From NCBI GenBank assembly GCA_012646185.1, contig GCA_012646185.1_4706.1: a DNA stretch of 64,000 nt. One strand, given 5' to 3'. Origin of the DNA: a phage. Positions within the stretch are counted from its first letter, which is position 1. Each line of letters opens with the position of its first letter. The position numbers and the translations under genes were made by a program. The notes beneath the pieces were generated by a model. The model had not been told where the DNA came from, ran no database searches, and saw nothing but the letters and a program-made list of their open reading frames with translations. Of this stretch, positions 1 through 64,000 are shown piece by piece.

Positions 1-193
1 CCTCTAAGTGTTTCAAGTAGTTCCTGAAATTTATAACGATATTTAGGATTGCTTAACGTGTAGCAGCAGCCATGTACCACGTTATACGCGTAATCAACTT
101 GTAAACCACGAACCTTCGGATCCAATGATAGATTCAACGGCGCATCATCAAAAATCCACGCTTCAATGTTCTTCTTGGATTCCTTCGTTAACA
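1..193 (-). CDS. hypothetical protein, 5' portion only (gene continues beyond window start)
   Basis: Minus-strand reading frame runs off the window edge; ATG at 191-193 (plus-strand cat). Confidence 0.35.
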
Positions 194-326
194 TCGTTTT
201 TCACCTCGTCGTAAAAGTAAATAGAGTTTTGTCGAGACGCCCTAATTACTTACAACGTCGGTTCTCCCGGCTTCAGAGAATTCTTAAAATCCGTTAGTTT
301 TGATAGATAGGGTAAGACGGCATAAG

Positions 327-347
327 AGCCTCCCATTACGGGAGGCT
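327..347 (-). terminator. GC-rich stem-loop downstream of gene 360-908
   Basis: Inverted repeat agcctccc / gggaggct with 5-nt loop. Confidence 0.4.
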
Positions 348-359
348 TCATTAATCGGC

Positions 360-908
360 TTATTTCACAAGAACAGCGAATTCGAGAACATAAATAGCTT
401 CATCGTCCATCGGATTTGTTGTGGTATAACCAGCGAAGCAATAGCCCATATCCACGATAAACTCGCTAAGTTTATCGATGACTGATGCCCCGATACGATC
501 GTCAACAGACAGGCGACATTTACGGGTTATGTTTTGCCCGCGAGGAACGCCAGCTAACACGGATAGGAAATGTACGATCCGGTTATTGGTTGCGAACTGC
601 ATGTAATCATCGTAGTACTTAAGGTCTTTCATCGCAGACTCTACCGTCATACGACGACCAGGTGACACATACTCAGAATAAGAATAAGCTGCGATCGTAC
701 GACGATCTTCAGTAAGGTAAGTATTCCCTTCGGGATGATAACTCTCGACTGTTCCGTCTTCATGGGTGACGGTCACAACAGGTGCGCCGTACTCATCGCG
801 ACCGAAATCAATTTTACATTTATCCGAAAGCGGTAGAACCGTACAAGGCTTTGCACTGTTCTCATCAGGGAGATCGTAACCACTCATCATTTTCAAGAAC
901 ATAGACAT
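360..908 (-). CDS. hypothetical protein, paralog of 993-1526
   Basis: 182-aa ORF; N-terminal half shares NAKP, VTH.D, GN.Y, IA.Y.YS with the neighbouring ORF. Confidence 0.5.
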   Translation of the reverse strand: MSMFLKMMSGYDLPDENSAKPCTVLPLSDKCKIDFGRDEYGAPVVTVTHEDGTVESYHPEGNTYLTEDRRTIAAYSYSEYVSPGRRMTVESAMKDLKYYDDYMQFATNNRIVHFLSVLAGVPRGQNITRKCRLSVDDRIGASVIDKLSEFIVDMGYCFAGYTTTNPMDDEAIYVLEFAVLVK

Positions 909-992
909 AATAGAACCTCATGATAATAGATAATAGAAATGATAGATAGTACAACAAATTGAGGGGTATTATCCCACCCCTCGTAGGGATTA

Positions 993-1526
993 CTACTTAA
1001 CGATCGCGATGATTTTGCCACCCGCACCGGCGTAATATGCCGTTAACTTACCAGTAAACAACTCTTGTAAAAGACGATTTACGTTACTAACAAAATTAGG
1101 ATTGTCCGATTTTACAAAATCGATGTTTCGCGTTTGTTTTATATCACGATCGATTAAACGGATTTCCAACAACGCACAAATAAGGCGATCGTCGAGTTTA
1201 CCACTCGCATCCAGCACTTCCCCATACTTCGTAGCACGGACGTCCGCATACATACGGTCAACATCATCCTTCCCAAAACCACAGGAATAGGCATACGTTG
1301 CGATGGTGTTACCATTGTCCATCACATAAACGTTACCACCTGGGTAATCGATAAATCGTTGATCCTTATCACCATGAGTGACGAACTCCAGTGTCGGTCT
1401 ACCTAGTGAATCACGATTGAATTCGATAGTTGTCAAACGGTCAGGCACCACATGTAACGTAAACGGTTTTGCATTGTTACGATCGCTAGTATCGCAGTTA
1501 CCCATTACTTTTACGATAACACTCAT
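993..1526 (-). CDS. hypothetical protein, paralog of 360-908
   Basis: 177-aa ORF; tandem paralog, stem-loop gaggggt/acccctc downstream at 961-981. Confidence 0.5.
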   Translation of the reverse strand: MSVIVKVMGNCDTSDRNNAKPFTLHVVPDRLTTIEFNRDSLGRPTLEFVTHGDKDQRFIDYPGGNVYVMDNGNTIATYAYSCGFGKDDVDRMYADVRATKYGEVLDASGKLDDRLICALLEIRLIDRDIKQTRNIDFVKSDNPNFVSNVNRLLQELFTGKLTAYYAGAGGKIIAIVK

Positions 1527-1600
1527 GTTTTATTCCTTAGTAGTCCTAGTAGTAGTATTGAGGAATTTCACCTCATTAGATAGTCTATTTTGGTAATGTT

Positions 1601-1900
1601 TTACTGAAACAAGACATTAAATTCGACAAGATACCCATCGGATCTATCGCCCCGATAACGGTTGCAGAAAACACCGAATTTCATCAAGAACTCACATAGC
1701 TCTTCGGCTTTGTATAACGGAATACGATTTTCGTCGAGCAGAGGGCAACTATGGCTAACCCGCTCCGACGAATCAACGCAACACAAATAAAGAAGGAACC
1801 GAACAATAGCTCGGTTCTTAGTAAAGCTCTCGAATTCACCCACAGTTCTGAACTCATCGAGGAGCTTTGTCGTTTTCTTCAATCGTTCACGATCGAGCAT
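1601..1900 (-). CDS. hypothetical protein
   Basis: 99-aa ORF. Confidence 0.4.
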   Translation of the reverse strand: MLDRERLKKTTKLLDEFRTVGEFESFTKNRAIVRFLLYLCCVDSSERVSHSCPLLDENRIPLYKAEELCEFLMKFGVFCNRYRGDRSDGYLVEFNVLFQ

Positions 1901-1922
1901 GTTAACCTCAATACGAACATAA

Positions 1923-1954
1923 CCCTCCTCCTTCCCTTACGGGTTGGAGGAGGG
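1923..1954 (-). terminator. GC-rich stem-loop (ccctcctcc...ggaggaggg)
   Basis: Long inverted repeat immediately downstream of gene 1964-2278. Confidence 0.45.
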
Positions 1955-1963
1955 GATATACTG

Positions 1964-2278
1964 TTATTCTGTTTTCGGTGTTGAACCGTTCTTCTTGAAG
2001 TCGGATTCGTATTTCACGTTAGAATCGAGAACCTCACGAACGGTTTTATCTGTACAACCACGGGCGACGTATGCATTAAGATCGTCGCGTAATTTACGCA
2101 TCGTTGTTTTATCCGCATCAGAAACATCTGACTTGGTAAGACGGAATGCAATTGCATCACGAACTTTATTCAGCGTTGCTGGATTATTACGCTGCTCTGC
2201 AAATACCGCTTTGATGAATGTACCGCTATCTTTCGAAGCGATGGCTGCATCAAGAATTTCAATATGCTTTTCAGACAT
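1964..2278 (-). CDS. hypothetical protein
   Basis: 104-aa ORF. Confidence 0.45.
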   Translation of the reverse strand: MSEKHIEILDAAIASKDSGTFIKAVFAEQRNNPATLNKVRDAIAFRLTKSDVSDADKTTMRKLRDDLNAYVARGCTDKTVREVLDSNVKYESDFKKNGSTPKTE

Positions 2279-2329
2279 CTTCTTTCCTTTAATAAACGAT
2301 CATCGTCATATTCATTGCGCAGGATGCTA

Positions 2330-3655
2330 TCACTTCAAAAGCTTAGACACCGCCATGCTTCGCGCCATCGCAACGTCATACGCATCCATGATCGCGTCAC
2401 CGATAGCGGTATGACGGATCAACGGAATACCCATATCTGGATACTCTTTGGTGCCTAAGATGGATACCGGTTTGTCTTGATACGCGGCAACCATCGAACG
2501 AATATCCTGAACCTGGTTATAACGGCAGATTGGTTTGAAGCCCGCTTTACGGAACCAATGCTCTAATTGCGGCCAATCTGTTTCACCACGAGCAAGATAA
2601 TAGAAGGTATCTTTACCGTAGTATTCGGTCATTTTGTCACGAATACTGTTGACGAACGCATTTACTTCGGCGATGGCTTCTTTATAACCCATTGCCTTAC
2701 AATGTTGAAAACAATAGTCGCGCGCTTCCTTTGGTGCTTTGGTTTGCCACCATTCTACTGTTGATTCACTGATACGACCACCGTCAGCGATTTGACCATG
2801 AACGTCAGGGAAGATATCTATACGCGGACCGTTAACAATGGATTCTGGATTAGCCAGATCGAAGAACACGATACCGATTTCCAGCAATACTCCATTCTTT
2901 TCCAGACTAAGGTTTTCAACATCTAAACAAAATGCGGGCTTCTCTACCGCTAACGGCTCGAACGAATGGTTGCTGGTATCCGATTCGGTTTTAAGTTCGA
3001 CGACAGCCGGATCGGTATCCGTAGGTTTCAGTTCTACTACAGCATCATCGAGTCCCGATAACGAAAAATAGTCTTCGAAGAAATCGGATATCGTCATACC
3101 ATGCAAATTGATATCGCAATCTTCCAACCATTGCTTCAACTGGTGCTCACCGGCATGAATCGCTAAACGGCACGGTCCGGAACGATCATCTAGCGCTGCA
3201 TCGATCCAGAAGAAAGCGCGTATAAGTAAGTAAGGATTATACTCCGCGATGATTTCTTGGCTAGCCGAGAAATCGTACACCATTAGTTGTATTATTCCCT
3301 TACGCGTGTTATACGGATCAACTTTCAATCGACGCACTATTTCTTCTACGAATTCCAACGCGCGCGTGTACGAGGTGGACCCACCTTGTTCATACGAACA
3401 TATACCCGTCAAAAGTTCCTTATAGGACGCATATGGAACCATAGGCGATAATTTGTACGACAGTTCAGTATTGTAATTATCGCATAATTTCTTCGGGGCG
3501 ATAGCATCCTGTATCGCTGTAATAAACGCCGGTCCATCAATATCAAACAACCATCCTTGACGCCGGTATGCAGTGTACCGTAATAACGCACCGATAACTG
3601 CCTGGGGCGGTGTATATTCTTTCCCGTTAATTTCAAACAGTAGTTTGCTCATCAT
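2330..3655 (-). CDS. protein with C-terminal DEDDh-type 3'-5' exonuclease domain
   Basis: 441-aa ORF; Exo I-like FCLDVENLS, Exo III-like RHTAIGDAIMDAYD (H-x-A-x-x-D-A); internal repeat AVVELK x2. Confidence 0.55.
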   Translation of the reverse strand: MMSKLLFEINGKEYTPPQAVIGALLRYTAYRRQGWLFDIDGPAFITAIQDAIAPKKLCDNYNTELSYKLSPMVPYASYKELLTGICSYEQGGSTSYTRALEFVEEIVRRLKVDPYNTRKGIIQLMVYDFSASQEIIAEYNPYLLIRAFFWIDAALDDRSGPCRLAIHAGEHQLKQWLEDCDINLHGMTISDFFEDYFSLSGLDDAVVELKPTDTDPAVVELKTESDTSNHSFEPLAVEKPAFCLDVENLSLEKNGVLLEIGIVFFDLANPESIVNGPRIDIFPDVHGQIADGGRISESTVEWWQTKAPKEARDYCFQHCKAMGYKEAIAEVNAFVNSIRDKMTEYYGKDTFYYLARGETDWPQLEHWFRKAGFKPICRYNQVQDIRSMVAAYQDKPVSILGTKEYPDMGIPLIRHTAIGDAIMDAYDVAMARSMAVSKLLK

Positions 3656-3667
3656 AACACCTTTTCA

Positions 3668-4003
3668 TTATTCTGGTTTATCTGTTGTCAGGCCGAGTCC
3701 GGTCAATATCACGTAATCATACCACGCTTTTACTTCTGCTTTCGCTTCATCTAAACTGAATGCGTTGATGTGCGGAAACTCATCGTTGACTGGGAAAGGT
3801 AAATCGCAGTCGTAGCTTGTATCGTCTTTCCAACCTTTCCATTCGATCGTTAGGGAACCAAAAACGGTCTCAGCGACAACATGATTATAGCGACAGTTTT
3901 CACACGGTGCGTGCTCTTCCGACCACACAAGCTCATGCTGCGCTAAAAGTTGTTGTACAACCGATAATGGTTGCTCTTCATTAAGTTCGATACTGTCTAT
4001 CAT
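3668..4003 (-). CDS. hypothetical protein
   Basis: 111-aa ORF, 4-nt overlap with next gene. Confidence 0.45.
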   Translation of the reverse strand: MIDSIELNEEQPLSVVQQLLAQHELVWSEEHAPCENCRYNHVVAETVFGSLTIEWKGWKDDTSYDCDLPFPVNDEFPHINAFSLDEAKAEVKAWYDYVILTGLGLTTDKPE

Positions 4004-4596
4004 CGCATACCCTCCTTTTCCTTATCGTAATCGCTGCAAATATTGACAAACGCAGTATTATCAGACAGCGTGGCGACCATCTGACGGATTGCGACCAATG
4101 GTTCAAGTTTAGGATTGATTGATTCACCGGTCAACGCGCTTATTGCTCGTGTGATCTCAACCAAATCAACGTTCGGGTCTTTGTCATCAATAATGAGTAA
4201 ACTCTTCGCCGGTTTCTGACGACGTTTGATGATCAACAAATACGTGATGAGGTTCTCACGCCAAGCATCAGAATCCAGATTGCGTATCAGGGTTAACGCG
4301 CGACGCTCTTCCGCCCATGATGGTTTCTCACGGATAACAGGCATGTAAGATAATTGCTCAGCAAGCCCTTTCAAACTGACACGGTTGGTGCCACCGGGAT
4401 GCTCACTAATCCGCAACATCTCGGTTAACAGACGGACATAGGCGGCTGTTGTCGAAACACCCCTCAGCGGCAGGAACACATTATGTCCTGGAACCCCATC
4501 GTGACTCAGCGGTGCGATATACGCCATGAATCGCCGAATATCATCATCGGTCTGTTCTCCAGCAACGAACTTAAACGCTTCACGTAAAACGCTCAC
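4000..4596 (-). CDS. hypothetical protein
   Basis: 198-aa ORF. Confidence 0.45.
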   Translation of the reverse strand: MSVLREAFKFVAGEQTDDDIRRFMAYIAPLSHDGVPGHNVFLPLRGVSTTAAYVRLLTEMLRISEHPGGTNRVSLKGLAEQLSYMPVIREKPSWAEERRALTLIRNLDSDAWRENLITYLLIIKRRQKPAKSLLIIDDKDPNVDLVEITRAISALTGESINPKLEPLVAIRQMVATLSDNTAFVNICSDYDKEKEGMR

Positions 4597-4882
4597 TATG
4601 AAGTCTCCTTAATGTTTCTTGCATGCGTAGTCTCTTCGGCAGAAATAGACGTTTGTATAGATCGATTAACAGATAACGCATAACGGAAGCAACCACCAGG
4701 TATTCGCCTTCGGCTTCCGAGTAGCGTATCATGTTAATCGGATAGTTCAAATAAGAATAAGAAAAGAGATCATCGTTGGTGAGGTGATGATCTTCAAGAT
4801 ACTGACGAAACAATTCTGCTAAGGCATCGTACTCCATTCCGTAGTAACACAACGATACCTGTCTTACCGACAGTCGTTTCAT
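4580..4882 (-). CDS. hypothetical protein
   Basis: 100-aa ORF. Confidence 0.4.
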   Translation of the reverse strand: MKRLSVRQVSLCYYGMEYDALAELFRQYLEDHHLTNDDLFSYSYLNYPINMIRYSEAEGEYLVVASVMRYLLIDLYKRLFLPKRLRMQETLRRLHSERFT

Positions 4883-5721
4883 GCTGGGTTACCTTTTAGT
4901 TTTCCGCGTATCATGTCAACAACGCGTGAGGGATCAGAAATAACATTGGCGATAAGATGATCGATAGGTAGGTCGAGAATGATATTCTTCAGCTGGAAAG
5001 CCGTATCTTTACGACGCACGCCATAGAACACACCATCTTTAAACACAACCTCGTACGAAATGGGGAGCTGGCTAATAACCGTGTTAGCGTAATCACCCAA
5101 CCACATCGACCCCGCCATCAGATGCGCACAAACCGCATGACTAATACGCACATCTTTGTTCTTCCGGCTAACGTCTTTGGTTTTCGACATGGTGACCAGA
5201 AGCTCGCTGATCTTACTCAACATATCGTCGTATACCCCAAAGAACTTAATCAGTTGTCGGGCACCTAACGATATATATGTTTCCCGTGGTAAGACACAAC
5301 ACACCTGCGGTAACGTTCCAACCCCATAAACACAACTGTGTGGCGATAATGGGAGCAAATCAGCAACCGCGTTTTTGATGTTGTTATACTCAACGATATC
5401 ATTGAACGGTGAAAGGCCTTTCGTAATCGGTTTATCAATCGCCACATCGAACTCCGCGAACGTCCATGCTGCTTTACGTGGTTCCGCTTTCTGGTACGGT
5501 GGAGCCAGTACCGCGACAACGCGAAGCCGATGTTCATGGGTATCACGCAGCTTAAGTTGGATACCCTCATCGTCACCCTCACGCACAAGTGAGTAGCGGC
5601 TTGCGCAGTCATCACATACCACCGTTGGTTCGTGTTGACCGTATGCTGCAAGCATCGGTTTACTAAGATCTTTATCACAGTGTTTACAGCGATGATCCTG
5701 TTCCTGATAACTAATTTTCAC
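4879..5721 (-). CDS. hypothetical protein with N-terminal zinc ribbon
   Basis: 280-aa ORF; CKHCD...CDDC. Confidence 0.45.
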   Translation of the reverse strand: MKISYQEQDHRCKHCDKDLSKPMLAAYGQHEPTVVCDDCASRYSLVREGDDEGIQLKLRDTHEHRLRVVAVLAPPYQKAEPRKAAWTFAEFDVAIDKPITKGLSPFNDIVEYNNIKNAVADLLPLSPHSCVYGVGTLPQVCCVLPRETYISLGARQLIKFFGVYDDMLSKISELLVTMSKTKDVSRKNKDVRISHAVCAHLMAGSMWLGDYANTVISQLPISYEVVFKDGVFYGVRRKDTAFQLKNIILDLPIDHLIANVISDPSRVVDMIRGKLKGNPA

Positions 5722-5736
5722 ACCGAGACCCCTTTG

Positions 5737-6693
5737 TTAATGCAAGACACGATCTGCTGGAATTATCGAAGCATTGCTGTCGGACAGATTCGTCGCTTTA
5801 CGATCAGGACTGAATCGACGAGCGTTCTCTTCATGGTAGTTGACAGGGTTATCCTGTTTTAACAGTTCCATTGCCTCATCAAACGTTAGTTCCCGAAATC
5901 CTCTTGGATAGAGGAACAGGGGTTCATCAACATCCAGCCCTTTAACAAACCCGTGCGACAACCAGACACTACCATCAGCACTGTAAAGAACCGGCTCAAC
6001 GTCATAATCCAAGACGTATTGATACCAATAATTAAACAGTTGAGCAATCCACCGATTACGTAATAAGTAATCGATCGTAACCGCACTACGCACGCTGTGG
6101 CACCAGCCGATCTTACCATCAACTTTCTGCAGCAACGTACCCTCATTTGCTTGATGAATAACCGCATTAAATAACCACGCGAGATCGGTTGCGAAAAGTG
6201 CGGCTTCTTGAATATCGCTAATGTAACGCATGGGTATCGTCAGATGCGTGCGGTAATGTGACATTGCCTCTTCGTAGTTGTCTCCTTCGATGCAGAGAGT
6301 CCCGTTTGGCGACAGATGTCCCTGATTCAACGACTGACCAATATAAAGATCAGCGATCGCGTTAATATATTCGACGGTGCCCAAGGTTAACTCAGACATA
6401 AAACAATCGACATCAACAGCCATCGATGTGCTGGAAACAAACGGATTGGTTGGGCGAGTTGTATTAGAGAAAATAATCGACCAAATCGCTTCGTGTTTTT
6501 CATCCGATGGCAAAAACGAAATATGGCGTTCTGCGCTATTATCGACAACAAATACCTTAACGGTTTTCAAACAGCTAGTACAAACATAGCACGTGTTCGG
6601 CAACGGCATATCCGAAAACATATCGTAACGAATCGATGCCAACGAAATGTCATGTCCGCAATGAGGGCATGTCGTATCAATAAGCGTTTTCAT
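5737..6693 (-). CDS. hypothetical protein with N-terminal zinc ribbon
   Basis: 318-aa ORF; CPHCG...CYVCTSC. Confidence 0.45.
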   Translation of the reverse strand: MKTLIDTTCPHCGHDISLASIRYDMFSDMPLPNTCYVCTSCLKTVKVFVVDNSAERHISFLPSDEKHEAIWSIIFSNTTRPTNPFVSSTSMAVDVDCFMSELTLGTVEYINAIADLYIGQSLNQGHLSPNGTLCIEGDNYEEAMSHYRTHLTIPMRYISDIQEAALFATDLAWLFNAVIHQANEGTLLQKVDGKIGWCHSVRSAVTIDYLLRNRWIAQLFNYWYQYVLDYDVEPVLYSADGSVWLSHGFVKGLDVDEPLFLYPRGFRELTFDEAMELLKQDNPVNYHEENARRFSPDRKATNLSDSNASIIPADRVLH

Positions 6694-6956
6694 TATTGAA
6701 TTCCTTTTGATAAGAATAACTGAATATCGGTAAACTGTTCTTCAGGAACATCGTCAGCAGCCGTTAGAACCTTAGAGCCATGTTCATTGAGGTAAGCTTC
6801 CCGTAGACAACGATGACGTCGATTGGCTTCCTGGAACTCAGTGTCCGTCATGTAAACCAGCGTAAACTTCGAACGTTTATTCGGATTGTATCTCTTATTA
6901 CGTTTCTTTGGTTTCTTCGCCATAATAGCCTCGTGAAGGTGGATGGGCACACCCAT
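6693..6956 (-). CDS. small basic protein (start uncertain)
   Basis: 87-aa ORF; lysine/arginine-rich N-terminus MAKKPKKRNKRYNPNKR. Confidence 0.3.
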   Translation of the reverse strand: MGVPIHLHEAIMAKKPKKRNKRYNPNKRSKFTLVYMTDTEFQEANRRHRCLREAYLNEHGSKVLTAADDVPEEQFTDIQLFLSKGIQ

Positions 6957-6986
6957 CCACCTTCCTCCATGTTAAAGTGCGTTCAT

Positions 6987-7493
6987 TTATTCAGGTGTAC
7001 GTACGGTACGCGTGTTGGGATCAACCATTGCTGGCACACCCGCTGGACATTTACGGACATCGATCCGCATCTCCGGCTCGATCGGACGAACGCGATACGT
7101 TTTGCCGTCATCGGTTAACACCGAAATGGTCAACGCTTGGTTCAATTCACTAACGAAGCTCACCAAACGCTGTTGTCCGCCCTTCGACCAGAAGTTAAGA
7201 TCGGTTTCTCCATTGAAATAACTGATTCCATCAGCGGTTCCAATCGTGATTTTAACGATACCTGGATAGTCACGAAGAAGAGGTGCCTGATAACCTTCAT
7301 CTTCCGTATCCAGTTTTACCCACGCGCCTCCCGTAGACAAGCAGTTAACTTCCAAGGCGGTTGGTGCACTGACTTCTGCTGATGACCAGGTATACATCGT
7401 GCCTAGTTTAGCGTGTCCAGTTTCCAGTTCGCTATAATCCCAAGCATGTGCTGAAGCCGCAATAAACAAAGTCGCAAGAAACAACTTTTTCAT
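6987..7493 (-). CDS. secreted/periplasmic protein with Sec-type signal peptide
   Basis: 168-aa ORF; N-terminus MKKLFLATLFIAASAHA followed by W (n-h-c organisation, AHA cleavage motif). Confidence 0.55.
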   Translation of the reverse strand: MKKLFLATLFIAASAHAWDYSELETGHAKLGTMYTWSSAEVSAPTALEVNCLSTGGAWVKLDTEDEGYQAPLLRDYPGIVKITIGTADGISYFNGETDLNFWSKGGQQRLVSFVSELNQALTISVLTDDGKTYRVRPIEPEMRIDVRKCPAGVPAMVDPNTRTVRTPE

Positions 7494-7547
7494 TCTTTCG
7501 ATTCCTATTAAAAGTGACCGATTTCTGTGGTCGAGATTGCTAATAAA

Positions 7548-8009
7548 TTAATTCCGGTTTTGTTTCCGTATTGCACGGTTACGTTTACGTTCTTGGTCTT
7601 TGACTGTACCAAGAAACTTCTTTAATTCTGACGGTTCGAGCGTACCCTCACGTACCACACCGTTTTGTTCGATATGGTACGACCAATAACCAACTTCAGC
7701 CGTTAAGGATAACGTTGTCGGTTGTTCGTCAGGTAACGATCGGGGTGAGAAAATAAAGAGTAATTCAAAAGGCGTTTCTCGGCTGATGGTGGGGCGGATA
7801 CTCACATCAAGTCCCTCCCATCGCTGAGGTTTAAATATTCCTCCGGCGGCGATGATTGTCTCCGAGCGCTGGTCTACAAGCTCAGCTAATTCACGATCAT
7901 CGTTGAAATAAATATCGTGAAGGATATCCGTATCGATAAAAAACCCGCGATCCGAATCGTGACGAACAATGGAATTCTTCATTCTAACGCCTTTATTGTT
8001 TGTTTTCAT
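7548..8009 (-). CDS. hypothetical protein
   Basis: 153-aa ORF. Confidence 0.4.
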   Translation of the reverse strand: MKTNNKGVRMKNSIVRHDSDRGFFIDTDILHDIYFNDDRELAELVDQRSETIIAAGGIFKPQRWEGLDVSIRPTISRETPFELLFIFSPRSLPDEQPTTLSLTAEVGYWSYHIEQNGVVREGTLEPSELKKFLGTVKDQERKRNRAIRKQNRN

Positions 8010-8056
8010 GTCCTATACGAACATGAAAAACCGTTAATTTTTACCGTAGTCGTGTG

Positions 8057-8332
8057 TTAAAAATCCACGCCGCGACCCGTCATCGACGAAGGAACCGCGC
8101 GATAATAGAAGTAGATGTAATGGTCACGATGGCTAAAACAGTTTTTGCAAGCATAGAACTCTCCAGATCCAATGAATGATTTAATACGTGTAACTTGAGG
8201 GTGTCGTGTGAGTAACGCCTGTAGAACGATTTCCATTTGGTGTGCGCTCAAACCAGGTCGAGCTGCAACATGATAATGAAGCTCCTTAAGAAATCGCTTC
8301 CAGGGGTCAGGTTGTGTCGATGATCGAGACAT
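8057..8332 (-). CDS. hypothetical protein
   Basis: 91-aa ORF. Confidence 0.35.
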   Translation of the reverse strand: MSRSSTQPDPWKRFLKELHYHVAARPGLSAHQMEIVLQALLTRHPQVTRIKSFIGSGEFYACKNCFSHRDHYIYFYYRAVPSSMTGRGVDF

Positions 8333-8370
8333 CTTTATCTCCTTAACGGGTGCTGGTAACGCAGCATAAA

Positions 8371-8388
8371 CCCTCCCCGAAGGGAGGG
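8371..8388 (-). terminator. GC-rich stem-loop ccctccc-gaa-gggaggg
   Basis: Perfect 7-bp inverted repeat downstream of gene 8399-8956. Confidence 0.45.
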
Positions 8389-8398
8389 CGGTTAACGT

Positions 8399-8956
8399 TT
8401 ACTCCATCCATACTTCTTCGTCGTAATGATTTTCTATCGCATTACGCCAAAAACGTACGGTGTCCAAACTAATCGGTGCGTAAAAGTGTTGGTCAACGCC
8501 GACGTTAAGTCCGTTGGCCTTCGCTAACATACAGCGATGAATATGACCGAATAAATTAAAGTAGCCTGGGTTTCTTTCGCTGGGCTTATGGCATAGCCAG
8601 TAGGATTCGTCATTGCTAATCGGCAATACCAGCGGGTGCTCATAAACAGCAGCAAACCCCATACCGAGCAGTTTATCACGCCACGCTTCGAAGCTTAATC
8701 CTGTCGCTTTGTATGCGTCTTCGTCCCAATTCCCCATTACCAATTGAACCTGGATATCAGAACGAATGGCTTCCACGAACTCGAACTTACCCCAATCACC
8801 TAAATGCCATAACACACTGTTCTTTGGAAGGTTGTTGATGGCTTTCAGCATATGCTGGTTCATATCGGCGACGCTTGCGAACGGACGGCGTGAATACGTC
8901 CATGTACGCTCGCTATCAAAATGGGTATCCGACATAAAGAAGATGGGTGGGGTCAT
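8399..8956 (-). CDS. calcineurin-like metallophosphoesterase
   Basis: 185-aa ORF; motifs SDTHFD (D-x-H), HLGDW (GD), GNWD (GNHD-like), GHIH (GH-x-H). Confidence 0.7.
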   Translation of the reverse strand: MTPPIFFMSDTHFDSERTWTYSRRPFASVADMNQHMLKAINNLPKNSVLWHLGDWGKFEFVEAIRSDIQVQLVMGNWDEDAYKATGLSFEAWRDKLLGMGFAAVYEHPLVLPISNDESYWLCHKPSERNPGYFNLFGHIHRCMLAKANGLNVGVDQHFYAPISLDTVRFWRNAIENHYDEEVWME

Positions 8957-9435
8957 TGATTTAATTGCTCCAGAAATGCGCGACCCGATTTACTTGCTTT
9001 TAAATGCTGTTCTGCGGAAGTAAGCAGAAGATCGGTTGGCGTATATGCAGCGCTACCTTTCCACGCTGTTTTCAGTTTACCCTTTTCGATACTGAACTGA
9101 ATCAGTTGTTGGGTACCGAAGTTAAGCGTGTTCGTCGCGGCGCTAAATACACCGCCCATCATGCTGTAACCAAAGACTTTCACGTTTTCCGTGTAGAAGT
9201 CGTTATCGATCAATTTGTTCTGGAGCTCGAGTTGGTCGGACGGCAGCAATCCCCCATCAAAGACGCTTAAAATACCAGCCAGGCGATACATGCTCACCTT
9301 TCCTGAAACGCCCACCACGTAGTTGCCGTACAGGGTTTCTTCCAGTTTAGCAACAACGGTGCGATCGTCGGAGGTTTTCATCGAAACCTCAATACCATCA
9401 CCAACTTCTGTTAACGTTAAATCAACGATACTCAT
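8953..9435 (-). CDS. hypothetical protein
   Basis: 160-aa ORF. Confidence 0.45.
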   Translation of the reverse strand: MSIVDLTLTEVGDGIEVSMKTSDDRTVVAKLEETLYGNYVVGVSGKVSMYRLAGILSVFDGGLLPSDQLELQNKLIDNDFYTENVKVFGYSMMGGVFSAATNTLNFGTQQLIQFSIEKGKLKTAWKGSAAYTPTDLLLTSAEQHLKASKSGRAFLEQLNQ

Positions 9436-9456
9436 TCATTATTCTCCGCTTTCATG

Positions 9457-10143
9457 TTAACACATGATTTCACCATGTTTCTTTTCAACATACGTATAAA
9501 CGTCATCCAAATAAGCAATGAGTTTATCACGATCCGCACAGAGCGATTTAATCACCGCAATCTCTTTCATATAAAGCTGCTGACCTAACGCCGGATACGT
9601 AATCCATGCGTAGCCGTCAGGCGCAAATTTAGAAATAAGATAATCAGCGGTTTCCTGTAATGCGAACTCTTTACTCATCTGGCCGTAACGATGTTCGATT
9701 GCACGGATACCAAAACGTTCGTTATCAAGACGACCCATATCCGCCAAACGAAGCACCTGAGAAGCAACCGAGCTACGTGGACCAGAGTACGAGGCACGAT
9801 GTTCAGCAATAAGTACGCGTATCTCCTCGATGTCCTCCGGTGTGAAAATATGCTGCTCGTTACGAAGCAGGATAACCGATGCACGAATACCCCCGATAAG
9901 GTGGTGGTATGTTCTGTTTTCGTGGCAAGCGATATCATGCATAAAAGCAGCGGTTAATAGACGACGACGTTCCGTGGGTCTGATGATCCCAACCACATCA
10001 GCAAGTTCATTTGCCAGTTCAACAACAGCAAGCACATGTTCTTCTTGATGTGCAAGATCGTTCTTCCGAATATTTTCAATTACTTCAGCGCGTGTTTCCT
10101 GAGATAAGAAATTTAAACAATCCAACGAATATAAAGATTTCAT
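9457..10143 (-). CDS. putative HD-domain phosphohydrolase
   Basis: 228-aa ORF; H...HD signature (HQEEHVLAV...AAFMHDIACHE). Confidence 0.5.
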   Translation of the reverse strand: MKSLYSLDCLNFLSQETRAEVIENIRKNDLAHQEEHVLAVVELANELADVVGIIRPTERRRLLTAAFMHDIACHENRTYHHLIGGIRASVILLRNEQHIFTPEDIEEIRVLIAEHRASYSGPRSSVASQVLRLADMGRLDNERFGIRAIEHRYGQMSKEFALQETADYLISKFAPDGYAWITYPALGQQLYMKEIAVIKSLCADRDKLIAYLDDVYTYVEKKHGEIMC

Positions 10144-10184
10144 CGCACGTACCTCTTTGAATCTATTAATAAATTTTCTTTACT

Positions 10185-10208
10185 CACGTAAGTAATATAG
10201 CCGTGAAA
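10185..10208 (-). promoter_or_regulatory. early-promoter-like motif (minus-strand TTTCACGGCTATATTACTTACGTG)
   Basis: Contains TATATTAC; about 45 nt upstream of gene 9457-10143; one of four near-identical copies. Confidence 0.5.
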
Positions 10209-10287
10209 GGATTTGTGTTGGTCCGTCTCGATGCCCATCGTATTTTATGGATTGTCGAATGACGTCATTTTAAGGGACATCCCCGGC

Positions 10288-10316
10288 CTCCTCCCCAGGA
10301 AAGGTGTGGGGAGGAG
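10288..10316 (+). terminator. GC-rich stem-loop followed by T-run
   Basis: ctcctcccca...tggggaggag then ttttt on the plus strand. Confidence 0.35.
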
Positions 10317-10351
10317 TTTTTATCATACATTCTATTAAATCGAGCGCGATT

Positions 10352-12433
10352 ATGTTGGATAGAATCAATCGTTTAATGAACCGAATAACGGTTAAAAATC
10401 AGAGTAACAACACCGTGCATATCGGGGGTATCGATGCCTGGCGTCTTTCAGATGACATTCAGCGAATATGGGGTACCTCCCGATTTATGAAACATATGTT
10501 TCGTAATTTCTCTTCTAGTGGACTCAGTCTCCACAACTTTTACCTTCCCGATTTCGTTTATATTCTCGAAACGATCATCGAAGCAAAGAATACCCGTAGC
10601 AACAAACGCATGCTGAAACACCTTATTGAGGTACTGCTACAGGAAACCTGGCTGCAAAATACCACAATCGAGCAACCTGCAATCCTCGATAAAGCACGCA
10701 TGAACAAAATGCTAACGCTCTCTTTGTTCGATTATCAAGATGAGTTTATCGACATCTATAACCGTAACGTACCTAAATACCGACTGAAAGGATACGTGTG
10801 CGCGATGGGTGCTGGTGCGGGTAAAACAATCACCGCATTGGCTTTAAGCGCCGCAATGAACGTCGACGTATTTGTGGTCTGCTGTCCTAAGAACACCATG
10901 CGTTCAGCATGGCAATCCGATGTAAACAAAGCCATCGTTGACCCCGCAACAGAAACCGCGTTCTGGTCAGACACAATGCCACCATCACAGCTGCAGAAAA
11001 GCGATAAGTATTATTTTCTGCATTACGAATCGATGGGTTTATTAAACGATGTAATGATCAAGCATAAACGCACAGCGAAGCGCGTTCTTATTGTTGTTGA
11101 CGAAAGCCATAACTTCAACGACAAGAACAGCCAACGTTCCCAACGACTGGTTGATCTTGTACAGACAATGCGTCAAACCATGAATGCGGATGTGCACGTC
11201 TTGTTTATGTCGGGTACGCCTGTTAAACAAATGGGTTCTGAGATGATCCCCTGTTTAGGTTGTATCGACCCGATGTTCCAAGGACAGGTGGTCGATAGCT
11301 TCAAATCAATTTACGGTTTAACCAGCAGTCGCGCTAACGATATCCTCAGACATCGTCTTGGGTTCATGATGCATGTCGTACCTAAAGAGGCTTATCGTAA
11401 AACCCGTCCGGAAGTTCAGGACGTTTACGTGAAGCTCCCTAACGGTAGCGATTATACCATCTCAAGTATCCGCGACGACATGGCGGTATTTGTACGCGAT
11501 CGGGCGAAGTATTACAAGGATAACTGGGGGCATTACAGAAAGATTTTTGATGACGCCTTGGACTACTATCGTAAGACTATTCGTACCGATGGTGAACGTA
11601 AAGAGCTATCTCGATACGAATCGATTGTTACTCGTTTCCAGAAAGGTTACGATCCCGTCAGAGACAAAGAAGATGCGATGTTCTGCAATACGTTTGAAAA
11701 ACGAGCGATCATGCCGGTTCTTCCTTCCGATTTAAGGATCGCTTTCAAAGACGCCAAGAGCGTCATCAAGTACGTTGGGTTGAAAATTCAGGGTGAAGCG
11801 TTAGCGCGCGTTCTCGGTGCAGCCCGCATTCGGTGTCATGTCGACATGGTGGAGTACATCGACTTCGAAGGGTACATCAACAACGCTGAAGCCAAAGTGT
11901 TGATCTTCACGTCGTACGTTCAGGTGGTTGAGCGCGTCGACAACCTGCTTCGTGATGCGGGTTTCTTACCGGAACCCATTTACGGGAAGACCAACAAAAA
12001 CATCAACCAAATACTTGCTCGTCTACGCGATGATCCTGACAGCGGTCCCGCTATTGCAACATTTGATAGCTTAGCTGAAGGGGTTCCGATGCTGATGTGT
12101 AATGTCGGCCTTTTCCTGAACAACCCGTGGCGTTCATCCGATGAAATCCAAGCCATCAGCCGTCTCGATCGCGTAGGACAAACGCAGCCTGTTCGGATTT
12201 ATCGTTTCATGTTGGATACAGGAAGCGAGGGTAACGTTTCTACACGTAGCCACGAAATCATGGAGTTAAGTCGACAGCTTGTTGAAGAAATCACGGGTGT
12301 CAAATATGTTGTGAACAAGCAAGATGATGTTAACTTGCAAGAAACGTTGGCAATGGAAGGATACGACCAATACGTTACCGTAAACACCACGGAATACGAT
12401 ATTAAACCACGACCTGCGTTCTTGGAATGGTGA
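10352..12433 (+). CDS. SNF2-family SF2 helicase/ATPase
   Basis: Walker A GAGAGKT, motif II VVDESH, motif VI QAISRLDRVGQ; start placed at first ATG after the stem-loop (track ORF begins at 10304 with GTG inside the hairpin). Confidence 0.65.
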   Translation: MLDRINRLMNRITVKNQSNNTVHIGGIDAWRLSDDIQRIWGTSRFMKHMFRNFSSSGLSLHNFYLPDFVYILETIIEAKNTRSNKRMLKHLIEVLLQETWLQNTTIEQPAILDKARMNKMLTLSLFDYQDEFIDIYNRNVPKYRLKGYVCAMGAGAGKTITALALSAAMNVDVFVVCCPKNTMRSAWQSDVNKAIVDPATETAFWSDTMPPSQLQKSDKYYFLHYESMGLLNDVMIKHKRTAKRVLIVVDESHNFNDKNSQRSQRLVDLVQTMRQTMNADVHVLFMSGTPVKQMGSEMIPCLGCIDPMFQGQVVDSFKSIYGLTSSRANDILRHRLGFMMHVVPKEAYRKTRPEVQDVYVKLPNGSDYTISSIRDDMAVFVRDRAKYYKDNWGHYRKIFDDALDYYRKTIRTDGERKELSRYESIVTRFQKGYDPVRDKEDAMFCNTFEKRAIMPVLPSDLRIAFKDAKSVIKYVGLKIQGEALARVLGAARIRCHVDMVEYIDFEGYINNAEAKVLIFTSYVQVVERVDNLLRDAGFLPEPIYGKTNKNINQILARLRDDPDSGPAIATFDSLAEGVPMLMCNVGLFLNNPWRSSDEIQAISRLDRVGQTQPVRIYRFMLDTGSEGNVSTRSHEIMELSRQLVEEITGVKYVVNKQDDVNLQETLAMEGYDQYVTVNTTEYDIKPRPAFLEW

Positions 12434-12440
12434 TTAAGAA

Positions 12441-12464
12441 GCTCTGCATGATGTCAGGCAGAGC
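12441..12464 (+). terminator. stem-loop gctctgc...gcagagc
   Basis: Inverted repeat then TTTATA immediately after helicase stop. Confidence 0.4.
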
Positions 12465-12534
12465 TTTATACTTGCATTTGTTGCAACAATCGTATGACGT
12501 ATACGCGTTGTACTTATTTAATAAGGCAGAATAA

Positions 12535-13986
12535 ATGAAACTTAAACAAAGCTGGAAAGACGAACTTCTCGCGTTAGTAAATAGCAAAAACAGCTTACAG
12601 CTGACATTAGCCGACGTAAAATTTGAACTAACTGAACCGGTAAGCGAAGTGCCCGGAACGGTTGTCGTTACGATCAAACCGAACGATGATAGCCGTTACT
12701 TTAACGAGCAGTCTCTGACCTACATCCGTCGAGACATCGCTAAAAACTTCACCGGGATCCCGTTACGGGTTATCGTTAAAAATGATACCGCCGTAAGGGA
12801 TATCATCAATACGATTGCTGAACGTTACGGATTGGTATTTGACACAACCATCGACTTCCTCGAATCCGAGCTGAATAAGCAGATTACGTTCGAAGACACC
12901 GGTATTAAAGACATTACGGTTCCGGTTGCAAACACGTCTTATGTTTGGGCTGGTAATCTTCAGTTCAATATCGCTAACGATACGTTGAGCTTGATTACGA
13001 TCATCAAGCAAACCAATCTTACGAATCTGGTTTATCTGGATGGTGTTGAATCTAACACATCGGGTTCGTTACTATTAGCAACGACCTCGGTTATCGGCGA
13101 AAACGGAAATGCCGAAACAACTGAAGGTGTCCTTGACGCCGCGTACTTCCAGAATATCCTGAACGTCATGGTTCGTTATGGTGATATTACCAGCGAACAA
13201 ATGCAACAAGCAATGCAGACAATTAACGGAAGCGAAGACGCTCGTAGAGTAGAGGTGCGGTCATACGGTGACGCCGAATTACTGGTAACCACCAAGAAAG
13301 ATTGGGTTATCGGTAGCCTTAAGGGTGCTATGGTTGTTGGTCACGCTTCACCTAAACCAATCCAATACGTTCTTAAAACAAAAGGCGGCACCATTATATT
13401 GTCATTAGATGGTTGGACAAATGTCAATATCGATTGGGGTGATGGGAATAAGACGACGCAGGACTCAGGCGATAATGAATATCAGCACAATTATGCGGAC
13501 ACTACAGAACGTACGATCGTCGCTACGGGTACCCCTACCAACGTTGGAGATACAGACGTACAGCAAAGCTTCACCGGTGGTAACATCACTGAAATCGTTG
13601 ACTGGAACAACGGATTACCTAAGGCCCCATCATTACTTGCAGCGAACAGTTTAACTAAGGTTCCCGATTATATCCCGGCATACTGGACATCGTTAGAAGG
13701 TATGTTTACGCGATGCAGCGCTATTAACGACGTGAACATCACCAAATGGAACACCCGCAACGTTACTTCAATGAAGGACCTCTTCTACGGTTGCGCTACG
13801 TTCAACCAACCGATCGGTTCGTGGGATGTTTCGTCTGTTAAGAATGCAGACAATATGTTGTCTGGGTGCTTCGCGTTCAATCAGGATCTGAGTGGTTGGA
13901 CATTCCCGGCAGGCACTTCACACATCAACTACGACGCCATGACCGCCGCATGGCAGGCTGGTTATAAACCACACTTCACCGAGTAA
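12535..13986 (+). CDS. DUF285/BspA-like repeat protein (possible surface or host-interaction protein)
   Basis: 483-aa ORF; C-terminal tandem repeats MF.RC..N..I.KW.T.NVT.M..LF.GC..FNQ.I..WDVS.V.N...M..GC..FNQDLS.W. Confidence 0.6.
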   Translation: MKLKQSWKDELLALVNSKNSLQLTLADVKFELTEPVSEVPGTVVVTIKPNDDSRYFNEQSLTYIRRDIAKNFTGIPLRVIVKNDTAVRDIINTIAERYGLVFDTTIDFLESELNKQITFEDTGIKDITVPVANTSYVWAGNLQFNIANDTLSLITIIKQTNLTNLVYLDGVESNTSGSLLLATTSVIGENGNAETTEGVLDAAYFQNILNVMVRYGDITSEQMQQAMQTINGSEDARRVEVRSYGDAELLVTTKKDWVIGSLKGAMVVGHASPKPIQYVLKTKGGTIILSLDGWTNVNIDWGDGNKTTQDSGDNEYQHNYADTTERTIVATGTPTNVGDTDVQQSFTGGNITEIVDWNNGLPKAPSLLAANSLTKVPDYIPAYWTSLEGMFTRCSAINDVNITKWNTRNVTSMKDLFYGCATFNQPIGSWDVSSVKNADNMLSGCFAFNQDLSGWTFPAGTSHINYDAMTAAWQAGYKPHFTE

Positions 13987-13999
13987 AAAAAAAAAAAAA
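13985..13999. repeat. A15 homopolymer tract
   Basis: 15 consecutive A overlapping the stop codon of 12535-13986. Confidence 0.9.
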
Positions 14000-14011
14000 T
14001 AGATAGCATAT

Positions 14012-14045
14012 CTTCCTCCCTACCCATAACGGGCGGGGAGGAAGG
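14012..14045. terminator. GC-rich stem-loop between convergent genes
   Basis: cttcctccc...ggggaggaagg followed by ttt. Confidence 0.4.
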
Positions 14046-14061
14046 TTTATGTCAATTTAAC

Positions 14062-14400
14062 TTAGAACCAGAGTTCTTTCATGAAGTAGGCTTCCATATC
14101 GTAGATAAGCCACTCGTCAGGGATTTCTAAAGGATCGTCTTCGGTTAAGGTCAGCATGTGCAGGGCGAACGCACGCTTAATATCGTTCAGCAGTTTCTCG
14201 TCGTCGTAACCTTCGGGTAGTTTACGGTCTACCAGCTGGGTTTGTTTATAGACGTCGCGGAATGCTTCAGGGCTGTGTTTGTCCATCGGAAATTGTTCAG
14301 CAGCCTGAACCATAGAAAGCGTCCAGCTTACAACATTGTAACGCTCACCATTAATTTCACTGAACTGATCATCGATTAAACAGATTTGTTGTACGTTCAT
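14062..14400 (-). CDS. hypothetical protein
   Basis: 112-aa ORF. Confidence 0.45.
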   Translation of the reverse strand: MNVQQICLIDDQFSEINGERYNVVSWTLSMVQAAEQFPMDKHSPEAFRDVYKQTQLVDRKLPEGYDDEKLLNDIKRAFALHMLTLTEDDPLEIPDEWLIYDMEAYFMKELWF

Positions 14401-15290
14401 TCATTTTCTCCATTCTTATCTTGGTCGCAATCACACTCTTCGACGTCTTTCTTACTTAAACGTAAGACACCGAGTGCGGCATGCTTGAGTTCTTGCAACG
14501 CGCTTTTCAGCTGACCTTCTTCATCGAAATCAAAATACTTCTCGTTGTAGCTTAATGCTGGAATCATATTTACGAGAGGTTCGATGGCGGGCATCAGCAT
14601 TTCAATGACGACCTTAGGATCAACAAAGCGTTCAAACCCTTCAGGAAGTTTGCTCGCTACAACCTTATCGTTTTTGATGTAGAATTTGTTCTTGAACAGA
14701 TCGTCAAGAATAGCGTTCTCTTCATCCGTACGTTTTGCGTGAGGACGATCGATCATCTGTACAAACACACCATTCAACGCTTCAGGCAACGTCGGATTTT
14801 CACGAAGATAAGTTCCAGCCGGAATTTCAATATCGATCTTCGTCCACTCAACAACCTGGTGGTCTCGTGTGTAGATGACGTCAACTTCCCACGCCAGGCC
14901 ATCAGCGCTTTCTACGGTGTAACGTGTTTTCGCCTGGCCTTCAGGAGCCATGCGTTCGATCGCGTCAAACATCTCGACTGGAATTTCGACTTCGCTTTCC
15001 GTTGCATCACCTGGACCACGATACACCTTCGTGGTCATGATGTATTTCGGCTCTTCGTTATCGATCTGGATCGCACGTGCGCGCACCTGACCTTTCACAC
15101 CACCAACGGCTGTGTTATCAAACAACCATTGATGTTGCACCATATGTTCGATTTTTGATGCGACTTGACGAAGACGTTCAACACCGTCTTCAGCCAGTTT
15201 ACCAAAGAAGACCAGCTCACGTTCCTGCTGTGTCTCACCACTTAACATCATTAAATTGGCGATTTGTTTCACGCCTCTTACTTGTGACAT
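14397..15290 (-). CDS. hypothetical protein
   Basis: 297-aa ORF. Confidence 0.5.
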   Translation of the reverse strand: MSQVRGVKQIANLMMLSGETQQERELVFFGKLAEDGVERLRQVASKIEHMVQHQWLFDNTAVGGVKGQVRARAIQIDNEEPKYIMTTKVYRGPGDATESEVEIPVEMFDAIERMAPEGQAKTRYTVESADGLAWEVDVIYTRDHQVVEWTKIDIEIPAGTYLRENPTLPEALNGVFVQMIDRPHAKRTDEENAILDDLFKNKFYIKNDKVVASKLPEGFERFVDPKVVIEMLMPAIEPLVNMIPALSYNEKYFDFDEEGQLKSALQELKHAALGVLRLSKKDVEECDCDQDKNGENE

Positions 15291-15358
15291 ACATGCTCCG
15301 GTTATAAGGGCCTACATCGAGGCCCCTCATTGATTTTTGATTCCACCAAACGCTATCG

Positions 15359-16933
15359 TTACAATTCAAAATCTTCATCGATAACACGCTGGGTAAGCAC
15401 TTTGTCGCTGAAGAACTCCACCTTGCGCTGATGGTATTTACGGTGCGCTTCGATAGAAGTACATACCAGATACCAGAACGTTGGCGTCATTCCTTCAAAC
15501 TTCCCTTTCAGCTGACGCAGTCGCCCCAACACCTGAATGTTGCCGGTTCGTGACCCCATCGCTAACGTCATGAACGTCATCACCAAGTCAGGGAGGTCGA
15601 TACCTGTACCTGCCGATTTCACCGTCGTAACGCTAATATCGTTATCCAGCAAGACCATGAAATCTTCTTCAGCAGTATAAGGACCGATCTCTAGCTCAGG
15701 AATACGCTCACTGAGATAGTGCGACAACGACTTACACATATCAACGGTTGCACAATACACCAGCATCTTCATGCCTTCCTGATACTGGTTCATGAAACCT
15801 TTGATGATAACGGTATAGATGAAGTTAAAATACGCGAGTTTGAGTTGCTTGTTCTTCATGATAGACTGTTCGAATATCGTGTGTGAATAAGCTCCGCCAA
15901 ACCCTTTGTATCTGACTTTATCTGTACTGCGTAGTCGATATGTTACCGCATTTACCGCAATATATTTCTTGTATTCGCCTTTTGCATAACGGGCTTCTTT
16001 CGGATACATCAAATACAACATCTGTTCGATAAACGGATCATCGGACACCGCCGTTGCCGACAGATAAATGATTTCCGGAATACTGGCGTAACACTTGACC
16101 TTAAACAAGAAATGCAATGCTTCGTGACACTCGTCATGAATCAGCAAACCTATGCCGGTCTTTTCCCAAAACTCAGCGGGATGAAAGGCATATGGCGCAA
16201 CGCAGTTATTCTTCTCGTAGTCCGCAATATAACGTTGGAACATGTTCAAGGAGAACAATGCGATTTTGAAGTCGAGCTCACCTTGTTCAACCAAGGTTTG
16301 AAACTCCAGCATGCTGTAACGAGGAATGTCGGGATGTGGTGGATCCTCCTTAGCGTTCCCGCGTATCTCAATAACGTCCCCTGGTTCCATCCCGAAGAAG
16401 TTCAGCAGTGAGCTTCGCCAACCTGGCATGTATCTCGGCGACAGAATGATACCCGTCCGTACACCACGTCGGAAGGTAATCTCCTGCGACATGGCCGTTT
16501 TTCCTGACCCCGTTTGAGCGGTGTTTAGGCTCATTCTGAAGGGGGTATCCTTACCCCCGTCCATGTACTCCAACCATTCTTGCTGATCTTGACGCCATGG
16601 AAACTTCCATTTCTTTACGAACTCCACTTCTTTACCTGGTACCGGATCGTGATAGACGATTTCCAACCACTCTTTTCGTATCCCTCGGGAAAAGATAAAA
16701 TCCAAAAACGATTTCAACTGTTCACGGAGTAAGTATACCTCGCTATAATCGCTTCTCGCCGCGGCATACGTGTTTATGGTATCGGTAACCATTCTCCGTG
16801 TACGAGGGTCACGCCGTTTCCTCAGATGCAAACAACGGTCTCGAAGGTAATGGCCTATCAAATGGGCAAATCGAAGTCCGTATCCGCTCAGCCTCATGCC
16901 ATGCGAGAAGACGTCGATACGAGCTAACTTCAT
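15359..16933 (-). CDS. SF2 DExH-box helicase
   Basis: 524-aa ORF; Walker A AQTGSGKT, motif II IHDECHE, SAT, motif VI QVLGRLRQ. Confidence 0.65.
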   Translation of the reverse strand: MKLARIDVFSHGMRLSGYGLRFAHLIGHYLRDRCLHLRKRRDPRTRRMVTDTINTYAAARSDYSEVYLLREQLKSFLDFIFSRGIRKEWLEIVYHDPVPGKEVEFVKKWKFPWRQDQQEWLEYMDGGKDTPFRMSLNTAQTGSGKTAMSQEITFRRGVRTGIILSPRYMPGWRSSLLNFFGMEPGDVIEIRGNAKEDPPHPDIPRYSMLEFQTLVEQGELDFKIALFSLNMFQRYIADYEKNNCVAPYAFHPAEFWEKTGIGLLIHDECHEALHFLFKVKCYASIPEIIYLSATAVSDDPFIEQMLYLMYPKEARYAKGEYKKYIAVNAVTYRLRSTDKVRYKGFGGAYSHTIFEQSIMKNKQLKLAYFNFIYTVIIKGFMNQYQEGMKMLVYCATVDMCKSLSHYLSERIPELEIGPYTAEEDFMVLLDNDISVTTVKSAGTGIDLPDLVMTFMTLAMGSRTGNIQVLGRLRQLKGKFEGMTPTFWYLVCTSIEAHRKYHQRKVEFFSDKVLTQRVIDEDFEL

Positions 16934-18936
16934 AACGTGATTACATCCTCCGGTTTAGGTTCTTTACGCGGTAACAGCATGTAGTCGATCGGATGATCTG
17001 GCTTCATGGTTGGGATATAACTGTTCGGGTTTTGGAACGCATCCAGTTGCTCTTGGTGAGCGAACTTCATACTCAAGGAGCGCATGTTCATGTTCTTCTT
17101 GAAGGTACTGAAGTATCGTGTTGTTCCCTGTTTCGGCATGCGATAATCTTTCGTGTGCGGCGAACGAATCATGCTGGCGTAGAGAATAACATCGAGATGC
17201 GAAAGGTTCATTCGCAGACGCTGAGCGCACAGACGATGCCAATAGTACAGCACGTTTGCAACTTCTTCCGGCGTTGCTTCGTCTTCCGAGAGGAATCCGG
17301 CACTGAAAGAACCTTTCCCGAATTTGAACTCACGTTCGATTTCTTTTGCGTATTCCATCATGTTTTTGTGGATTAACGGCATCTGGAATAACGTACGTGA
17401 ATTGTCCCAATGTTTCAAGTCGAAAATCACAATCCCGTCAGGCGTCACTTCCCAGCTATGGCGTTTAAGATAACGGATAAACGCTTTACTCGGTACAACA
17501 GGACGACCGCAGAAATCGAAATTGACTTTGAGCTTACGATAGCTTTCATCTTTCCTGTCGTAAATCTCCATATCGCAAAGCGTCATGTTGAACAGACGCT
17601 GTGGTATCAGCGAACTGATTTCTTCCGCTTCGGCTACGTCGTACAACATGTTAGCAAGACCTAACTTCATCTTAATCAACACGTGTTTACCTTTCAGCTC
17701 ACGTGCGAGTTTGATGTCGTTCATGTTCTGGCTGTAGCGAAGGATATGCTGATATTCCGGTGGGATTGGTGCTGTAGAGACCGTTGACGAACCATCGTGG
17801 TGTTTGGTAGAAAGAATGTTCTGCGTTACCTGTTGCGAGCAGGTACGCGCTGCACCATCGCCGACATTATCAGTCAATGCGAAGTTATGACTTAATTCAC
17901 CGTAACACGTTGTACATACCCCAGCAGGATCGGGATGATGACAATAGTTAACGGAGCGCATGCGTACCGTCGTGCCGATCAATTCTTTCATGTGTGGTTG
18001 TATCGCTACCAACGAACCGTCGTCACGAATAATGAATCGACCGTGGAAACCACGCAGGTCGGTCTCATCGCGGATTGGCATCGGGATGGTCTCTTTACTA
18101 CCACAATCACCAGGATGAAGTCGTTGTACAACCGCTGTCGCTATCTGAAGTTCACGACCGAAATATTCAGACTTTTTAATCTGCTCTTTGTTGAACAGCA
18201 ACGATTTCGCCGCAGAACGACTTTCTTTCAAGCTGTCAGGAAGAGAGATCAAACCGGCTGCGTACGACCGCATTACCGGATCGCGGAATATCTCGGAGTT
18301 AATATCAGTCAAGAATCCACGCATCCCAATACACTGTAGCACCTGCCCAATCGAAACGTGTTCGGTTCTTACCGCACGTGCGATAGGGTTTGCATGTAAC
18401 GTTTTATCGGTGCTCAGTACCTTCGTCAGTTTCTTGTATGCGCTTTCAATGCCTTCGCGGGTGGGTTCCGCTTCGGCGATGATTTTCTTAACTTCGGGGT
18501 GTACAGTAATCTGATAAAAATCATCCGCGCAAATCGTTGTTACGTATTCCTCCAACGCATACGTAAAGAAGTTATATACATTGTTAAACATATCGAACAG
18601 TGCTTTCCAGAGAACCTCACGATTCTCTTGTGGATAAGCATACATGCATTGACGATACGCTGCGCTTTGCAACGCAACCGATGAACCCGCTGTGAACTTG
18701 CGTTTATCGACCAGGTTCTCTTTTGTCAATGGTGTCTCAGGATACATGCGATGTACAGACCAGTGCATGTAACTAAAGAAAATGCGTCGCGCACGTAATT
18801 CATGAACGCCATCGTCCATCTCGATATATACACGGTCATTAGGCTGTGCCCATTCGAACACCTCATCAACCGGCCAATGCATAAGCTCGCGTGCCCTCAC
18901 ACGACGTTTCGTGGTGGTTGTCTGTGTTGTAATCAT
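16930..18936 (-). CDS. multisubunit RNA polymerase beta-prime, C-terminal fragment
   Basis: 668-aa ORF; VRMRSVNYCHHPDPAGVCTTCYGEL...GDGAARTCSQQVTQNILSTKHHDGS matches the conserved beta-prime region RS...C...GVC..CYG...GEA.G..AAQSIGEPGTQ.TMRTFH.GG. Confidence 0.6.
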   Translation of the reverse strand: MITTQTTTTKRRVRARELMHWPVDEVFEWAQPNDRVYIEMDDGVHELRARRIFFSYMHWSVHRMYPETPLTKENLVDKRKFTAGSSVALQSAAYRQCMYAYPQENREVLWKALFDMFNNVYNFFTYALEEYVTTICADDFYQITVHPEVKKIIAEAEPTREGIESAYKKLTKVLSTDKTLHANPIARAVRTEHVSIGQVLQCIGMRGFLTDINSEIFRDPVMRSYAAGLISLPDSLKESRSAAKSLLFNKEQIKKSEYFGRELQIATAVVQRLHPGDCGSKETIPMPIRDETDLRGFHGRFIIRDDGSLVAIQPHMKELIGTTVRMRSVNYCHHPDPAGVCTTCYGELSHNFALTDNVGDGAARTCSQQVTQNILSTKHHDGSSTVSTAPIPPEYQHILRYSQNMNDIKLARELKGKHVLIKMKLGLANMLYDVAEAEEISSLIPQRLFNMTLCDMEIYDRKDESYRKLKVNFDFCGRPVVPSKAFIRYLKRHSWEVTPDGIVIFDLKHWDNSRTLFQMPLIHKNMMEYAKEIEREFKFGKGSFSAGFLSEDEATPEEVANVLYYWHRLCAQRLRMNLSHLDVILYASMIRSPHTKDYRMPKQGTTRYFSTFKKNMNMRSLSMKFAHQEQLDAFQNPNSYIPTMKPDHPIDYMLLPRKEPKPEDVITL

Positions 18937-19081
18937 TATTACTTTCCGATTTAAATGGTTTTATCATACGGTTTACCAATTCCGTTGGAATTTACTATCA
19001 TCATGATAGCATCGGGAATCCCTTCTCTTAGGTTATGTAGGTGTTAATATATCTCCACTGCCGGAGTAAAAGTCGGCAACA

Positions 19082-19567
19082 TTACCCGGCTTTCTGTCGT
19101 AGAGCGTACGGATCCATAGCGTCTGATATATCCGAAACAACCGTGAGAATGAAGCCCTTTATCTGTCTCACTTCGGTCACACGCAATCCTTTATCGTTAC
19201 GGTATACGTTTTCTTCACCAACCAACTTTGGTCGGATAACATAAACGCCATCAACATACGGGAATGTCGAATACGGATAAACACCAATAGAAATGATGTT
19301 TGGATAATCGCCTCGAAGGTCGCGTCCGAACTTATCAACTCGACCATAAATCGTTCCATCCGCACCTTCCACCTCAATGAGATCATTTCGAATATCCTGA
19401 AATAGCTGTTCTAAGGTGTCGGCGGGGTACGCGTATGCGACGCCTAACGCACGATCCTCGATCGTTTTGACATTGAATCCGTTAAGCCAAACAATCCGTT
19501 CATTCGCCCATGTTTCTTCATATACCGTTAACCCATCGCCGTATATGTTGGCGTGTGCTATCTCCAT
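19082..19567 (-). CDS. hypothetical protein
   Basis: 161-aa ORF. Confidence 0.45.
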   Translation of the reverse strand: MEIAHANIYGDGLTVYEETWANERIVWLNGFNVKTIEDRALGVAYAYPADTLEQLFQDIRNDLIEVEGADGTIYGRVDKFGRDLRGDYPNIISIGVYPYSTFPYVDGVYVIRPKLVGEENVYRNDKGLRVTEVRQIKGFILTVVSDISDAMDPYALRQKAG

Positions 19568-19681
19568 AATCTCATTTCCTCTTCTACGTAGAAATAGATG
19601 ACATGTTGGATATACGTTGCCTTTGCATATATTGCTTTATTTCCGTCAGAAATAACGGAAAATAAAAACAACGACATAATT

Positions 19682-19711
19682 CCCTCCCACCTCCACATGG
19701 GAGAGGGAGGG
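19682..19711 (-). terminator. GC-rich stem-loop ccctccc...gggaggg
   Basis: Inverted repeat downstream of gene 19725-20087. Confidence 0.4.
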
Positions 19712-19724
19712 TTATTCGTGTTTA

Positions 19725-20087
19725 TTATTCTACGCTGTCTTCTTCCGTATCTTCCTCTTCAGAACCATCGAATGTTTTCATTGTGACGGTGGTATCCCAG
19801 TTAGCCGCGTAATCGGCCATCGCTTCACGCAGCGCTTCTTCACCAGCATCACCAGCCAGGTCAAGTACAACCAAACCTTGTGCGACGTTTTGAGCAACGG
19901 TATCAATAACGGTTGCATCTTCTTCAAAACTACGTACGGGTTCAATGGTACCTACATCAACAGCATAGTTCGTGGTTGCTGTAAACACGGCGACTTGTAG
20001 CGCATTGCTATCTTCATCATGCAGTGCTGCTTCAATACCGATTGGACGAGCCAGTTCTTGCAGTGTTAATTTGCGAATTAAGTTCAT
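19725..20087 (-). CDS. hypothetical acidic protein
   Basis: 120-aa ORF, D/E-rich C-terminus. Confidence 0.45.
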   Translation of the reverse strand: MNLIRKLTLQELARPIGIEAALHDEDSNALQVAVFTATTNYAVDVGTIEPVRSFEEDATVIDTVAQNVAQGLVVLDLAGDAGEEALREAMADYAANWDTTVTMKTFDGSEEEDTEEDSVE

Positions 20088-20119
20088 TATGTTTTCCTCA
20101 GGTGAATGTTAGCAATCGT

Positions 20120-20545
20120 TTAAAACTTTAAAACTTTTTCGATACGATGGTTGACGAGTTCATTGAACGACTCTTCAGCTTGTTCGATGATTTCATCAAC
20201 GTCGATATCTAATTGTTGGGGTTGGATAACATGCTCTTTCATGGTTTCCAGCCAGTATTCGGCTTTAATCATGACGTTAGCGACGTGTTCGACCTGGCTG
20301 CGTATGTCGACGATCTGGCAGTCAGGATTGTTAATATCGATGATGTGTCCGTGGTGGTTGATAAAACCTAGCTTATTTGATGCCCTTACCGCATCGCGGG
20401 TAAGTTCTTGCAAGATTAAATTATTAACGTAGTTCACTGCTACGGAACGATTTTCGTTATCACTCATACCAGGGATCCTCTTTAAGTCATCACATTCTAG
20501 TGTTAAGCAGTTAAAATAAACCGTTCCTTTTATCAGCATAAACAT
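20120..20545 (-). CDS. hypothetical protein
   Basis: 141-aa ORF. Confidence 0.45.
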   Translation of the reverse strand: MFMLIKGTVYFNCLTLECDDLKRIPGMSDNENRSVAVNYVNNLILQELTRDAVRASNKLGFINHHGHIIDINNPDCQIVDIRSQVEHVANVMIKAEYWLETMKEHVIQPQQLDIDVDEIIEQAEESFNELVNHRIEKVLKF

Positions 20546-20585
20546 CCTCCTCCCACCACATGGGCAGGAGGAGGCGTAATATGCA

Positions 20586-20996
20586 TCAGAAAGGAGGACG
20601 ATCTTTAAATTCTAGCAACGTGTCTTCGAAGCAAGCGATAAGTTCAGACTGCAATTCGGTACGGCCTTGTTCACCGAAGAGTTCCAGCAACATTAACCCC
20701 CGAGCGGTCTTCGTAGCAACCTCTTCGCAGATGCGGAGATCGTGAACTTCATCATCGCCGACATCTTTACGTAACTGCGCTGCAATGGGCTTAAGATTGC
20801 CGTTTTCATCGTGTTCGTCACGAAATGCATCATAAGCCGCATCGATGTTCGCGATCCGTGTCAACCCTTCAGAATCCCGCCAGTCTCGATATAATCCAAG
20901 AAGACGGTTATGATTCTTCGTTTTGACGTTCGGTGCCGGAAGGTTGCGCAACAGATGTGGTGTAATCATTGCTATCACGCTATCCGAATGATCCAT
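20586..20996 (-). CDS. hypothetical protein
   Basis: 136-aa ORF. Confidence 0.45.
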   Translation of the reverse strand: MDHSDSVIAMITPHLLRNLPAPNVKTKNHNRLLGLYRDWRDSEGLTRIANIDAAYDAFRDEHDENGNLKPIAAQLRKDVGDDEVHDLRICEEVATKTARGLMLLELFGEQGRTELQSELIACFEDTLLEFKDRPPF

Positions 20997-21007
20997 CGTA
21001 TACCTCG

Positions 21008-23176
21008 TTAGCTTTCGCAGTCATCTGCGTCGATGATTTGTCCGCCAGCAACGTTCAGTTGATGATACAGAATCCTCAACGCACGGTTGCCGCCAATGGG
21101 ATACTTCTCGAAGTTGGTTGCAATAGGAATCGCTGACGGTTTATCGGTCGCATAGATGCTTTCAGTGATGCTATCCACCTGTTTTGGATTGTTCGCATAA
21201 TCCATAAAGACGCTCGCGAACCATCCGCCAGCAAAGGCGGTAACTTCGCGATGTTCAGATTCACCACAGTAACGAGTTGGTTGCTCTTTACCCGGAGAAC
21301 TGTATTTATCGCTATTACTGAGTTTCGACGGTAGTCCATGCGCTTGCAGTTTAGGGATGCCCACCGCTGACCAGTCGTTCGCCGTCTTCTCCAACATCAT
21401 GATGTACGTGTCACCGATCGCAATATCGTTCTTGGTTGTCCGCCACTGCCCAGAACGCCCACGATACCGTACAGGACCTTTCTTCAACGGGAACTCACGA
21501 ATCAGATTCTCCATACGTTCTGAACCTGCTGCGATACTGTCTGTCGGGATATAAACTTCCGTACCGTGGCGTTGTACGTACCGTAAATGATCCCATTTAT
21601 CCTCATCCGTGATACAGTATTTTTCAACAACCTGTTCCACGAATTCAGGACTGACGATATAGTAGTAGCGCATCAGTGTGTTCCAAGCGGTCTCCAGATC
21701 GCCTGCATCCATCACCGGTTTCAGTTCACGCATGATCTGATCACCAACGCCGTTGATGTAAGGTGCGTTAACACGACTTAAACTCATCCTTTTGATTACC
21801 GTACTATCGTCGAACATGAAGTCCGCAACGTTACCCCATTGGTCAACCGGCATTTCATCGTCTTCCATGATGTCGGTTACGACGAATTTATCACCCGCCA
21901 TACCGGTGAATTTAAACCCGATACCTGGAACAACGTCGTACGTGTACGTGATGGTCACACGCCAATCATCGAGATTCTCTTTACGATAATCGCGGGTCGG
22001 TAACACATGACGTAGCTGTCCGTTGGGATTGCGGATATCAATACCGTGTTCAGCATCAGCCAGGTTCAACCACCACATCACCGTTTGATGATGACGTATC
22101 GGCGTACCAACGCGTTCACGTTCGTACTTACGAACAGCATCCTGAATTCGGGTGTAAAGCAAACCAATCGCGTTCTCGTATTTCAGGAATTGACGATACG
22201 GAGGACGCATCTTCTCTTCCATCATAATCGCACGCTCGCGGGCTTGACGTCCAGAACGACGATGCCGGTCGCTGACAACATCGATATCCGTTACACGCGC
22301 ATTCGGTTCCGCGTAAGTGAGGTCGTCGTAAACATAATCCACGCGCTGAAGATTACACGTCATCATGTCAACAACGCTGAGGATAGGATCGATTTCGCGT
22401 GTTGCTGCAAGTAACCCATCCTTACGAATACGCTCACCGTTCTCGGGTATTGCTTGATATACCTCATCGTCACCGTAGAGATTGATTGGGTATCGTGATT
22501 TACCTGATGTGATCGTCCGCTTCTCAATGCCGGTACTGGTGAAATGCTTCAATACACCACGACGGGCAACACCACCATCCTCGATACACTGATAGAAGCT
22601 ACCGAAACACACTTTGCAATCGCGACCGTAACCCCACTCGCGCGTTTCTTGATTGATCGCTGGGCTTTCCATCAAACGAGAATATCGCGGTACGATCTGG
22701 CCTCGACGAAGGGAATGGAACAAGTTGGTTGGTCGAAAACGGAAACCGTACTGCTGATGCATGATGTGATGCTCAGGCACTTCAAGCAAGCGTAGCTCGT
22801 GACGGTTACCATCCTCTTGGTTTTCATACAGCACGTAATGCATCGTGTTTGTTTTGATGCTGTTTGCTGTATGCCCCGGTTGGAAACGTGGGATGATATC
22901 TATGATGCGAGATTCGACTGGAAACTCTACTGACCACGTGTTCTGTCCGTACTGGTATTCGATCCCCGTCGTCAGTCGGGACGGTTTCGCATCTTTGATA
23001 ACCAACGCTTGGCTAAGATGTCCACCAAACATCGCAGCGCGCTGTGCTGAGTTATAATGCAGTAGCCCGTTAAGTCCAGTCCCTACGCCAGTATACTCCT
23101 GTTTAATGGGAATGATTTTACCTTCAGCGATTGCCTGCTTCACAGATTCATAAAGAGGTTTTTCTTTATAATGCAT
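21008..23176 (-). CDS. multisubunit RNA polymerase beta, C-terminal fragment
   Basis: GMAGDKFVV...EDDEMPVDQWGNVADFMFD...IKRMSLSRV resembles the beta catalytic region GDK.AGRHGNKGV...EDMP...VD.V.NP..VPSRMN; start moved to internal ATG (MHYKEK) preceded by aggaag. Confidence 0.55.
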   Translation of the reverse strand: MHYKEKPLYESVKQAIAEGKIIPIKQEYTGVGTGLNGLLHYNSAQRAAMFGGHLSQALVIKDAKPSRLTTGIEYQYGQNTWSVEFPVESRIIDIIPRFQPGHTANSIKTNTMHYVLYENQEDGNRHELRLLEVPEHHIMHQQYGFRFRPTNLFHSLRRGQIVPRYSRLMESPAINQETREWGYGRDCKVCFGSFYQCIEDGGVARRGVLKHFTSTGIEKRTITSGKSRYPINLYGDDEVYQAIPENGERIRKDGLLAATREIDPILSVVDMMTCNLQRVDYVYDDLTYAEPNARVTDIDVVSDRHRRSGRQARERAIMMEEKMRPPYRQFLKYENAIGLLYTRIQDAVRKYERERVGTPIRHHQTVMWWLNLADAEHGIDIRNPNGQLRHVLPTRDYRKENLDDWRVTITYTYDVVPGIGFKFTGMAGDKFVVTDIMEDDEMPVDQWGNVADFMFDDSTVIKRMSLSRVNAPYINGVGDQIMRELKPVMDAGDLETAWNTLMRYYYIVSPEFVEQVVEKYCITDEDKWDHLRYVQRHGTEVYIPTDSIAAGSERMENLIREFPLKKGPVRYRGRSGQWRTTKNDIAIGDTYIMMLEKTANDWSAVGIPKLQAHGLPSKLSNSDKYSSPGKEQPTRYCGESEHREVTAFAGGWFASVFMDYANNPKQVDSITESIYATDKPSAIPIATNFEKYPIGGNRALRILYHQLNVAGGQIIDADDCES

Positions 23177-23207
23177 AGGACTTCCTATTATCGAATTGAG
23201 GTACGTC

Positions 23208-23561
23208 ATGTCTAACACGCCCCTGAACGACTTTCTTAAGACAAACCCCGATGACCTCATCCACGATCTTGATTTCAGGAACGTTGTTGAGATGCATCTG
23301 GAATATTTCAAAAATGCCGGACTGGTCTCTACGATAGACATACCACCCGAACGCGCCTACGAATTCGATGGTAACTTTTATGGATTGTGTCGTGTTCTGC
23401 TCGGCGAGGGTAGCGAACCAATGCACTGGATAACCATGAGACTCAATGGTTATCGCGACCCTACGGAATACACCGCCGATGTTCTAACCATGAAGATTGT
23501 CGATACAAGCGCAATCAACACATTAAAACAACAGTACCGCACAATCCACTACAGCGCTTAA
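23208..23561 (+). CDS. hypothetical protein (plus-strand gene embedded in minus-strand block)
   Basis: ORF with gaggt RBS-like sequence before ATG (MSNTPLND); stem-loop 23568-23595 follows. Confidence 0.4.
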   Translation: MSNTPLNDFLKTNPDDLIHDLDFRNVVEMHLEYFKNAGLVSTIDIPPERAYEFDGNFYGLCRVLLGEGSEPMHWITMRLNGYRDPTEYTADVLTMKIVDTSAINTLKQQYRTIHYSA

Positions 23562-23626
23562 GATAACCCTCCCACAGCGTAAAGCGTAGGGAGGGCATTT
23601 ATGCCGTCGTTCGATGACTTAATACA

Positions 23627-24907
23627 TCAGAAACGATTCACAGTACGTCCTGTCCACGCGCTCAGGATGTTGTTACGTTCCATCTCAGCCCGACGACGTA
23701 AACCGTTTGGCGACTGCGGTGCTTGCGGCATCCCCCATCCAGCCGGTTGCATACCCATGCCCGGCCAAGCAGCGTTATTGAACATCGTACCGTTACGTTC
23801 CGCAACACGGTTCATCAGCGCATCAAACGTGCTATTACCTGCCGGTTGGTTACCGCCGCTTTCCCACTGATTAGGTTGGACAGGTGCGGTTTTACCCAAC
23901 AGGTTATCGATCACACTGCCTGTTGAAGCAGGACGCGGTTGCATACCTTCATGTGCAGCTGCTGATGGATTTGGCTTAACCGTCGGCTGTGGACGACTGT
24001 TCAGCGTTACACCCATGTTGTATTTCGCTGGCGGAATCTGACCACGATGTTGATTGATCGGTTCAAAATCCTCAACCCAGGTAACATCACAGTAGCCGTT
24101 CTCTTTACCGTCGTACTTATCACCAAACAGTTTGATGAGATTGTTCAGCGGTTCCATCAGCTTAGCGAAGCTGTGGATAAGACAATCGAAATACGGAGCA
24201 TGAGGATCGCTTGACCCAGCGTTGTACGTTTCACTTACCTCACCCGCGTGCGGGATAACGTACTCAACCAGGTTTCTCAGCATGTTAAGATCTTTCTTGG
24301 AAATCTCAACACCACACCAGTACGTTTTCTTATCTTTCGTGCTGATGTGTTCTTCTTCCATGAACGGGAAAGTAACGACCGCAACGCGGGTCATCTTCTT
24401 ACCCATGTAGGTTGCGCCGGTACGACGAAGATAAATTTTGGACAGCGTATACGGTGTGTCGCGTTTCAGCCAAACGGTGACCAGTTTGCCCAGGGTCGTT
24501 AGTGTTTTATCGCTGGCGTCCGCAAGGATGTTGAAGAACTCTTTTTGCTTCGGTCCGAAACGTTTTGCTTCTTTAGGATTGATTGCGGTTTCAACCATCC
24601 AAATCAGCATGGAGCATAGCGTGGCGTTAAAACGAACAACCATCGCACGACGCAGGAACTGAAGTACTTCCGATTCGCCGTTCATCACGTCTTCACTTAG
24701 CGGATGGAACAGCACACGTTCAGCCAGCTGATTTCCGGTACGAACTTCAGAAACCGGCATCAGCAACGGCATGCTTTCCACGGTAGCGGCAACTGCAACA
24801 ACTTTACCATCCCCATCCGTAAAACGATATTCTAATTCGTGGGCGTCATTCTCAAAATAGTTAACGCTCTGTAGTGCTTTGCGATAAGCTTCGATAAGCT
24901 TCGACAT
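23627..24907 (-). CDS. hypothetical protein with P/G/Q-rich C-terminal region
   Basis: 426-aa ORF. Confidence 0.5.
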   Translation of the reverse strand: MSKLIEAYRKALQSVNYFENDAHELEYRFTDGDGKVVAVAATVESMPLLMPVSEVRTGNQLAERVLFHPLSEDVMNGESEVLQFLRRAMVVRFNATLCSMLIWMVETAINPKEAKRFGPKQKEFFNILADASDKTLTTLGKLVTVWLKRDTPYTLSKIYLRRTGATYMGKKMTRVAVVTFPFMEEEHISTKDKKTYWCGVEISKKDLNMLRNLVEYVIPHAGEVSETYNAGSSDPHAPYFDCLIHSFAKLMEPLNNLIKLFGDKYDGKENGYCDVTWVEDFEPINQHRGQIPPAKYNMGVTLNSRPQPTVKPNPSAAAHEGMQPRPASTGSVIDNLLGKTAPVQPNQWESGGNQPAGNSTFDALMNRVAERNGTMFNNAAWPGMGMQPAGWGMPQAPQSPNGLRRRAEMERNNILSAWTGRTVNRF

Positions 24908-24962
24908 ATTGTATTTCCTTTTCTTTACGTCAACGGTCCCCCTACAACAGGGGACCTATGGA

Positions 24963-26549
24963 TTAGAAGTTGCCTTTGGTAGTTACCGCATCCACCAGGT
25001 TAAACAAATCAACGCTCAGCTTATACACCTCCTGCTGGCTACGGTTGAGCAGCGGGCTGTATGCAGATGGGTTGATGTTCGGCATGGTGTACGGAATCGG
25101 TGCAGAACCGTCAACGCTGATCTTGAACTGGCTGTCCAGGAACAGGTTAATCGCGCCGCTCACCATAACCGCATTCGGGTTGTTGCCCAACATGGAGGGT
25201 AGGATATTGGTAATCATGTCAGAACGCATTTGTTCAGCAGCACGGTTACAATCGTATCCTTTAATGAACGGTACTGCGTCGGTAACCGCAACCGCCCACT
25301 GACCAGGCATGATACCGAGTTCTGGGTGACCATGGTTGTCAGCAATGAAACGGAACGATTCCAACATGCGGTATGTCATCGCAGCAGGCATCATTGCAGC
25401 AAGCGATGAGCAATACAGCGTTGGATAATCGATCACGTCCCAGCTCTGACTATCGGTCGGCATCCAACCAAACTCGGTGGTTGCTGATGTACCACGACGA
25501 GCTTCCACATACGGGAATAACGTTAAGACATCACGGATATGTTCACCGAACATCCGTTTCATGTCCGCCCAACTCAGGCTGCCGCTGAACGCGAATCCTT
25601 CATCACGCATAATCGCACCGAATACCGGATGCGCAACCAACGGTTCTTCGCGAACAGCTTGAGCGGCTTCTACGTAAATATCCTCGTTCTCTGCGCTACC
25701 TGGATGAGACCCGCTTTCGTACGTCTGACGAATAGCCCCAACATTATCGAAGGCTTTTCTTAGATAAATGGTTGGGATGTTCGTATCGGCACTAGCGGGT
25801 TTGATTTTCTCTGTTGCGAAACACATTGCTGCTTCCACACCACGGAAAACCGGTTCCGGTTGCGGTGGATAGGATGTACGATGAACCACATCAGCGTAGG
25901 CGGGATCGAACTGTTGCATTACGTTCTGCATGGCTGGGTCCATGAACTGGTTATCAAAACCACCATTGCCCACCCAACGCGCTGTTGATGCATAGGTCAG
26001 CGTATCCTGAACACGAGTACTGAACTGAACATCACGATTAACCGGGTCGTATGCGCCGGTCAACAGGTTCGTTGCGTCCATCGGGGTTGCACGAACGATT
26101 TGCTTACCGAACATATCCGTTGTGGTTGTTTCGGTTACCTGGATTACGTTCGTGAAGAAGAACACCAGTTCGTTCGGCAGATCGATAGCGCGCGTTGTAA
26201 ACGCATCGAGGCTTACAGAATGGTCGGTGTATCCAGAAATGTAATGGACACGCTTGGTTCCTGGTGCGAGGGTCAAGGATTCTTCTACCGCCATCATGAA
26301 ATGGAAACGACGTGTGCCCCAACCATTCGCAATCTCCGAAACCCCCTCAGGTTCTGCAGACTGCTGCAACAAACCGGTTGCAAGCTTATTGATTGCTGAT
26401 GGTGTTGTTGCCGTACCGAACTTCGTCGTGTTAATGAAGTCTTCGATGCTACGCATGCTATCTGCGTGGAATCGTAGTGGGCGACGTTGTACGTTGTTGT
26501 ACGGTGCGGTTTCAACCATCAGTATTTCACGAACATTCATCGGGATCAT
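24963..26549 (-). CDS. hypothetical protein
   Basis: 528-aa ORF; no motif recognised. Confidence 0.5.
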   Translation of the reverse strand: MIPMNVREILMVETAPYNNVQRRPLRFHADSMRSIEDFINTTKFGTATTPSAINKLATGLLQQSAEPEGVSEIANGWGTRRFHFMMAVEESLTLAPGTKRVHYISGYTDHSVSLDAFTTRAIDLPNELVFFFTNVIQVTETTTTDMFGKQIVRATPMDATNLLTGAYDPVNRDVQFSTRVQDTLTYASTARWVGNGGFDNQFMDPAMQNVMQQFDPAYADVVHRTSYPPQPEPVFRGVEAAMCFATEKIKPASADTNIPTIYLRKAFDNVGAIRQTYESGSHPGSAENEDIYVEAAQAVREEPLVAHPVFGAIMRDEGFAFSGSLSWADMKRMFGEHIRDVLTLFPYVEARRGTSATTEFGWMPTDSQSWDVIDYPTLYCSSLAAMMPAAMTYRMLESFRFIADNHGHPELGIMPGQWAVAVTDAVPFIKGYDCNRAAEQMRSDMITNILPSMLGNNPNAVMVSGAINLFLDSQFKISVDGSAPIPYTMPNINPSAYSPLLNRSQQEVYKLSVDLFNLVDAVTTKGNF

Positions 26550-26550
26550 T

Positions 26551-28137
26551 TTATTTTTTTCCTCTTAAATTTACTACGTGTTCATTTAATCGAACAACTA
26601 ATTGCACAAGCTGCTGACGGATATCTGCTGGACAAAGCATCAATCCTTTACGGTCAGCTGGGACTTTCTCAAGGATTTCCGGGCCTGCTGCTGAAACATC
26701 CCAGTCCCATTCACAAAACGCATCGGCCACCATGTTAATACCGACAACCGGTAAAGTTGTACGTTCATCTTCATACATGGCGTGTGGATACAATTTATTG
26801 ACAGTAATGATCTCCTGTGGTTTTAATTGGTGGATAATCTGATAAACATCGTCGCGTTTGACCTGGATACCTACGGTCAGCGCTGCCAGTTGAGGAAAAC
26901 CCCAATGGTCTAATAAGCAAGCTGCAATCGCTAACGCTTTTGCTTGATGCACGGCTTCAATCGGTGCCAGACTTCTCGCCGGAAGATGGCTATCAAGCAA
27001 CCATTGTGCCAGTGCTCGGCATCCACGGTTGATTGGTTTTAACTCAACGGTGTCATCATGTTTAGCGTACGTGTATCCGTCGTAACGTTTTGCGATACGC
27101 GCATACATGTCTTCAACTTTACCGTAAGGTGCCGTTTCGTCGACGTCGTGCAACACACGTTCCATCTGGGTAAGATACGCGATATCAAGAATGAGTACAC
27201 GCGGTGAACGTTTATCTTTCACCATCAACGCATCAATCACGCCTTGACTGTCTTCATCTTGCGCGTTCCCTCGTGGGGTTTTCTCACGAATCGGTCCGCT
27301 GAAACGTCGTTCCGTACAAAGGTTATTCACATAGCTAAAGATCAGTGTTACCAGATGCGTACAACTCACCAACACCCCATCTTTAACGACAGGCTGTACG
27401 GCTTGGTCCAAGTCGCGTACGGCGAGACGGCGGACGATGGCTTGTGAACGCAACCAGCCGGGCACTTTCTCCGTCGACATGTAATCCACGGTCATCGACA
27501 GCGTGATCTTTTTATCACCCGTCTGTGCGCGGATATAGTCTTCCAGTCGGTCGTAAGCGGCGATATCGTGAATGCGTGTTTTATACATCAACGACATAGC
27601 CACTTCTTCTTTACGAACCGTTCCGTACGTTTTCCCTGCGTCAATCAGAAACTCTGCCCAAATCGGCACCATCAGACGGACGTAGATCGCTAACGCCGTT
27701 AACTCAACGTAATCATTTCGTAAATAGGTTTTCTCAGGAATATCATCCTCACCTAATGTTGTTTTCATGTCCGGCGGTAATTTTACCCAACCCGGGGTAT
27801 TACACAACGCCAGAATCTCTTCGTACACAACCGGTTTGTAAATTTCACCAACAGCGCGACTCAACTCCTCCATTTGTTGTTGTGGAGCAATGTAGTTATC
27901 CATCGCTTCACGTGCTTTAACGAACCCTTCGAAGATGTCGTCAATTCGACGTGGGTTCTTTTGTTCTATCCAGGCGAGATACTTGTTAATCTCCCGCATC
28001 TGATTGCTAGCCATATCCCCATCAATCTTGATGTAACCCTGACCTGAAAATTCCACAGTACGTCCATCACGGTGTTTGATGAGATAGTGATCCAGCTTTT
28101 CTTTTCCTTGCGTCGTAATGACGGGCACTATGTGCAT
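26551..28137 (-). CDS. hypothetical protein
   Basis: Start moved to internal ATG (MHIVPVITTQ); the Arg-rich N-terminal extension in the track looks non-coding; early-promoter-like motif about 60 nt upstream. Confidence 0.5.
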   Translation of the reverse strand: MHIVPVITTQGKEKLDHYLIKHRDGRTVEFSGQGYIKIDGDMASNQMREINKYLAWIEQKNPRRIDDIFEGFVKAREAMDNYIAPQQQMEELSRAVGEIYKPVVYEEILALCNTPGWVKLPPDMKTTLGEDDIPEKTYLRNDYVELTALAIYVRLMVPIWAEFLIDAGKTYGTVRKEEVAMSLMYKTRIHDIAAYDRLEDYIRAQTGDKKITLSMTVDYMSTEKVPGWLRSQAIVRRLAVRDLDQAVQPVVKDGVLVSCTHLVTLIFSYVNNLCTERRFSGPIREKTPRGNAQDEDSQGVIDALMVKDKRSPRVLILDIAYLTQMERVLHDVDETAPYGKVEDMYARIAKRYDGYTYAKHDDTVELKPINRGCRALAQWLLDSHLPARSLAPIEAVHQAKALAIAACLLDHWGFPQLAALTVGIQVKRDDVYQIIHQLKPQEIITVNKLYPHAMYEDERTTLPVVGINMVADAFCEWDWDVSAAGPEILEKVPADRKGLMLCPADIRQQLVQLVVRLNEHVVNLRGKK

Positions 28138-28186
28138 AACAACCTCTTTTCGCGGTTCCCTGTTAAAACGTCTTCTGTGACGTCTA

Positions 28187-28213
28187 CCACAAAGGTAATA
28201 TAAGCGTGAATAA
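28187..28213 (-). promoter_or_regulatory. early-promoter-like motif (minus-strand ...TTATTCACGCTTATATTACCTTTGTGG)
   Basis: Contains TATATTAC; upstream of gene 26551-28137. Confidence 0.5.
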
Positions 28214-28341
28214 TTTTGGATTCCGGCTGAGTTATCGCTCAGCATGCAAGGCATCCCGCCGAAGCGAGACACCTTGCACTAACGGAAAATATTCGCGTTA
28301 CCTTCTGAATCGAAGACTCAGAATGCGATGCTAAAGCGTTA

Positions 28342-29130
28342 TTAGAACGCTAAGCCATCAAAGGCTATGGACGGATCGTCGTCGTCATTTGCGCTTGGCG
28401 CATCCCAACGGGTATCAGGGGCCGCTGAAGCCGAACTTGATGCGTTAGAGTTACCGTTGTACTGGCCATTACCAGCATTACGGTTACCGCCGCCGTTGTT
28501 ATTGTTACGGTTATAGCTATTGTTGCCATTACTTACGCTACGGCTTTCACCGTCGAAATTGGTTGCGAGGATGCTCGGCAACACTGCGCGATGAATACGT
28601 ACAAATTCCAACGCACAAAGCGGAGAAACAACCCCGATCTGTAAAGGTTGCCCAGACTCATCAACCAGAGCGTGGAAACGCGGCGGCTTGAATACGAATT
28701 GGATGTTCGGTTTTTGGTACGCTGTTACAGCGATATATACCGAACCATCATCGTTCTTACCAACCCATGTTGTACTTTCGGTAATCTGTTTCTTCTTACC
28801 TGGGTTATTGCGATCGTCGATAACCTTTTCGTTCTTCATCGCAAAACGTTGGCCTGGTTTACCCTTAGCAACCTGCTCGAGGATCGCAAGCAGGTTATAG
28901 AACGCGTATGAACTCATGCGCGCCCAAATGCTTTCAGCGCGACCCTGCTGGTCTTTACGACCGGTGTAAACCGTGATACGCGGTTGATTCTTAGCAACGC
29001 TAATTTTCAATGAGGGGATTGAATTACCGCCCTCAACCTTTTCGTCCGCCCACAGTTTCCAGTTGTTGTCGTCATACGCTGTAGGAATAATGTTTCCTTG
29101 TGGTTTACTGCCCGAATTCCAATTGCTCAT
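28342..29130 (-). CDS. hypothetical protein with SSB-like architecture
   Basis: 262-aa ORF; N/G-rich low-complexity linker then acidic tail ...NDDDDPSIAFDGLAF. Confidence 0.35.
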   Translation of the reverse strand: MSNWNSGSKPQGNIIPTAYDDNNWKLWADEKVEGGNSIPSLKISVAKNQPRITVYTGRKDQQGRAESIWARMSSYAFYNLLAILEQVAKGKPGQRFAMKNEKVIDDRNNPGKKKQITESTTWVGKNDDGSVYIAVTAYQKPNIQFVFKPPRFHALVDESGQPLQIGVVSPLCALEFVRIHRAVLPSILATNFDGESRSVSNGNNSYNRNNNNGGGNRNAGNGQYNGNSNASSSASAAPDTRWDAPSANDDDDPSIAFDGLAF

Positions 29131-29203
29131 TTTCAGCCTCGTTACGTAGTGTGAATCAATTTCTGGTTCAGATGATAGTCAATATTAGTTAAAAATTACA
29201 GCC

Positions 29204-30037
29204 TCAGCGGAACATGTCCAACAGAAAACGTTTTGCGAAGGGGTCACGTAACTGGTTGACACCAAAGCGTGTACGGTCTTCTGTTGTTAATGGATTCCAT
29301 TGACTCTGTTTCGCAAGATCTAACAGCATCCTTTTTATTTTCACCGGCCCACTGTTGAACTGTACGGCTTGGTCACCGAACGTTCCCAACGTCATCTTTG
29401 TAAATGGAAGATTCGCAACCTCTGGACGATCCCCACCAGTAAGTTTGGTCGACCACTGATGTTTTCGTTTCAAGGTTCCAGTATGGCTTTCTACCAAAAT
29501 AAGTTCACCAAAACCGGTTCTTGCCAACAAGTCAGAAACATAGTGCGTGGTGATATACGATGTCTTGGTTATCGTGGGTAATTTACAATCCATCGATTCG
29601 ATATTAGGGAGTCGATCTACAGACGCCATCAACCCACGATAAAGTGTAGCGAGTCCTTTTTGTTTTTCGGTGTGTGGCTCCTTATGTATAGCGTGCGGAT
29701 AAACACGCTTTATTGACGCATAGGTTGGCGCATATATCCGCAAACGAATATGGGGAACGAGTTCATTCACCAACTGCCTTAGCTGCAGTAACTCGTTTTG
29801 AAAATCCCCTGTTATCATCGATAACGGTAATTTATGTTGTTCAACGTCTTCAAAGCTTTCAACGAAATTGCGTGCTAAAGTACGCAGGTTGAACAACCAA
29901 TCCATCGGTGTTTCTGGCTGTTGCTGTACTGCTGATAGTGTTGCTGACGTCCCTACCGATAAAGGATAATCACCTAACGTGCGGGCGTACATATTGCTCA
30001 TACCCCACAACTCCTTCTTATCATGGCAACGTATCAA
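29204..30037 (-). CDS. hypothetical protein
   Basis: 277-aa ORF. Confidence 0.5.
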   Translation of the reverse strand: MIRCHDKKELWGMSNMYARTLGDYPLSVGTSATLSAVQQQPETPMDWLFNLRTLARNFVESFEDVEQHKLPLSMITGDFQNELLQLRQLVNELVPHIRLRIYAPTYASIKRVYPHAIHKEPHTEKQKGLATLYRGLMASVDRLPNIESMDCKLPTITKTSYITTHYVSDLLARTGFGELILVESHTGTLKRKHQWSTKLTGGDRPEVANLPFTKMTLGTFGDQAVQFNSGPVKIKRMLLDLAKQSQWNPLTTEDRTRFGVNQLRDPFAKRFLLDMFR

Positions 30038-31163
30038 GCCAAGCAGAAACCTTTAAGGCATCAACGTTCGGGTATTTATTACGAATGCGTTCGACCAACA
30101 AACGCTTAACGTTGTCCTTTGTCAAGTCCCCACCTTTCTCGATAACGTTATTGACAAAACTGTTCTTTAATAGCGACTGGTTGTTCTTGGCATCCGTTTT
30201 AATTGACCAGACAAAACCTGGATACAAAGAAGGGATAGAACGAAACGTTTTCGCCGCATCGTCTTCCTTATCGCAGCGTATTCGGATATGATCACCCTTC
30301 TTCAATGGAGCCAATTCCCGTTCCAACACACGGACAATTTCATCTCCAACAAGACCATGCAGTTTTATCGTCTTGTAGACATCTGCTTTCTTGTTTTCAA
30401 CAAATTCCCACTGGTCGTTAAACGTTTCCGTTAACATATAACGGAGATACCCTTTTGGACCTTCTTCACCGTGCGCCAAGCGACCGAACGAACCGCCAAC
30501 CATGATACGTCCTTTCTGGGATTGTAAGTGGATGTGCCCGCTCACGACCCACCCTTGGGTCTTCTCCACCATTGCGTTATACGCATCGCTGCTATGAACA
30601 CATGTTGCTTTTAACGCTTCTGGTGGAAGCTGATATTCAAACGCGCCATGCATCAGAATGAAGTCCGGCGATCCCTTCTCATCAATAAGTCGGTTCACAG
30701 CCGACAACGTCACATCCGGATCGTGGCTGTAGTTATCTGGAAGATAGAGCACTTTTAAACCAAAGTCTTCATCAACCATGCAGAGATCATCGTAATAACG
30801 AACTTTCGCTCCTATCTCCATGACCTCGTTCTGTTCAACGAACCACTGGCTTTGCTTCTGGTCGTGTAAATTGGTACCCTCAAGAAAGATCAACGTAATA
30901 TCGTGTTTTCTTGCATACCGTAACAACCAGGTGCCCCAGGCACGAACAGCAACCACGTCACTCGTCACAAACGTCGTGATACGATCGAAGACATCACCGC
31001 TGAACGTAATCACATCAAGCAGCGCAGGATCTTCTTTTGTAATGTAATAACGCAGTTGGCTAATCAGGTTTACTGTCGGTGTTTGACGATGGATAAAGTG
31101 AATATCCGACAAATTGATTCCACGTAATACCCCAGGCGTTTTATTTCGACTGAAGTCTCGCAT
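30021..31163 (-). CDS. Mre11/SbcD-like metallophosphoesterase nuclease
   Basis: 380-aa ORF; motifs LSDIHF (D-x-H), FSGDVFD (GD), LEGTNLHD (GNHD), LMHGAF, VSGHIH (GH-x-H). Confidence 0.6.
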   Translation of the reverse strand: MRDFSRNKTPGVLRGINLSDIHFIHRQTPTVNLISQLRYYITKEDPALLDVITFSGDVFDRITTFVTSDVVAVRAWGTWLLRYARKHDITLIFLEGTNLHDQKQSQWFVEQNEVMEIGAKVRYYDDLCMVDEDFGLKVLYLPDNYSHDPDVTLSAVNRLIDEKGSPDFILMHGAFEYQLPPEALKATCVHSSDAYNAMVEKTQGWVVSGHIHLQSQKGRIMVGGSFGRLAHGEEGPKGYLRYMLTETFNDQWEFVENKKADVYKTIKLHGLVGDEIVRVLERELAPLKKGDHIRIRCDKEDDAAKTFRSIPSLYPGFVWSIKTDAKNNQSLLKNSFVNNVIEKGGDLTKDNVKRLLVERIRNKYPNVDALKVSAWLDTLP

Positions 31164-31945
31164 CAGAATTCCTCTAGGTTGCTGCTGCTAATAGTCCCCG
31201 TCGTAGACGGCATGTTTCTACTACCCACCGACGCAGTTGTTGAAGAGGTTCTGGCTAGATTCAATCCATTTAATAACCCACGCTCTTTTACCGTACGACG
31301 TGAACCATCACGAACATCGTAAAGGGGTACGTTATAATGGTCAAAAATCCGAAGCCATTGCACGTAATCAGCAACAACATGGTCTTTGCTTTCATTCGGG
31401 GCAAAGCGATCAAGCTGATGGTCGACGTAAGCTTTAGCGCTTTCAGGATTGAAGTTATACTGTCGACGTGCTTTGTCCACCATCGCGAGGAAACATGTGT
31501 TGGGGTCACGATTGATGTATGAACGTGTCCGGATAAAGATAGCCGGTACCGTAAACAGAACCTTGTTGTTATTCCCATCAGCAACGATGTTAACCGCACG
31601 ATGCGGTTGGCCTGCTATCTTACACCAATCGTGAACAATGGTGCTATTACTCAGCATCTCCGCGTATTCAGGATCCTGCGAAAACATTCCTGCGAACGGA
31701 TACAAGAAATGTTTAACGAACAGCGATTCAGGCAGGATGTTGGGACGCGTCATCTCCTGTAAACCTTTTCGTAGAAGCTCGCTATTGTCTACCAGCTCCT
31801 GCCACATGTCCGGTCGTGTTTTCGGGATGGACGGATCCTGAGCGCGGCGAATGCGCTCTTCCTCATTTACAACCACTACCCCAGCCGGATACCCCAATAA
31901 ATCCGTTCCTTCGCTAACGTTGCTGTTAGTTTGGCGCGCCTTCAT
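31163..31945 (-). CDS. hypothetical protein
   Basis: 260-aa ORF. Confidence 0.5.
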   Translation of the reverse strand: MKARQTNSNVSEGTDLLGYPAGVVVVNEEERIRRAQDPSIPKTRPDMWQELVDNSELLRKGLQEMTRPNILPESLFVKHFLYPFAGMFSQDPEYAEMLSNSTIVHDWCKIAGQPHRAVNIVADGNNNKVLFTVPAIFIRTRSYINRDPNTCFLAMVDKARRQYNFNPESAKAYVDHQLDRFAPNESKDHVVADYVQWLRIFDHYNVPLYDVRDGSRRTVKERGLLNGLNLARTSSTTASVGSRNMPSTTGTISSSNLEEF

Positions 31946-32333
31946 TTACTTCCTCCTGCCACTTGATAAAATTACCACGCTCGGATCGCAGAACACCGCC
32001 CAAATCGTACGATATACCTTTCTCTGTGACAATCCCACCAATCTGGAGATCGACACGTTCCGTCGTCGGATCGATATACTTGACACGGACTTTCAATTCC
32101 ACGCGATCGTAATAACGCATTAAATAATCATACAACATCCGGTATGTCGCATCTTCCAATTTGGGTGCGCTATACTGCGACGTTGCAATGAGGTACGGTA
32201 GTGAAACGATGGAACCTTGATAGCAATACGACTGGGAATAATTCGATATTGCGAAATTGGTCATTAACCCATCCAGCTTTTTACCCGACGCGGTTAAAAA
32301 GCTCGACAGTCCCGGTAACGGATTCGATGCCAT
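31926..32333 (-). CDS. hypothetical protein
   Basis: 135-aa ORF. Confidence 0.45.
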   Translation of the reverse strand: MASNPLPGLSSFLTASGKKLDGLMTNFAISNYSQSYCYQGSIVSLPYLIATSQYSAPKLEDATYRMLYDYLMRYYDRVELKVRVKYIDPTTERVDLQIGGIVTEKGISYDLGGVLRSERGNFIKWQEEVNEGAPN

Positions 32334-32346
32334 GAGGAACTCCTCT

Positions 32347-32796
32347 TTAAGCGTAATTCATTCCAACCAATCTATCGTAGTTAGGCATATGTCCTAACTC
32401 CAGTTCGACGGGCATGGATACATTGGTGCGCGGTGCGTAAAATGTTCGCGTATGCATATCGATATACCCACAGTCCAAATAAACAATATCGGACAACTCC
32501 GCTGGATGTTTAGGTGCGGGAATCTTTAAGCGATTGTAACACTCAAGCTGCCACCAGGCATGAAAAAAGTTATTGTAGGCGTACGATTTACTGTTGGCAA
32601 CTTTAAGTCCGTAGATCACCCATAACGCCGCCATGAAGTTGGTTGCGTTAATTCGCATCGGTTGTTCATTATTGAGCATGTACGTGTAGGTAAACAACGG
32701 TGTGTTACCATCACCGAAACGTCCGACTAAGGTATTGTTCGTGTGTTCGACCTCAAAGGAAAAATGCTGGCTGCTATTGCCATCAAAATGGATCAT
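32347..32796 (-). CDS. hypothetical protein
   Basis: 149-aa ORF. Confidence 0.45.
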   Translation of the reverse strand: MIHFDGNSSQHFSFEVEHTNNTLVGRFGDGNTPLFTYTYMLNNEQPMRINATNFMAALWVIYGLKVANSKSYAYNNFFHAWWQLECYNRLKIPAPKHPAELSDIVYLDCGYIDMHTRTFYAPRTNVSMPVELELGHMPNYDRLVGMNYA

Positions 32797-32914
32797 CCCG
32801 TTCTCCTCAAGCTTTTCATTTCATAGAGTGGTGGAAATTCGTAGAAAGTTACAAAAATAAAAAAGAATGGGCAGCCCCTCCCCACCCGAAGGTAGGGAGA
32901 GACCGCAAATATAC

Positions 32915-33379
32915 TTAAACCAAAGCTGCGATAACGTCGTTAACATTACGGCCTCGCAACTCTGCCGCTAAACGAATAACTTCATCCAGGGAACGGTTTG
33001 TACGAATCTTGGCCACTTTCCAATTTTCAGGATACTGTTCGAAGTTAAGCAACCAAGTCATTACCTTTGCTTGTTCCATACCGTTGAGTTTGATTGTCGT
33101 GCGCGGATTGGCTTTGAACCACTTCTTGCTCAGCTGCGCCATACGGCGAACAGGGTAAGCGTAAGCGCGAGTCCAGTCTTTGGACAGATTGTCGAGTAAT
33201 TCACAGTAGCTGTTGTCGTAGTCTTTGTTGATACGACGTAATAACCAGTTGGCGGTCATCTGATAAAGTTTATCATCTTCACGTAACCGCATACCTGCTA
33301 CTGCTAAATAAATGATAAGACCTGCGCCCAGGATGAGAGACAGGATAAACAGAATTTGGGTTTCTTGTGCTAAAGTCAT
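32915..33379 (-). CDS. membrane-anchored protein (single N-terminal TM helix)
   Basis: 154-aa ORF; hydrophobic stretch ILFILSLILGAGLIIYLAVAG; early-promoter-like motif about 90 nt upstream. Confidence 0.5.
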   Translation of the reverse strand: MTLAQETQILFILSLILGAGLIIYLAVAGMRLREDDKLYQMTANWLLRRINKDYDNSYCELLDNLSKDWTRAYAYPVRRMAQLSKKWFKANPRTTIKLNGMEQAKVMTWLLNFEQYPENWKVAKIRTNRSLDEVIRLAAELRGRNVNDVIAALV

Positions 33380-33463
33380 TTTACTATCCTCGGATTTCGT
33401 TAGGATTTAATTTCCAATATAAGGACAATGTGATATGCCTTATACAGTCGATTGATGTTGTAC

Positions 33464-33490
33464 ATCACTTAAGTAATATAGCCGTGAAAA
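33464..33490 (-). promoter_or_regulatory. early-promoter-like motif (minus-strand TTTTTCACGGCTATATTACTTAAGTG)
   Basis: Contains TATATTAC; near-identical to the copy at 10185-10208. Confidence 0.5.
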
Positions 33491-33498
33491 ATGTTGGA

Positions 33499-34335
33499 TT
33501 AACGTGTTCTCCTATCACGATGCGTATACGACTGAAGACCGATGTCCATATGCGGTAACGTCAGCGTCTGCCAGATCTGTCGTGCGTAGCGATCGAGCGT
33601 ATGATCGTCAGTAACACAATCGACGGGTTCGATGAGGTGGGTCGTATACTGGCTTTTCTCGGAGAAAGGTTCGAGGTTAGCTGTATCGCCTAATCCGCTT
33701 TTCACTGTGAAGACAAGACGTGTGACTATCATCGCTTTATGTTGCTGTTCATTATAACGAAGGCTGCGGTATACGGCATAGCTCCCTCCTTTTAGGCTTC
33801 GGGTATAACGAAGGTCGGAGGTCGTCTCGGAAATCTGATACAGCATCCAGTCCAACGTATCACGCCAGTACGCATCATCCACATCAGGAACCGTGATACC
33901 GTATCGCGTAGGCAGCAATTCTAAAAGCAATTTATAAAGTCCGCGACGCAGACCATGCTCTTCTGTTTCCGATAAACCGTTTCCAACGTAACGTGAAATA
34001 CGTGTACGTAAATACGTACGGATGAACATATTCGCCATCAAGGTCTTCACTCTGCTACTGGTATCCTCAAAGCGATCAACGCTGAAACTCGTTTCAATCA
34101 GTCGTCCATTAAAATACAATGCGGCAACATACATCGCGTTATTACTATCACGTTCAATGTTTAAACGTCCGCAGATATTGGCTGCGTCGTTCATGGTGAA
34201 TTCTAATTTATCGTGTTCGATACGATAGATAATATCCTCTTGGGTTGCCAGGCTCGCAATGCGACGGTAGCCCGGAGAAGTACGTTTTACACTCATGATT
34301 GTCCTCGTTTTCAATTTTAAGATTGCATGCGGCAT
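33499..34335 (-). CDS. hypothetical protein
   Basis: 278-aa ORF. Confidence 0.5.
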   Translation of the reverse strand: MPHAILKLKTRTIMSVKRTSPGYRRIASLATQEDIIYRIEHDKLEFTMNDAANICGRLNIERDSNNAMYVAALYFNGRLIETSFSVDRFEDTSSRVKTLMANMFIRTYLRTRISRYVGNGLSETEEHGLRRGLYKLLLELLPTRYGITVPDVDDAYWRDTLDWMLYQISETTSDLRYTRSLKGGSYAVYRSLRYNEQQHKAMIVTRLVFTVKSGLGDTANLEPFSEKSQYTTHLIEPVDCVTDDHTLDRYARQIWQTLTLPHMDIGLQSYTHRDRRTR

Positions 34336-34378
34336 AAACCCTCCCCGCCTTATGCAGGGAGGGCAGCCATTAAATGGA

Positions 34379-35017
34379 TTAACCTAATTTACCACCGGCA
34401 ATGTTGGTGAAATCTTCGCCATCAGGAACTTGCAGTAGGATACGTGCCATGTCCCAGTTGGTTAATGTAATTGCTTTATCATCGATACTCAGTTCTGGTA
34501 GGTCGAGTTCATGATCATCAAACTCGTAGGAAATACTCCACGTTTCATCTGTTTTAGGATCGGTTATCAACACACCGTCTGTTACACGCATGTAGTCCGG
34601 ATGCAATTCATTACTGAATGTGCTGAACGGATCGGTGTAACATTCAGCATACCCCTCGATCTGCTGACGTTGCGCCTTCGTACGTAATTCAGGGCACGCC
34701 ATAATCAGTTGTCGAGATATGCCGTTTGCAGCACGGAAGTCTTCCACGGTGTTGCATGGCATAACCACATCGTCATGGAAGATGTTCTCCGATTGTCTCA
34801 ACAGCGTCTTACGGAGTTCAGCATAGTTTATCTGATTGAATGCGTCGAACGTTGCTAACGATTCAGCGTAAAAATGCTTTACGTGTTCGCTTGCACTGCC
34901 GAGGCTATTCATCAGCTTGTGGCCGTACTCCATAAAGCTTTTATCGAGACCGGAGGACATTTCTCCGAACCTCAGTGCACGATAACTGTCTCGTCCACCT
35001 GTAAATATTTGCGCCAT
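34379..35017 (-). CDS. hypothetical protein
   Basis: 212-aa ORF directly downstream of the beta-prime exons. Confidence 0.5.
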   Translation of the reverse strand: MAQIFTGGRDSYRALRFGEMSSGLDKSFMEYGHKLMNSLGSASEHVKHFYAESLATFDAFNQINYAELRKTLLRQSENIFHDDVVMPCNTVEDFRAANGISRQLIMACPELRTKAQRQQIEGYAECYTDPFSTFSNELHPDYMRVTDGVLITDPKTDETWSISYEFDDHELDLPELSIDDKAITLTNWDMARILLQVPDGEDFTNIAGGKLG

Positions 35018-35032
35018 TACAGGCGTCCTCCT

Positions 35033-35257
35033 TTAGCAATGGTTGTTAGTTGCTTCTATTTCATCAAGATACGGTTCTACGTCATCGCCCTCCACGAATT
35101 CGTTGAACCAACAGTCAATGGTAGAAATAACCGGTGACTGGTGTTCACATTTCTTAGATACCTTAAAAGGCACGTTATTATCCATCATACCGAGTTCGGG
35201 TCGAAAACGCCCGAAATGTTTCGCAGTCCAAATGTCTGGGACGATATGGTTGTTCAT
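35033..35257 (-). CDS. RNA polymerase beta-prime N-terminal subunit, exon 3 (proposed)
   Basis: Encodes MNNHIVPD...GMMDNN, matching the beta-prime sequence that follows NADFDGD (MAVHVP / MNLHVP, then LMMSTNN); exact 5' boundary uncertain. Confidence 0.5.
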   Translation of the reverse strand: MNNHIVPDIWTAKHFGRFRPELGMMDNNVPFKVSKKCEHQSPVISTIDCWFNEFVEGDDVEPYLDEIEATNNHC

Positions 35258-35617
35258 CAAAATCTTCAGTATGAATCGCTACTTCATACCCGCAGCATTA
35301 CCTGCAGCTCCTGGTGTTACCAGGATGTTGAGAGTATATCATGCCCATATTCCAAATGGAACGTAGGACTTCCGCGCTGGATCTCGCTTGAGACCACTTA
35401 CTCGTTGAACGTTCTCCTAAACGGAGCTTCGCTGCTGATTGGACATTGTTACGTACGGTAGGCGTCCCATTAAAGGGATTTTCATTGAAGCCGCGTACAT
35501 CCGTTACCTTGTTTCTACCTTATCGGTTCCTCTTACGAGGCGTAACGGCTTTAGCCTATTCCAGCAATTCACGGAATGCATATTCTCCTTTTCAGGAGAT
35601 AAGGCCATGGCTCTGGC
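35258..35617 (-). ncRNA. putative self-splicing intron 1 (ORF-less, group I-like), boundaries approximate
   Basis: About 360-nt hairpin-rich sequence between DFDGD codons and resumption of beta-prime homology; tandem relative of intron 2. Confidence 0.5.
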
Positions 35618-35632
35618 ATCACCGTCAAAGTC
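35618..35632 (-). CDS. RNA polymerase beta-prime micro-exon encoding DFDGD (proposed)
   Basis: Minus-strand codons GAC TTT GAC GGT GAT; flanked by the two intron copies; exon 1 ends ...GYNA. Confidence 0.5.
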
Positions 35633-35982
35633 CACATATCTTCAGTATGAATCGCTACTTCATACCCGCAGCATTACCTGCAGCTCCTGGTGTTACCAGG
35701 ACGGAGAGATCATCTCATCACCCACGAAGGGTGTTCCGCGCTACCCTCAGCGAATTCGAGGGACATGATCGTTGAACCTTCCACCGATAATCGGTGGCTA
35801 GGCTGCTGATTAAACATTGTACGTTGGGGTGGCATCCTGGTTCAGGACTGTCGTTGAAGCCTCCCAACATCCACTCACTTATTTCCGCCTTATCGGCTCC
35901 CATAAGGGCAGAGTGGCTTTAGCCCGTCTCAGCAATTCACGGAATTCAAGCTCTTCCTTTCAGAAGGCAGGGCCTCATCTGA
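35633..35982 (-). ncRNA. putative self-splicing intron 2 (ORF-less, group I-like), boundaries approximate
   Basis: Follows the codon for Ala of ...KGYNA (exon ends in U); RNA ends in G just before GAC of DFDGD; track ORF reads 17 codons into it then stops. Confidence 0.5.
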
Positions 35983-37233
35983 AGCATTGTATCCCTTAAG
36001 GATCATCACGCTTAACCCGATGGTGTTATCCTGCGGATCGCGTTTAACCTTGGTGATTTCAAGACATTGGTTACTGCTTCGGTCAAGTGATGGGTTTCGA
36101 ACAAAGCCGCACACAATCCCATCGAACGGCGTATCAGCAATAAGCTCATCGTGCAGCTCGCTCATCATCGGATGATAATTACGGACATGTTCCGCAACGA
36201 ACGCACGCGCTGCTCTCGGTGAGTAACCACGATGGAATAACTTGGATTGGATATGTTCTTTATTGGTTAAAGTAAATGGTGCGTATGGGAAATGCAGATG
36301 ATAATAACGATGGTTCGCTGTTATCGAACTGATTACGGTACGCGTGGTGAATGGATGTAATGTACCTAATATGTTTTTACGTGTAATACCTTTCTTCTTA
36401 CCGATGAACTCATCGAAAATCGCTGCGTGGTATTGCAGTAGCTTCAATTGCACTTTCGCCATCCAGTTTTCTTTCTTTCTGGCGCTCAAAGGTGTTGTTG
36501 GATGATAGATACTGTTCAACGTACCAATAGCATCGATCGCACCTTCCATTTTGCTATCCGCATAACGACCGGTCGGCGTATTTTCGATAACGAACATCAT
36601 GGCTGCAGGAAAGCTGATATACTGACTGAAGAACTTATCACGATGGATACGGATGAATTCTCGTAGCGTGTCAACTTTCTCCATGTTCTTCGGTCCACGT
36701 AACGTCGGTCCTTTATACAAGATCTCCATGATGCGATCGAAGTTCTGTATAAAGCTATTTACGCCACGCCGTATCCCGAATACATCGAATTGCTGCTCCA
36801 GATAGTTCTTGAGTTCGATGGGTCGTTTTACATTTGGACGGTAACTGGCATCAATGAGCCACGTCATCGTTTCAAAGCTTTTGATATTCAACTCGCTTGC
36901 CAGCACGAGATGGACCAACGGGTTAATGAACGCATCGATTCCTTCAGGAACGCGCGCCCAAACCGTCGAACGAATCTCTTGTTCTGCTGGGTAGGTTACA
37001 ACCGTTTTACAGTTTGGACACACCGTGCCGAGTAGCTCACCACGATTGTAGAAACCACAACCACATTGTGGTGTGATATCCAACGTATCGCTGGAGTAAA
37101 CACGGGTGATAAAACTGTTTAATTTCTTCTTCTCTTCGACGACTTTTGTATCGTAATCATTCAACAAAATCGGCGTGAAAGGAAGTTCTGCGAGCTGTCT
37201 ATCGAAACTCACGATATCGAGCATGATGGCCAT
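35983..37233 (-). CDS. RNA polymerase beta-prime N-terminal subunit, exon 1
   Basis: Zn-finger CGCGFYNRGELLGTVCPNCKTVV (compare CxCGKY...C..CGVEV); NPSLDRSS (compare NRQPSLHK / NRAPTLHR); IGLSVMILKGYNA (compare LNLSVTSPYNA) immediately before the missing DFDGD. Confidence 0.65.
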
Positions 37234-37275
37234 GGGGTATCTCCTACAAATGAAAAAGAACGTTAGGACGTATAA

Positions 37276-37299
37276 GGGAGGGAGGTTGCCCTCCCTCCC
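37276..37299 (-). terminator. GC-rich stem-loop gggagggagg-ttgc-cctccctccc between chimallin candidate and beta-prime gene
   Basis: Perfect 10-bp inverted repeat. Confidence 0.45.
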
Positions 37300-37325
37300 G
37301 TCAGATTACATCGAACGTTCTTCCA

Positions 37326-39221
37326 TTAGAACAGGTTGAATGCCCCACCCATGTTGTTAACGCCAACATTCGGACGATCGCTACGTGCGTAGATGTTACC
37401 GGAGATGTTACCCAGACCACGAGCACGTGCTGCCATGTTACCACGAACAGCGGTACCTGCCAGATGCTGGATGTTCTCAGGACGGATGGTGAAGCCAGCA
37501 TCAGCCGCAGCTTCGATCAGCGCCTGCAGTGCTAACGGATCGAAGTCGTAACGCATTGCCCAGCCGGTTTGTTCCCAGCTACCAGACAGAACACGATCGA
37601 TGATTTCGTGACGAGCGACAACACGCTGAGACATCGTCATATCGGTACGGTCGAAGCTGTCTTCCCAAGCTTCTACGGTATCCGGGTTAGTGATGTTCAT
37701 CATGTACAGATCGTCCATATCACGAATATCGTGACGGTGACCATCCTGGTGGTTGTAGTAACCCAGCGGGATACGGTTACCGGTAGCGTAGACCAGCGGT
37801 TGGCCGTATTGATATTTCTTGCTGAAGCAACCCAGGGTAGTATCATCGAAGGCACGGTAAAGTGCTTTGTAGCCTTCAGAGACTTCCTGAACTTTACCTT
37901 CAACATTACCCGTATAGATCTTCTCAGCCGCCGGGATCATACGCAGCAGCCAGCTGTATTCGCCTTCTTCCGGTACGTCGATAGAAATCAGCAGAGACGG
38001 ATACAGAACCTGTTGCAGGAACTTGTAAATCTGCTCGTTGGTTTGCGTAGACAGATCCAGCGGTGCAGTCACTTCAGGATCCAGCACCATCGCCAGAGCA
38101 CCTGGGTTATGCGGACCAATACCACGAGCCGCGTTGCTGATTAAAGACTGTGCCCATGCCATGCCGCTGTTCAGCGTAGCGATGGTACCAATCAGACCCA
38201 GCACGAAGCTGTTCGGTGTGAACGCATCCAGCTCCAGCGGGTAAGCGCTGGTCATCACGTAACGCGGCTGGTATTGTACAGTCGGCGGTACCGGATAGCC
38301 GTTAACCAGAACAGGGCCTTGGTTGAAGGTCGGGTTCTGCGGGCTGTAGGTCAGGTCGATGTAACCGGTGGTGGCGACCAGACGCTGTTGACTATCGTAA
38401 TCGCTCATCGCTTGACGGATGCGGTTAGAGATAGTTACAGTGATGTCAGAACGCACAGGGTTACCAACAATATCACTGTCCTGCATACCGCTGGTGTTGT
38501 ACTGAACGCTGCTGATTGGCTGATCGCTTGCCATCATGCCCAGGTTGAACTGCGGCAGACCCAGTTTATCACCGAGACGGATTTCGATTGCGGTCTGGAT
38601 TGCGTTATCTGCAGCAGACAGCAGGGTGGTTGCCAGATGCGCAGATTCAGCGGTGATTTCATTGGTCACCACAGCCAGACCAGCGATACGAACAGTACCG
38701 TTAGACTTACCGCCAATAGCTGAATACATTGCCGCCATGACTTCGTTGATGAACGTACCGTTCAGGTTATCAACCCAGGTACGCGGTACCAGAATGTTAC
38801 CATGCGGACCTTGTTCTTCACGACGCGGCAGCGGAGCCAGACCAGCAACCAGCGGCAGGACGTAACCGAAGAAGTGGTTATGATCACCAACTTTTGCACC
38901 GCTCATAACAACCAGGGTCGGATACGGTACGCTGTACTGGTTCGGGTCAACCGCAACAAAGATGAAGTCGTCTTTGAACTGGGTATCTTCCAGATATTTC
39001 TCCATCAGACGACGGAGATTCAGTACCTGCTCGGAGCCGGTATTACGGCTGATACGACGGCTCAGTGTACGGTTGATCGTACGCATCGTATGAGTTACTT
39101 TAGGACGGTCGGCAAAATCTGCAGCGGTTTCCAGCGCCTCATCAGCACGTTGTGCGGTGCGGGTTTCAGCTGCACGAATTTCTACATTATCGTTACCGTT
39201 ATTACGTACGTCTAAGCCCAT
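37326..39221 (-). CDS. chmA: candidate phage-nucleus shell protein (chimallin); alternative is a major virion structural protein
   Basis: 631-aa ORF directly upstream of the beta-prime N-terminal gene (same order as phiKZ gp54-gp55); early-promoter motif 70 nt upstream; extended charged N-terminal tail. Confidence 0.45.
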   Translation of the reverse strand: MGLDVRNNGNDNVEIRAAETRTAQRADEALETAADFADRPKVTHTMRTINRTLSRRISRNTGSEQVLNLRRLMEKYLEDTQFKDDFIFVAVDPNQYSVPYPTLVVMSGAKVGDHNHFFGYVLPLVAGLAPLPRREEQGPHGNILVPRTWVDNLNGTFINEVMAAMYSAIGGKSNGTVRIAGLAVVTNEITAESAHLATTLLSAADNAIQTAIEIRLGDKLGLPQFNLGMMASDQPISSVQYNTSGMQDSDIVGNPVRSDITVTISNRIRQAMSDYDSQQRLVATTGYIDLTYSPQNPTFNQGPVLVNGYPVPPTVQYQPRYVMTSAYPLELDAFTPNSFVLGLIGTIATLNSGMAWAQSLISNAARGIGPHNPGALAMVLDPEVTAPLDLSTQTNEQIYKFLQQVLYPSLLISIDVPEEGEYSWLLRMIPAAEKIYTGNVEGKVQEVSEGYKALYRAFDDTTLGCFSKKYQYGQPLVYATGNRIPLGYYNHQDGHRHDIRDMDDLYMMNITNPDTVEAWEDSFDRTDMTMSQRVVARHEIIDRVLSGSWEQTGWAMRYDFDPLALQALIEAAADAGFTIRPENIQHLAGTAVRGNMAARARGLGNISGNIYARSDRPNVGVNNMGGAFNLF

Positions 39222-39283
39222 TTGGGATTCCTCTTTTCTTAAACTTTATTAAATGACGTCATTGAATCAGCTTCTACTCGCTC

Positions 39284-39311
39284 ATTCACCTAGGTAATAT
39301 AACCCTGAAAT
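39284..39311 (-). promoter_or_regulatory. early-promoter-like motif (minus-strand ATTTCAGGGTTATATTACCTAGGTG)
   Basis: Contains TATATTAC; upstream of 37326-39221; palindrome AATGACGTCATT at 39252-39263 in the leader. Confidence 0.5.
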
Positions 39312-39475
39312 TTTTTTCAATATTGGTGTAACCACATTGAACGATATAAACCCCCAGGCGAACGCTGCCGAGAAGCAACATTCTTTCTACATATAATCAG
39401 GATATGTCTGTAAACTTTTACTTCTCTTATTGAGAGTAATGTCATATCCGTTTACTACCTTCTTACGGAGTTCGT

Positions 39476-40570
39476 ATGTTTCGTGTTTTAAATAACCTCC
39501 CGCGAACATCATCGGGTGTGCAACCCGTCCCTCAGAAAGACTATCTAATACGCGAAGTTCAAAGAAACCTACAGACAATCCAGAACCACTATCAAGGTTT
39601 TACCTTCGCGGTTCAGAGCGATCACATCCTTGCGTTGCTGCTCGCACAGCTCCCTATGAGATACGACATCTCAGTACAAACTTACTACGACATGATTCTC
39701 GATCTTACCCCAGAATTGGGTAATCGTGTCAAGTTGACAACATCAAGATACGCGGGTAAGTTATTCGACGGTGCTTTCTATCCGGGATTGCACGAAGCTA
39801 TTATCGCAACCGGTGAAAGTCGTCTTATTTCACGTGACGTTCTTGACAACTGGCGTAATTGGTCACCAGTTAGAATCGTGACGCACCCATACGCAAATCT
39901 TCGTTACATTCCTCTTCACCGAAAGCAGGTTGAAGATGGGCGAGGTTTTGCAGTCATTATGGTTGACGTACCTTTATTAGCGCTACAGTATCGAATGTGG
40001 TCTTTGATCATGGGTCATAACGTCGACGGTAAATGGGTGGTTAAAGAACCGGTTACAAGCTTCCTTGCGAGTTTTCCGTTGGTTAACGCATTATACTCAC
40101 ACAACGATGTTGTTATACGTAATCGTTGTTTGTGGGTATCTCCGGCTAAGAATCCACTCAAATCACCCATTTACGTTAACGACCTTGATAACGTATTCAG
40201 CCAAGTCGTTCTGTCCGTACAGCATCATTTATTACGAAGAAGACGAAGCTACACCGATATGCTTAAACAGATACCGAGTTTATACGGAGATCAGTACCAA
40301 GCAACCCGAATGGGTTACACCGTCGATCTTCGACAAACACGATGGGCAAGGGATCTGGGTTGTCTGTCATTATGGCAACAACTCGTCACATTGCAAAACG
40401 TATCTGAAAGCGTCGGGTTCAGCAGTCAAATCGATAACGACCTGTACCGTGCTGCCGACCGGAGTCTAAAAGAAGGTAACTGGGAATCCTCTCCGTTACC
40501 TGGCGATTTAAGACGTGAAGTTATCGCACAGGTTGCCGACCTCTTAAAAATTCTTCCCGCTGGTGCATAA
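39476..40570 (+). CDS. hypothetical protein
   Basis: 364-aa plus-strand ORF. Confidence 0.5.
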   Translation: MFRVLNNLPRTSSGVQPVPQKDYLIREVQRNLQTIQNHYQGFTFAVQSDHILALLLAQLPMRYDISVQTYYDMILDLTPELGNRVKLTTSRYAGKLFDGAFYPGLHEAIIATGESRLISRDVLDNWRNWSPVRIVTHPYANLRYIPLHRKQVEDGRGFAVIMVDVPLLALQYRMWSLIMGHNVDGKWVVKEPVTSFLASFPLVNALYSHNDVVIRNRCLWVSPAKNPLKSPIYVNDLDNVFSQVVLSVQHHLLRRRRSYTDMLKQIPSLYGDQYQATRMGYTVDLRQTRWARDLGCLSLWQQLVTLQNVSESVGFSSQIDNDLYRAADRSLKEGNWESSPLPGDLRREVIAQVADLLKILPAGA

Positions 40571-40591
40571 TCACCTCCCTCTTCCCTTGCA

Positions 40592-40620
40592 TCCTCCCAA
40601 CCCGTAAGGGAAGGGAGGAT
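40592..40620. terminator. GC-rich stem-loop between convergent genes
   Basis: tcctcccaaccc-gtaa-gggaagggagga. Confidence 0.4.
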
Positions 40621-40636
40621 GGGGTGGTGGATTATG

Positions 40637-42790
40637 TTACTCTGCGGTTTCTTGCTTCGGTAAATAACTTGCTGCAATGTCTTGGGCTAACAATGTATTG
40701 TTTTTATTCGAGATGAAAATACCGTAACTTTCCATTAACGCGTAATACGAACGCACGAGCGTAGAGATCAATCGACGAATATCCATACCTTGAATAAAGA
40801 TATCGGGAAGCCCGGAGGCTTCGATCACCGGTAATGGTATCGTTAAGTTGCTTATCGTTTTCTTATCGTTACGTACAATCCAATCACGGAAACGTTGTTG
40901 TAACCCTTTATCCTCCCAGGAATCAATCCAATCGTTAAGAAGCGTTTTGTTCTTCGTCGCCAACGGCACACGAACCCCAACATAGGGTGGTTCCTGGCAA
41001 TGGCCGTACGATTGAGCAAACACCTCTTCCCACATATCGTAAGACTGTTTCGTTACTGCAACATGCGGTTTCACTTTAACACGTGTTAAGAAATCGGGAT
41101 CACCTCGTTTCATGGACTCAACGATTTCGTTTTCTAACGAGATAATATCATCAAGAACCAATCGAATGCTGATCTTCTCATTACGTAACAGCTTATCCAT
41201 GATACCACACATCATGCGTTCAACACGTTTGACGATCATTTTTGGTGCTGACGCATCACGCATAACAGGACCTTTCAATTCCAGCTTCGGTGGATTGATA
41301 GGAACCCCTTCACGCATGGTCATGTAACCGTAATAGTTTTTACCCATCGAGGTTAACGACAGAATCAAGAACATATATTCGTTCTTCATTTCCATTACGT
41401 ACATATGCTCTTTCGCTACACCGATATTACCAGAACACATCGCCATCAGATGAACCGTAATCTGCGTAACCAGATAGATAAGCGTATTTGCTAAGCGCGT
41501 CGAAACTGGATTGATCTCCATATTTCCAAATCGCCACTGAACCCACTCCTGGCAGGTAAACACCGTCGAGTCGGTATCAGACAACACACCCACTTCACGG
41601 ATTGCTGATGGGAAAGCATAAACGCCAGCCGGTTGGTTCTCGGTACGCCAGAACGCCATAATCAAATCAGCATAGCTTTGAATACGCTGTAGCATTAATT
41701 TTGTCGTTGCTGCAGTAAGACGATAACCAAGCTCATTTCCTTTTTCTAGCGCTACGTAAATCGCTTCCCCGTTCAAGAACTCCGTGCATTGTGCTGTAAT
41801 CCAAGCGACCGTGTTGTTATCCATGGAAGCAATAATGGCTTTAGCCTCTTCCATCGTTTCAACCGGTTCGGATGCCAGTTCACATAACGAGTCAAGAAAA
41901 TCTCGAACAAATTCAGGATTAAGCTCACGTAACGAGTACAGGTTATTGCTGTACATGTAGCAGGCACGTTCCAGTGGGGTTAAACCAGTAATTAACTCCC
42001 GGATAATCAGTTCTTTCTCTGGGTCGAAAGTATATCGATGCAAGCATTTCGATACGTTAGCCCAAACCTCTTCCGGTGTAGGGTAATGTAATTTGTATTT
42101 TACCATTACCTGTTCAATGGCTTTACGATCGCTGTTACGGACAATACTTACGATGTTTTCGATTGCGATATCACAATCGTAATAATGGAAATTGCCCGCA
42201 AGGAAGCGTTCGTTGTTCGCATTGGCTGAACCTGAAGCACAGCGACATGTTGTCGTTAAACTTGGATGCGCGATCGGATTATAAAAAGGGTTAAACTTGG
42301 ACGCCTGGGTTCCTGACAAACTGTTGTTATCTAACTTGGTGTTGGTTTGTCGTTTATCGTGTAACTCAGCTTCATCTTTACGTCCGTGTGCTTGTGCTAT
42401 CGACATTTGTTTCTTTTGTTTCTTACGCAACTTACCGTTTTCAACCGCGAAGTCGCTTAGCACACTGGAGCGTGTCTCACGTGGGTAACAGTTAGCCCAC
42501 ACCGGCGTGATAATTAAATTATTTTCTTTAATATCGTTGAAGTATTGGCTGAACTTGATGACTTCTTTTTCTCGATTTCCTTCGGTACGCTGTGTTAATA
42601 CAAGACAGTCGGGATCAACCATCCCGTATTTTCCACCAGGACGAACCGTTTCAAGAACAAACTGCAACGCTTCCTGCTGTGATATCCCACGCATGCGCAT
42701 TAAGAACAGGGTATAATCCTGTACCGCTTCTTTGGTCATATCCAACGTACGACCATATCCGTTTTCATCGTAAAAGAACGGATTTTCCAT
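40637..42790 (-). CDS. hypothetical large protein
   Basis: 717-aa ORF; contains SDTDS but no ordered polymerase motif set. Confidence 0.5.
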   Translation of the reverse strand: MENPFFYDENGYGRTLDMTKEAVQDYTLFLMRMRGISQQEALQFVLETVRPGGKYGMVDPDCLVLTQRTEGNREKEVIKFSQYFNDIKENNLIITPVWANCYPRETRSSVLSDFAVENGKLRKKQKKQMSIAQAHGRKDEAELHDKRQTNTKLDNNSLSGTQASKFNPFYNPIAHPSLTTTCRCASGSANANNERFLAGNFHYYDCDIAIENIVSIVRNSDRKAIEQVMVKYKLHYPTPEEVWANVSKCLHRYTFDPEKELIIRELITGLTPLERACYMYSNNLYSLRELNPEFVRDFLDSLCELASEPVETMEEAKAIIASMDNNTVAWITAQCTEFLNGEAIYVALEKGNELGYRLTAATTKLMLQRIQSYADLIMAFWRTENQPAGVYAFPSAIREVGVLSDTDSTVFTCQEWVQWRFGNMEINPVSTRLANTLIYLVTQITVHLMAMCSGNIGVAKEHMYVMEMKNEYMFLILSLTSMGKNYYGYMTMREGVPINPPKLELKGPVMRDASAPKMIVKRVERMMCGIMDKLLRNEKISIRLVLDDIISLENEIVESMKRGDPDFLTRVKVKPHVAVTKQSYDMWEEVFAQSYGHCQEPPYVGVRVPLATKNKTLLNDWIDSWEDKGLQQRFRDWIVRNDKKTISNLTIPLPVIEASGLPDIFIQGMDIRRLISTLVRSYYALMESYGIFISNKNNTLLAQDIAASYLPKQETAE

Positions 42791-42865
42791 AAATCCTCCA
42801 AAAGTTATTTAGTCTGTCTACATCATCTCGTATATCTGTTAAAAAAGAAGGACGGCATAAAAAAG

Positions 42866-42893
42866 AACCGATCCAGCCGAAGCCAGATCGGTT
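42866..42893 (-). terminator. rho-independent-type terminator (minus strand)
   Basis: aaccgatc...gatcggtt 8-bp stem followed on the minus strand by a U-run (plus-strand aaaaaag at 42855-42861). Confidence 0.5.
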
Positions 42894-43088
42894 AAAAAGG
42901 ATAATAACTGACAGAAAGATATCGATGATGTTCGTGAAACAAGATCTTCTCTCGTGTACAATGATGCTAGATCAGAGGGAGGTTGTAACACGAGAGGTGG
43001 TCCGCCAAAGAAGGAATAAAAACACGAACCTATCTTATTTCACTGATGGCACTAACCACTCAAAATATATAGTACTGTATGTAAAAGT

Positions 43089-43502
43089 TTACTGATTAAT
43101 CAAGTCGTTAGCAACAATCTTGGTGTAACCCGCCTGATTAAGAATTTGATTAATTTTCGTCACGTCGGTCGCATCCTCAATAACGATGCTGGGTTTATAG
43201 ATCAGCGTCTTGGTAACGACGATTGTACTCTCCTTAATCCAAGGAATCCCTAGAATCACATACTCGCCGTCGGCTGTAATGACCTCGACGTAATTGTATT
43301 TCGTCGGATCGTTCGGTACACTAGACGGGAGCCGGGAATAAATCTGTTGGTGAATGGCATCTACATCACGACCGTTACGTACAGCTGTGCGATAATTGTA
43401 CACAGCGCTAATTTCTACTCCGTTGAAGTTAACCCCAAGTTCTGGGGCGTACACATCAAAACTCACAACAGAGCCAATCTTTTCTAAATCAGAAGCTGGC
43501 AT
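43089..43502 (-). CDS. hypothetical protein
   Basis: 137-aa ORF. Confidence 0.45.
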   Translation of the reverse strand: MPASDLEKIGSVVSFDVYAPELGVNFNGVEISAVYNYRTAVRNGRDVDAIHQQIYSRLPSSVPNDPTKYNYVEVITADGEYVILGIPWIKESTIVVTKTLIYKPSIVIEDATDVTKINQILNQAGYTKIVANDLINQ

Positions 43503-43513
43503 AATAGCATCCT

Positions 43514-43912
43514 TTATTTAAAAATGTATTCATATCCGAAAGTCGTCGCTGACCAGACCCGGATAGATGATAGTGTTCCGCCACGATAAAACGTTTTTGT
43601 GAATTCCATATCCTGGACAACACGATAATAAACACGTCCGATAATACGCACGATAAGGTTTCGTGATAACGATCTCTCCTCGCAGTATTCATCGATAAAG
43701 TCATCGTCGATATCCGATAAGACAACATCCGCAATTTCTTGCAGTAGATTCCTCATCAGCATCTGCCTTCCTTCGGTACCCCACCCAGACAAACAGTAAT
43801 CGTCTTCTGCCTGACTATAGATGTCGTTAACCGCCTGTTCGAGCAGTTGCTCAAGATAGTAGTCATCGCGTTTTATAACGTGGCGACGGCGCTCAGTGGC
43901 GTATTTTTCCAT
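43514..43912 (-). CDS. hypothetical protein (start uncertain; track ORF extends to 44035)
   Basis: Internal ATG (MEKYATERRR) chosen to limit overlap with 43873-44361. Confidence 0.35.
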   Translation of the reverse strand: MEKYATERRRHVIKRDDYYLEQLLEQAVNDIYSQAEDDYCLSGWGTEGRQMLMRNLLQEIADVVLSDIDDDFIDEYCEERSLSRNLIVRIIGRVYYRVVQDMEFTKTFYRGGTLSSIRVWSATTFGYEYIFK

Positions 43913-44361
43913 CCTGTGTTTCTCTTGTTCGGCGTATGTATTAACGACGCCACAGTCTTTTCTGGATCGTCCCACAATGCACGACGAAAACTGGATACTA
44001 CCATAACGGTAGGATAGATTTGTACAACCTCCCATCCGTAACGATGTGCGTTAGTCGTACGTCCGACATTGAACAGACATAGCTGATTTAAGAAACAGAG
44101 CTGCATCTTCGTAAACAACACCATGTCTTCACGTTTAACGTATCCGAGGATATACGCATTCTCGAACGCCTCGCGTGACAAGACGGGACGATTAAGATAC
44201 CGTAACGCTAATACCAACAACGTTGTTATGCGCAACGGATCTTCTGGGTCATTCATGGTACTCAGCTCTGCTTGTAACCAGTCAGGGATAGTAACCGTCA
44301 GACGATAGGTATCTGTTCCACGATCAACCACATTCAATGTTGAAAAAGGCAACATATCCAT
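43873..44361 (-). CDS. hypothetical protein
   Basis: 162-aa ORF. Confidence 0.4.
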   Translation of the reverse strand: MDMLPFSTLNVVDRGTDTYRLTVTIPDWLQAELSTMNDPEDPLRITTLLVLALRYLNRPVLSREAFENAYILGYVKREDMVLFTKMQLCFLNQLCLFNVGRTTNAHRYGWEVVQIYPTVMVVSSFRRALWDDPEKTVASLIHTPNKRNTGWKNTPLSAVATL

Positions 44362-44899
44362 GAATTCCTTCTAGCTCGAGGTTGTTCTCGCCGGTCTTCG
44401 GTAATAACCCACTGGCCGTTAACATCTGTGTCATCGAGTAGTCAAAGCACGGGAATATCAGGTTAACGGTTTCCTGGATCGCGTCAACATAACTATAAAT
44501 GGCTTCATAATACTCACCGTCATGATCTACGCTAACCAGTTCCTGACACAGTTCTTCGCTTATCATTTCATATACCGGTGGATACCACGATTGAAATGGT
44601 CGCTGCATACGTAACGACCAGTACTCGTACGTTGTATACTGAAGCACGTCATAAGCCGATACGTTAATGCGGTCGAAGAAAGCATACTTGTCCATATGCT
44701 GGTACAACATCGCCAACACGGTTTCCAAGCACACCGATATCCGCACGCCGTCATCTTTCCCGTTAAGAAAATTAGGTTTCTGCCGATAACGCACAAATGC
44801 CGACGGCCTTGATTGCATTATTCCACCACCAACCATAACGTCATACTCGTATCTAACGTAAAATTGAAATGCCACCAATCTTCTACACGTGGAATCCAC
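44324..44899 (-). CDS. hypothetical protein (start uncertain, possibly ATG at 44818)
   Basis: 191-aa ORF. Confidence 0.4.
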   Translation of the reverse strand: MDSTCRRLVAFQFYVRYEYDVMVGGGIMQSRPSAFVRYRQKPNFLNGKDDGVRISVCLETVLAMLYQHMDKYAFFDRINVSAYDVLQYTTYEYWSLRMQRPFQSWYPPVYEMISEELCQELVSVDHDGEYYEAIYSYVDAIQETVNLIFPCFDYSMTQMLTASGLLPKTGENNLELEGIHGYVAFFNIECG

Positions 44900-45501
44900 G
44901 TACGAAGGATTTGGTTAACTTCGCTTCGCATCACCGATAAACGACAACGAAAATCGAACTTCTCATCGTGGCCGTAGTCTTCATGCATGAAAACTTCATC
45001 CAAAACGAACTCAAGTTGCATGTCGACATCGCGGCCAGAGATATTCCGTTTGTACAAATACAGTTCAATCGTGTCGTAAAGCAACGTATGAATATCATAA
45101 TTTCCGTTCGGTGAGAAATAAGGTAATCGCTCATCGAGCATCGAAAACAGATATTCACTGTAGTTTAATAACGGGATGATGTATCGACGCCCTGTCTGTG
45201 GTGTGCGAATATGTATCGAAACCTGACTTGGGCGCGGAATAACCGACGGCTTAGAATCGTCTCTCTGAAATTGCTCTAAAGATCGCAACAAAGGTGGCCG
45301 CATTGTAACTCTCCAACGCCCAATTGTAAGGCCCTTCCAACATGTGTTCCCATACGTGAATAAACTCACTACCGAAGACAGGCTCCAGCGCCATGGTGAG
45401 ATTCGTAAGTTCTGACGCAGCCGCATGGTAAGCATCAACATGTCTTTCCATTGACGGATCGTCTTCATTGAAAATACGTTCTGTGTCGCCAGCCCGCTCA
45501 A
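44818..45501 (-). CDS. hypothetical protein (N-terminal third likely non-coding)
   Basis: 227-aa ORF; R/W-rich N-terminus, plausible start at MLDERLPYF. Confidence 0.35.
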   Translation of the reverse strand: MSGLATQNVFSMKTIRQWKDMLMLTMRLRQNLRISPWRWSLSSVVSLFTYGNTCWKGLTIGRWRVTMRPPLLRSLEQFQRDDSKPSVIPRPSQVSIHIRTPQTGRRYIIPLLNYSEYLFSMLDERLPYFSPNGNYDIHTLLYDTIELYLYKRNISGRDVDMQLEFVLDEVFMHEDYGHDEKFDFRCRLSVMRSEVNQILRTWIPRVEDWWHFNFTLDTSMTLWLVVE

Positions 45502-45712
45502 TAAGTTCGGTAATGAGATCTGTCCATGTCTCGTGACACGTCATCATTTCCTGTTCTCGACTTAGTATGCCGATGTCTGCGTGGACGCTGGACTCGAACC
45601 GGTCTAAAAGGACCCGAAGAACGTGCACCTTGTCGATGTATTTCACCGTTATCCAGGAAAGCGGTTGCCACCGACTCAGCATCCATCCGGTACTCGGGAA
45701 CCCCAAACTCAT
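45251..45712 (-). CDS. hypothetical protein, possibly the frameshifted continuation of 45498-46475
   Basis: Track ORF 45251-45880 overlaps the upstream ORF by 383 nt in another frame. Confidence 0.3.
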   Translation of the reverse strand: MSLGFPSTGWMLSRWQPLSWITVKYIDKVHVLRVLLDRFESSVHADIGILSREQEMMTCHETWTDLITELIERAGDTERIFNEDDPSMERHVDAYHAAASELTNLTMALEPVFGSEFIHVWEHMLEGPYNWALESYNAATFVAIFRAISERRF

Positions 45713-46475
45713 ATAGTACGGGTTGCACCGGACCGAAGACGGAGCGACGTTGTTTAAATCGTTCCTTAAGGGCAAGGCCTTGTTTAATATAAACGGGTTC
45801 ATTGGCGAGCTGTTCCGCTTTTCGTTTTGCGTGAGCCAATCGAAGTTCTTCCAATTGCCCAAGCCATTCAAATTGTTCATCTGTTAGCTCCTGGGGACGT
45901 TCAACAATCGCGCCAGACGGGCAGATATTGATCGTAATGTTAATTGACGGCATCGCCATCACTCGAGGATTACTATTACGTACGCGGACAACATGTTCGG
46001 TTGCTGATTTACGATCGACGCAATACTCTGTTTCTTGGAACTCAAATGCTTTTAACGGCGTTGGTTTTGTTTGATGTTTAGGAACGCGGCCAAGATCAAC
46101 AATATAGGCATAATCGCACACACGTTCTATTCCGTAAATACGGTTATCCGACCAGTTCTTACCAAACAGCTTGTTGTGATGATAAGACAGATATTCGGTT
46201 ACCATACCCTGGACAACATCGAAGTCTTCTCGAAATTCAGGTTGGTACCAAATCGGACCGAGAATATCTGCGAACGATTCATGACGATATCGAGGATCAT
46301 GTCGAGTCCAGGTCATTCTCTGATTAAGATCGAAATCCACCAACAACTCGGTTAATTGCAATTTTTCCTTCGGAGAAAGCTGGCGTTGATGATGCAAACT
46401 CAGACAATCGATAAGCGGTAATGAAACCCACGATGCTAATGTGTACAAATCGATCCTGGCTAATCTCTTGGTCAT
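45498..46475 (-). CDS. hypothetical protein (C-terminal tail Arg-rich, probably out of frame)
   Basis: 325-aa ORF. Confidence 0.4.
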   Translation of the reverse strand: MTKRLARIDLYTLASWVSLPLIDCLSLHHQRQLSPKEKLQLTELLVDFDLNQRMTWTRHDPRYRHESFADILGPIWYQPEFREDFDVVQGMVTEYLSYHHNKLFGKNWSDNRIYGIERVCDYAYIVDLGRVPKHQTKPTPLKAFEFQETEYCVDRKSATEHVVRVRNSNPRVMAMPSINITINICPSGAIVERPQELTDEQFEWLGQLEELRLAHAKRKAEQLANEPVYIKQGLALKERFKQRRSVFGPVQPVLYEFGVPEYRMDAESVATAFLDNGEIHRQGARSSGPFRPVRVQRPRRHRHTKSRTGNDDVSRDMDRSHYRTY

Positions 46476-46566
46476 ACTCTTTTCCTAAGTCCCCATTGTT
46501 TATACACACGATATCTGGGAATAGTTAAAATATACGGCGTAAAACGAAGCAGGAGAGTTTCTGACG

Positions 46567-46887
46567 TCATTTTCTCCCTCTTCGAATACTACCGATACCT
46601 CTTTCGTCTAAGACGTCCCAGGCACGCTTTATTTCATCCTCCGTTGCTCTGGTATCTGGAGGGACAACCATAACACAGTCATGGAATGGCCAATGTGTAG
46701 GTCTGGGGTTAGCGAACAAATCATCCCATTCAAATGTCCATTCTTTCTTTGAGCGATTGTAGTAGAGCGTAAGGTACGTGTTGGTATACGCTGGATAACC
46801 ATGCATCACTTCAATATCCTTACGATCTTGCCGTTCCTGATTCCAATCGTTAAACCGCTTTCTTATTTTCTCCCACCACTTTCCCAT
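46567..46887 (-). CDS. hypothetical protein
   Basis: 106-aa ORF. Confidence 0.45.
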   Translation of the reverse strand: MGKWWEKIRKRFNDWNQERQDRKDIEVMHGYPAYTNTYLTLYYNRSKKEWTFEWDDLFANPRPTHWPFHDCVMVVPPDTRATEDEIKRAWDVLDERGIGSIRRGRK

Positions 46888-46940
46888 GCTTTCTCCTACA
46901 CGGCATAAAAGCCTGCCCCGAAGGACAGGCTCGATAGAAC

Positions 46941-47141
46941 TTAACGACCATCCAATTTCAATGAAGGATGGTTGACGATATGTGCGTGTTTTGCTGGGTC
47001 ATATAGCTGATATGGAAAATAGCCATGCCATTGACGGCCTTGGCATTTCGTACACAGGAACTGACCAACACCTTGTCGATTCTCGTAAGCGAGTTCGGTA
47101 CTATCAACATGACCGCAACGTTCGCAGATAAACAGCGACAT
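46941..47141 (-). CDS. small zinc-ribbon protein
   Basis: 66-aa ORF; CERCG...CTKCQ. Confidence 0.45.
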   Translation of the reverse strand: MSLFICERCGHVDSTELAYENRQGVGQFLCTKCQGRQWHGYFPYQLYDPAKHAHIVNHPSLKLDGR

Positions 47142-47178
47142 AGCGCATCCCCATTCACTTGAACCTTTTGGTTCGGCA

Positions 47179-48159
47179 TTAGAAAAGCAAGAAACCGCTA
47201 TTCTTCGCTTCCGCTACAGTTTCGTCACCAACTTTCGGTGCCTGTTGACGTGCGTTACGATGTTCGATGTAACGTTTCGCTTCGTCAGCGATTTGTTTGA
47301 TAATACCCCCTAAACGATCGGTACTTAAAACAAACGACGTCGCTTCACGAATCGGGCTGCTTTCAGGCACAAAACCATCACAGCTGTAAATAGCGCTAAC
47401 ACCCATGACTTTTGTCGCGTCTTTCGGATAAAGCGTACAGAAAGCAATCGGGCTATCGTTCTCTTTCGTCCAATCGTATCCCATGAACGTATTCAGTTCG
47501 GTGATCGTTGGTTCCAAACCGGTAACACGTGGATGGTTTAAGAAGTTTTCCAGGTCGGCGCTGTCAAGACGACGGTTCTCGCCAGAAAACAGAACACAAA
47601 GCTGGCTAATAACAACCTGCACGTCCAGGTTGACATCCTGCTCCGATTTCCCATTTTCGCCATTCATGTGATAGCTAACAATCACTGGACGTTTCAACCC
47701 TTCTGCAGCCGCCATCAGTCCCTTGAAGGTGCGATCGGCGTTGATCGTCTGGCGCTCATCATCGAACGAGGCAACGATACAACACACCACACGTTCACCG
47801 CGTTCCAGCAGGTTAGCAACCAACGCAGGACCGGCAACAGAACCTGAACCACCGCTCAAACTAAAGACCACGATATTAAATTTACCGGGCGTACGCTTAT
47901 TCAGAATACCCGGGATTTGTGAACAGATCAGTTCAGCGTTCTCATCACGCTTCTTACCAGAACCGTCTAACTCACGACCGGCTGCATCTTTAAAGATGTA
48001 AATATGATCGTCACCCAGTGTGCTATCGCGTAGGTTAGCGCGGCTGGTATCGACATACGTCATGCTGTGTAATCCTTTCGCGACTTCGCCTTCAAATGCT
48101 GAGCCGATTTCGCCACCACAACCACCGACAGCCCAAATATGTACTTGGTTCTCTTGCAT
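47179..48159 (-). CDS. phuZ: tubulin/FtsZ-like GTPase PhuZ
   Basis: 326-aa ORF; N-terminal AVGGCGGEIG (T1 loop) and SLSGGSGSVAGP (tubulin signature GGGTGSG-like). Confidence 0.8.
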   Translation of the reverse strand: MQENQVHIWAVGGCGGEIGSAFEGEVAKGLHSMTYVDTSRANLRDSTLGDDHIYIFKDAAGRELDGSGKKRDENAELICSQIPGILNKRTPGKFNIVVFSLSGGSGSVAGPALVANLLERGERVVCCIVASFDDERQTINADRTFKGLMAAAEGLKRPVIVSYHMNGENGKSEQDVNLDVQVVISQLCVLFSGENRRLDSADLENFLNHPRVTGLEPTITELNTFMGYDWTKENDSPIAFCTLYPKDATKVMGVSAIYSCDGFVPESSPIREATSFVLSTDRLGGIIKQIADEAKRYIEHRNARQQAPKVGDETVAEAKNSGFLLF

Positions 48160-48223
48160 GTGAACTCCTAATTTAATATGTATTTAACGCACAATGAATC
48201 TTTCTTTGCTAAAGGGGTGACCC

Positions 48224-49066
48224 ATGGGTGCTATTGACTACAGTGTAGATCGTATCTGTCGTACAATACCGGCAGATATCCTACAGTATTGCTATATCGA
48301 TCGTTACGACTGGCGTAATCGCTATCCTCGTTCCGTAGAAGACATCATTACCGATTGGGTAATCCGTAAACGGGTTATCGGCGACATCGATATCTACGGG
48401 GGGCTACAAACCGTTATCCCCCTTGATGATGCCGGTGTCACTATCGAAGAAGTCACCATTAACTGTTATGTTTTCCACATTCCGTTGGAAGCCACACAGG
48501 GACGTTATATCACGTCCGCATTATCCATTATTTCAGGGAGCGTGAACAACTACGGAATAAACTATAACGGGCAATGGGGTGCTTTCAACCAAACCCAGTT
48601 TCAACGTCAGCTTTGTGGGTGGAACCCCGCAAGCAACACGTTACAGCAAGGGATGAACGCGTTCGGTCCCATGAACGTTCTTAGTACAGCCAACGTTGAT
48701 ATCATCGCCCCTAACACCATCATGGTGAACAACGTCACGCCTGTACAATTTCCCCTGAGCCTACGCTGTTTCCTTGCCCACGATCCGGAACTTACCAACC
48801 TCAGCATGGAGGTTTGGAACGACTTCTACAAACTCTGTTTATACGCCACGCAAAGTGACATCTACAACAGAACCGTTATCCGTCTCGATAGAGGTGTTAC
48901 AGCACAAGGACAAGAAGTCGGTGCATTCAAGGAATACATCGATCGCTTTGCCGATGCTGAAAACACATATCAGGAATTCCTGAACGAAACGTGGGCTGGC
49001 GTTGCCGCCTGGAACGATCCGCAAACTAAACGTCGCGCCATTCGACTACAAACCGGTTACTTCTGA
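48224..49066 (+). CDS. hypothetical protein
   Basis: 280-aa plus-strand ORF. Confidence 0.5.
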   Translation: MGAIDYSVDRICRTIPADILQYCYIDRYDWRNRYPRSVEDIITDWVIRKRVIGDIDIYGGLQTVIPLDDAGVTIEEVTINCYVFHIPLEATQGRYITSALSIISGSVNNYGINYNGQWGAFNQTQFQRQLCGWNPASNTLQQGMNAFGPMNVLSTANVDIIAPNTIMVNNVTPVQFPLSLRCFLAHDPELTNLSMEVWNDFYKLCLYATQSDIYNRTVIRLDRGVTAQGQEVGAFKEYIDRFADAENTYQEFLNETWAGVAAWNDPQTKRRAIRLQTGYF

Positions 49067-49593
49067 TTAACGACAGCTTCCTCCCTCGGAGTTTTCGAGG
49101 GAGGTATTTGCCGTTTGAACACTTTCAGCATGTTCGCAAAATCAGCAGCAATAATACAGGCCGAGGTTGATAGCTTATTACTGAAAATGAGATCGTCCGG
49201 TAAACAATCGAACTGAATACCGTATTGCGTCTTTGTCTCATCAACGATCAATGACGGTGTCGATCTTGTCTTCGCGATGTCGGTGATATACAAACGTAGA
49301 AATAATTCACCGTCTTCGCTATCCATAAAACGATAAGCGTTACCAGAAAACGCAACATGCGGCGTAACGATAAATTGAACACGATCGTCGGTCGGATGGA
49401 TATTTAACCAACGTTCGATATCATTACTACTCACATTTCGCATATTTACTACGGTAAAAGCAAATAGCGTATCGTGATGTTTGGAATAATGCAGCACGTA
49501 CGCCGCACCTTTCTTTTTGTGAATCCCTTCAATGTATTCTATTGTCGTATAGCCAGATTTATATAGCTTTACTTGCGGTTTATCACTCATCAT
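49057..49593 (-). CDS. hypothetical protein
   Basis: Start moved to ATG (MMSDKPQ) that overlaps the stop of the upstream ORF (ATGATGA arrangement). Confidence 0.45.
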   Translation of the reverse strand: MMSDKPQVKLYKSGYTTIEYIEGIHKKKGAAYVLHYSKHHDTLFAFTVVNMRNVSSNDIERWLNIHPTDDRVQFIVTPHVAFSGNAYRFMDSEDGELFLRLYITDIAKTRSTPSLIVDETKTQYGIQFDCLPDDLIFSNKLSTSACIIAADFANMLKVFKRQIPPSKTPREEAVVNQK

Positions 49594-49889
49594 AACAACC
49601 CTTCCCGTTTCATCGCAGCACGCATACTTGCGTAAAGCGCATTCTTCATCGCACCTGGACGCAACGGATAACAAATCTCATATCGACGTCCTTGTTTTAC
49701 AGCAATTTTCCTTCCGTTCAGAAACAACGCACCATTATCCAGCAACAACTCACCTTGTAGTATCATGAGTCCTGCTTTAACATGACGTCCTTCTTCTTTC
49801 GTTAAGACCTTATAGCCGTGTTTATCCAATAACCACAATTCGTAGATACCATGCGCAGCCTTCGGCATTACTTTCTTCTTCGTCGTCAT
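49590..49889 (-). CDS. hypothetical protein
   Basis: 99-aa ORF. Confidence 0.45.
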   Translation of the reverse strand: MTTKKKVMPKAAHGIYELWLLDKHGYKVLTKEEGRHVKAGLMILQGELLLDNGALFLNGRKIAVKQGRRYEICYPLRPGAMKNALYASMRAAMKREGLL

Positions 49890-49901
49890 GGAAGATCCTC
49901 C

Positions 49902-50276
49902 TTAAACTCCTTGTCGGATCATCACCAACCGGAGCATGTTGTATTCCAATGTAGCGCTTTCTAATTCGAATTCATATCGATACCAGAAATTCGGCTCTAA
50001 TTGACCTACAACACATTTACGAACATCTGTCTGCACCTTCCTCGACAACACCTGTAACAGTTGTGTTATCTCCGGCTTGAAGTAATGCGCCAAACCTAAC
50101 TGATCAGAATAAAACAGGCCACAATCAAAGATGGCCTGTAAAATAACATATTCAACCATCAGGTGACGCGCATCGGGGTCAGGGAATGGCGAACGTAAAG
50201 CGAGATCTAACACATCGACGATTGGGCCGACATAAATGGCGGCACGGTACTCACGAATAACACTGATGTTATCCAT
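49902..50276 (-). CDS. hypothetical protein
   Basis: 124-aa ORF. Confidence 0.45.
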   Translation of the reverse strand: MDNISVIREYRAAIYVGPIVDVLDLALRSPFPDPDARHLMVEYVILQAIFDCGLFYSDQLGLAHYFKPEITQLLQVLSRKVQTDVRKCVVGQLEPNFWYRYEFELESATLEYNMLRLVMIRQGV

Positions 50277-50289
50277 GATAACCTATTCG

Positions 50290-51114
50290 TTAACTATCGC
50301 TTTCTGACGTATCGACGTAGTTGAAAATACGATCCCGTAAACACTCGTAACGAGGCAACGCGCTAAGAATGATCATCTTCAACTGCATCGCGATCGATAC
50401 ACGTTCTTCATCCGACGCATCGTCTCCCCATTTACCCGGCTTAACCTGAATGGGTTCATGCGGATCCTGCGGGAATATAAAACTTAACAACAGATAATCC
50501 GTACGGAACTCCCACACTTCTCGACCGTCGTTATCGGTTTCCTTACGCAACGTGAAGAGTTGGCGTTCGGTGGTTGGATCCAGCATCAGCGGTCGGCCAC
50601 GAACAATCTCCAGTTTACGTGGGCTGACGAACGTCGTACGTTCAGGAAGGTATTTTTCAACATCATCCGTATCCAACAAGAACAAAATGATGTCGTCAAA
50701 ATACTTCGGTGCGTACGTGTGTATCGGTTCACCGTCGCTATACGAAGAGATCTCCTGGAGTATTGGCGTCTTAGACGAAAAGTTCTGGCACGAACCACGG
50801 GTGATCGGTAAGGTGGTCCATTGATGTTCTGTAGACAATTCGACAGGCACCAACGGATAATCATCGATGAAGACCACGCACGTTGTACTAATGGGTATTC
50901 TTCCATCATTACCCGGTTCAAAAACCAAACGTATCTTACCTGTAATCAACGCCATCTCATCTGGCATTAAATGGCTTGCTGAACGGGCAAGCCTGAAACC
51001 GCTCGCCTGTTTATAAGGTTCGGGTTTATAGCCACGGACAATAAGAGACACATCCGCAAGTTCAACGCTCACAAATGCATCTTTGGTGTCTTCATTGTTC
51101 GTCGTTAACGTCAT
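50290..51114 (-). CDS. hypothetical protein
   Basis: 274-aa ORF. Confidence 0.5.
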   Translation of the reverse strand: MTLTTNNEDTKDAFVSVELADVSLIVRGYKPEPYKQASGFRLARSASHLMPDEMALITGKIRLVFEPGNDGRIPISTTCVVFIDDYPLVPVELSTEHQWTTLPITRGSCQNFSSKTPILQEISSYSDGEPIHTYAPKYFDDIILFLLDTDDVEKYLPERTTFVSPRKLEIVRGRPLMLDPTTERQLFTLRKETDNDGREVWEFRTDYLLLSFIFPQDPHEPIQVKPGKWGDDASDEERVSIAMQLKMIILSALPRYECLRDRIFNYVDTSESDS

Positions 51115-52129
51115 TGTTCATTTTCTCCATTGCAACAAATCGTTCAAGCTCGCGTAATAAACGCTCTTTTAACGCAGTATCAACTTCCGGAGCATGTTTA
51201 TCACGATACCATTCTGTCCCGTTGTATTGCAGGCTAACATGCCATGTTCCTAACGGGCTTTCCTCTGCAGCGGCGATGAAATTCTTAACGCCGGTTTTGG
51301 TAGGATACTCCATGATAGGAACAGCCTGCTTCAGATCCATCACGGTAAGATCCTGGAAGTTATAATCCAGAAGCGTTAATGCACGTTTGTCGCGTAGCAG
51401 TAACCCGCAATCCAAGATGGTGAAATCAATACCCCAGAAACGTAACTTACCTCCAACCCCAACAGGAGTATGGCCACGATAAACTGCAAGATAAATCTCA
51501 CCTTTATCGGTTTCTTTGTTGTATCCAGCAATAAAAGCGGCTGTGATTAATGGTTGGTGTCCTTTCGCTAAGAAGACAGGGTGGTTATGATACAACCAGT
51601 CACTACGAATCAGATCGGTAACCTGACCTAAACGTGCGGTTGGTACCATCACCGATCCCAGAGTTTCATCAACAGGAACCTGGTAATATTCAAACAGAAC
51701 ACCATCGATTTCTTCGGTAGCGTAAGGTGTACGTGTGGGATCGTTAAGGAGTTTACGGAGTTTTGTGTTGATTTCATTAACACGACTATCCTGTTCTTTC
51801 TCACGGCTACCGATAACAAAAGCAACAAGATTGCGTACGCTAACAAAAACATCATCTTTCTCGGTGTCGCTGAGATCAGCTTCATCCGGCATTGTTGTCC
51901 AATGTAACGGACCTTCAACGACCTTAAGCCATTTATCTTCGCGTTCAGGATAAACAAAAGGCTTATGCACAGGAACACTGGTATGCTGAACACGTAATAA
52001 CAGATTGCATAACGACGGTAATGTTTTCTCTAGAGGAGGGACAATACCTGAGGTAACGGAAATAACATAGCGGTTAAGAACAAGAGAAGCTGAATAAGTA
52101 ATGTTATCTAATCCTGGTAATTGATCCAT
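51092..52129 (-). CDS. hypothetical protein
   Basis: 345-aa ORF. Confidence 0.5.
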   Translation of the reverse strand: MDQLPGLDNITYSASLVLNRYVISVTSGIVPPLEKTLPSLCNLLLRVQHTSVPVHKPFVYPEREDKWLKVVEGPLHWTTMPDEADLSDTEKDDVFVSVRNLVAFVIGSREKEQDSRVNEINTKLRKLLNDPTRTPYATEEIDGVLFEYYQVPVDETLGSVMVPTARLGQVTDLIRSDWLYHNHPVFLAKGHQPLITAAFIAGYNKETDKGEIYLAVYRGHTPVGVGGKLRFWGIDFTILDCGLLLRDKRALTLLDYNFQDLTVMDLKQAVPIMEYPTKTGVKNFIAAAEESPLGTWHVSLQYNGTEWYRDKHAPEVDTALKERLLRELERFVAMEKMNNDVNDEQ

Positions 52130-52384
52130 GATAGGAATCCTTAGTATGTTTGATATGTTGTTTAATTGACATATTAAGTTTAAAAGAGGTTATGTTTTAC
52201 GTATTGTTAATAACGTATTCTTATCTCTATTAAGTTATGTTCTATCTAAAGATAGTAAACAGATATAATGCTCCCCACCTCCCCATTCTCCCAAGTAATA
52301 CTGGCCTACCGGCCCTCTCCTTTTTAAGGGAGAGAGTAAGCATTCAGTATTGCTCAAATGAATAAGCAAAACAGTATAAACTTA

Positions 52385-52408
52385 CCGTCTCGAGTTATCT
52401 CGAGACGG
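52385..52408 (-). terminator. perfect 10-bp stem-loop ccgtctcgag-ttat-ctcgagacgg
   Basis: Downstream of gene 52438-52791. Confidence 0.5.
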
Positions 52409-52437
52409 CGTAGTAGTATCTGTTTATCTCTTTTATG

Positions 52438-52791
52438 CTAACAGCCTATTTCTGCATGAACCTTTAACGATTCGAATACATCTTGCTTCTTTGTCATCGT
52501 CTTGTATAAACGTGATTGAGCAATGATCTTTATCCATTGTTGTGGATCGCGTAAATTCACATTTTCAAAACGGGGTGGGGTATTAGCTCCGTCGAGTCGG
52601 ATATACCCTAAGAGCAATCCTTCATGGTCTCCTCGACGGATTTCGATATGCGGTTTGAGGAAGACACGATTGTCTGGTGGATACCAGCTTACGGTGTAGT
52701 AATGGTTTCCTGAAACAACGAATTCGTGAACGGTTTTTGTCTCATCGTCAATGACCGCATTTACGTTGGGAATCATTAATTTTTGAAGCAT
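52438..52791 (-). CDS. hypothetical protein
   Basis: 117-aa ORF. Confidence 0.45.
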   Translation of the reverse strand: MLQKLMIPNVNAVIDDETKTVHEFVVSGNHYYTVSWYPPDNRVFLKPHIEIRRGDHEGLLLGYIRLDGANTPPRFENVNLRDPQQWIKIIAQSRLYKTMTKKQDVFESLKVHAEIGC

Positions 52792-53375
52792 GGGACATAA
52801 ACCTCCATCAACATCGCATAAAGCGCACCAAGCCCGTGTAGGACTTGGTTAGGTGCAAAGGTTGGTGTGTAACATACTTGTTCGGTTGGTGTTTGTTGAC
52901 GTAAGTCTAACGGATCCCCGTTGATAAGCATCTGCAGGAGATCAGCATCATCTTGCAATGTGTCTTCATCGATATACGCATCAACACAAAGCAGTCGGTG
53001 TAACTGTTCGGGTTTAATTGAAATACCTACAACCATGCAGTTGTTGTAGGTGGCGTTGTCCAGAAAGAAGTGGATGACGCCCGCTTGAGGATCGCCACCG
53101 TAGTGAAGCCAGCGCGTAAAACCAGCCGACATCATCCATAGCGGGTTGTGTTGTAACGCACTGACGACGCGGGTCTCGAAATCCAAACCAAACTTCTGGA
53201 AGATCGCACCCATCTGGAAACGATCTTCATCGAGACGGTAGCGGAATATACAAGCATCCGATCCCGATGAGTTATCATACACCGAAAGATACCCACGATG
53301 GATTTCCACGGTAACATTGTTGTCGTCAAGCGTGGCGCTCGCAACGCCGTTAGAAAAGGTTGGAACAAAGCTCAT
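52776..53375 (-). CDS. hypothetical protein
   Basis: 199-aa ORF. Confidence 0.45.
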   Translation of the reverse strand: MSFVPTFSNGVASATLDDNNVTVEIHRGYLSVYDNSSGSDACIFRYRLDEDRFQMGAIFQKFGLDFETRVVSALQHNPLWMMSAGFTRWLHYGGDPQAGVIHFFLDNATYNNCMVVGISIKPEQLHRLLCVDAYIDEDTLQDDADLLQMLINGDPLDLRQQTPTEQVCYTPTFAPNQVLHGLGALYAMLMEVYVPCFKN

Positions 53376-53923
53376 CTTGTAATCCTTAATTTACCTGAAT
53401 GAATTATCGTTGATGGGTCCACGACGCGACCGTATTTCGCGTTACGTAATACACGATGCCCAAAGAAGTCAGCGGTTTCCAAAACAACCGTGTAACAACC
53501 CAGCTGATGTTGGTGTCCCCAAAACCGTTCAATGGGAATCCAGCAGGGCGACATGCCTTTGTGTCGCCAATCCGTAACACAACCGAATTCAGCAAACTGT
53601 TCAGTAAACCACTCGTCAATGTCGGTATCCGTAAAGAGAAATACGTGGTTTTTAACCAGATAAGCGAACCCAGGATAAAAAAGCTGAGGGTCATCCGGGT
53701 CACGGAGATAAACACGAAGTTTGTCTAGCGTACCCTCGATAACGATCGTATCGGGTAATCCTGGCGGCGTGAACCGAAGTTGGAAGTTATCCTCGTTTGC
53801 CGAGGCGTTAACCAAATACCCCAATTGAAGGGGCCGATGCAATTCGAAAAGGTTGAACGTTAATGCATATTCGATATACTCTAATCCTATATTCATGTCT
53901 GACCTATGTGGTATGGACGGCAT
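53372..53923 (-). CDS. hypothetical protein
   Basis: 183-aa ORF. Confidence 0.45.
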   Translation of the reverse strand: MPSIPHRSDMNIGLEYIEYALTFNLFELHRPLQLGYLVNASANEDNFQLRFTPPGLPDTIVIEGTLDKLRVYLRDPDDPQLFYPGFAYLVKNHVFLFTDTDIDEWFTEQFAEFGCVTDWRHKGMSPCWIPIERFWGHQHQLGCYTVVLETADFFGHRVLRNAKYGRVVDPSTIIHSGKLRITR

Positions 53924-54028
53924 TGCATTGCCTTCCGCGAGTGTAATCAGGAAGGTAATGTAGGTTTATTTTAATCTCCATTTCGCGATGATATGACAGT
54001 CTTTATTACGTTTACCATCTGAGGGAGC

Positions 54029-55273
54029 ATGCTCATGTCTTCTATTTTACAGGTGTTTAATGCGCATGCGGAAGGCATTGACATCGACGAGTATTTTGTT
54101 AATCAGGTTATCCGTTACGCGACACGCTTCCGTACGCAAGACCAAGAACACATGCGTTTTTTCGGTGGGGTTCTGTTAGGTGTACAGAAAATCCGATTCA
54201 CAACAAGACATAACGATACATGGTTTTCCGACGTCTTGATGATGGATGAAGAAAGCTTACGGCGCGATTTGAGTAAACTGCCCTTCTACAATACGCAGAC
54301 CAACCGTGTTGCCTCAAACGCCTTTAACCTAAGTTGCTGTTGGTTGCTTTATGCGATCTTCCACAGCAAACAAATCAAAAAAGAAAAGGTTCGTGAAGCC
54401 GGGATGCTTGCAGCAATGCAAGTCCTCCATTATAAATTCATTTGCGGTCTGGTAGCACGACGTTATCCTTATAACGCCGATCCGGCTATCGCCATTAAAG
54501 CGTACGATGAGTTAACACTCAAATCAGGCATCAAGCGCATGAATAGCTGGAATGAGTACATCGACGAACGCTGTAATGCCATCATTGCGCGTAATAGTAC
54601 ACATTTCAGTCGTTGGTCAACCCTGGAACCTGATAGCGTCGCCGAACGTTTTGTGCGTGATGTGAATACCGGAATCCGTAAGGTTATCAACCGTATCACC
54701 GATACGTACTACGCGATGTACGAAGAAGGTAAGAAGATAGGCACGTCTTCTCAAACTGTAGAGTTAGACGATGGTCTCGCTGTTCGCGATATTAAACGCA
54801 ACGAAACCACTTATCGTCAATATCTGTTCGAAATCGCTTATGACCGAACAAGTTTCGTTAAACGTGAACTCATGGTCGTCATCCTCGACGTGCATCATAC
54901 TACCAATCTTTTATCCCTTGAGCGAGCGTTAAGCTATATCAGCGCTAACGTAGAACGACCGACAAGAGACGGAAAACAGGTCTCTCAGATGTTGCGGCTT
55001 GTAATGGAGCATGCTATCGAGTATATCATCTTGAATAAGGTCGATATGCGCGATCTTACGTTCTTATTCTACATGCGTAACGTGTACACGTCCAACCGTA
55101 CCAGCAACCCGAAACTGTTAGAACTGCGTAAAATTGGCTCTGAAGTCATTAAGAAAGCAACCAATGCGAGAAACGACGCTGAAGCTGCGGCGACACGCAC
55201 CGGTGTCTTTCTGTATATCCTGCTTCGTGTGTTTAGCCGTAACTATTACGTTCGACGTGCGATGTCACGTTAA
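54029..55273 (+). CDS. hypothetical protein
   Basis: 414-aa plus-strand ORF; gagggag before ATG. Confidence 0.5.
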   Translation: MLMSSILQVFNAHAEGIDIDEYFVNQVIRYATRFRTQDQEHMRFFGGVLLGVQKIRFTTRHNDTWFSDVLMMDEESLRRDLSKLPFYNTQTNRVASNAFNLSCCWLLYAIFHSKQIKKEKVREAGMLAAMQVLHYKFICGLVARRYPYNADPAIAIKAYDELTLKSGIKRMNSWNEYIDERCNAIIARNSTHFSRWSTLEPDSVAERFVRDVNTGIRKVINRITDTYYAMYEEGKKIGTSSQTVELDDGLAVRDIKRNETTYRQYLFEIAYDRTSFVKRELMVVILDVHHTTNLLSLERALSYISANVERPTRDGKQVSQMLRLVMEHAIEYIILNKVDMRDLTFLFYMRNVYTSNRTSNPKLLELRKIGSEVIKKATNARNDAEAAATRTGVFLYILLRVFSRNYYVRRAMSR

Positions 55274-55425
55274 CAATGTAACGGTAAAACTTTACTGACG
55301 TTGGTTATTATTTGAAGCATAGGGCTTCACCCAGGAGTACCATCCCTTTAAGTCGTTTGTCCTCTCCTGGTTAACTGTCGTTCTCTCACAGTGCTCGACA
55401 GACCAAAAATGCTCAGGCCTCATAG

Positions 55426-55454
55426 CCTCCTCTGGGAATGGAACCCAGAGGAGG
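55426..55454. terminator. perfect 11-bp stem-loop cctcctctggg-aatggaa-cccagaggagg between convergent genes
   Basis: Inverted repeat in the 190-nt non-coding region. Confidence 0.5.
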
Positions 55455-55466
55455 ACTATGTTTGCC

Positions 55467-55787
55467 TTAAAATTCAATGCGACCTTTTGTCGTAAACAAT
55501 ACACCTCTTTGCCAACAGAAAAGATCCTCCGATTGAGCGCAAACACGAATACCCGCATCGAATAGATGTTTTGTTCTGGCGCTTAAACAATCAGGATCTT
55601 CTACATACAACAGAAGACGTTGGCATTTATTTTGAATGCGTTCGACAAGGATGTTCTTATCGCTTAAAATAAAATGCGCGTTATCTGTTAAGTTATCGTC
55701 GGTTTCCAGCTGCCCGACAAGTTTGATTAAAATACGCAATTGCTCAAGTGTGTCATGATCAAGTGAATCACCCATGGCGTACCTCAA
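55467..55787 (-). CDS. hypothetical protein
   Basis: 106-aa ORF. Confidence 0.4.
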   Translation of the reverse strand: MRYAMGDSLDHDTLEQLRILIKLVGQLETDDNLTDNAHFILSDKNILVERIQNKCQRLLLYVEDPDCLSARTKHLFDAGIRVCAQSEDLFCWQRGVLFTTKGRIEF

Positions 55788-55860
55788 CGTTATACGTCGT
55801 TTGTATTATAATACGCTATCGTCTCCCCGCCTGTATTAACGGGGAGTCTGCAAACTACTC

Positions 55861-58092
55861 TTAGAAAAAACCGCCCGGACGGTATTGACCCATCGTCATC
55901 CACGCATTACGAGAAATATTCCGTTCATTCGAAGAGCGGCTTATTTGACGATAAGTATTCGCTCGTTCCTCCCTTGCTTTCGTGATCATCGCATCAATAG
56001 AAACAGCCGCTGAATCCTCCCCACGTATTTTTCCTTTATACGTAAGAAGCTCTGCCTCCAATCGATCCAAGATAAGGCCGTTGGTTTCGGTCTTAAGCAA
56101 CTCATAGATTTCAGCAACGCGTTGACGTAGCTTCGCCTGCTGTTGGTTAAGATACGCTTCATACGGATCGATTTCACCCGTTACAGATGCTGGTAAACGA
56201 CTCATGACTTTAAGTGGATCGATACCGTAATGGATCTGTTTCTTAGCACGCTTGATGAACCACATCGCTAACATCCATGCGAACGTCATGTCATCGTGCA
56301 TTCCATCCTGGTGATCAACACGCCCATCTTTGATAACCAATCCAAGGATCTCGGAACACAACATCTTATCACGTAATTGCCCGCGGGTTTCTACAATACC
56401 TTCCATCAAGATGTCGGAATACAACTCCATACGTTTGCGTGCATCCGTTGTGAAGCCTAAATGCCGTTTACGTTGAGCATACCAACTTTCATCACGCATA
56501 CTCAATGGTAATTTCAGGTCTTCGAACATCGCTGGGTTATCAGCATGTCTGTCCACAATCGTGTTGTATACGCGTTTGAACACGTCGATGCCCGCTTGCC
56601 GCAAGAACTCTTCAATCGCATCTAACAACATGATTGCGCTGCTTTTACGTTCAGGAATCAACGTAACGTTCTTAAAACGCATCATGAAGTTGGCCATCCA
56701 ACGAGCAAAAGAAAGCAGGCTCAGTTTATTAAAACGTCCCGTCGCGACAACTTCTGCTGTTTCCACATCCACCATCACCAAACCGATAGCGTCACGACCG
56801 ATCGCGTCACTGGTGTCTAAACCAGCAACCACCTTATTGTTCTGCATGTATGTCTCGATTTGACCTCGAGGTATATACCAGTTGATGCAGTAGCCTTCAG
56901 GTGAGATCTCGATATGGTCGATTTCACGTTGTCCTGCCATGATCATCTCAACCATCTCAGCGGTTAACGGGCTTTCTGCTGAACCGTTGGTCCAGATGTT
57001 CATGTAGTCGCGGTCTTTCTGAAGTTTATCACCTTCCGTTTCGTTCATGGTTTTTGCTAACCATTCATCACTGAATCCCAATTGGGCATGGTTCCATTGT
57101 GCCCCGATCCTGACGGTCGCTTTGCTGAGCTCGCACGGTACGTTGTTCAATACCGTCTGATGCAGATGCTTTTCGTTACGGCAGTCAAAGAAACTTTCAG
57201 AGAACGGCGCTGAACGCATGAAAACTTCATAAGCCCATTTGCCTTCGCGTTTATCCAATTCACCTGCTGTTGTCGTATAGATGATACTTGTCAGGTCGCC
57301 GTTGCTTAATGCTTCATCGCGTGCCGCACCCATCGCACCGATACCAGCAGGAACAATAATTTCGATGTATTTCGTAAACGCGGTTTCGTCGCTATGGAAT
57401 AGCGGGGTTGTTAGACCACGACCGATGTTTGTTGCTTGTTTCTTATCCGAACGTGGAATCTTTACCGATAACTTGTTCTTAAACCGCGTGTAGGTCACGT
57501 TCTCTTTGTTCGATGAATCGCGACTATCCAGCGTCCAGAGATATGCAGGCAACAGATCGCGTATACTACGCACGTCTTCTACCGTTTTCGTACGGGCATC
57601 ACCGTCTTTTGTTAACTGAATAACCTCGGTGTTTCGACTACGAACATAGGTTAGATAACAGAACAACCCTAACATGGTCATGGATTTACCCGTCTGACGT
57701 ATCTGTATCTGATACCAGTTCGTTCGGGTAAATATCCCCCAGAGCATCGGAATGTTACCACGGTTAGCACGGAATGAAATTTTGTTATCACCCGCTTTAG
57801 CCGGAACGCGCATCACTTCACGGAAGAAGTACCATGGATTAAGATAGCATTCCGCACTGATCATCTGAATCTGTTCTGACGTCAAATTCGGTGCGTGGGG
57901 ATCAACACCAATCAATCTTGGGTTTAATAACGCCATGAAAAACGCAGAGTTCCGGACACCGAATTCACGACGATACAAGATCGCTAAATCACGCCAACTT
58001 GTGTTTGTTGTTTCCCAGTGTGGAACAGCCTGAGGAAAATAATCCCAATCTTCCTCAAACAGGATGATTTTCTTCGGATCGACAATCGACAT
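55861..58092 (-). CDS. terminase large subunit (ATPase plus nuclease)
   Basis: 743-aa ORF; Walker A-like IRQTGKSMT, nuclease-like GLDTSDAIGRDAIGLVMVD and C-terminal VDHQDGMHDD. Confidence 0.6.
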   Translation of the reverse strand: MSIVDPKKIILFEEDWDYFPQAVPHWETTNTSWRDLAILYRREFGVRNSAFFMALLNPRLIGVDPHAPNLTSEQIQMISAECYLNPWYFFREVMRVPAKAGDNKISFRANRGNIPMLWGIFTRTNWYQIQIRQTGKSMTMLGLFCYLTYVRSRNTEVIQLTKDGDARTKTVEDVRSIRDLLPAYLWTLDSRDSSNKENVTYTRFKNKLSVKIPRSDKKQATNIGRGLTTPLFHSDETAFTKYIEIIVPAGIGAMGAARDEALSNGDLTSIIYTTTAGELDKREGKWAYEVFMRSAPFSESFFDCRNEKHLHQTVLNNVPCELSKATVRIGAQWNHAQLGFSDEWLAKTMNETEGDKLQKDRDYMNIWTNGSAESPLTAEMVEMIMAGQREIDHIEISPEGYCINWYIPRGQIETYMQNNKVVAGLDTSDAIGRDAIGLVMVDVETAEVVATGRFNKLSLLSFARWMANFMMRFKNVTLIPERKSSAIMLLDAIEEFLRQAGIDVFKRVYNTIVDRHADNPAMFEDLKLPLSMRDESWYAQRKRHLGFTTDARKRMELYSDILMEGIVETRGQLRDKMLCSEILGLVIKDGRVDHQDGMHDDMTFAWMLAMWFIKRAKKQIHYGIDPLKVMSRLPASVTGEIDPYEAYLNQQQAKLRQRVAEIYELLKTETNGLILDRLEAELLTYKGKIRGEDSAAVSIDAMITKAREERANTYRQISRSSNERNISRNAWMTMGQYRPGGFF

Positions 58093-58142
58093 ATAAACTC
58101 CTCCGATGGAGGGTGCCGGGCACCCTCCATCGTTGTATTACC

Positions 58143-59882
58143 TTATGCGACTTTACTAATAACGACTGCTGTGATACCGAGATGTAGGTCGACGCCATTC
58201 TGTACTTTAATCCAGCGGATATACAGGTTAGCGTTATCCTGTCCCGTACCACCTGGGACGTTATTGTTCCTATTCCATTGCGAGATTTCGAAACGTTTCT
58301 GCACGTTAGGACCAACCATGATTTCAAAGTGGGTCGGTTCTGGTGCTTTCGATTCCGTTTTCTCAAGATAGAGCGGATGTGTCGTGTAGTAAAGCTGCTT
58401 CAACCATTCACCCAGATCTGAGTGTTTGTTCGTCAAGTCAACATACGCGTTACCAGCAACATCGTAAGTAAACAACGCTTTCGTGTTACGACCGTACACA
58501 TCCGTTGTCGTCGGCGTTGTTTGCGAGCTGAACGTTACTGTCCAGTAATCACCGGATGTTGCCGAACCTGCTTGCAGTAACGTCATTCGAATAGTCTGCG
58601 TATGACGTACGCGTTTGTAAACGGTAGGATCGACTTCATCTAACCAGATGTTGTACGCAAATTCCTGAGGTTGTCCGTATTTCTTCGGATTAAACTCAGG
58701 GCTGTTCAGCGCCAATTGTACTTTATCGGTTACGTTGTAGTATCGCTCACGGTCAACGTTGTACAACCAGAACACCAGCTCATATCCCACTGCATCAGAT
58801 ACCCATTGTGGATAGCAGAACAGTTTAACACTGTATGCCCCTTTCGCTTCTTTAGAAACGACGGTATAAGGTACGCTGATGTGTTTCACTGCGCCAGGTA
58901 ACGCGTAGGATGTGTCCTCATCATCGTCCAGGTAGTAGTGTAACGCCAGCGGGTGTTTGCTGTTGATAACCTGGGACGTGAAGACGTTAAGGCCGTCCAA
59001 CACAACCTTGTTACCAGTAACCGGCCAATGTTTAATGGAACCATCACTGTAGGTGACTTCAGCCTGAAGGTCGACGGAATCCAGGTTGACGTTAATCGGC
59101 AACTCGAGTAGTTTGGTATCGCTGCTGCTCAGCCACGTTGACTTCAGTCGTACCCCGTCTTCCAGAATATATTTAATACCCCGGTCTGGTGTGCGTACAT
59201 AGTCGGTGATACGAACAATCATACGTTTCATGGATAGTGGCTGTGGACCGTCACCATAACCTACTACCATCACCTGCTCAAAATCTTCGACAGGCTTAAT
59301 GCAGTAACCTTCACGAGGTGCCCAGATAGCTTTATTCGTTCCGTCTTTGTAAGCGATAAGCTGACACGGAATGAAATCACTGATCTTATTCCCGCTGTTG
59401 TCATACATCGCACTGATGATTTCGCCTTTGGCGCTGATATCAGAACCGCGGAACACTGCGATACGTCGAATATCCGAGCCATGCAGATGGAAACGACGAT
59501 CGATGTTCATTGTAGCAGGGATCGTGTTCGTATTAATCAATACACGCCATGTATCGTACGACCACGTCGGGTCAATACCTTCAAAGGTTGTCGTCTCATC
59601 ACCCTGGCCGTCGAATGGAGCAGACAGCTGACCGATAAGTTTAAGGGTACTTAGTTTTGTGCGATCGTCTACGGCGATAACACGGTACACCGCATTCGTA
59701 TCCCAGTCTTCAACTTTATCGTCCACGTTGGGGACGTAAAGTTTCCAGTCTTCTTCAACGCCATTATAGATCTCTTTATACGCATAGGTGGTATAGCGTC
59801 TGTCGAGATCCTGAATAGCGAGTTTATCCGGATGCTGTTGTGCATAAAGCACCGGATTGGTAATCTCTCTTCCCATTATCAC
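58143..59882 (-). CDS. hypothetical protein, possibly virion structural
   Basis: 579-aa ORF upstream of terminase. Confidence 0.45.
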   Translation of the reverse strand: MIMGREITNPVLYAQQHPDKLAIQDLDRRYTTYAYKEIYNGVEEDWKLYVPNVDDKVEDWDTNAVYRVIAVDDRTKLSTLKLIGQLSAPFDGQGDETTTFEGIDPTWSYDTWRVLINTNTIPATMNIDRRFHLHGSDIRRIAVFRGSDISAKGEIISAMYDNSGNKISDFIPCQLIAYKDGTNKAIWAPREGYCIKPVEDFEQVMVVGYGDGPQPLSMKRMIVRITDYVRTPDRGIKYILEDGVRLKSTWLSSSDTKLLELPINVNLDSVDLQAEVTYSDGSIKHWPVTGNKVVLDGLNVFTSQVINSKHPLALHYYLDDDEDTSYALPGAVKHISVPYTVVSKEAKGAYSVKLFCYPQWVSDAVGYELVFWLYNVDRERYYNVTDKVQLALNSPEFNPKKYGQPQEFAYNIWLDEVDPTVYKRVRHTQTIRMTLLQAGSATSGDYWTVTFSSQTTPTTTDVYGRNTKALFTYDVAGNAYVDLTNKHSDLGEWLKQLYYTTHPLYLEKTESKAPEPTHFEIMVGPNVQKRFEISQWNRNNNVPGGTGQDNANLYIRWIKVQNGVDLHLGITAVVISKVA

Positions 59883-62473
59883 TCACCTTTGATTGTGTAA
59901 AACTTCGTGAAGTCCACGCGATCTTTCAAGAACTCACGACTGACGCGTTCTAAGAACCGCAGTTGTTTAACCGTAACTTCAAGCGGCGTCCAACTGTCGT
60001 GTGGATGAATAGAGACCATCCGCCAATCGTAATTACGTAACGCAGGATCGTAGTCATAGAACCATTTATACGGCTCCATGAAATCCATCAGTTTAACGTC
60101 CTGCATATCAGGATCGGGATCGATAACACCATTGATAAGATCGTACGTTACCGCCATCAACGTTGGGCTGATAAGCTGGTATTTGTTTTCAATCGTTACC
60201 GGCGTATCGTACTTCACACGAGGGAAATACAAGGACATATAGTCTTCAACGCGTTTATCGGTTTCAAGACTTTTGTCGCGTAGATAATACGTGTCTGTGT
60301 TCACGAGACCACGGATAGGGGCAATAACGTGGTAAATCGCATAAGGCACCCCATCGTTGACTTTGATGTCAGCAGGGTATTGTGTGTCCTCAGCTGTAAC
60401 CACTTCGCTACGATCGTAAATACGTCCACCAACCACAATACGAACAACATGGTCGTCACGAACATTAAACACGTCGTCGTAAGAAAGCTGATTATGCATC
60501 GTCCAACCGGTATCGTAAACGGTTTCACTGGTTAAGTCCGTACGTGGAAAACCGGTGCATCTCACGGTAACCGTGTGTGTGTTCCCCTCACTGAAATACC
60601 GTTTCGCGTTGATCATGATCGTTGGCCATTTTACGATATAATCGATATCGCGTACCAAGCTGTAGCTTTTGGTTGCTCGCTCGTCACCTAACCATACTTC
60701 GATTTGACCAGGTTCGAAAGGCAGCGGGTATTCAACATCAATACCCGTCGTAACATCCAACCATACGGTGTGATTACGATGTTGTATCGTGGTCTTATAC
60801 GCTAAGAAGTAGGTGTCGAACAATACTAAACCGGTTTGCTTTCTTCCGTCCAACGACCATTTTATTACCCCGTTCTCTTCCGTTACCACAGAAGCATCAT
60901 CGGTAACATCCTTCCATGTGTTCGCAACAGGTTGTCCGTTACGAAGGTTTACGCTGTAGCAGCGGTAACTTGCCCACTCACGGATTGGGACGTCGGCAAC
61001 ACCCATCACGTAATCAAGCGTTCTCCCACCAACACCCGATCGGCCCTCAACATAGGACGTGGTTTCATATTGCGGATAAAAATGTCGGCCTGCCGGATGT
61101 TGCGTGATACCCAATAATAGACCGTCACTGTCGTACTCGAAGAACGTCGCATTTGCACGCAAACCCCACGGTACTTCAGCGGTAGGGGTACCCATATCGT
61201 CAGTAACGCGTTGTGGACTATCTGCAACCAGTTTTGCCATCGCGTTATACCCGTAAGCGGAGGTCACCATGTCGATCGTGATATTGCTTTCCTTATTACG
61301 CATGATGCGTGTATAATCACTGGCTTCAAGCGTACGTGCAAAGAACTCGGGTATATTAGCGTTCTGTTCTAACATCGCACCGACGATGACGTCGTCTGGA
61401 AGTTTATACAATTCGTGGATGCGGTTATGTTCGAAGGTTAACTGCGTTTTCAAACCGCTATCACGGACAACCACTTCCAGGGTTAAATCACGAAGCGATT
61501 CTGCTCCATCAACCCGTTCAACGAAGTAACTGACATAATCAACAGGAATCCCGTAATCACGATGCGTGAGCATGCGGATACTATTTTCCTGGTTGGTATG
61601 GTAATAACGTCCTTTTCCGTTAGGTCCTTTCACGTAGATATCAACGTCATCACGATACCGGATTTTAGTATCCGCTTCATCTTTCGGCGGATGAATAAGA
61701 TACTTCACTTTTTTGTCCAGATCGCTGTTGTACGTTCTAAGATCTTCTACACGGAAGCTGTACCGATGAACAACTGTGCCATCATAGATGACCTGAATGC
61801 TATCGCCGATCTTAAAACTTGACGGTGGGATGTCTTCAACCGCTTCACCATTGATACTACAGTGCGTCCAACCGATTCCGGTTTCCTGGATCTTTTTACG
61901 CCAGGCGTATAGCTGACGCTGCCACTGTAGAACCTGTGTCGAGCTGGTTACAATCCCCCCAAGGACATGCACTTCACGCCCCGCCGGTTTCGTGTATGAT
62001 GGATAGCCTTCCGCGAAGTCAGCGTTGAGATAGGTGCGCCAGTAATAATCACCAACGCCAAGGTCAGCGATATTCGGTTGGTCGAGCACACAGACCAGCA
62101 TCGTTTCGTTTTCCAGATTACCCGTCCACGTTAATGTCAACGGGAATTCTTTACCGTCCTCGGTATAGATATTGTAATACGATCCCTTCACCTCACAGAA
62201 CTTGCTGAGTTCTCGCCACCACAACCGACCCGCCCCGACATTAAAATCCTCTCCCATGTGTCGTCCAATAACAAACACATGGAACGTATTGGTATCATCA
62301 GGAAGATTGAATGTACGATGCCAAGCCGTAAAGTTTTTTACTGCGCCGGTCTTTCCGGTAATACGACGCATCTTGATACGATGCTGGTTGTCCATTAATG
62401 GACGGCAGTTCACGTTCAGCGCAGCATGATTTATCAAGTATTGCGCTGTAGGATTAGAAGCGTTCAACACCAC
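59879..62473 (-). CDS. hypothetical large protein, possibly virion structural
   Basis: 864-aa ORF. Confidence 0.45.
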   Translation of the reverse strand: MVLNASNPTAQYLINHAALNVNCRPLMDNQHRIKMRRITGKTGAVKNFTAWHRTFNLPDDTNTFHVFVIGRHMGEDFNVGAGRLWWRELSKFCEVKGSYYNIYTEDGKEFPLTLTWTGNLENETMLVCVLDQPNIADLGVGDYYWRTYLNADFAEGYPSYTKPAGREVHVLGGIVTSSTQVLQWQRQLYAWRKKIQETGIGWTHCSINGEAVEDIPPSSFKIGDSIQVIYDGTVVHRYSFRVEDLRTYNSDLDKKVKYLIHPPKDEADTKIRYRDDVDIYVKGPNGKGRYYHTNQENSIRMLTHRDYGIPVDYVSYFVERVDGAESLRDLTLEVVVRDSGLKTQLTFEHNRIHELYKLPDDVIVGAMLEQNANIPEFFARTLEASDYTRIMRNKESNITIDMVTSAYGYNAMAKLVADSPQRVTDDMGTPTAEVPWGLRANATFFEYDSDGLLLGITQHPAGRHFYPQYETTSYVEGRSGVGGRTLDYVMGVADVPIREWASYRCYSVNLRNGQPVANTWKDVTDDASVVTEENGVIKWSLDGRKQTGLVLFDTYFLAYKTTIQHRNHTVWLDVTTGIDVEYPLPFEPGQIEVWLGDERATKSYSLVRDIDYIVKWPTIMINAKRYFSEGNTHTVTVRCTGFPRTDLTSETVYDTGWTMHNQLSYDDVFNVRDDHVVRIVVGGRIYDRSEVVTAEDTQYPADIKVNDGVPYAIYHVIAPIRGLVNTDTYYLRDKSLETDKRVEDYMSLYFPRVKYDTPVTIENKYQLISPTLMAVTYDLINGVIDPDPDMQDVKLMDFMEPYKWFYDYDPALRNYDWRMVSIHPHDSWTPLEVTVKQLRFLERVSREFLKDRVDFTKFYTIKGE

Positions 62474-63446
62474 GGCATGCCTCCAGGAGGTATTTCATGT
62501 TGGCTTGGAAATCATTGACGTCACGCGCCATACGACGCTGATCCGCCATGAGACGAGCCAACACGGTATCACGGTAACCACGATCGTGGTCGGCAGCAGA
62601 GCATAAAAGAATAAATGTTGGTGGATGCTCTAAAGCAATCCCAGCAACTTCTTTGCTATAACCCCCAACCCAGCTGTAAGCGGTGATTTCAAACAACAAC
62701 GCTTGGGTTAACGTGTTCAAACGGGGACTAATATTACTTTCTTTTAGTGCGGTTACAAAAGCTGCCATGTTAGGGATATAACCCAGGTTTTCGGTTACGA
62801 TACCGATGCTCGCAAAATCGTAACGAAGCGTTGTCTGGATGGTGCGCACCATAGTTAGTCTTTCATTATTTGTAAGGCTATCTTTAAATAAGCAAAGATA
62901 GTACCACGCTGTTATGATGGCAACGTCACGACGTTGTTGGAGATCCAGACCTAAACGTTGAGTAATTTGTCCACTGATCCAATCGCAGAAGACACGCATC
63001 GGGATAGGGCCAAGACGTTCAAAAGGACGTGTGCCCAAGGATTCCCATCCTACCTGAAGATACGCACGTGATTGAAGAAAGTTATATTCACGTTCGTTAA
63101 CGACGGTAGTACGCGATCCTGGGCGTGAAGTGTCGGTTGGTGTGCGAGCATAGGCACGCTGGTCGATGACGACGCGTTGTCCATCCATCACCGTTTTAAT
63201 CACCAGCGGATGACCGAAGGAAGGAATATCGTCTAACGTGTTTTTGTTACCGATAACTTCTAAGACGGGGGTGTTTACACCATTTTCTTCTCCTGGTGCG
63301 CTTAACAACCCACCGACATAAGCAACCTCGATTGCGGTGCGAATACGGTCAATCCCTTTGAGTTTTGTTCCAACAGTTGTGTCGTAAGGAGAGATGAACA
63401 TAGATAATTCCTTTATTACGGCATAGTAAGAAAACGGGTTACGCAC
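62454..63446 (-). CDS. hypothetical protein
   Basis: 330-aa ORF. Confidence 0.45.
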   Translation of the reverse strand: MRNPFSYYAVIKELSMFISPYDTTVGTKLKGIDRIRTAIEVAYVGGLLSAPGEENGVNTPVLEVIGNKNTLDDIPSFGHPLVIKTVMDGQRVVIDQRAYARTPTDTSRPGSRTTVVNEREYNFLQSRAYLQVGWESLGTRPFERLGPIPMRVFCDWISGQITQRLGLDLQQRRDVAIITAWYYLCLFKDSLTNNERLTMVRTIQTTLRYDFASIGIVTENLGYIPNMAAFVTALKESNISPRLNTLTQALLFEITAYSWVGGYSKEVAGIALEHPPTFILLCSAADHDRGYRDTVLARLMADQRRMARDVNDFQANMKYLLEACRGVERF

Positions 63447-63546
63447 ACAGATTTAAGCATAATGGTAATATTTTACGTAATGCCTATGACATTGTGTCAC
63501 GTGTGCAATTATGTCATACAATTTCCTTAATTTAAGGAGAGTTATA

Positions 63547-64000
63547 ATGAGGCTCAAAAACAGTACGCCTCGCGCGATTTTCACGGGCTTTAAAGAGGGT
63601 CTCACTACGGATCCGGTAACCGCCCCTGAGATCACGCCCATTCACCTCCCGTATGTCTACATTCAGGGTGGTCGTGGTAAAGAGGATACCTTGCTTTTAA
63701 CAGGGGACGCCCTGTCCACCGTTTACGGTGACGAAATGTTGAATTACCGTAGTAAGTATGCTTCTCCTGCAACACTGATTGCACGTCAAGCGGCTTCAAC
63801 CGGTAGCGCAATTTTCACCAAACGTTTGGTGTCACCCGATGCAAAATACGCCCGTATTCGTATCGGTGTAGAAGTGGTTGACGATGTTCTTCCGGTTTGG
63901 CAGCGTAACCCTGACGGTTCCTATAAAAAGGATCAGGACGGCAACCGTATTCAGGACGGCGACAAAGTCACCAATAAAATCAAAATGCGTTGGGTCGTTA
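63547..64000 (+). CDS. hypothetical protein, 5' portion only (gene continues beyond window end)
   Basis: ATG at 63547 preceded by aaggag; reading frame open to the window edge. Confidence 0.45.
   Translation, partial: MRLKNSTPRAIFTGFKEGLTTDPVTAPEITPIHLPYVYIQGGRGKEDTLLLTGDALSTVYGDEMLNYRSKYASPATLIARQAASTGSAIFTKRLVSPDAKYARIRIGVEVVDDVLPVWQRNPDGSYKKDQDGNRIQDGDKVTNKIKMRWVV

Follow-up and report, generated by a model that had tools for sequence, protein, structure and literature searches.

GC-rich hairpins with a conserved tail box as probable transcription terminators at gene ends of a Goslar-like jumbo phage

We analysed the GC-rich hairpins of a 64,000-nucleotide stretch of phage DNA (GenBank assembly GCA_012646185.1, contig GCA_012646185.1_4706.1), referred to below as the window. 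Sequence comparison across the window gives 97.4% identity to the Escherichia coli jumbo phage Goslar, and by this measure the source is a Goslar-like member of the nucleus-forming, phiKZ-like jumbo phages (chimalliviruses). It encodes the nuclear-shell protein chimallin, which shares only about 24% identity with its phiKZ counterpart, as well as phage RNA polymerase subunits. The hairpin elements and the main genes around them are collected in Table 1.

The initial annotation of this DNA had described at least 18 stem-loops built on CCCTCC/GGGAGG arms. Inverted repeats are present at all 15 of the positions it gave. Their folding energies, calculated for RNA of the relevant strand, range from -15.9 to -26.6 kcal/mol, and the z-scores relative to dinucleotide-shuffled versions of the same sequence run from -2.7 to -6.2. 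When only CCYCC...GGRGG hairpins with at least six perfect pairs were counted, the window contained 12 with the C-rich arm first and three with the G-rich arm first; 300 dinucleotide-shuffled versions of it averaged 0.23 and 0.22, respectively, and never exceeded 3 and 2. The figure of at least 18 holds once close variants are counted (961-982, 6935-6964, 32874-32900, 52315-52334 and 55426-55454), and the family is wider still, including elements with other stems and the same tail (42866-42893, 46910-46931, 12438-12467, 15308-15325 and 52385-52408). The remark that most sites lack a clear U-run was also correct: among the sites discussed here, a generic terminator scan of positions 1-20000 flagged only 8371-8384 and 961-982. 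What had been overlooked is that the stems are followed immediately, on the 3' side, by a conserved TTATG-YYG box. A complete unit comprises an RNA hairpin rich in G and C, with 7-13 pairs, a loop of 3-7 nt and in most cases CCYCCC/GGGRGG arms, and the box (T)TTATG-C-Y-G(-T) on the transcribed strand, 0-4 nt past the stem. The hairpin family is real and functional-looking.

Table 1. Hairpin elements of the window and the main genes around them (SD, Shine-Dalgarno; nvRNAP, non-virion RNA polymerase).
Position	Strand	Feature	Tail	Fold, kcal/mol	Context
316..347	minus	hairpin AGCCTCCCG-TAAT-GGGAGGCT	cTTATGCCGTC	-15.9 (z -4.5)	after gene 360..908; matches phiKZ consensus with 2 mismatches; terminator annotated at Goslar equivalent
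961..982	minus	hairpin GAGGGGT...ACCCCTC	T-rich, AATTTGTTGT		conventional-looking variant; terminator annotated at Goslar equivalent
1913..1954	minus	hairpin CCCTCCTCC..GGAGGAGGG	TTATGTTCGT	-25.2	
6935..6964	minus	13-bp hairpin GAAGGTGGATGGG..CCCATCCACCTTC	no adjacent TTAT box	-25.4 (z -6.1)	between genes
8360..8388	minus	hairpin CCCTCCC-TTCG-GGGAGGG	tTTATGCTGCG		10 nt past stop of 8399..8956
10288..10329	plus	hairpin CTCCTCCCC..GGGGAGGAG	tttTTATCATACA		divergent junction; plus-strand terminator annotated here in Goslar record
10352..12433	plus	helicase gene			
12438..12475	plus	hairpin GAAGCTCTGC..GCAGAGCTT	TTATACTTGC		after helicase gene; stem not of CCCTCC type; terminator annotated at Goslar equivalent
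14002..14056	both	two-sided copy, hairpin 14012-14045	plus tTTATGTCAAT; minus aTATGCTATC	-26.0 and -25.0 on the two strands	convergent genes
15304..15325	minus	hairpin GGGCCTCGATGTAGGCCC	TTAT(AACCGG)		after gene 15359..16933
19670..19721	minus	hairpin 19682-19711	sense aaTTATGTCGTT; plus strand also TTATTCGTGT		
20532..20574	minus	hairpin CCTCCTCC..GGGAGGAGG	atgTTTATGCTGAT	sense -23.6; antisense -17.6	
23556..23608	both	two-sided copy	plus catTTATGCCGTC; minus gTTATCTTAAG		between small plus-strand gene (Goslar gp172) and minus-strand 23627..24907
24935..24956	minus	hairpin GGTCCCC..GGGGACC	no TTAT box		after gene 24963..26549
32870..32904	minus	hairpin, 14 pairs in sense RNA only (via G-U pairs)	no adjacent TTAT; T-run 13 nt further on	sense about -25.0 to -25.9; antisense -12.3	
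34328..34363	minus	hairpin CCCTCCCTGC..GCGGGGAGGG	tTTATGCCGCA		
35929..37233		nvRNAP beta'-like subunit gene			next gene after chimallin
37266..37299	minus	hairpin GGGAGGGAGG-GCAA-CCTCCCTCCC	TTATACGTCC	-23.8 (z -5.3)	chimallin / nvRNAP beta'-like junction
37326..39221	minus	chimallin gene			
40592..40620	both	hairpin	TTATG 11 nt off on plus strand		convergent genes 39476..40570 (+) and DNA polymerase (-)
40637..42790	minus	DNA polymerase gene			
42851..42893	minus	hairpin AACCGATCTGGC-TTCG-GCTGGATCGGTT	cttttTTATGCCGTC	-18.3 (z -6.6)	non-CCCTCC stem, same tail
46899..46931	minus	hairpin AGCCTGTCC-TTCG-GGGCAGGCT	tTTATGCCGTG		
49079..49103		hairpin	plus gTATTTGCCGT		overlapping convergent ends of 48224..49066 (+) and 49057..49593 (-)
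52370..52408	minus	hairpin CCGTCTCGAG-ATAA-CTCGAGACGG	taagtTTATACTGTT		
55421..55460	both	two-sided 11-bp hairpin	cTATG flanking on both strands	-25.1 (z -6.2)	convergent genes
55823..55846	minus	hairpin CTCCCCG..CGGGGAG	no adjacent TTAT		after gene 55861..58092
58104..58132	minus	13-bp hairpin CGATGGAGGGTGC..GCACCCTCCATCG	SD and start of next gene (gaggagtttatATG)	-26.6	

Intergenic DNA makes up 8.5% of the window, yet 18 of the 31 local folds of -17 kcal/mol or lower fall in it, as do seven of the eight of -21 kcal/mol or lower. The hairpins typically lie about 10-30 nt past a stop codon, and one is found at each of the four convergent junctions (three from a junction scan, plus 49079-49103). 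The earlier description of the family as punctuating gene boundaries is borne out by this concentration at gene ends, except that some members are not plainly intergenic after a gene. Two sites that had been given as intergenic are of this kind: 49079-49103 falls within the last codons of the minus-strand ORF 49057..49593, and 20546-20574 adjoins a possible start codon. No annotated gene end lies at the divergent junction of 10288-10316, which counts against a terminator reading.

At 16 of the 18 tandem junctions the sense RNA forms a more stable fold than its antisense counterpart (mean difference -2.8 kcal/mol, Wilcoxon p=0.0014, n=18), which points to a directional function at the RNA level. 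For coding sequence the corresponding background is a difference of -0.5 kcal/mol and a 51% split, and the two strands of convergent junctions have similar stability. Compared with Goslar, stem positions differ at 1.6% and loop positions at 11.5% (p=2e-6); the stems are not significantly better conserved than their flanks (1.6% vs 2.9%, p=0.18). The relatives compared are too closely or too distantly related for a true covariation test. Among individual changes, a paired G/C insertion makes the stem at 961 one pair longer in Goslar, a G-U pair of the hairpin at 34339 has become A-U in the relative L005, and the hairpin at 52385 differs from Goslar at three of four loop bases with an identical stem. 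In the Goslar counterpart of the 19682 copy, TTAT is changed to CTAT with TATG retained.

The inner module of the 1923 hairpin is inverted relative to Goslar, and that of the 40592 hairpin is inverted in L005. These whole-hairpin inversions between close relatives, and the occurrence of the same inner module in two copies, reveal palindrome dynamics at the DNA level and would suit REP/MITE-like mobile palindromes, cruciforms, or recombination or replication signals. We give such DNA-level roles scarcely any probability: the G-U pairing is asymmetric and specific to the sense strand, the strand-specific tail has the same orientation as the upstream gene, the position just past stop codons is fixed, and the hairpins have neither flanking direct repeats nor a conserved flank besides the tail.

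The tail sequence TTATGYYG occurs 16 times in the window, 8-9 of them directly after a strong hairpin. For hairpins at or below -13 kcal/mol with the motif within 4 nt, TTATG was observed in 10 cases vs 0.93 +/- 0.95 in shuffles, and TTAT in 20 vs 3.75. Only about 14 of about 24 hairpins have TTAT within 0-5 nt, a proportion that counts against the terminator reading, and tail inspection found no adjacent TTAT at the hairpins at 6935, 24935, 32874, 40592, 55823 and 58104. Copies at tandem junctions carry a single tail and those at convergent junctions carry tails on both sides, with TATG on both sides of convergent-gene copies in the window, phiKZ and RAY.

The ATG within the tail invites a translational interpretation, in which the GGGAGGG arm serves as a Shine-Dalgarno sequence that is masked by the CCCTCCC arm. 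The arrangement GGGAGGG-TTT-ATG does mimic such a start, longest-ORF logic places gene starts at the tail ATG at 34335 and 20545, and the Goslar annotation includes a 31-aa ORF beginning at the tail ATG of the 19682 copy. However, the ORFs that begin at the tail ATGs of 327, 1923 and 8371 are only 9-13 codons long, the genes downstream possess separate Shine-Dalgarno sequences outside the hairpin (8332, the 40570 side, 58092 and 6920), the box is also present where genes converge and there is nothing to translate, and the tail is kept by members with other stems (42866 and 46910). A switch of this type appears very doubtful.

The same tail contains TATG, which in phiKZ constitutes the late promoter of the nvRNAP, with G as the +1 position. 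The hairpin might then end the upstream transcript and the tail start the next one. TATG is the most enriched tetranucleotide after strong hairpins in seven chimallivirus stretches (12.3-fold), and in many cases the next start codon follows at a distance of 20-110 nt. We nevertheless consider a composite terminator-promoter unlikely, as TATG tails flank the hairpin on both sides between convergent genes, where a start would yield antisense RNA only, the oligonucleotide sequence of the model late promoter P119L contains no GC hairpin upstream, and upstream regions as a whole show no enrichment of TATG (27 observed vs 30 expected). The overlap between the tail and the phiKZ nvRNAP promoter/start motif may be the lead that remains.

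In phiKZ, 61 terminator regions derived from ONT-cappable-seq 3' ends share the consensus BCCYCCCCHWWDGGGRRGGBYTTATKYYGT (Putzeys et al. 2024, PMC10914365). The window elements resemble it in the CCYCCC/GGGRGG arms, the short loop, and the TTAT straight after the stem followed by G/T-Y-Y-G-T; they are likewise mostly intergenic after genes, with two-sided copies at convergent genes, in a chimallivirus with two RNA polymerases of its own. They differ in that the phage belongs to another genus and host (Goslar-like, E. coli), many stems are longer and include an internal bulged module (1923, 14012 and 40592), and the phiKZ terminators were defined by mapped 3' ends, the window copies being predicted from sequence. 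At up to 3 mismatches the rigid consensus finds one site in the window and three in 41 kb of phiKZ itself, few because spacer and loop lengths vary. The same hairpin with TTATGCCGT(C) also occurs in stretches of phiKZ, RAY, Eowyn, SA002, RSL2 and LucasX, and TTATGCYG emerges as the tail consensus of the five chimallivirus stretches with enough sites (RSL2 gave two sites only). The window hairpins are probably Goslar-lineage copies of a transcription terminator common to the chimalliviruses.

The initial annotation had suggested that the sites may be RNA-processing or stability elements rather than classical terminators, a suggestion at odds with the phiKZ motif. In the strictest form of that proposal, transcription passes through, the hairpins block 3' exonucleases or mark RNase cuts, and the 3' ends mapped in relatives are decay products. 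The absence of a U-run fits, as do a 3'-5' exoribonuclease homologue encoded nearby (Goslar gp147), the PhiPA3 ChmC eCLIP peak between chmA and the next gene, suggestive of a stable short RNA, and the fact that long-read 3' ends in the relatives look alike whether transcription terminated there or an exonuclease trimmed the RNA as far as a hairpin. An exonuclease block, however, needs no conserved strand-specific TTATGCYG box 3' of the stem. Further evidence comes from the report on phage 201phi2-1 (PMC11512511). Its authors describe motif A, which 59 of the 132 termination sites carry, as one that "strongly resembles" that of phiKZ; the likeness of motif A to the window hairpins is drawn via the phiKZ consensus. 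The report computes termination efficiency from read-through and describes a reporter trap with terminators chosen at >99% efficiency, in which eight with varied motifs stopped transcription and cut downstream reporter expression, with stronger termination by longer stems; fifteen termination sites were bidirectional. A stabilising role without termination is quite improbable, and 3'-end protection is compatible with termination rather than an alternative to it.

By these likenesses, the window elements are best described as predicted phage-type intrinsic terminators without a U-run, of a kind already known from phiKZ-like phages; the assignment draws on motif homology and sequence statistics, and the mapped 3' ends are those of relatives. 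In the likely mechanism the hairpin forms in the nascent RNA, as its structure, placement and strand asymmetry show, and the short, weak UUUAU stretch and the TATG box would slow or destabilise the phage multisubunit RNA polymerase until the transcript is released. Kept at the mRNA 3' end, the hairpin would shield it against 3' exonucleases, and partial read-through would set the output of each downstream gene. Convergent-gene copies, which are perfect palindromes with a box on each side, would be bidirectional.

Canonical bacterial intrinsic (Rho-independent) terminators share with these elements a GC-rich nascent-RNA hairpin a few nt from the release point, two-sided forms between convergent genes, and a hairpin that also stabilises the 3' end. 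They differ in their U-tract of 7-9 nt, which in the window is replaced by a 3-4 nt U/A stretch and a conserved GC-containing box (TATGCYG), and most window copies are missed by generic terminator scans. The class II pause/termination signal of phage T7, ATCTGTT, requires no hairpin and acts on a single-subunit polymerase. In both cases a short, conserved, phage-polymerase-specific DNA sequence would contribute to stopping transcription; unlike the T7 signal, the window box comes with a hairpin in every case and has a putative role.

The copy at 37276-37299 had been proposed to attenuate read-through from chimallin into a polymerase gene. It does lie between these two genes and is well placed to limit read-through, the downstream gene encoding an nvRNAP beta'-like subunit and not the DNA polymerase. 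The hairpin is identical in three close relatives, and a hairpin after the chimallin gene recurs in phiKZ, RAY, Eowyn, SA002 and LucasX, five of the six chimalliviruses compared.

Inverted repeats were present at all 15 coordinates for which the initial annotation had listed GC-rich CCCTCC/GGGAGG stem-loops at gene boundaries, and as RNA they fold with energies between -15.9 and -26.6 kcal/mol (z-scores against shuffled sequences, -2.7 to -6.2). Strict CCYCC...GGRGG hairpins occur 12 times with the C-arm first and three times with the G-arm first, compared with 0.23 and 0.22 in dinucleotide shuffles; this C-first polarity is not universal, the G-arm often coming first in the phages Eowyn and RAY. 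Arms built purely of purines or purely of pyrimidines would be unable to mispair with themselves, would form very stable GG/CC stacks, and would contain no short palindromes. Of the 31 folds of -17 kcal/mol or lower, 18 fall in intergenic DNA, as do seven of the eight of -21 kcal/mol or lower, although such DNA makes up just 8.5% of the window. A hairpin of -12 kcal/mol or lower lies at about 27 of 67 gene junctions, and convergent junctions carry one in four of four cases (49079-49103 in addition to three detected in the junction scan). On the coding strand, stems begin approximately 10-30 nt 3' of the upstream stop codon.

An 8-kb piece of the window showed 97.4% identity to Escherichia phage vB_EcoM_Goslar, the sole match in the phage collection. 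Goslar is a nucleus-forming phiKZ-like jumbo phage, or chimallivirus. Nearly all genes of the window are encoded on the minus strand, and their products were assigned by mapping onto the Goslar annotation, which in the matching region lists RNA polymerase beta and beta' subunits together with the nuclear shell protein, in agreement with phiKZ-like virion and non-virion multisubunit RNA polymerases. The gene order DNA polymerase - chimallin - RNA polymerase subunit is common to the window, phiKZ, RAY, Eowyn, and SA002.

Genes at the chimallin locus of the window (nvRNAP, non-virion RNA polymerase)
Product	Coordinates	Strand	Basis
Chimallin (nuclear shell protein)	37326..39221	-	Goslar annotation mapping
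nvRNAP beta'-like subunit	35929..37233	-	Goslar annotation mapping
DNA polymerase	40637..42790	-	Goslar annotation mapping

The canonical intrinsic terminator consists of a hairpin followed by a U-tract, taken here as five or more T among the first 8 nt 3' of the stem, and in this respect the window elements differ: as had been remarked, most of them lack a clear U-run. A generic terminator scan of positions 1-20000 gave 18 predictions, compared with 18.8 expected from shuffles, and flagged only 8371-8384 and 961-982 among these sites. A search of the whole window on both strands against Rfam 15 gave no match at or above the gathering threshold, and a tRNA scan found nothing. Instead of U-tracts, the tails read TTATGCCG and similar. 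Overlooked in the initial annotation, a conserved box, (T)TTATG-C-Y-G, lies 0-4 nt 3' of the stems on the coding strand, as in CCCTCCCTTCGGGGAGGG-tTTATGCTGCG, ...GGGGAGGG-tTTATGCCGCA, ...GGGAGGCT-cTTATGCCGTC, and ...GGGAGGG-aaTTATGTCGTT. The string TTATGYYG is found only 16 times on the two strands of the window, and 8-9 of these copies are located directly 3' of a strong hairpin. TTATG lies no more than 4 nt 3' of 10 hairpins of -13 kcal/mol or lower, compared with 0.93 +/- 0.95 in shuffles, and hairpin-TTAT sites number 20 vs 3.75, while scrambled 5-mers of equal composition followed hairpins 0-6 times; a fixed-spacing pattern, GGRGGNNTTATKYYG, gave three matches vs 0.7 expected but is too narrow. 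The TTAT tail is present at approximately 14 of the 24 hairpins, not at all of them, and the same tail also follows unrelated stems at 42866-42893, 46910-46931, 12438-12467, 15308-15325, and 52385-52408. The family is better defined by its tail than by the composition of its stems.

Both the tail and the fold distinguish the strands. At tandem junctions, the tail is located on the sense strand, and the sense RNA fold is more stable than the antisense one at 16 of 18 junctions (mean difference -2.8 kcal/mol, Wilcoxon p=0.0014) because of G-U pairs, compared with a background of -0.5 kcal/mol and a 51% split in coding sequences. At convergent junctions, both strands are about equally stable, and a perfect palindrome has TATG or TTAT on either side, in the window at three of the four junctions (14012, 23568, and 55426); such two-sided copies between convergent genes were also found in phiKZ (8576/8599 and 17429/17453 of the stretch analyzed) and in RAY (8796/8824). 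The strand of the tail and the asymmetry of the fold are evidence for a directional function at the RNA level. A reading at the DNA level was considered as the main explanation and rejected.

Compared with Goslar, 1.6% of stem positions, 11.5% of loop positions (p=2e-6), and 2.9% of flanking positions differ. Structure-preserving changes include, at 961, the insertion of a paired G/C and, at 34339, the replacement of a G-U pair by A-U. Such changes are few, and the available relatives are either too near or too far for site-by-site covariation: the IMG/VR relatives, found with chimallin, are 97-98% identical, and all other chimalliviruses have at most 29% protein identity. A MAFFT alignment of 29 sites from other phages was anchored on the tail only, with the stems out of register. 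Whole-hairpin inversions distinguish close relatives at two sites: the window hairpin 1923-1954 has TTCCCTTACGGGTT as its inner module, where Goslar has the exact reverse complement, and the inner module of 40592-40620 is flipped in an IMG/VR relative. The two hairpins share this inner module and are thus paralogous copies.

Stretches of approximately 24-42 kb around the chimallin gene were analyzed from six other chimalliviruses, phiKZ, RAY, Eowyn, SA002, RSL2, and LucasX, and in each of the six, compact GC hairpins precede TTATGCCGT(C) or TTATGCTG. The tail consensus is TTATGCYG in phiKZ, RAY, Eowyn, SA002, and LucasX, and RSL2 contributes two sites only. Among 4-mers in the 8 nt 3' of strong hairpins, counted without any preset motif, TATG showed the highest enrichment (12.3-fold), followed by TTAT, ATGC, and TGCC at approximately 6-fold. 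Phage T4, the intended negative control, has only three strong compact hairpins in 50 kb, too few for comparison. The proposal that the hairpin at 37276-37299, between the chimallin and polymerase genes, could attenuate read-through gains support from the recurrence of a hairpin at the equivalent position in phiKZ, RAY, Eowyn, SA002, and LucasX; the window copy is identical in three close relatives. In the PhiPA3 phage, eCLIP of the ChmC protein revealed a gene-independent peak between chmA (the chimallin gene) and the next gene (PMC11077065), and the equivalent region of the window is 37234-37325. By analogy, this region, the site of the conserved post-chimallin hairpin, may be the source of an abundant stable short RNA. 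The elements may also serve as a tag at the 3' end for mRNA export or for recognition by ChmC; the same eCLIP study found no motif, and binding was enriched near start codons (PMC11077065).

Transcript ends have been mapped in two phages of this group. ONT-cappable-seq of phiKZ defined 133 termination regions (PMC10914365), and in 201phi2-1 a motif A that "strongly resembles" the phiKZ motif occurs at 59 of the 132 termination sites mapped; 15 of the 132 are bidirectional, and a reporter trap in the host showed activity of eight terminators (PMC11512511). The window elements share with the phiKZ-type terminator motif the arms, the position of TTAT, and the K-Y-Y-G-T continuation, as well as its placement after genes, its co-orientation with them, and its two-sided form between convergent genes. 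The published 30-nt phiKZ consensus, allowing up to three mismatches, had one match in the window (317-346, two mismatches) in a search insensitive to stem and loop length, and only three matches in 41 kb of phiKZ; it was too rigid, and a structure-plus-tail scan was therefore used instead. Judged by motif and placement, the elements belong to the known phiKZ-type terminator family, here in a Goslar-like E. coli phage, and they are directional and very likely form transcript ends. Our literature search found no transcriptome of Goslar-like phages, and the GenBank record of Goslar marks only a few of the elements, as generic predicted terminators.

The structure, placement, and strand specificity of the elements are established, as is their motif identity with elements at which transcript 3' ends map in two relatives. 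In the mechanism that we propose, the hairpin in the nascent RNA would act together with the weak UUUAU stretch and the box to stop the phage multisubunit polymerase, the leftover hairpin would then shield the RNA 3' end, and partial read-through would tune the downstream genes. The initial annotation had suggested processing or stability elements, and not classical terminators, for most sites. A stability element is compatible with this mechanism as a second role; as a sole role it leaves unexplained the conserved strand-specific box 3' of the stem and the trap results. The original observation is confirmed, and its interpretation is partly supported.

The phiKZ nvRNAP has as its late promoter TATG, a tetranucleotide whose G is +1, and the beta-like subunit gp123 holds the non-template TATG in a pocket (PMC12809450). 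Exactly this promoter motif is found within the terminator box, and we found no paper linking the two in a literature search. It is conceivable, although rather unlikely, that the tail is not a degenerate U-tract and represents the promoter tetranucleotide reused as a termination signal, the beta-like pocket recapturing TATG during elongation and pausing the enzyme as the hairpin forms, so that release would be sequence-specific and a built-in property of the polymerase. The same TATG site could possibly also restart transcription. Accordingly, TATG may be a promoter-like pause or release signal or part of terminator-promoter composite units; TATG flanks both sides of the hairpin between convergent genes and is not generally enriched in upstream regions (27 observed vs 30 expected), and both observations favor the pause or release signal over composite units. 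If true, reuse of TATG would explain termination by phiKZ-like polymerases without a U-run, as well as the conservation of a hairpin with TATGCCGT across phages of Pseudomonas, E. coli, Erwinia, Salmonella, Xanthomonas, and Ralstonia. The TATG link is the one lead worth an experiment, and if it is real, promoter recognition and termination in these polymerases become directly testable.

Together with its TATGCYG box, the terminator signal of phiKZ spans chimalliviruses of at least seven host genera, a breadth which argues that conserved phage polymerases read the box. With the elements recognized, sequence alone suffices to draw the transcription units of Goslar-like jumbo phages of E. coli, and both E. 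coli constructs and Goslar engineering gain candidate terminators that would be strong, compact, and two-sided. They are also an annotation hazard, as GGGAGGG-TTT-ATG resembles a ribosome-binding site with a start codon and has probably produced false or over-long ORFs.

Tail ATGs that mimic a start codon after GGGAGGG are located at 34333-34335, 20543-20545, and approximately 19675-19677. Longest-ORF logic sets gene starts at the tail ATGs 34335 and 20545, and in Goslar the tail ATG of the 19682 hairpin is annotated as the start of gp167, an ORF of 31 aa. In these cases the start is probably mis-set or the small ORF spurious. SD-masking by the stems was rejected as the main explanation of the elements: ORFs that begin at the tail ATGs of 327, 1923, and 8371 are just 9-13 codons long, real genes have an SD of their own away from the stem, and the box is also present where nothing is translated.

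The 10288-10316 hairpin, with TTTTTATC next to it on the 3' side, belongs to a divergent junction (10144-10351) where no gene end is annotated, flanked by a minus-strand operon including a 32-aa ORF (10140..10238) that overlaps the next start and by a plus-strand helicase gene; could it be an insulator against antisense transcripts? Another divergent junction, 53372..53923 (-) / 54029..55273 (+), has a strong hairpin of -21 kcal/mol at 53923-53963, TGCATTGCCTTCC...GGAAGGTAATGTA, with neither the CCCTCC stem nor the TTATG tail; this hairpin is a possible operator or 5'-UTR structure. The 308-nt non-coding gap at 52130-52437, with hairpins at 52315-52334 and 52385-52408 and the G-rich tract gggagaatggggaggtggggagc, is a possible small RNA or promoter region. 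The sense strand of 55780-55822, downstream of the 55823-55846 hairpin, reads gcgTATTATAATACaaacg, resembling the AT-rich early-promoter core TATATTAC quoted for phiKZ-like phages (PMC7058600), and may be an early promoter right after a terminator. Finally, a 911-nt gap (35018-35928) downstream of the nvRNAP beta'-like gene contains a tandem duplication of approximately 370 bp, with 76-93% identity, that extends into the 3' end of this gene. Rfam gave no intron match in the window; the Goslar counterpart of the gap maps to approximately 605 nt, and a group I intron and an HNH endonuclease are located in Goslar between this segment and the polymerase gene.

Follow-up and report, generated by a model that had tools for sequence, protein, structure and literature searches.

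Genes A and B, the two open reading frames at positions 360..908 and 993..1526 of the window (the whole 64-kb stretch of phage DNA analyzed here), are tandem paralogs by virtue of a common N-terminal domain, herein the N-domain. Together with a third gene, ORF-C, they form a local family whose composition is the N-domain plus a C-terminal domain C1 for A, the N-domain plus a different domain C2 for B, and C1 alone for ORF-C. The three genes belong to an array that is a frequently reshuffled cassette hot-spot of early accessory genes. Based on their evolutionary behavior and on the timing of their expression, we give roughly even chances to the proposal that A, B, and ORF-C are early accessory proteins of the phage-host interface.

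The phage from which the window derives is a Goslar-like chimallivirus, one of the jumbo phages that infect enterobacteria and form a nucleus. Its first 6 kb correspond to positions 132,659-138,599 of Escherichia phage vB_EcoM_Goslar (NC_048170), a 237-kb nucleus-forming chimallivirus, at 94.7% nucleotide identity, and collinearity with Goslar spans all 64 kb at 94-97% identity save for two replaced segments. A preliminary description of this DNA had reported the two open reading frames at coordinates that proved correct and had left their strand unstated; the minus strand carries every gene around positions 360-1900. Gene A encodes 182 aa, is preceded by a ribosome-binding site (GAGG, 9 nt upstream), and is the ortholog of Goslar gp143 (94.5% amino acid identity). 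Gene B encodes 177 aa and is the ortholog of Goslar gp144. In Goslar, gp143 and gp144 are annotated as hypothetical proteins and nothing more. Upstream of B lies ORF-C (1601..1900, minus strand, 99 aa), and the upstream flank of the array is the capsid-latch gene (1964-2278, minus strand, 104 aa), the counterpart of Goslar gp146. The genes are set apart by hairpins, all on the minus strand. A GC-rich, terminator-like hairpin at 325..349 lies directly 3' of gene A, and a Goslar terminator is annotated at the homologous spot. A second GC-rich hairpin, followed by a T-rich run (961..982), lies between B and A and also has a terminator annotation in Goslar. Between ORF-C and B, a short hairpin of the form GAGG-loop-CCTC (1559..1576) is found at the junction where relatives carry an extra cassette, D or E. 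Finally, a long GC-rich hairpin (1923..1955) between the capsid-latch gene and ORF-C is kept in the related loci L003 and L005 and is the upstream boundary of the variable array.

The paralogy of A and B is carried by their N-terminal parts. The N-domain, as delimited by BLASTP and an AlphaFold2 model, comprises residues 1-80 of A (nt 669-908) and residues 1-83 of B (nt 1278-1526). BLASTP aligned residues 1-78 of A with residues 1-81 of B with 32 identities over 81 positions (40%), 57% positives, and an E value of 8e-14. The Smith-Waterman score of the two N-terminal parts was 131, as compared to a shuffle mean of 24.3 (sd 4.5, z = 23.7), and none of 2000 shuffles equalled it. The conserved N-terminal half asserted in the preliminary description is thus real, the similarity of A and B is far better than that of shuffled sequences, and chance resemblance is ruled out by the shuffle test. 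Among the motifs that had been listed, I.F.RD, VTH.D, GN.Y, and IA.Y.YS were all found; NAKP occurs literally in B only, the corresponding residues of A being NSAKP. The C-terminal halves, which had been described as divergent, are indeed dissimilar, with an alignment score of 22 against a shuffle mean of 25.5 (z = -0.8) and an hhalign probability below 1%. The possibility that A, B, and ORF-C are spurious or non-coding open reading frames was ruled out by their dN/dS ratios of 0.06-0.2 and by their conservation in 13 related loci and, for A and B, also by the peptides and transcripts detected in Goslar.

ORF-C was missing from the preliminary description and extends the family from two genes to three. 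Its product aligns with residues 101-182 of A with 27% identity over 82 residues (BLASTP E 2e-7), the similarity to the C-terminal half of A has a shuffle z of 12.5 and an hhalign probability of 97%, and no similarity to B was detected. The counterpart of ORF-C in Goslar is intact yet unannotated; a different gene, gp145, is called there on the opposite strand. Three lines of evidence favor the minus-strand reading over gp145. Only 3 of the 99 residues of ORF-C differ between the window and Goslar, whereas the opposite-strand product differs more and has a different end; dN/dS of ORF-C is 0.11-0.17 among four phages; and the frame is intact in 13 of 13 related loci. The portion of the Goslar proteomics tables that was examined does not list gp145. 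The ORF-C reading corrects the annotation of the Goslar reference genome. We also considered whether gp146 and ORF-C could be the two pieces of a split paralog, and rejected this since gp146 has a helical structure and an unrelated sequence and serves as the capsid-latch protein. A genome-wide search for paralogs, which employed HMMs and six-frame translations of the 64-kb window and of the whole 237-kb Goslar genome, yielded this one gene with a C1 domain, no additional N-domain gene, and no further copies of the N, C1, C2, or D-type domains.

To describe the two halves of the proteins at the structural level, AlphaFold2 models were examined. The N-domain is predicted to be a compact, all-beta domain of seven strands, modeled with a pLDDT of 94-98 in A and 83-91 in B. 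The C-terminal halves are predicted alpha/beta domains, of C1 type in A (residues ~83-182, nt 363-662) and of C2 type in B (residues ~86-177, nt 996-1271). The C-terminal half is modeled with high confidence in B (pLDDT 86-95; mean of the whole B model 88.3) and with low confidence in A (47-78). The C-terminal halves of A and B are equally long (~95-100 aa), end in a hydrophobic C-terminal strand, and agree in the predicted succession of their elements, H-H-H-E-H-E(-E), with the caveat of low confidence for A. Searching the full-length two-domain models of A and B against the PDB with Foldseek returned no convincing match (best E 0.075, TM <0.2). Against BFVD, the B model matched the Goslar gp143 model over 188 columns with an E value of 6e-12 and a modest TM of 0.52, and it matched models from Erwinia phage MadMel and Pseudomonas phages Phabio and 201phi2-1 in the N-domain only, at TM 0.39-0.42. 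At the sequence level, pairwise alignment, phmmer, and hhalign, the last with C-half profiles enlarged with cassettes E and F from related loci, revealed no significant sequence or profile similarity among the C1, C2, D-type, and G-type C-termini. The low-probability hhalign alignments between these C-domains are collinear over the whole domain.

The behavior of the locus as an array became apparent from thirteen Goslar-like loci drawn from isolate assemblies and metagenomes. The slot occupied by the array has conserved flanks, with the capsid-latch gene upstream and a small gene and thymidylate synthase downstream, and it is filled by one to four cassettes, arranged as C-[D or E]-B-A, or by a lone F. 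The window, Goslar, and several other loci have the C-B-A arrangement. In six loci the arrangement is C-D-B-A, where D is a third N-domain paralog of 200-201 aa. Two loci, L035 and L036, have C-E-B-A, where E is a B-like paralog of 181 aa whose C-domain is of the same type as the C2 domain of B, and L033 has the single 185-aa gene F, which consists of the N-domain and a C1-type domain. A DUF7448 protein is encoded 3' of A in most relatives and is absent from that position in the window and Goslar. Every cassette comes with a ribosome-binding site of its own and is followed by a hairpin. Alleles of the cassettes also have histories of their own. When the window is compared with L003, A, B, and ORF-C have all reached saturation in dS, as compared to 0.30 for the flanking latch gene, and L005 is a mosaic in which A and ORF-C are of the window type and B is of the L003 type. 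These deep allele splits and the mosaic show that the cassettes recombine independently.

A, B, and ORF-C are under purifying selection. Whole-gene omega ranges from 0.06 to 0.20 (A, 0.1-0.2; B, 0.06-0.16; ORF-C, 0.11-0.17), the exception being A in the near-identical pair of the window and L010, where an omega of 0.83 was obtained from very few substitutions. The constraint is strongest in the N-domain, with an omega of 0.02-0.10. In comparison, dN is 4-6 times higher in the C-terminal half than in the N-domain (A, 0.33 versus 0.07; B, 0.54 versus 0.085), and the omega of the C-terminal half between close alleles is 0.2-0.9. Column entropy is likewise two to three times higher in the C-terminal half, both among 36 A-type sequences (p = 2e-4) and among 87 B-type sequences (p = 2e-8). 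As omega is below 1 wherever it can be estimated, the data speak for relaxed or faster evolution of the C-terminal halves and do not prove positive selection.

To place the N-domain in a wider context, we built a profile from its copies in A and B and used it to query 1.84 billion cluster representatives, which returned 183 representatives at E <1e-3, 33 of them at E <1e-10. Following removal of two repeat-protein artefacts, 148 genuine N-domain representatives were classified. The domain stands alone in 96 of the 148 (72-115 aa), and in the remaining 52 it is followed by a C-terminal extension; these extensions make up at least 34 clusters with no relation to one another. In all but two members the domain begins at residue 1-6. 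In the family alignments, K6, M8, D15, K20, T71, and G-N-x-Y, numbered as in A, show no variation or a conservation of 90% or more; A and B have all of them, and G-K-T is also among the nearly invariant residues. When searched reciprocally, a broad N-domain profile recovered residues 1-84 of A at E values of ~1e-28 to 3e-28 and of B at ~1e-25 to 4e-25. Two PHROGs of unknown function cover the family: phrog_10337 was matched by 113 of 118 relatives and phrog_10807 by 65 of 118. Using hmmscan with these PHROGs, B scored 2.6e-7 and 1.5e-5, respectively, and A only 5.5e-3 and 5.7e-3. A search for homologous proteins with the broad N-domain alignment returned almost solely close relatives, and a scan of genome contigs returned nothing.

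None of these searches linked the family to a described function. Pfam and NCBIfam gave no match at E <0.01 for A, B, ORF-C, or any of the 118 relatives, none of the 52 C-terminal extensions of the wider family matched any Pfam domain, and sequence profiles of PDB entries gave no match to the N and C1 domains. The variable C-termini being devoid of known domains, nothing marks them as effectors. No significant match was found with PADLOC, which covers defence rather than anti-defence proteins and hence is no test of counter-defence. Our literature search found no paper that mentions the identifiers phrog_10337 or phrog_10807; 201phi2-1 gp34 goes unmentioned in the transcriptome paper on that phage, and RAY gp198 is not listed in the proteomics paper on the RAY family; both are N-domain proteins that are described below.

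The N-domain was found in phages only. Chimalliviruses with the domain infect Escherichia, Erwinia, Proteus, and Pseudomonas. Its carriers include, in addition to Goslar, Erwinia phages of the RAY/Ea35-70 group (RAY gp198, 379 aa) and AH06, Pseudomonas phages 201phi2-1 (gp34, 228 aa), Phabio, and Viktualia, Proteus phage 10, and a Vibrio phage. It also occurs in 45-kb Obolenskvirus myophages of Acinetobacter (e.g., WCHABP12 gp67, 90 aa) and in lambdoid-like viral contigs, where the gene lies just downstream of a Q-like antiterminator gene. Its presence in Acinetobacter, Vibrio, and lambdoid-like phages shows that the domain is not specific to nucleus-forming phages, and its gene neighborhood is not conserved across phages. 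RAY gp198, 201phi2-1 gp34, and WCHABP12 gp67 have the ~80-residue N-terminal beta domain in common with A and B, whereas the C-termini of A and B are unrelated to those of RAY gp198 or 201phi2-1 gp34. The other phages have a single copy of the N-domain in the loci examined, in contrast to the Goslar-like phages with their tandem set of two to three N-domain genes and a C-domain-only gene.

The preliminary description had explained A and B by duplication followed by diversification. Of this, tandem paralogy is borne out, and divergence of the C-terminal halves after the duplication is not demonstrated. In a neighbor-joining tree of ~70 family members (no bootstrap), A and B group by their N-domains in a single clade with cassettes D, E, F, and G of related phages, which fits a lineage-specific expansion by duplication, and these N-domains share a K-P/R-P signature where the remaining family has K-G/K-S. 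At the level of whole domains, the occurrence of C1 on the stand-alone ORF-C and of B's type of C-domain on cassette E means that recombination, through module shuffling and cassette exchange, is at least as visible a contributor as simple drift after duplication. In its extreme form, this line of thought would do away with duplication in situ altogether, A and B being separately built fusions whose C-terminal halves were never homologous. The dissimilarity of the C1-, C2-, D-, and G-type C-termini, the existence of C1 as a gene of its own, the variety of C-termini to which the N-domain is fused across the family (at least 34, unrelated to one another), and the demonstrable independent movement of cassettes and alleles all speak for such an origin. 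However, the single N-domain clade with its own signature, the equal length and predicted element order of the C-terminal halves, the collinear if weak hhalign alignments, and the full-length match of the B model to the gp143 model, with a TM above those of the N-domain-only matches, speak against it, and we consider separately built fusions rather unlikely, at perhaps one chance in four.

Information on when the genes are expressed comes from Goslar, which is ~95% identical to the window and is not the window's own phage. Transcriptomes at 30 min with and without knock-down of ChmA have been reported for Goslar, the knock-down halting infection at an early vesicle stage with an early-type transcriptome (bioRxiv 10.1101/2023.09.20.558163, Supplementary Table 2). 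In these data, the log2 fold changes upon knock-down were +0.11, +0.22, and -0.10 for gp143 and +0.14, +0.15, and -0.05 for gp144, as compared to approximately -4 for the major capsid protein and -3 to -7 for other capsid and tail genes (bioRxiv 10.1101/2023.09.20.558163). Transcript levels of gp143 and gp144 are similar, and the capsid-latch gene that adjoins the array is part of the same early-transcribed block. The unchanged levels of gp143 and gp144 place them in the early, nucleus-independent transcription class. It should be noted that ~70% of Goslar genes are early by the same RNA-seq (bioRxiv 10.1101/2023.09.20.558163), so timing discriminates weakly.

Proteomic data are also available. 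LC-MS/MS of a Goslar virion preparation detected three peptides of gp143 and two of gp144, with estimated copies of 4-10 and 1-3, respectively (bioRxiv 10.64898/2026.04.21.720040, Table S4). Host proteins were present in the same sample, as were two non-virion proteins, chimallin and PhuZ, at 84-268 copy-equivalents (bioRxiv 10.64898/2026.04.21.720040). Peptides in a contaminated preparation prove translation and do not prove residence in the virion. Two of the observed peptides begin after Tyr and are thus non-tryptic, the meaning of which depends on the search settings. In the same study, gp146, the gene just upstream of ORF-C, is identified as the capsid "latch" protein (bioRxiv 10.64898/2026.04.21.720040), and gp143 and gp144 are not among the 28 proteins of the described Goslar cryo-EM model.

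In the proposed role at the phage-host interface, the early accessory proteins would take part in host takeover or counter-defence from within the host cytoplasm. The slow-evolving N-domain would supply a common function, such as binding of a conserved partner, scaffolding, or oligomerization, which would fit its near-invariant residues K6, M8, D15, K20, G-N-x-Y, and G-K-T. The fast-evolving, exchangeable C-terminal alpha/beta domains would give specificity for variable host targets, and the repertoire would have been diversified by duplication and cassette exchange. A bolder version, which we put forward as speculation with the balance clearly against it, is that the N-domain defines a widespread, hitherto overlooked class of early phage proteins that docks on a conserved host factor or oligomerizes, with swappable C-domains that neutralize host defence or housekeeping targets. 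If this were true, the Goslar-like array would be a recombining "anti-defence cassette rack", cytoplasmic and active before the phage nucleus exists. The array does not have the features of a polymorphic toxin system, as the C-termini have no toxin or enzyme match and ORF-C is a C1 paralog rather than an immunity-type partner.

In a functional analogy to the T4 internal proteins, A and B could instead be packaged in the virion and ejected, in which case the N-domain would serve for packaging or targeting and bring variable cargo domains into the capsid for delivery to the next host. A conserved N-terminus on variable C-termini in a cassette arrangement would be compatible with this, the array adjoins the capsid-latch gene, and gp143 and gp144 were detected in the virion preparation. 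In other phages, WCHABP12 gp67 follows portal and head-morphogenesis genes and 201phi2-1 gp34 lies between tail genes. However, gp143 and gp144 are early and ChmA-independent, in contrast to virion proteins, which the knock-down lowers 8- to 100-fold, and the sample that yielded gp143 and gp144 contains the non-virion contaminants chimallin and PhuZ at far higher copy estimates. Both are also missing from the 28-protein cryo-EM model, 201phi2-1 gp34 lacks the mass-spectrometry virion flag that its neighbors have, and other contigs carry the gene beside DNA polymerase or an antiterminator rather than beside structural genes. Timing and abundance thus disfavor packaging, and we regard it as improbable. 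Less probable still is that the proteins are capsid- or assembly-associated accessories co-regulated with the capsid-latch protein: the latch gene is directly adjacent, on the same strand and in the same transcription class, and virion mass spectrometry did detect low levels, but gp143 and gp144 are absent from the cryo-EM composite model, the genes are dispensable or vary between one and four copies among very close relatives with conserved structural genes, and the N-domain family occurs in phages with unrelated capsid architectures.

The proposed role at the phage-host interface bears on a particular feature of these phages. Nucleus-forming jumbo phages are shielded from DNA-targeting immunity, yet the shield does not cover the first minutes of an infection, nor the phage proteins and mRNAs, which stay exposed in the cytoplasm. 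Because of that exposure, early, rapidly diversifying, cassette-exchanging genes would be a natural place for factors that handle it. The array provides a testable shortlist, namely Goslar gp143, gp144, and ORF-C, and cassettes D, E, and F in relatives. Should these have no phenotype, the array would represent an ordinary lineage-specific expansion of hypothetical proteins. The findings are useful for the choice of candidates in chimallivirus biology and will not surprise a specialist.

Among known systems, the internal proteins IPI, IPII, and IPIII of phage T4 offer one comparison. These are small proteins, conserved at the N-terminus and polymorphic in the rest, that are encoded at a hyperplastic locus, and IPI* of T4-type phages is a counter-defence protein. 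A and B resemble them in being small, in having a conserved N-terminus and a variable C-terminus, and in residing at a locus whose content differs between close relatives. To our knowledge, there is no sequence relationship between the T4 internal proteins and A or B, and the resemblance ends at two points. The targeting sequence of the T4 proteins is a cleaved peptide of ~10 residues, in contrast to the N-terminus of A and B, which is predicted to be a folded 80-residue domain; and the T4 proteins are late and abundant in the capsid, in contrast to gp143 and gp144, which are early and at most present in traces in virion preparations. A second comparison is with the DUF7941 proteins (Goslar gp22, gp23, gp31, and others), which are abundant virion or host-recognition proteins reported as exclusive to chimalliviruses (bioRxiv 10.64898/2026.04.21.720040). 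Unlike these, A and B have no Pfam match, are early genes, and have an N-domain that also occurs outside chimalliviruses; like these, they combine a common N-terminal module with diverse C-terminal domains and occur as several paralogs per chimallivirus genome. Lineage-specific tandem sets of small accessory genes, constant in one part and variable in another, are a common feature of large phages, and the genes described here were already deposited as hypothetical proteins. Against this background, the new elements are the architecture of the family, the recognition of ORF-C, the breadth of an N-domain that has no structural or functional relative, the dynamics of the cassettes, and the link to early expression.

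The cassettes of the array, which run in the order C-(D/E)-B-A with D and E being extra N-domain paralogs found in relatives, are each bracketed by GC-rich hairpins (window 325-349, 961-982, 1559-1576, and 1923-1955). The points at which cassettes are inserted or deleted in related phages fall at these hairpin-containing spacers, so the hairpins could mark recombination junctions, a role that they may have besides that of terminators or RNA-stability elements. A DUF7448 protein of 287-294 aa is encoded downstream of gene A in the related loci L002-L006, L010, L021-L025, L033, and L035; it is present in most Goslar-like phages, is missing from the window, Goslar, and L027, and occurs in at least two allelic forms that differ in the C-terminal third. 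Another arrangement is found in L033, a 236-kb Goslar-like contig in which one 185-aa gene (P0126, 5001-5558), consisting of the N-domain and a C1-type C-domain, takes the place of the whole C-(D/E)-B-A array. This single-gene arrangement is either ancestral or the product of an array collapse.

A further mosaic junction directly adjoins the array, in the gene for an Rv2179c-like 3'-5' exonuclease (window 2330-3655, minus strand), the counterpart of Goslar gp147. This assignment is based on an N-terminal half (window 2950-3662) that is non-homologous to that of gp147, the replaced segment being 713 nt in the window versus 650 nt in Goslar, and on the several length versions found among relatives (409 aa, 437 aa, and a shorter 344 aa). 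The window protein has 441 aa, as compared to 409-417 aa for gp147.

Upstream of the array lies the gene for a 104-aa capsid-latch protein (window 1964-2278, minus strand). Its Goslar ortholog, gp146, was identified by cryo-EM as a capsid "latch" protein present in 55 copies (bioRxiv 10.64898/2026.04.21.720040). In published RNA-seq data, the gp146 transcript was unchanged upon ChmA knock-down (log2 fold change of +0.1 to +0.4; bioRxiv 10.1101/2023.09.20.558163), so gp146 behaves like an early gene despite its structural product.

ORF-C (window 1601-1900), which encodes a C1-type domain alone, corresponds to Goslar NC_048170 134266-134562, lies on the minus strand in both, and is a conserved gene that evolves under purifying selection. 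The Goslar reference annotation lacks ORF-C and instead places gp145 on the opposite, plus strand (134413-134640); gp145 is probably a mis-call. For each of the Goslar orthologs of genes A and B, a peptide with a non-tryptic N terminus, starting directly after a tyrosine, is listed (Table S4, bioRxiv 10.64898/2026.04.21.720040), namely residues 12-30 of gp143 (Y11|D12) and 79-91 of gp144 (Y78|A79). These starts may be an artefact of the search settings or the result of processing in vivo.

Protein searches with A and B also recovered dozens of near-complete Goslar-like contigs (235-249 kb) in bacterial isolate assemblies labeled Salmonella enterica, E. coli (including O157), Shigella flexneri, and Enterobacter hormaechei. 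This suggests that lytic Goslar-like jumbo phages are often carried in cultures, in a carrier state or by pseudolysogeny, or contaminate them.

No Rfam family, group I introns included, scored above threshold anywhere in the window. Goslar contains a 1496-bp segment that encodes the HNH endonuclease gp186 and holds a group I intron, annotated in an RNA polymerase beta-subunit gene, whereas the window has only 406 unrelated bases at the same place (35578-35983). Compared with Goslar, the window phage appears to carry an intron-less allele.

Follow-up and report, generated by a model that had tools for sequence, protein, structure and literature searches.

A Goslar-like jumbo phage gene for a predicted Sec-exported, periplasmic protein

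The window, that is, the whole 64,000-nucleotide stretch of DNA that was analyzed, is ~96% (96.2%) identical in DNA sequence to Escherichia phage Goslar, a nucleus-forming jumbo phage; it belongs to a Goslar-like chimallivirus, and the original prediction that the protein described here is phage-encoded was thereby borne out. The gene is syntenic with that of Goslar gp154 (HOV27_gp154, YP_009820839.1, 173 aa), its direct ortholog, which is annotated only as “hypothetical protein” and for which we found no mention of a signal peptide or of localization in the papers searched. The two proteins are 98% identical in amino acid sequence (97–98% against Goslar-type proteins), and they have in common the place between gp155 and gp153, the signal peptide, and the cysteines. 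An HD phosphohydrolase, a metallophosphoesterase, and an exonuclease are encoded by neighboring genes, together with uncharacterized small proteins, and no adjacent holin, endolysin, or spanin gene was found among them. The reading frame runs from an ATG at 7493..7491 to a TAA at 6989..6987, as read from the ORF list and its translation, and has no in-frame start upstream of that ATG (ORFs were listed from the first start after a stop); its product of 168 residues begins with MKKLFLATLFIAASAHA followed by WDYSE. The N-terminal translation originally given, MKKLFLATLFIAASAHAWDYSE..., agrees exactly with the ORF, and the coordinates given with it also stood, but the strand (minus) had been left unstated and the nonsense codon at the C-terminus had been overlooked. 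At the sister-clade locus L002, AAGG lies 7 nt 5′ of the start and is comparable to the Shine-Dalgarno-like sequence listed in Table 1. A scan for sigma-70 promoters and terminators around the gene was uninformative, the sites being fewer than in shuffled sequences.

Table 1. Positions of the gp154 gene and its predicted features in the window
Feature	Position	Strand	Basis
Complete CDS, 168 codons + TAA	6987..7493	minus	ortholog of Goslar gp154
Shine-Dalgarno-like AGGA, 9 nt 5′ of ATG	7503..7506	minus	direct sequence reading
Predicted Sec/signal peptidase I signal peptide, codons 1–17 (MKKLFLATLFIAASAHA)	7443..7493	minus	n/h/c analysis
Predicted mature periplasmic domain, 151 aa, 16.6 kDa, pI 4.7	6990..7442	minus	composition
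Cys51 codon, first of two Cys	7341..7343	minus	alignment of both clades
Cys149 codon, second invariant Cys	7047..7049	minus	alignment of both clades
Premature TAA, GAA to TAA at codon 169	6987..6989	minus	compared with all relatives

The window copy differs from Goslar gp154 by the substitutions A8T, T12A, and N112S, and it lacks the last five residues owing to a nonsense codon. Two of the three amino acid differences (A8T and T12A) fall within the signal peptide, and both are conservative. The premature TAA deletes E[LM]N[AT]L, the conserved C-terminus, and behind this stop the former frame runs on as MNAL* (translation RTVRTPE*MNAL*); C-termini are full-length in Goslar, L004, L005, P0001, P0002, P0003, and P0006. 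The dN/dS ratio is 0.03–0.07 among four Goslar-like genomes, and the gene is under strong purifying selection; this, together with the published Goslar mass spectrometry and RNA-seq described below, shows it to be real and constrained. An exhaustive phmmer search of 1.84 billion representatives found the Goslar clade and one clade of 44% identity only, with no bacterial homolog; two long ankyrin-repeat proteins that also matched were discarded as repeat-driven artifacts arising via repeated NLLNDDGDSA segments. Gene order around the sister-clade gene, which is on a phage contig of 181 kb, is the same. On this distribution, gp154 is an accessory gene limited to Goslar-like phages, and such a narrow, phage-only occurrence would be typical of host-interface functions.

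The n-region of the leader is M-K-K, with a charge of +2 and without an acidic residue, and the uncharged h-region extends from L4 to A13 or A15 (11–13 residues) with a top 9-residue Kyte-Doolittle mean of 2.71. The c-region, S-A-H-A, has Ala at −3 and −1, and cleavage is predicted between A17 and W18 (A15-H16-A17, then W18), with Trp at +1 and Pro absent from that position, leaving an acidic mature N-terminus, WDYSE; residues 4–29 of the precursor read LFLAALFITASAHAWDYSELETGHAK. The 19-residue hydropathy window over the N-terminus is ~0.8, as obtained from the sum of per-residue values, and there is no membrane-spanning segment, every 19-residue window in the protein being ≤1.0. Neither a lipobox (the first Cys is residue 51) nor a twin arginine (RR) is present in the leader, the sequence of which rules out lipoprotein, Tat, and SAR readings. 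At 17 residues, the leader is among the shorter of Gram-negative signal peptides, which counts against export.

A simple rule set based on the n/h/c regions and the −3/−1 residues was tested on N-termini. It was passed by 0.2% of random N-termini having the amino acid composition of the window, and by only one of the 72 gene-sized ORFs, namely this one, versus 0.14 expected by chance; among all ORFs of at least 60 aa, the number was two of 220. In the sister clade, the leader sequence has diverged while the signal-peptide architecture has stayed the same. Two orthologs of that clade, P0003 and P0006, pass the same rule set with the leader MKH[VA]VKSVIAAALV[FL]SSSAFA, then WE, which comprises an n-region of MKHVVK or MKHAVK and an A-F-A cleavage motif followed by W. 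The positive n-region, uncharged core, A-x-A motif, W at +1, and two cysteines are thus kept across both clades. The shorter N-terminus of P0002 (MFLAAFF...) was traced to an extra A in its ATGAAAAA(A)G run, with a second extra A nearby, and probably reflects a homopolymer error rather than a variant that lacks the n-region. The original prediction of a classical Sec signal peptide, with n-h-c organization and an AXA motif, held for every sequence feature that could be tested, and that the architecture is also kept at 44% identity supports it further. Given the outcome of the rule set and this conservation, the gene product is very probably exported to the host periplasm.

The mature domain contains no hydrophobic segment and is predicted to be beta-rich, with six strands, one helix, and then a hairpin. 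Two AlphaFold2 runs gave an identical order of secondary-structure elements with mean pLDDT values of 65–66, a level that in each run a single model out of five attained, and no convincing structural relative of this predicted fold (pLDDT ~65) was found. The columns of C51 and C149 are invariant in both clades, and every family member has exactly two Cys, which makes a periplasmic Cys51-Cys149 disulfide reasonably probable. No family match for gp154 was found in Pfam, PHROG, NCBIfam, or PADLOC. The candidates that did surface were dismissed: the NCBIfam Asr model aligned the N-terminal 24 residues of P0003 with its signal-peptide end at a non-significant E value of 0.02, TraK_N matches of the sister clade scored a non-significant 13–14 bits versus a cutoff of 24.8, and the best match in a PDB sequence search was FlgK with an E value of 0.035. 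Invasion-associated locus B protein (IalB; PDB 3dtd) served as a comparison system for the profile and fold of gp154.

Published Goslar data bear on the expression of the gene. In RNA-seq of a chimallin knockdown versus control, gp154 has log2 fold changes of +0.66, +0.74, and +0.30 (Sup. Table 2, bioRxiv 10.1101/2023.09.20.558163). The values of gp146–gp159 are alike, whereas gp160/gp161 stand at ~−5 and structural genes at −4 to −7 (bioRxiv 10.1101/2023.09.20.558163). Goslar gp154 is therefore part of a chimallin-independent, early-type transcription block, gp146–gp159, and because this block is transcribed without the phage nucleus, it is assigned to the early-type, virion-RNA-polymerase class. 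In an LC-MS/MS dataset of Goslar preparations, gp154 is represented by two peptides with a −10lgP of 148 and a coverage of 15.03% (Table S4, bioRxiv 10.64898/2026.04.21.720040), meaning that the ortholog is both transcribed and translated. None of the peptides listed in the accessible portion of Table S4, which have initials A to EL, is from gp154. Arithmetically, the coverage of 15.03% fits seven peptide pairs, three of which include WDYSELETGHAK, and the two-peptide coverage is compatible with, although not proof of, a peptide starting at W18. According to the same source, gp154 also occurs in CsCl-purified Goslar virions at a label-free equivalent (LFQ) of ~11 copies per virion, with a range of ~7–17 (bioRxiv 10.64898/2026.04.21.720040). 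Such a number resembles those of genuine low-copy structural proteins and is unexpected for a periplasmic protein, which counts against export. The same virion preparation contained chimallin at ~126 copies and PhuZ at ~171 copies, as well as Escherichia coli proteins (bioRxiv 10.64898/2026.04.21.720040); because these proteins, which do not belong to the virion, far exceed gp154 in the sample, its ~11-copy level is within the range of carry-over.

We propose that the host Sec machinery would carry the gp154 precursor across the inner membrane, where signal peptidase I would cut it after Ala17 (A-H-A, then W) and set free a soluble, acidic, beta-rich protein of ~16.6 kDa in the E. coli periplasm. 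One disulfide, Cys51-Cys149, which would be made by DsbA, probably stabilizes the mature protein. Transcription within the leftward gp159-to-gp146 block would allow the protein to reach the envelope early in infection. We consider this account as a whole, comprising Sec export, cleavage by signal peptidase I, and a soluble early periplasmic product, to be likely.

The N-terminus might instead persist as an uncleaved signal anchor that holds a periplasmic domain at the inner membrane or at the membrane of the early-infection (EPI) vesicle. A type II anchor would likewise be consistent with an N-terminal hydrophobic stretch behind a positive n-region, and chimalliviruses possess a membrane-bound early compartment, but the uncharged core measures only 11–13 residues, the 19-residue hydropathy of ~0.8 compares with values of at least ~1.6 in the transmembrane helices of the window, and a canonical A-x-A, kept in both clades, stands directly after the core; we therefore regard an anchor as quite unlikely. 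Retention in the cytoplasm as a low-copy virion-associated protein, with a leader that is fortuitous or becomes membrane-active after ejection, would explain why gp154 is found in CsCl-banded virions at ~7–17 copies, like the portal, neck, and tail-terminator proteins, and the same early-type block does hold genuine or abundant virion proteins, namely gp146 (capsid latch) and gp158 (~926 copies). Against this stand the absence of gp154 from the 28 proteins modeled in the virion structure and from the discussion of packaged proteins, a copy-number equivalent within the carry-over that the chimallin and PhuZ levels indicate, and the combination of a conserved n/h/c leader, A-x-A, and a cysteine pair, which would be unexpected in a cytoplasmic protein. 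A periplasmic protein could, moreover, bind virions after lysis, and a cytoplasmic virion protein is thus very unlikely.

Two further explanations accept export and differ in what the protein would do. Other large lytic coliphages control lysis through periplasmic domains, as T4 does with RI, and the data at hand are compatible with a role of gp154 in lysis control as an antiholin-like sensor in the periplasm or some other factor in the timing of lysis; the gene is, however, not adjacent to those for a holin, endolysin, or spanin, its transcription is early-type and nucleus-independent rather than of the late class, and the leader is not a weakly hydrophobic domain of the SAR type, all of which makes such a role unlikely. 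An exported inhibitor of muralytic enzymes, which would act like MliC/PliC or like T4 Spackle in its block of the tail lysozyme, can be assigned only a very low probability. FWSKG is common to the Goslar-type protein and E. coli MliC, hhalign pairs residues 58–108 with residues 43–89 of MliC at 40% identity across SASGARY and YVFWSKG of MliC, and all members of the gp154 family share G85, A87, G89, S91, Y92, W102, and K104. The conserved motifs of MliC/PliC are SxSGAxY and YxxxTKG, to which TADGISY and LNFWSKG correspond in the Goslar clade and DADGTSY and LKLWNKD in the sister clade, so the resemblance is partial. Kinship with MliC/PliC was rejected as statistically unsupported, the comparison with E. 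coli MliC giving a BLASTP E value of 0.061 over seven residues and an hhalign E value of 0.087, and the Pfam MliC profile had no match to any of the five members of the gp154 family at E values up to 10.

The preferred reading, that of a soluble periplasmic protein, invites comparison with a family found in Vibrio/Photobacterium chimalliviruses (VP4B AGB07144.1, pTD1, Aphrodite1, USC-1, PDCC-1, and phiKT1028), the members of which, at 154–158 aa, are similar in size to gp154. Their leader is of the Sec type, e.g., MKKIFTLFAMLFFTLSAHA then DY, compared with MKKLFLAALFITASAHA then WDY in gp154, and, as in gp154, there are exactly two invariant Cys at comparable positions and a [DE]DG hairpin that comes after a helix, and the gene, likewise in a jumbo chimallivirus, adjoins the same HD-domain gene. 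For the moderately confident gp154 model, the best fold match in BFVD is a 151-aa VP4B protein, V9LZ94 (Foldseek E value 8.5e-4, TM 0.50). The entry V9LZ94 fits at least two VP4B CDSs of 151 aa, one of which, AGB07182.1, is without a signal peptide. A sequence link between VP4B and gp154 was rejected, since BLASTP gave an E value of 1.9, hhalign gave E values of 0.14 and 0.073, and hmmsearch scores lay within the shuffled null. The VP4B-type protein may nevertheless be a remote counterpart of gp154, a lead that is structural and contextual. We regard it as highly unlikely that gp154 and the Vibrio proteins form one ancient family of Sec-exported early proteins tied to the chimallivirus entry route. 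The EPI vesicle is thought to be derived from the inner membrane, and its lumen would therefore be topologically periplasmic; a Sec leader could accordingly deliver a protein to the periplasm at the injection site or, if SecYEG is functional there, into the vesicle lumen. If the idea were true, the protein could, among other things, seal the entry site, help the vesicle to mature, or keep out a second genome.

The only hints at function, all of them indirect, are the early-type transcription, the status of gp154 as an accessory gene of Goslar-like phages, and the strong purifying selection, and family, PDB, and structure searches revealed no link of the mature domain to an exclusion, lysis, or inhibitor family. 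The superinfection-exclusion or envelope role suggested in the original prediction is a guess that the evidence neither bears out nor contradicts, and the other conceivable roles, such as a part in the timing of lysis, the inhibition of an enzyme of the periplasm, or further unknown ones, are guesses too. The role that we favor, at a low probability, is a protective one at the level of the envelope, either superinfection exclusion as by T4 Spackle or the shielding of progeny and of the infected cell. T4 Spackle is a small, soluble, helical protein that is made early and exported via a cleavable signal peptide. Like it, gp154 comes from a large lytic coliphage, is small and predicted to be soluble, belongs to an early-type transcription class, and has a predicted signal peptide and periplasmic location. 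Spackle is the best functional analogy for the exclusion idea. In the accessible part of its published description, Spackle (Sp) is a periplasmic superinfection-exclusion protein (PMC7677548). Pfam, PHROG, and homolog searches revealed no sequence relationship between the two proteins, and Spackle is helical whereas gp154 is predicted to be beta-rich. T5 Llp and Cor-type proteins are, in the partial accounts available, phage-encoded envelope proteins that are exported early, block re-infection, and protect progeny. These proteins (and o-spanins) have a lipobox Cys at +1, in contrast to the signal peptidase I A-x-A motif of gp154, which has no Cys before residue 51. Doubly infected Goslar cells with two nuclei have been reported; any exclusion would therefore be neither immediate nor absolute.

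Nucleus-forming jumbo phages have been studied almost wholly for the cytoplasmic side of infection, i.e., the vesicle, the nucleus, the spindle, and protein import. In a 2025 review, the words “periplasm,” “secreted,” and “transmembrane” are absent, and superinfection exclusion appears as a general concept only. A phage-encoded periplasmic protein is an ordinary kind of feature, here in an interesting phage, and if gp154 turned out simply to join the known exclusion or housekeeping factors, this would be useful as annotation but would come as no surprise; such proteins are well known. As an early-expressed protein under strong constraint, with a predicted destination outside the cytoplasm, gp154 would give access to events at the envelope in chimallivirus infection and may open the questions of how secondary infection is excluded, how the entry site is protected, and how progeny are released.

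The original prediction had placed a phage protein with a classical Sec signal peptide at this ORF, and translation of the minus strand reproduced its N-terminal sequence exactly (MKKLFLATLFIAASAHAWDYSELETGH...). The ORF begins at the first possible start codon past an upstream stop, with an AGGA 9 nt upstream of the start. The n-h-c layout and AXA site claimed for the leader were likewise confirmed: an M-K-K n-region with a charge of +2, an uncharged core at L4-A13/15 with a hydropathy of 2.71 over 9 residues, and an S-A-H-A c-region that puts Ala at -3 and -1 and is followed by W-D-Y-S-E. The leader contains no twin arginine, and because the first Cys is residue 51, there is no lipobox. A membrane-tethered form is an alternative, but the 19-residue hydropathy mean of this N-terminus (summed by hand from per-residue values) is only ~0.8, and no 19-residue window of the whole protein exceeds 1.0, so the protein lacks a membrane-spanning segment.

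Features and their coordinates in the window and in related genomes.
Feature	Sequence	Coordinates	Strand	Remarks
gp154 ORF	window	6987..7493	-	168 codons; ATG 7493..7491, TAA 6989..6987
Premature TAA	window	6987-6989	-	codon 169, GAA in all relatives examined
Former gp154 frame	window	6972-6986		still reads MNAL*
gp158	window	8953-9435	-	unknown protein (160 aa) encoded three genes upstream from gp154
Divergent intergenic region	window	~10144-10303		early/late boundary
gp160/gp161	window	10304-14000	+	SNF2 helicase and DUF7941/leucine-rich-repeat protein
gp147 region	window	2949-3663	-	exoribonuclease; 441 aa in window, 409 aa in Goslar
gp182	window	32915-33379	-	154-aa hypothetical protein
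gp186/intron site	window	35577-35984		Goslar 168164-169661
78-aa ORF	L002 (sister-clade locus)	10543-10779	+	directly 3' of gp154 ortholog
gp154 start region	L007 (Shigella flexneri assembly contig)	2988-3003		extra A
Five-gene run	L008 (Vibrio phage VP4B)	30715-33427	+	directly upstream of signal-peptide protein gene

We applied a rule set that asks for a positively charged n-region, a core of 8 or more uncharged residues averaging at least 1.8 in hydropathy, small residues at -3/-1 and any residue but Pro at +1. Among the 72 gene-sized ORFs of the window this one alone passed, where 0.14 passes are expected by chance, the pass rate of random N-termini generated from the window's amino-acid composition being 0.2%. 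The stronger argument, an evolutionary one, is the conservation of the architecture in a diverged clade. The sister-clade proteins (P0003/P0006, 176 aa) are 44% identical to gp154, and their leader, MKH[VA]VKSVIAAALV[FL]SSSAFA followed by WE, has diverged but is still organized as n/h/c regions with an A-x-A site and Trp at +1; that of P0003 also gives a weak match (E 0.02) to the NCBIfam model of periplasmic Asr, at the model's signal-peptide end. Both clades have exactly two cysteines, in the invariant columns C51 and C149, and one periplasmic disulfide would account for the pair. The sister ortholog is carried on a 181-kb phage contig whose gene order is common with the window: SNF2 helicase, HD, an unknown gene, metallophosphoesterase, small genes, a gp155-like gene and the gp154 ortholog. 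The 78-aa ORF next to the latter has a C-terminal transmembrane segment, IMSIIVIGGVVVMSAVAAI, and Goslar-like genomes have no counterpart at that place. Export of gp154 is a well-founded prediction, and we consider it very probable that the precursor leaves the cytoplasm.

Across the gp154 region the window shares 96.2% identity with Escherichia phage vB_EcoM_Goslar (237 kb), one of the nucleus-forming jumbo phages. Elsewhere it has Goslar's genes for nuclear shell protein, PhuZ, subunits of RNA polymerase, DNA polymerase and terminase. The Goslar ortholog of the ORF is gp154 (HOV27_gp154, YP_009820839.1, 173 aa, "hypothetical protein"), located between gp155 and gp153 in a leftward series of small unknown genes flanked by the HD phosphohydrolase gp159, the metallophosphoesterase gp157 and the exoribonuclease gp147. 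Inside gp147, ~700 bp fail to align with Goslar DNA, between flanks of 94-96% identity. The window phage also lacks a ~1.5-kb Goslar segment beside the RNA polymerase beta' gene, comprising the HNH endonuclease gp186 and an annotated group I intron, in place of which ~400 bp of unaligned sequence is found. The window contains no tRNAs and no Rfam family at gathering score.

Selection, LC-MS/MS and RNA-seq together indicate that gp154 is a working gene. The window and Goslar copies differ by 22 synonymous and 3 non-synonymous changes, two of the three amino-acid differences being conservative ones in the leader (A8T, T12A), and dN/dS is 0.03-0.07 in all pairs of four Goslar-like genomes. In the window, the premature TAA removes five C-terminal residues, E[LM]N[AT]L, conserved in the other copies examined, which are all full length; either these residues are dispensable or the allele is slightly impaired. 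Knockdown of the nuclear shell protein ChmA arrests Goslar infection at the vesicle stage (bioRxiv 10.1101/2023.09.20.558163), and gp154 reads at 30 min then stay level or rise slightly (log2 fold change +0.66, +0.74 and +0.30; Sup. Table 2 of the same work), placing gp154 in the class expressed independently of the nucleus, which the authors equate with early transcription. The entire gp146-gp159 block was similarly unchanged or slightly up, whereas structural genes fell 16- to 100-fold and the neighboring rightward gp160/gp161 fell ~30-fold (bioRxiv 10.1101/2023.09.20.558163), and therefore a sharp early/late boundary lies in the divergent intergenic region. Dividing the published counts by CDS lengths gave roughly even reads per nucleotide from gp159 to gp152, which fits a single polycistronic transcript of early type. 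The early-type class also includes gp182 (log2FC ~+1.2), whose N-terminus holds a strong transmembrane segment, ILFILSLILGAGLIIYLAV (19-residue hydropathy 2.79); of the four gene proxies of the window that reach at least 1.6, it has the strongest segment by a wide margin and the sole N-terminal one.

Goslar gp154 was found by LC-MS/MS in purified virions with 2 unique peptides, 15.03% coverage and ~7-17 copies per virion by LFQ (Table S4, bioRxiv 10.64898/2026.04.21.720040), and its ~11-copy equivalent is numerically akin to portal or neck proteins, as would suit a cytoplasmic protein associated with the virion. The same sample, however, contained chimallin (~126 copies), PhuZ (~171 copies) and many E. 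coli proteins (bioRxiv 10.64898/2026.04.21.720040), and gp154 is absent from the 28-protein atomic model of the virion and from the packaged proteins discussed. We attribute the signal to carry-over from the lysate, or possibly to post-lysis binding to virions; the detection proves translation, not packaging. The published peptides listed run from A to EL and include none of gp154, so neither of its two peptides begins in that range, and enumeration of peptide pairs covering exactly 26 of the 173 residues gave seven solutions, three of which include WDYSELETGHAK, the signal-peptidase product. In the same preparations gp158 is among the most abundant proteins (~926 copies by LFQ; bioRxiv 10.64898/2026.04.21.720040), despite lying inside the chimallin-independent early-type block (log2FC ~+0.8).

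The predicted mature domain (151 aa, 16.6 kDa, pI 4.7) matched no family in Pfam, PHROG, NCBIfam or PADLOC. Homologs were sought by word-indexed search and its repeat with a profile, by exhaustive phmmer, by tblastn of 50,697 phage records and by an IMG/VR scan; all came from Goslar-like phages and the 44% clade, and none from bacteria; two ankyrin-repeat matches in phmmer were rejected as repeat artefacts. An apparent Shigella flexneri protein (P0002) proved to be phage-borne, its 247-kb carrier contig in assembly GCA_031658775.1 being itself a complete Goslar-like genome. There, the ATGAAAAAG run is longer by one A, with a second additional A just upstream, which makes the gene caller place the start at TTG (codon 4); an error in sequencing the homopolymer is the probable cause. 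Inhibition of a muralytic enzyme was an alternative role to consider, as gp154 has FWSKG in common with the lysozyme inhibitor MliC and the hhalign alignment spans both MliC motifs, but the likeness is without statistical support (E 0.087), MliC is absent from Pfam scans of gp154, and the sister clade does not retain the motif.

The best match to the gp154 model in a viral structure library was a 151-aa protein (V9LZ94; Foldseek E 8.5e-4, TM 0.50) of Vibrio phage VP4B, a 236-kb jumbo phage of Gorgonvirinae/Tidunavirus, a group that we take to encode chimallin. One VP4B CDS of this length, AGB07144.1, starts with MRKSLMIFVLWFVASAANA followed by AY when read from an ATG five codons upstream, has two cysteines at positions comparable to those of gp154, and forms a helix and then a TIWLIGEDG hairpin, which BLASTP pairs with TISVLTDDG of gp154 as it aligns RKQC..VP with RKC..VP. 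Its family occurs in the related jumbo phages of Vibrio and Photobacterium that tblastn recovered (15 records, including GenBank/RefSeq duplicates), with a signal peptide in six of seven aligned members, the USC-1 member (P0012) being N-terminally truncated as called; one leader, MKKIFTLFAMLFFTLSAHA followed by DY, strikingly resembles that of Goslar gp154. An HD-domain gene, the sole BLASTP-detectable homolog pair between the window's first 20 kb and VP4B's first 50 kb, is separated from the signal-peptide gene by no more than ~2 kb in either phage. Against homology, sequence comparison of the two families gave no signal (BLASTP E 1.9; hhalign E 0.07; profile scores against shuffles), and a second 151-aa VP4B CDS exists that has no signal peptide, leaving V9LZ94, itself not matched to one accession, ambiguous between them. 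We therefore take the link as a lead, with kinship of the families slightly favored over independent origin. The five consecutive genes of the VP4B run each encode a protein with an N-terminal transmembrane segment (one with two). They make up a compact envelope-directed cluster next to the genes for DHFR, HD and thymidylate synthase.

On the account that the evidence supports best, gp154 would be translated in the cytoplasm from an early-type mRNA, targeted by the Sec pathway and cut by signal peptidase I after Ala17, and its acidic mature domain would fold once in the periplasm, where a disulfide would probably join C51 and C149. Early-type expression, strong constraint and occurrence as an accessory gene in a single host-specific group of phages suit a role at the host interface. 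An entry-blocking or protective function, analogous to that of T4 Spackle (PMC7677548) or T5 Llp, is proposed only tentatively, with lysis timing as a further alternative, and there is a small chance that gp154 is linked to the membrane vesicle stage or to a conserved, chimallivirus-wide secreted family. The protein is already in GenBank as hypothetical, and we found no mention of its signal peptide, localization or function in the literature consulted. Phage-encoded periplasmic proteins are a known kind; the interest of gp154 stems from its phage, and it offers a concrete, testable way into the unexplored envelope side of chimallivirus infection.

Follow-up and report, generated by a model that had tools for sequence, protein, structure and literature searches.

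Predicted phiKZ-type early promoters upstream of chmA, a PHIKZ068 homologue and two further genes in a Goslar-like jumbo phage

Introduction

In jumbo phages that encode their own RNA polymerases, the early promoters of the virion-packaged multisubunit enzyme (vRNAP) carry conserved AT-rich motifs, with a highly conserved core of ~8-10 nt centred near -10 (PMC7598289). For phiKZ, Wicke 2021 (PMC8244752) and the papers that cite Ceyssens 2014 give 28-32 early promoters, mapped by RNA-seq, primer extension and differential RNA-seq, with differential RNA-seq placing the early promoter motif at the primary start site of PHIKZ054 (PMC8244752). In 201phi2-1, ONT-cappable-seq located an AT-rich motif ~10 bp upstream of early starts, the experimentally mapped promoter of gp124 carries this early motif, and the early promoters of phiKZ and 201phi2-1 are conserved at -10, -20 and -30 (PMC11512511). 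The early promoters of AR9 have the form AAATATATATTAT-(6N)-G+1 and serve a multisubunit virion polymerase that is injected and needs no newly made protein; phiKZ and phiR1-37 start transcription 6 nt past the consensus element (PMC5312081). Phage polymerases of the phiKZ kind have no known sigma-factor homologue, and the non-virion RNA polymerase has a fifth subunit, PHIKZ068, that is reported to be structurally sigma-like. The genes transcribed by the vRNAP include chmA and those of the non-virion polymerase (PMC12908238). In Goslar, chmA transcripts have been detected, chmA belongs to the early programme that runs from the vRNAP-containing infection vesicle, and virions contain the vRNAP subunit gp196 (bioRxiv 10.1101/2023.09.20.558163).

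The DNA analysed here, a stretch of 64,000 nucleotides (the window), is ~97% identical to Escherichia phage Goslar by sequence comparison. Goslar is a nucleus-forming jumbo phage of E. coli. Its vRNAP genes lie outside the region that the window covers, and we assume from the ~97% identity that the phage studied here carries them too. An earlier note on the window had described four minus-strand repeats, each 45-90 nt upstream of a gene, and had read them as early promoters with the TATATTAC core of phiKZ. We conclude that the four sites are very probably phiKZ-type early promoters for the injected vRNAP; this promoter class is already well described, and the four sites extend it to another genus.

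Results

Four copies of the motif precede minus-strand genes

All four repeats were recovered at the positions described, and they account for every exact copy of TATATTAC in the window, all four being on the minus strand. The number of copies of this 8-mer is not significant by itself (2.56 expected; at least four copies in 26 of 100 shuffles). It is the extended 23-nt consensus, TTCASGSYTATATTACYTNNGTG, that is significant, with four matches in the window at up to three mismatches where 0.02 are expected, and with four matches in none of the shuffles. The earlier note had held that an equal frequency inside coding regions would speak against its reading; all four cores lie in intergenic DNA, which makes up 6.9% of the 64-kb region (P ~2e-5 before strand is counted), and all four are co-oriented with the next gene. 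An unbiased word count across the intergenic segments also returned TATATTAC as one of two recurrent families. The four sites, named here after the Goslar genes concerned, are as follows.

10183..10221 (-36 to +3), minus strand: P(gp159), predicted early promoter; core 10192-10199; matrix score 24.0; predicted +1 G 10185, 42-nt leader to the ATG at 10143
28186..28224, minus strand: P(gp175), predicted early promoter before the PHIKZ068 homologue; core 28195-28202; score 23.5; predicted +1 G 28188, 51-nt leader to the ATG at 28137
33464..33502, minus strand: P(gp182), predicted early promoter; core 33473-33480; score 36.1; predicted +1 G 33466, 87-nt leader to the ATG at 33379
39285..39323, minus strand: P(chmA), predicted early promoter; core 39294-39301; score 38.0; predicted +1 G 39287, 66-nt leader to the ATG at 39221

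The scores come from a weight matrix trained only on phiKZ, PhiPA3, Eowyn, RAY, SA002 and RSL2, without any Goslar sequence, and this matrix ranked the same four sites as the top four of the window (38.0, 36.1, 24.0 and 23.5), compared with maxima that averaged 6.6 and reached 19.1 at the highest in 100 null sequences. P(gp159) is located in a 208-nt divergent intergenic gap. The 5′ end of P(gp182) adjoins the stop codon of the upstream gene, and ~40 nt of this site are nearly identical to a Goslar site at 2567. P(chmA) matches the phiKZ gp054 promoter at 31 of 41 bases.

The genes that follow the four sites are these.

9457..10143, minus strand: HD-domain phosphohydrolase, Goslar gp159 homologue (Pfam HD, E = 5e-8; Goslar annotation)
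26551..28137, minus strand: PHIKZ068 homologue (PDB 7ogp_B and 9rjs_B, both PHIKZ068, E = 5e-28 to 6e-28, residues 23-518)
32915..33379, minus strand: 154-aa protein with one N-terminal hydrophobic segment, Goslar gp182 homologue
37326..39221, minus strand: chimallin (ChmA), the phage nucleus shell protein (Pfam Chimallin_Phikzvirus, E = 4.6e-27)

The gap between the motif's 3′ edge and the start codon is 42, 50-51, 85-87 and 63-66 nt for the sites at 10192, 28195, 33473 and 39294, respectively, close to the spacing first proposed. The gene identities suggested earlier were likewise borne out, Pfam recognising the HD domain and chimallin, and the product of 32915..33379 having its hydrophobic segment at residues 9-27 (mean Kyte-Doolittle hydropathy 2.79), with no match to this protein in a Pfam search. 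The product of 26551..28137 is 25% identical to PhiPA3 gp062 (E = 4e-34), and the ChmA of the window is 97.9% identical to that of Goslar. The gene at 35929-37233, which encodes the beta' subunit of the non-virion polymerase, lacks its own motif and follows a terminator-like hairpin.

Architecture of the element and comparison with known early promoters

The proposal of a consensus of roughly 24 nt was right in that the extended pattern is significant, and too short in that the conserved element spans ~38 nt, reaching back to about -36. The earlier note had extended the core reported for phiKZ to that consensus; an extension of this sort is not new, and the published phiKZ and 201phi2-1 logos already cover -10, -20 and -30 (PMC11512511, PMC8244752). 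The element consists of three blocks, an A/T block from about -34 to -26 (AAT..AAAA), a -20 block at -23 to -15 (TTTCACGNC) and a -10 block at -14 to -7 (TA(T/C)ATTAC), and these are followed by six less-conserved bases ending in (G)T and then by an invariant G. This G, seven bases past the core, is present at all four window sites and in 39 of 39 aligned sites, and by homology with phiKZ, phiR1-37 and AR9 it is the predicted transcription start. The consensus of the 39-site alignment is A.T..Aaaa..TTT.A...cTATATTAC, that of the Goslar sites is tAaT.cAaaAaaTTTCACG.C, and the best-conserved positions outside the core are the TTCACGNC that abuts it, the C at -7 and the TG at -1/+1.

The sites share with phiKZ an AT-rich TATATTAC core near -10 (exact at all four), further conserved blocks at about -20 (T-rich) and about -30 (A-rich), the TG at -1/+1, and an intergenic, co-oriented placement (four of four) with chmA/gp054 and the non-virion polymerase gene gp068 among the targets. 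They differ in that the Goslar-type -20 block contains G and C (TTTCACGNC) where phiKZ has TTTAAACAG or TTTGAGAT, in the use of a TACATTAC variant at 4 of 12 Goslar sites, and in their number and orientation (12-14 per genome, one strand only); in addition, the phiKZ starts are mapped experimentally, whereas the Goslar-type starts are predicted from sequence. In 201phi2-1, gp124 is a PHIKZ068 homologue according to the PhiPA3 annotation and thus the counterpart of the gene behind the window site at 28186-28224, although this phage has another host, belongs to another genus, has only 6 to 8 reported sites and was compared by description only. AR9 has the same arrangement of a TATATTA core, six bases and an initiating G, but it is not nucleus-forming, has uracil-containing DNA, and its promoters end the core with T rather than C and have a purely A/T upstream flank.

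The same element in Goslar and in other genera

Across the Goslar genome we identified 12 strong sites, all 12 on the minus strand, below which the scores fall from 29 to 12. Exact TATATTAC without the flanks occurs at only two Goslar positions, both inside annotated genes (gp003 and gp201). Published data detect 175 of 249 Goslar genes at 5 minutes (bioRxiv 10.1101/2023.09.20.558163), and with only 12-14 sites in Goslar as against 28-32 in phiKZ this requires long read-through units or unrecognised promoter variants. Near-identical Goslar-like genomes are also available, and they are too similar to one another to reveal selective conservation of the motif.

The likeness to phiKZ, claimed earlier for the core, was confirmed when 80 kb of that genome were searched: ten TATATTAC sites carry the extended motif, all ten on the gene strand, and two of the ten precede the shell gene gp054 and PHIKZ068. 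In the first 50 kb of phiKZ, exact TATATTAC is upstream of a gene in seven of seven cases. The motif is found upstream of chmA as TATATTAC in phiKZ, Eowyn, RAY, SA002 and RSL2, and as TATATCAC in PhiPA3, and five phages (phiKZ, PhiPA3, Eowyn, SA002 and RAY) carry it before the gp68 homologue. The motif positions are kept in 5-6 other genera. The motif itself recurs in phages that infect Pseudomonas, Ralstonia, Erwinia, Klebsiella and Salmonella and whose G+C content runs from 37% to 51%, and the shell proteins of the phages with the element before chmA and the PHIKZ068 homologue are ~25% identical. These comparisons show that members of the family keep this promoter class before the same genes.

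Which polymerase would read the sites

By homology with these systems, the reading polymerase would be the vRNAP, the start would be the invariant G and the timing would be early, with activity expected from the first minutes of infection, in the presence of rifampicin and with no need for newly made protein. The vRNAP would enter the cell together with the phage DNA, recognise the tripartite ~38-nt element on the coding (minus) strand and start at the invariant G, giving transcripts with 42-87-nt leaders. These transcripts would begin the units for ChmA, the PHIKZ068-like subunit of the non-virion polymerase, the HD-domain hydrolase and the small membrane-anchored protein.

It is improbable that the sites serve the non-virion polymerase, as middle promoters, or combine early and middle activity instead of serving the vRNAP alone. 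Such a reading could draw on PHIKZ054 of phiKZ, where an early start site is accompanied by a middle one (PMC8244752), on the TTACC that a published putative middle motif (AAAATTACC) has in common with the Goslar TA(T/C)ATTACC, and on the presence of chmA transcripts throughout Goslar infection (bioRxiv 10.1101/2023.09.20.558163). However, middle promoters carry a weak A-rich/TACT motif with its centre at about -22 to -24 (PMC7598289, PMC8244752), and the full tripartite motif with its invariant G fits the early class, not the middle one. Moreover, one of the targets is a subunit of the non-virion polymerase itself, needed before that enzyme exists, and when the nucleus is blocked chmA transcription from the virion-polymerase vesicle is near-normal (bioRxiv 10.1101/2023.09.20.558163).

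We consider it very improbable that the sites are host sigma-70 promoters, with E. coli RNA polymerase using TATATT as a -10 element as in the early promoters of T4-like phages. TATATT matches TATAAT at five of six positions, the distance of this A/T-rich element from the start is similar to that in sigma-70 extended -10 and T4 early promoters, and some sites have a weak -35-like hexamer (TTAATC) 16 nt upstream; nevertheless, none of the four sites matched in a scan for -35/-10 hexamers 16-18 nt apart. The additional conserved positions beside the core and at the start (TTCACGNC, the C at -7 and the TG at -1/+1) are not sigma-70 elements, and the recurrence of the motif across the hosts and the G+C range given above also argues against sigma-70. 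Furthermore, phiKZ develops without needing the host RNA polymerase, and the Goslar virion polymerase accompanies the DNA (PMC7598289; bioRxiv 10.1101/2023.09.20.558163).

The least credible reading is a structured signal, such as an N4-like extruded hairpin promoter or the operator of a dimeric regulator, formed by TCAC(G)...(C)GTGA, an inverted repeat around the core. At the Goslar sites TCAC (-21 to -18) is complementary to GTGA (-2 to +2), and the site 10185-10208 has a 5-bp dyad. This complementarity is what independently conserved columns would produce: shuffle P values per pair lie between 0.05 and 1.0 without any sign of compensation, and the two nominal values near 0.05 among 21 tests lose significance once corrected. 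The dyad is lost in other phages, where only 11 of 27 sites have C at -20, and the hairpin would have a loop of 13-15 nt holding the most conserved block. An N4-type inverted repeat with a short loop kept by complementary bases was not found at these sites.

Against the preferred reading, that of vRNAP early promoters, stand the small number of Goslar sites relative to the genes detected at 5 minutes, the beta' gene that lacks a motif, and one published display. The Goslar chmA 'TSS' display begins 91 nt upstream of the ATG, equivalent to window position 39312 and 25 nt upstream of the +1 that we predict. If taken literally, this would conflict with the phiKZ geometry; the display is ambiguous.

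Implications of the promoter map

These results leave the current understanding unchanged and supply a testable promoter map of a Goslar-type phage, comprising four strong and two weak sites in the window and twelve strong sites in Goslar, with predicted start bases and with leader lengths for chmA and the non-virion polymerase subunit. For work on the phage nucleus and the infection vesicle in E. coli, the Goslar type is the main model. The map can be used for annotation, for knock-down and reporter design, and for the choice of a native early promoter in phage engineering, where the phiKZ consensus promoter has already been employed.

A broader proposal, which we rate at slightly less than an even chance, is that the TATATTAC-(6N)-G element is close to invariant across nucleus-forming jumbo phages and is held before chmA and the gp68-like subunit, in a set of compared phages whose genomes range from 33% to 51% G+C and whose shell proteins are only ~25% identical. 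In that case conservation of the cis-element would far exceed that of the proteins under its control, and the virion polymerase would be expected to contain a promoter-recognition module under very strong constraint. Early genes could then be predicted universally from the element, which could also serve as a portable early promoter when nucleus-forming phages are engineered, and the G/C-containing -20 block TTCACGNC would mark co-evolution with the recognition module in the Goslar lineage.

Weaker candidate sites

Three weaker variants had been proposed in addition to the four repeats. Those at 46520-46540 and 63463-63475 are absent among the 16 best-scoring positions and are not retained; the one near 19049 gained some support, with a better register at 19032-19039. 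The two weak candidates from the matrix scan, of which the second is an addition to those in the earlier note, are as follows.

19023..19061, minus strand: weak candidate promoter; core TACATAAC 19032-19039; predicted +1 19025; score 13.7
53946..53984, minus strand: weak candidate promoter; core TACATTAC 53955-53962; predicted +1 53948; score 11.7

Both scores are inside the null range (maximum 19.1), that of the first being above the null mean of 6.6. Both are intergenic and co-oriented with the next gene, the second being 25 nt upstream of a gene without assigned function (53372-53923). An RNA polymerase beta-like gene (16930-18936) begins 89 nt downstream of the first; judged by gene order, this gene is probably the counterpart of phiKZ gp074, a non-virion polymerase subunit.

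Four early-promoter-like sites in the window

Using a cross-phage matrix built from 22 training sites in phiKZ, Eowyn, RAY, SA002, RSL2 and PhiPA3, i.e., one containing no Goslar sequence, we observe that the four best-scoring positions in the window (38.0, 36.1, 24.0 and 23.5) are exactly the four repeats that the earlier note had described as a phiKZ-like early promoter element. When the window was simulated 100 times with a first-order Markov model, the maximum score averaged 6.6 and never exceeded 19.1. The two next-ranked positions are classed as weak candidates only, because their scores fall within this null range.

Early-promoter-like sites and weak candidates in the window
10183..10221, minus strand, TTTCACGGCTATATTACTTACGTGAG, upstream of the HD-domain gene
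28186..28224, minus strand, TATTCACGCTTATATTACCTTTGTGG, upstream of the PHIKZ068 homologue
33464..33502, minus strand, TTTCACGGCTATATTACTTAAGTGAT, upstream of the membrane protein gene (32915-33379)
39285..39323, minus strand, TTTCAGGGTTATATTACCTAGGTGAA, upstream of chmA, encoding the shell protein chimallin
19039, weak candidate, intergenic and co-oriented, score 13.7, rank 5
53962, weak candidate, intergenic and co-oriented, score 11.7, rank 6

The repeats are borne out by sequence counts as well as by placement. The exact core TATATTAC occurs four times in 64 kb, on the minus strand only and at these four sites only; a count of 4 against 2.56 expected is not unusual by itself for an 8-mer, whereas a 23-nt degenerate consensus with up to three mismatches matches the four sites and no others (0.02 expected). 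Intergenic DNA makes up 6.9% of the region and holds all four cores, together with both weaker candidates, and the chance of four cores all being intergenic is approximately 2e-5. Among the 7- and 8-mers common to intergenic segments, unbiased counting brought out two recurrent families, namely CCCTCCC/GGGAGGG hairpins and TATATTAC. Two further weak sites proposed earlier, at 46520-46540 (TATATTTTAAC) and 63463-63475 (AATATTAC), were not upheld, as they lie outside the 16 best-scoring positions of the cross-phage matrix and have no flanking blocks. A mechanical list of open reading frames starts the PHIKZ068 homologue at a GTG at 28272, an extension (28138-28272) that would place the promoter inside the gene. 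With a start at the ATG at 28137, which is preceded by AAAAGAGG and agrees with the Goslar annotation, the promoter stays intergenic.

Conservation of the motif and of its target genes

For comparison, we used an 80-kb stretch of phiKZ and, from six other phages, 24-42 kb flanking the shell protein gene. The phiKZ core cited in the earlier note is real: the first 50 kb of phiKZ contain seven copies of TATATTAC, each on the gene strand upstream of a gene (7/7), the shell protein gene gp054 having one such copy 80 nt upstream, and the next 30 kb contain three further sites, one directly before PHIKZ068. The early promoter motif has been assigned to the primary start site of PHIKZ054 (PMC8244752). 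The motif is present upstream of chmA in the window, phiKZ, Eowyn, RAY, SA002 and RSL2, and PhiPA3 has TATATCAC at the motif position upstream of its chmA. The chmA promoters of the window and phiKZ match at 31 of 41 bases, and the encoded proteins are approximately 25% identical.

The window gene 26551-28137 is a homologue of PHIKZ068, a subunit of the non-virion RNA polymerase (PDB 7ogp chain B, E = 6e-28, nearly full length), and the motif lies upstream of this homologue in the window, phiKZ, PhiPA3, Eowyn, SA002 and RAY. In 201phi2-1, an early promoter has been mapped upstream of gp124 (PMC11512511), the counterpart of phiKZ gp068 according to the PhiPA3 annotation.

The extended motif, including TTCACG, is also found in distant metagenomic jumbo phage contigs of 33-51% G+C. 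Five IMG/VR contigs of uncultivated jumbo phages (L017, L020, L024, L025 and L026; 142-229 kb), one of them with 33% G+C, carry TTTCACGTCTATATTACTTGGGTGA or an A/T-richer version of it, with protein identities to Goslar of only 25-47%. In Xanthomonas phage LucasX (L012, 55% G+C), the 41 kb around chmA contain neither TATATTAC nor the variant core TACATTAC. The core is therefore not universal; the best matrix match in this stretch, TATAATAC, suggests that the core may be shifted in high-G+C lineages.

Extent of the element in the Goslar genome

A matrix of Goslar sites, run against the whole Goslar genome (put together from six annotated stretches), gave 12 strong matches, all on the minus strand, eight with TATATTAC and four with TACATTAC. 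Their scores lie between 57 and 29, and the next falls to 12. The two exact copies of TATATTAC without flanks, within annotated gp003 and gp201, score at background. Alignment of the Goslar sites yields the consensus tAaT.cAaaAaaTTTCACG.CTA(T/C)ATTACCTA.gTGA, which spans approximately 38 nt and exceeds the 24 nt of the earlier note. Among Goslar-like genomes (Goslar plus two IMG/VR contigs, at 96-98% identity), divergence is too small for footprinting to be informative, and in-motif changes occur only at the degenerate positions -6 and -3. The GenBank record of Goslar annotates terminators and no promoters, and our literature search found no published Goslar promoter motif. One strong Goslar site outside the window, at 49732, lies within the annotated 62-aa open reading frame gp047 (49584-49772) and precedes gp046; either gp047 has been annotated in error or a small gene harbours this promoter.

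Promoter class and predicted starts

In all jumbo phages encoding RNA polymerases, the early operons are preceded by a conserved AT-rich motif near -10, which the injected virion RNA polymerase (vRNAP) reads (PMC7598289), and early promoters of phiKZ and 201phi2-1 show conservation at -10, -20 and -30 (PMC11512511). AR9 early promoters read AAATATATATTAT-(6N)-G+1; for phiKZ and phiR1-37, transcription begins 6 nt past the consensus element (PMC5312081). A G is present seven bases after the core in 39 of 39 aligned sites. From this G and the published geometry, we predict +1 at 10185, 28188, 33466 and 39287 (Goslar 142786, 160777, 166055 and 172964), which would give leaders of 42, 51, 87 and 66 nt. 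A published display of the Goslar chmA 'TSS' (Armbruster et al.) begins at -91 from the ATG, inside the promoter as defined here, versus the predicted -66.

The first products of the vRNAP are chmA and the second, non-virion polymerase (PMC12908238), and in Goslar chmA is part of the early programme, which is transcribed from the infection vesicle carrying the vRNAP (bioRxiv 10.1101/2023.09.20.558163). The target genes of the four sites fit this logic. The four repeats of the earlier note are confirmed, and the cross-phage matrix, the conserved gene positions and the matching targets support the reading of the four sites as a further case of the known early promoter class, with the +1 positions as predictions. 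Goslar sites are fewer than those of phiKZ, yet most Goslar genes are detected at 5 minutes.

The chmA promoter could conceivably be of the middle class or have a dual use, as phiKZ gp054 has both early and middle starts (PMC8244752), although the motif at the four sites is itself of the early type. A hairpin or operator formed by the TCAC...GTGA dyad was rejected, since its arms do not covary and other genera lack it; the dyad is explained by columns conserved independently of each other. Host sigma-70 promoters are dismissed, with 0 of 4 sites passing a standard -35/-10 scan.

Terminator-like hairpins and replaced segments

Intergenic G/C-rich hairpins, CCCTCCC-loop-GGGAGGG or with the reverse arm order (approximate coordinates)
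8371-8395
19682-19711
23567-23595
34339-34363
37272-37299
40574-40618

These hairpins resemble the conserved intrinsic terminator motif of phiKZ (PMC10914365), and in at least one case, between chmA and the polymerase beta' gene, the coding strand continues with TTAT. The family points to transcription units that are punctuated by a terminator and then a promoter.

Over a 4-kb probe, the window shares 97.8% identity with Escherichia phage vB_EcoM_Goslar (NC_048170; 237 kb), a jumbo phage that forms a nucleus, and Goslar 132.7-197.6 kb is the counterpart of the whole window at 94-97% identity, with two segments replaced. At 168165-169660, following the first exon of the polymerase beta' gene, Goslar carries the HNH homing endonuclease gp186 together with an annotated group I intron. 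In the window (35262-35992, minus strand), 406 nt replace the 1496 nt of Goslar, with no endonuclease open reading frame, and two tandem copies of approximately 370 nt are each a sub-threshold group I intron match (27.4 and 23.1 bits; gathering score 50). This endonuclease-free form is common to the window and one IMG/VR relative (L014). At 2950-3662 (713 nt), towards the 5′ end of the exoribonuclease gene (2330-3655), there is no Goslar alignment at megablast level, Goslar having 650 nt there, and it looks as if the N-terminal region of the exoribonuclease may have been replaced in the window relative to Goslar.
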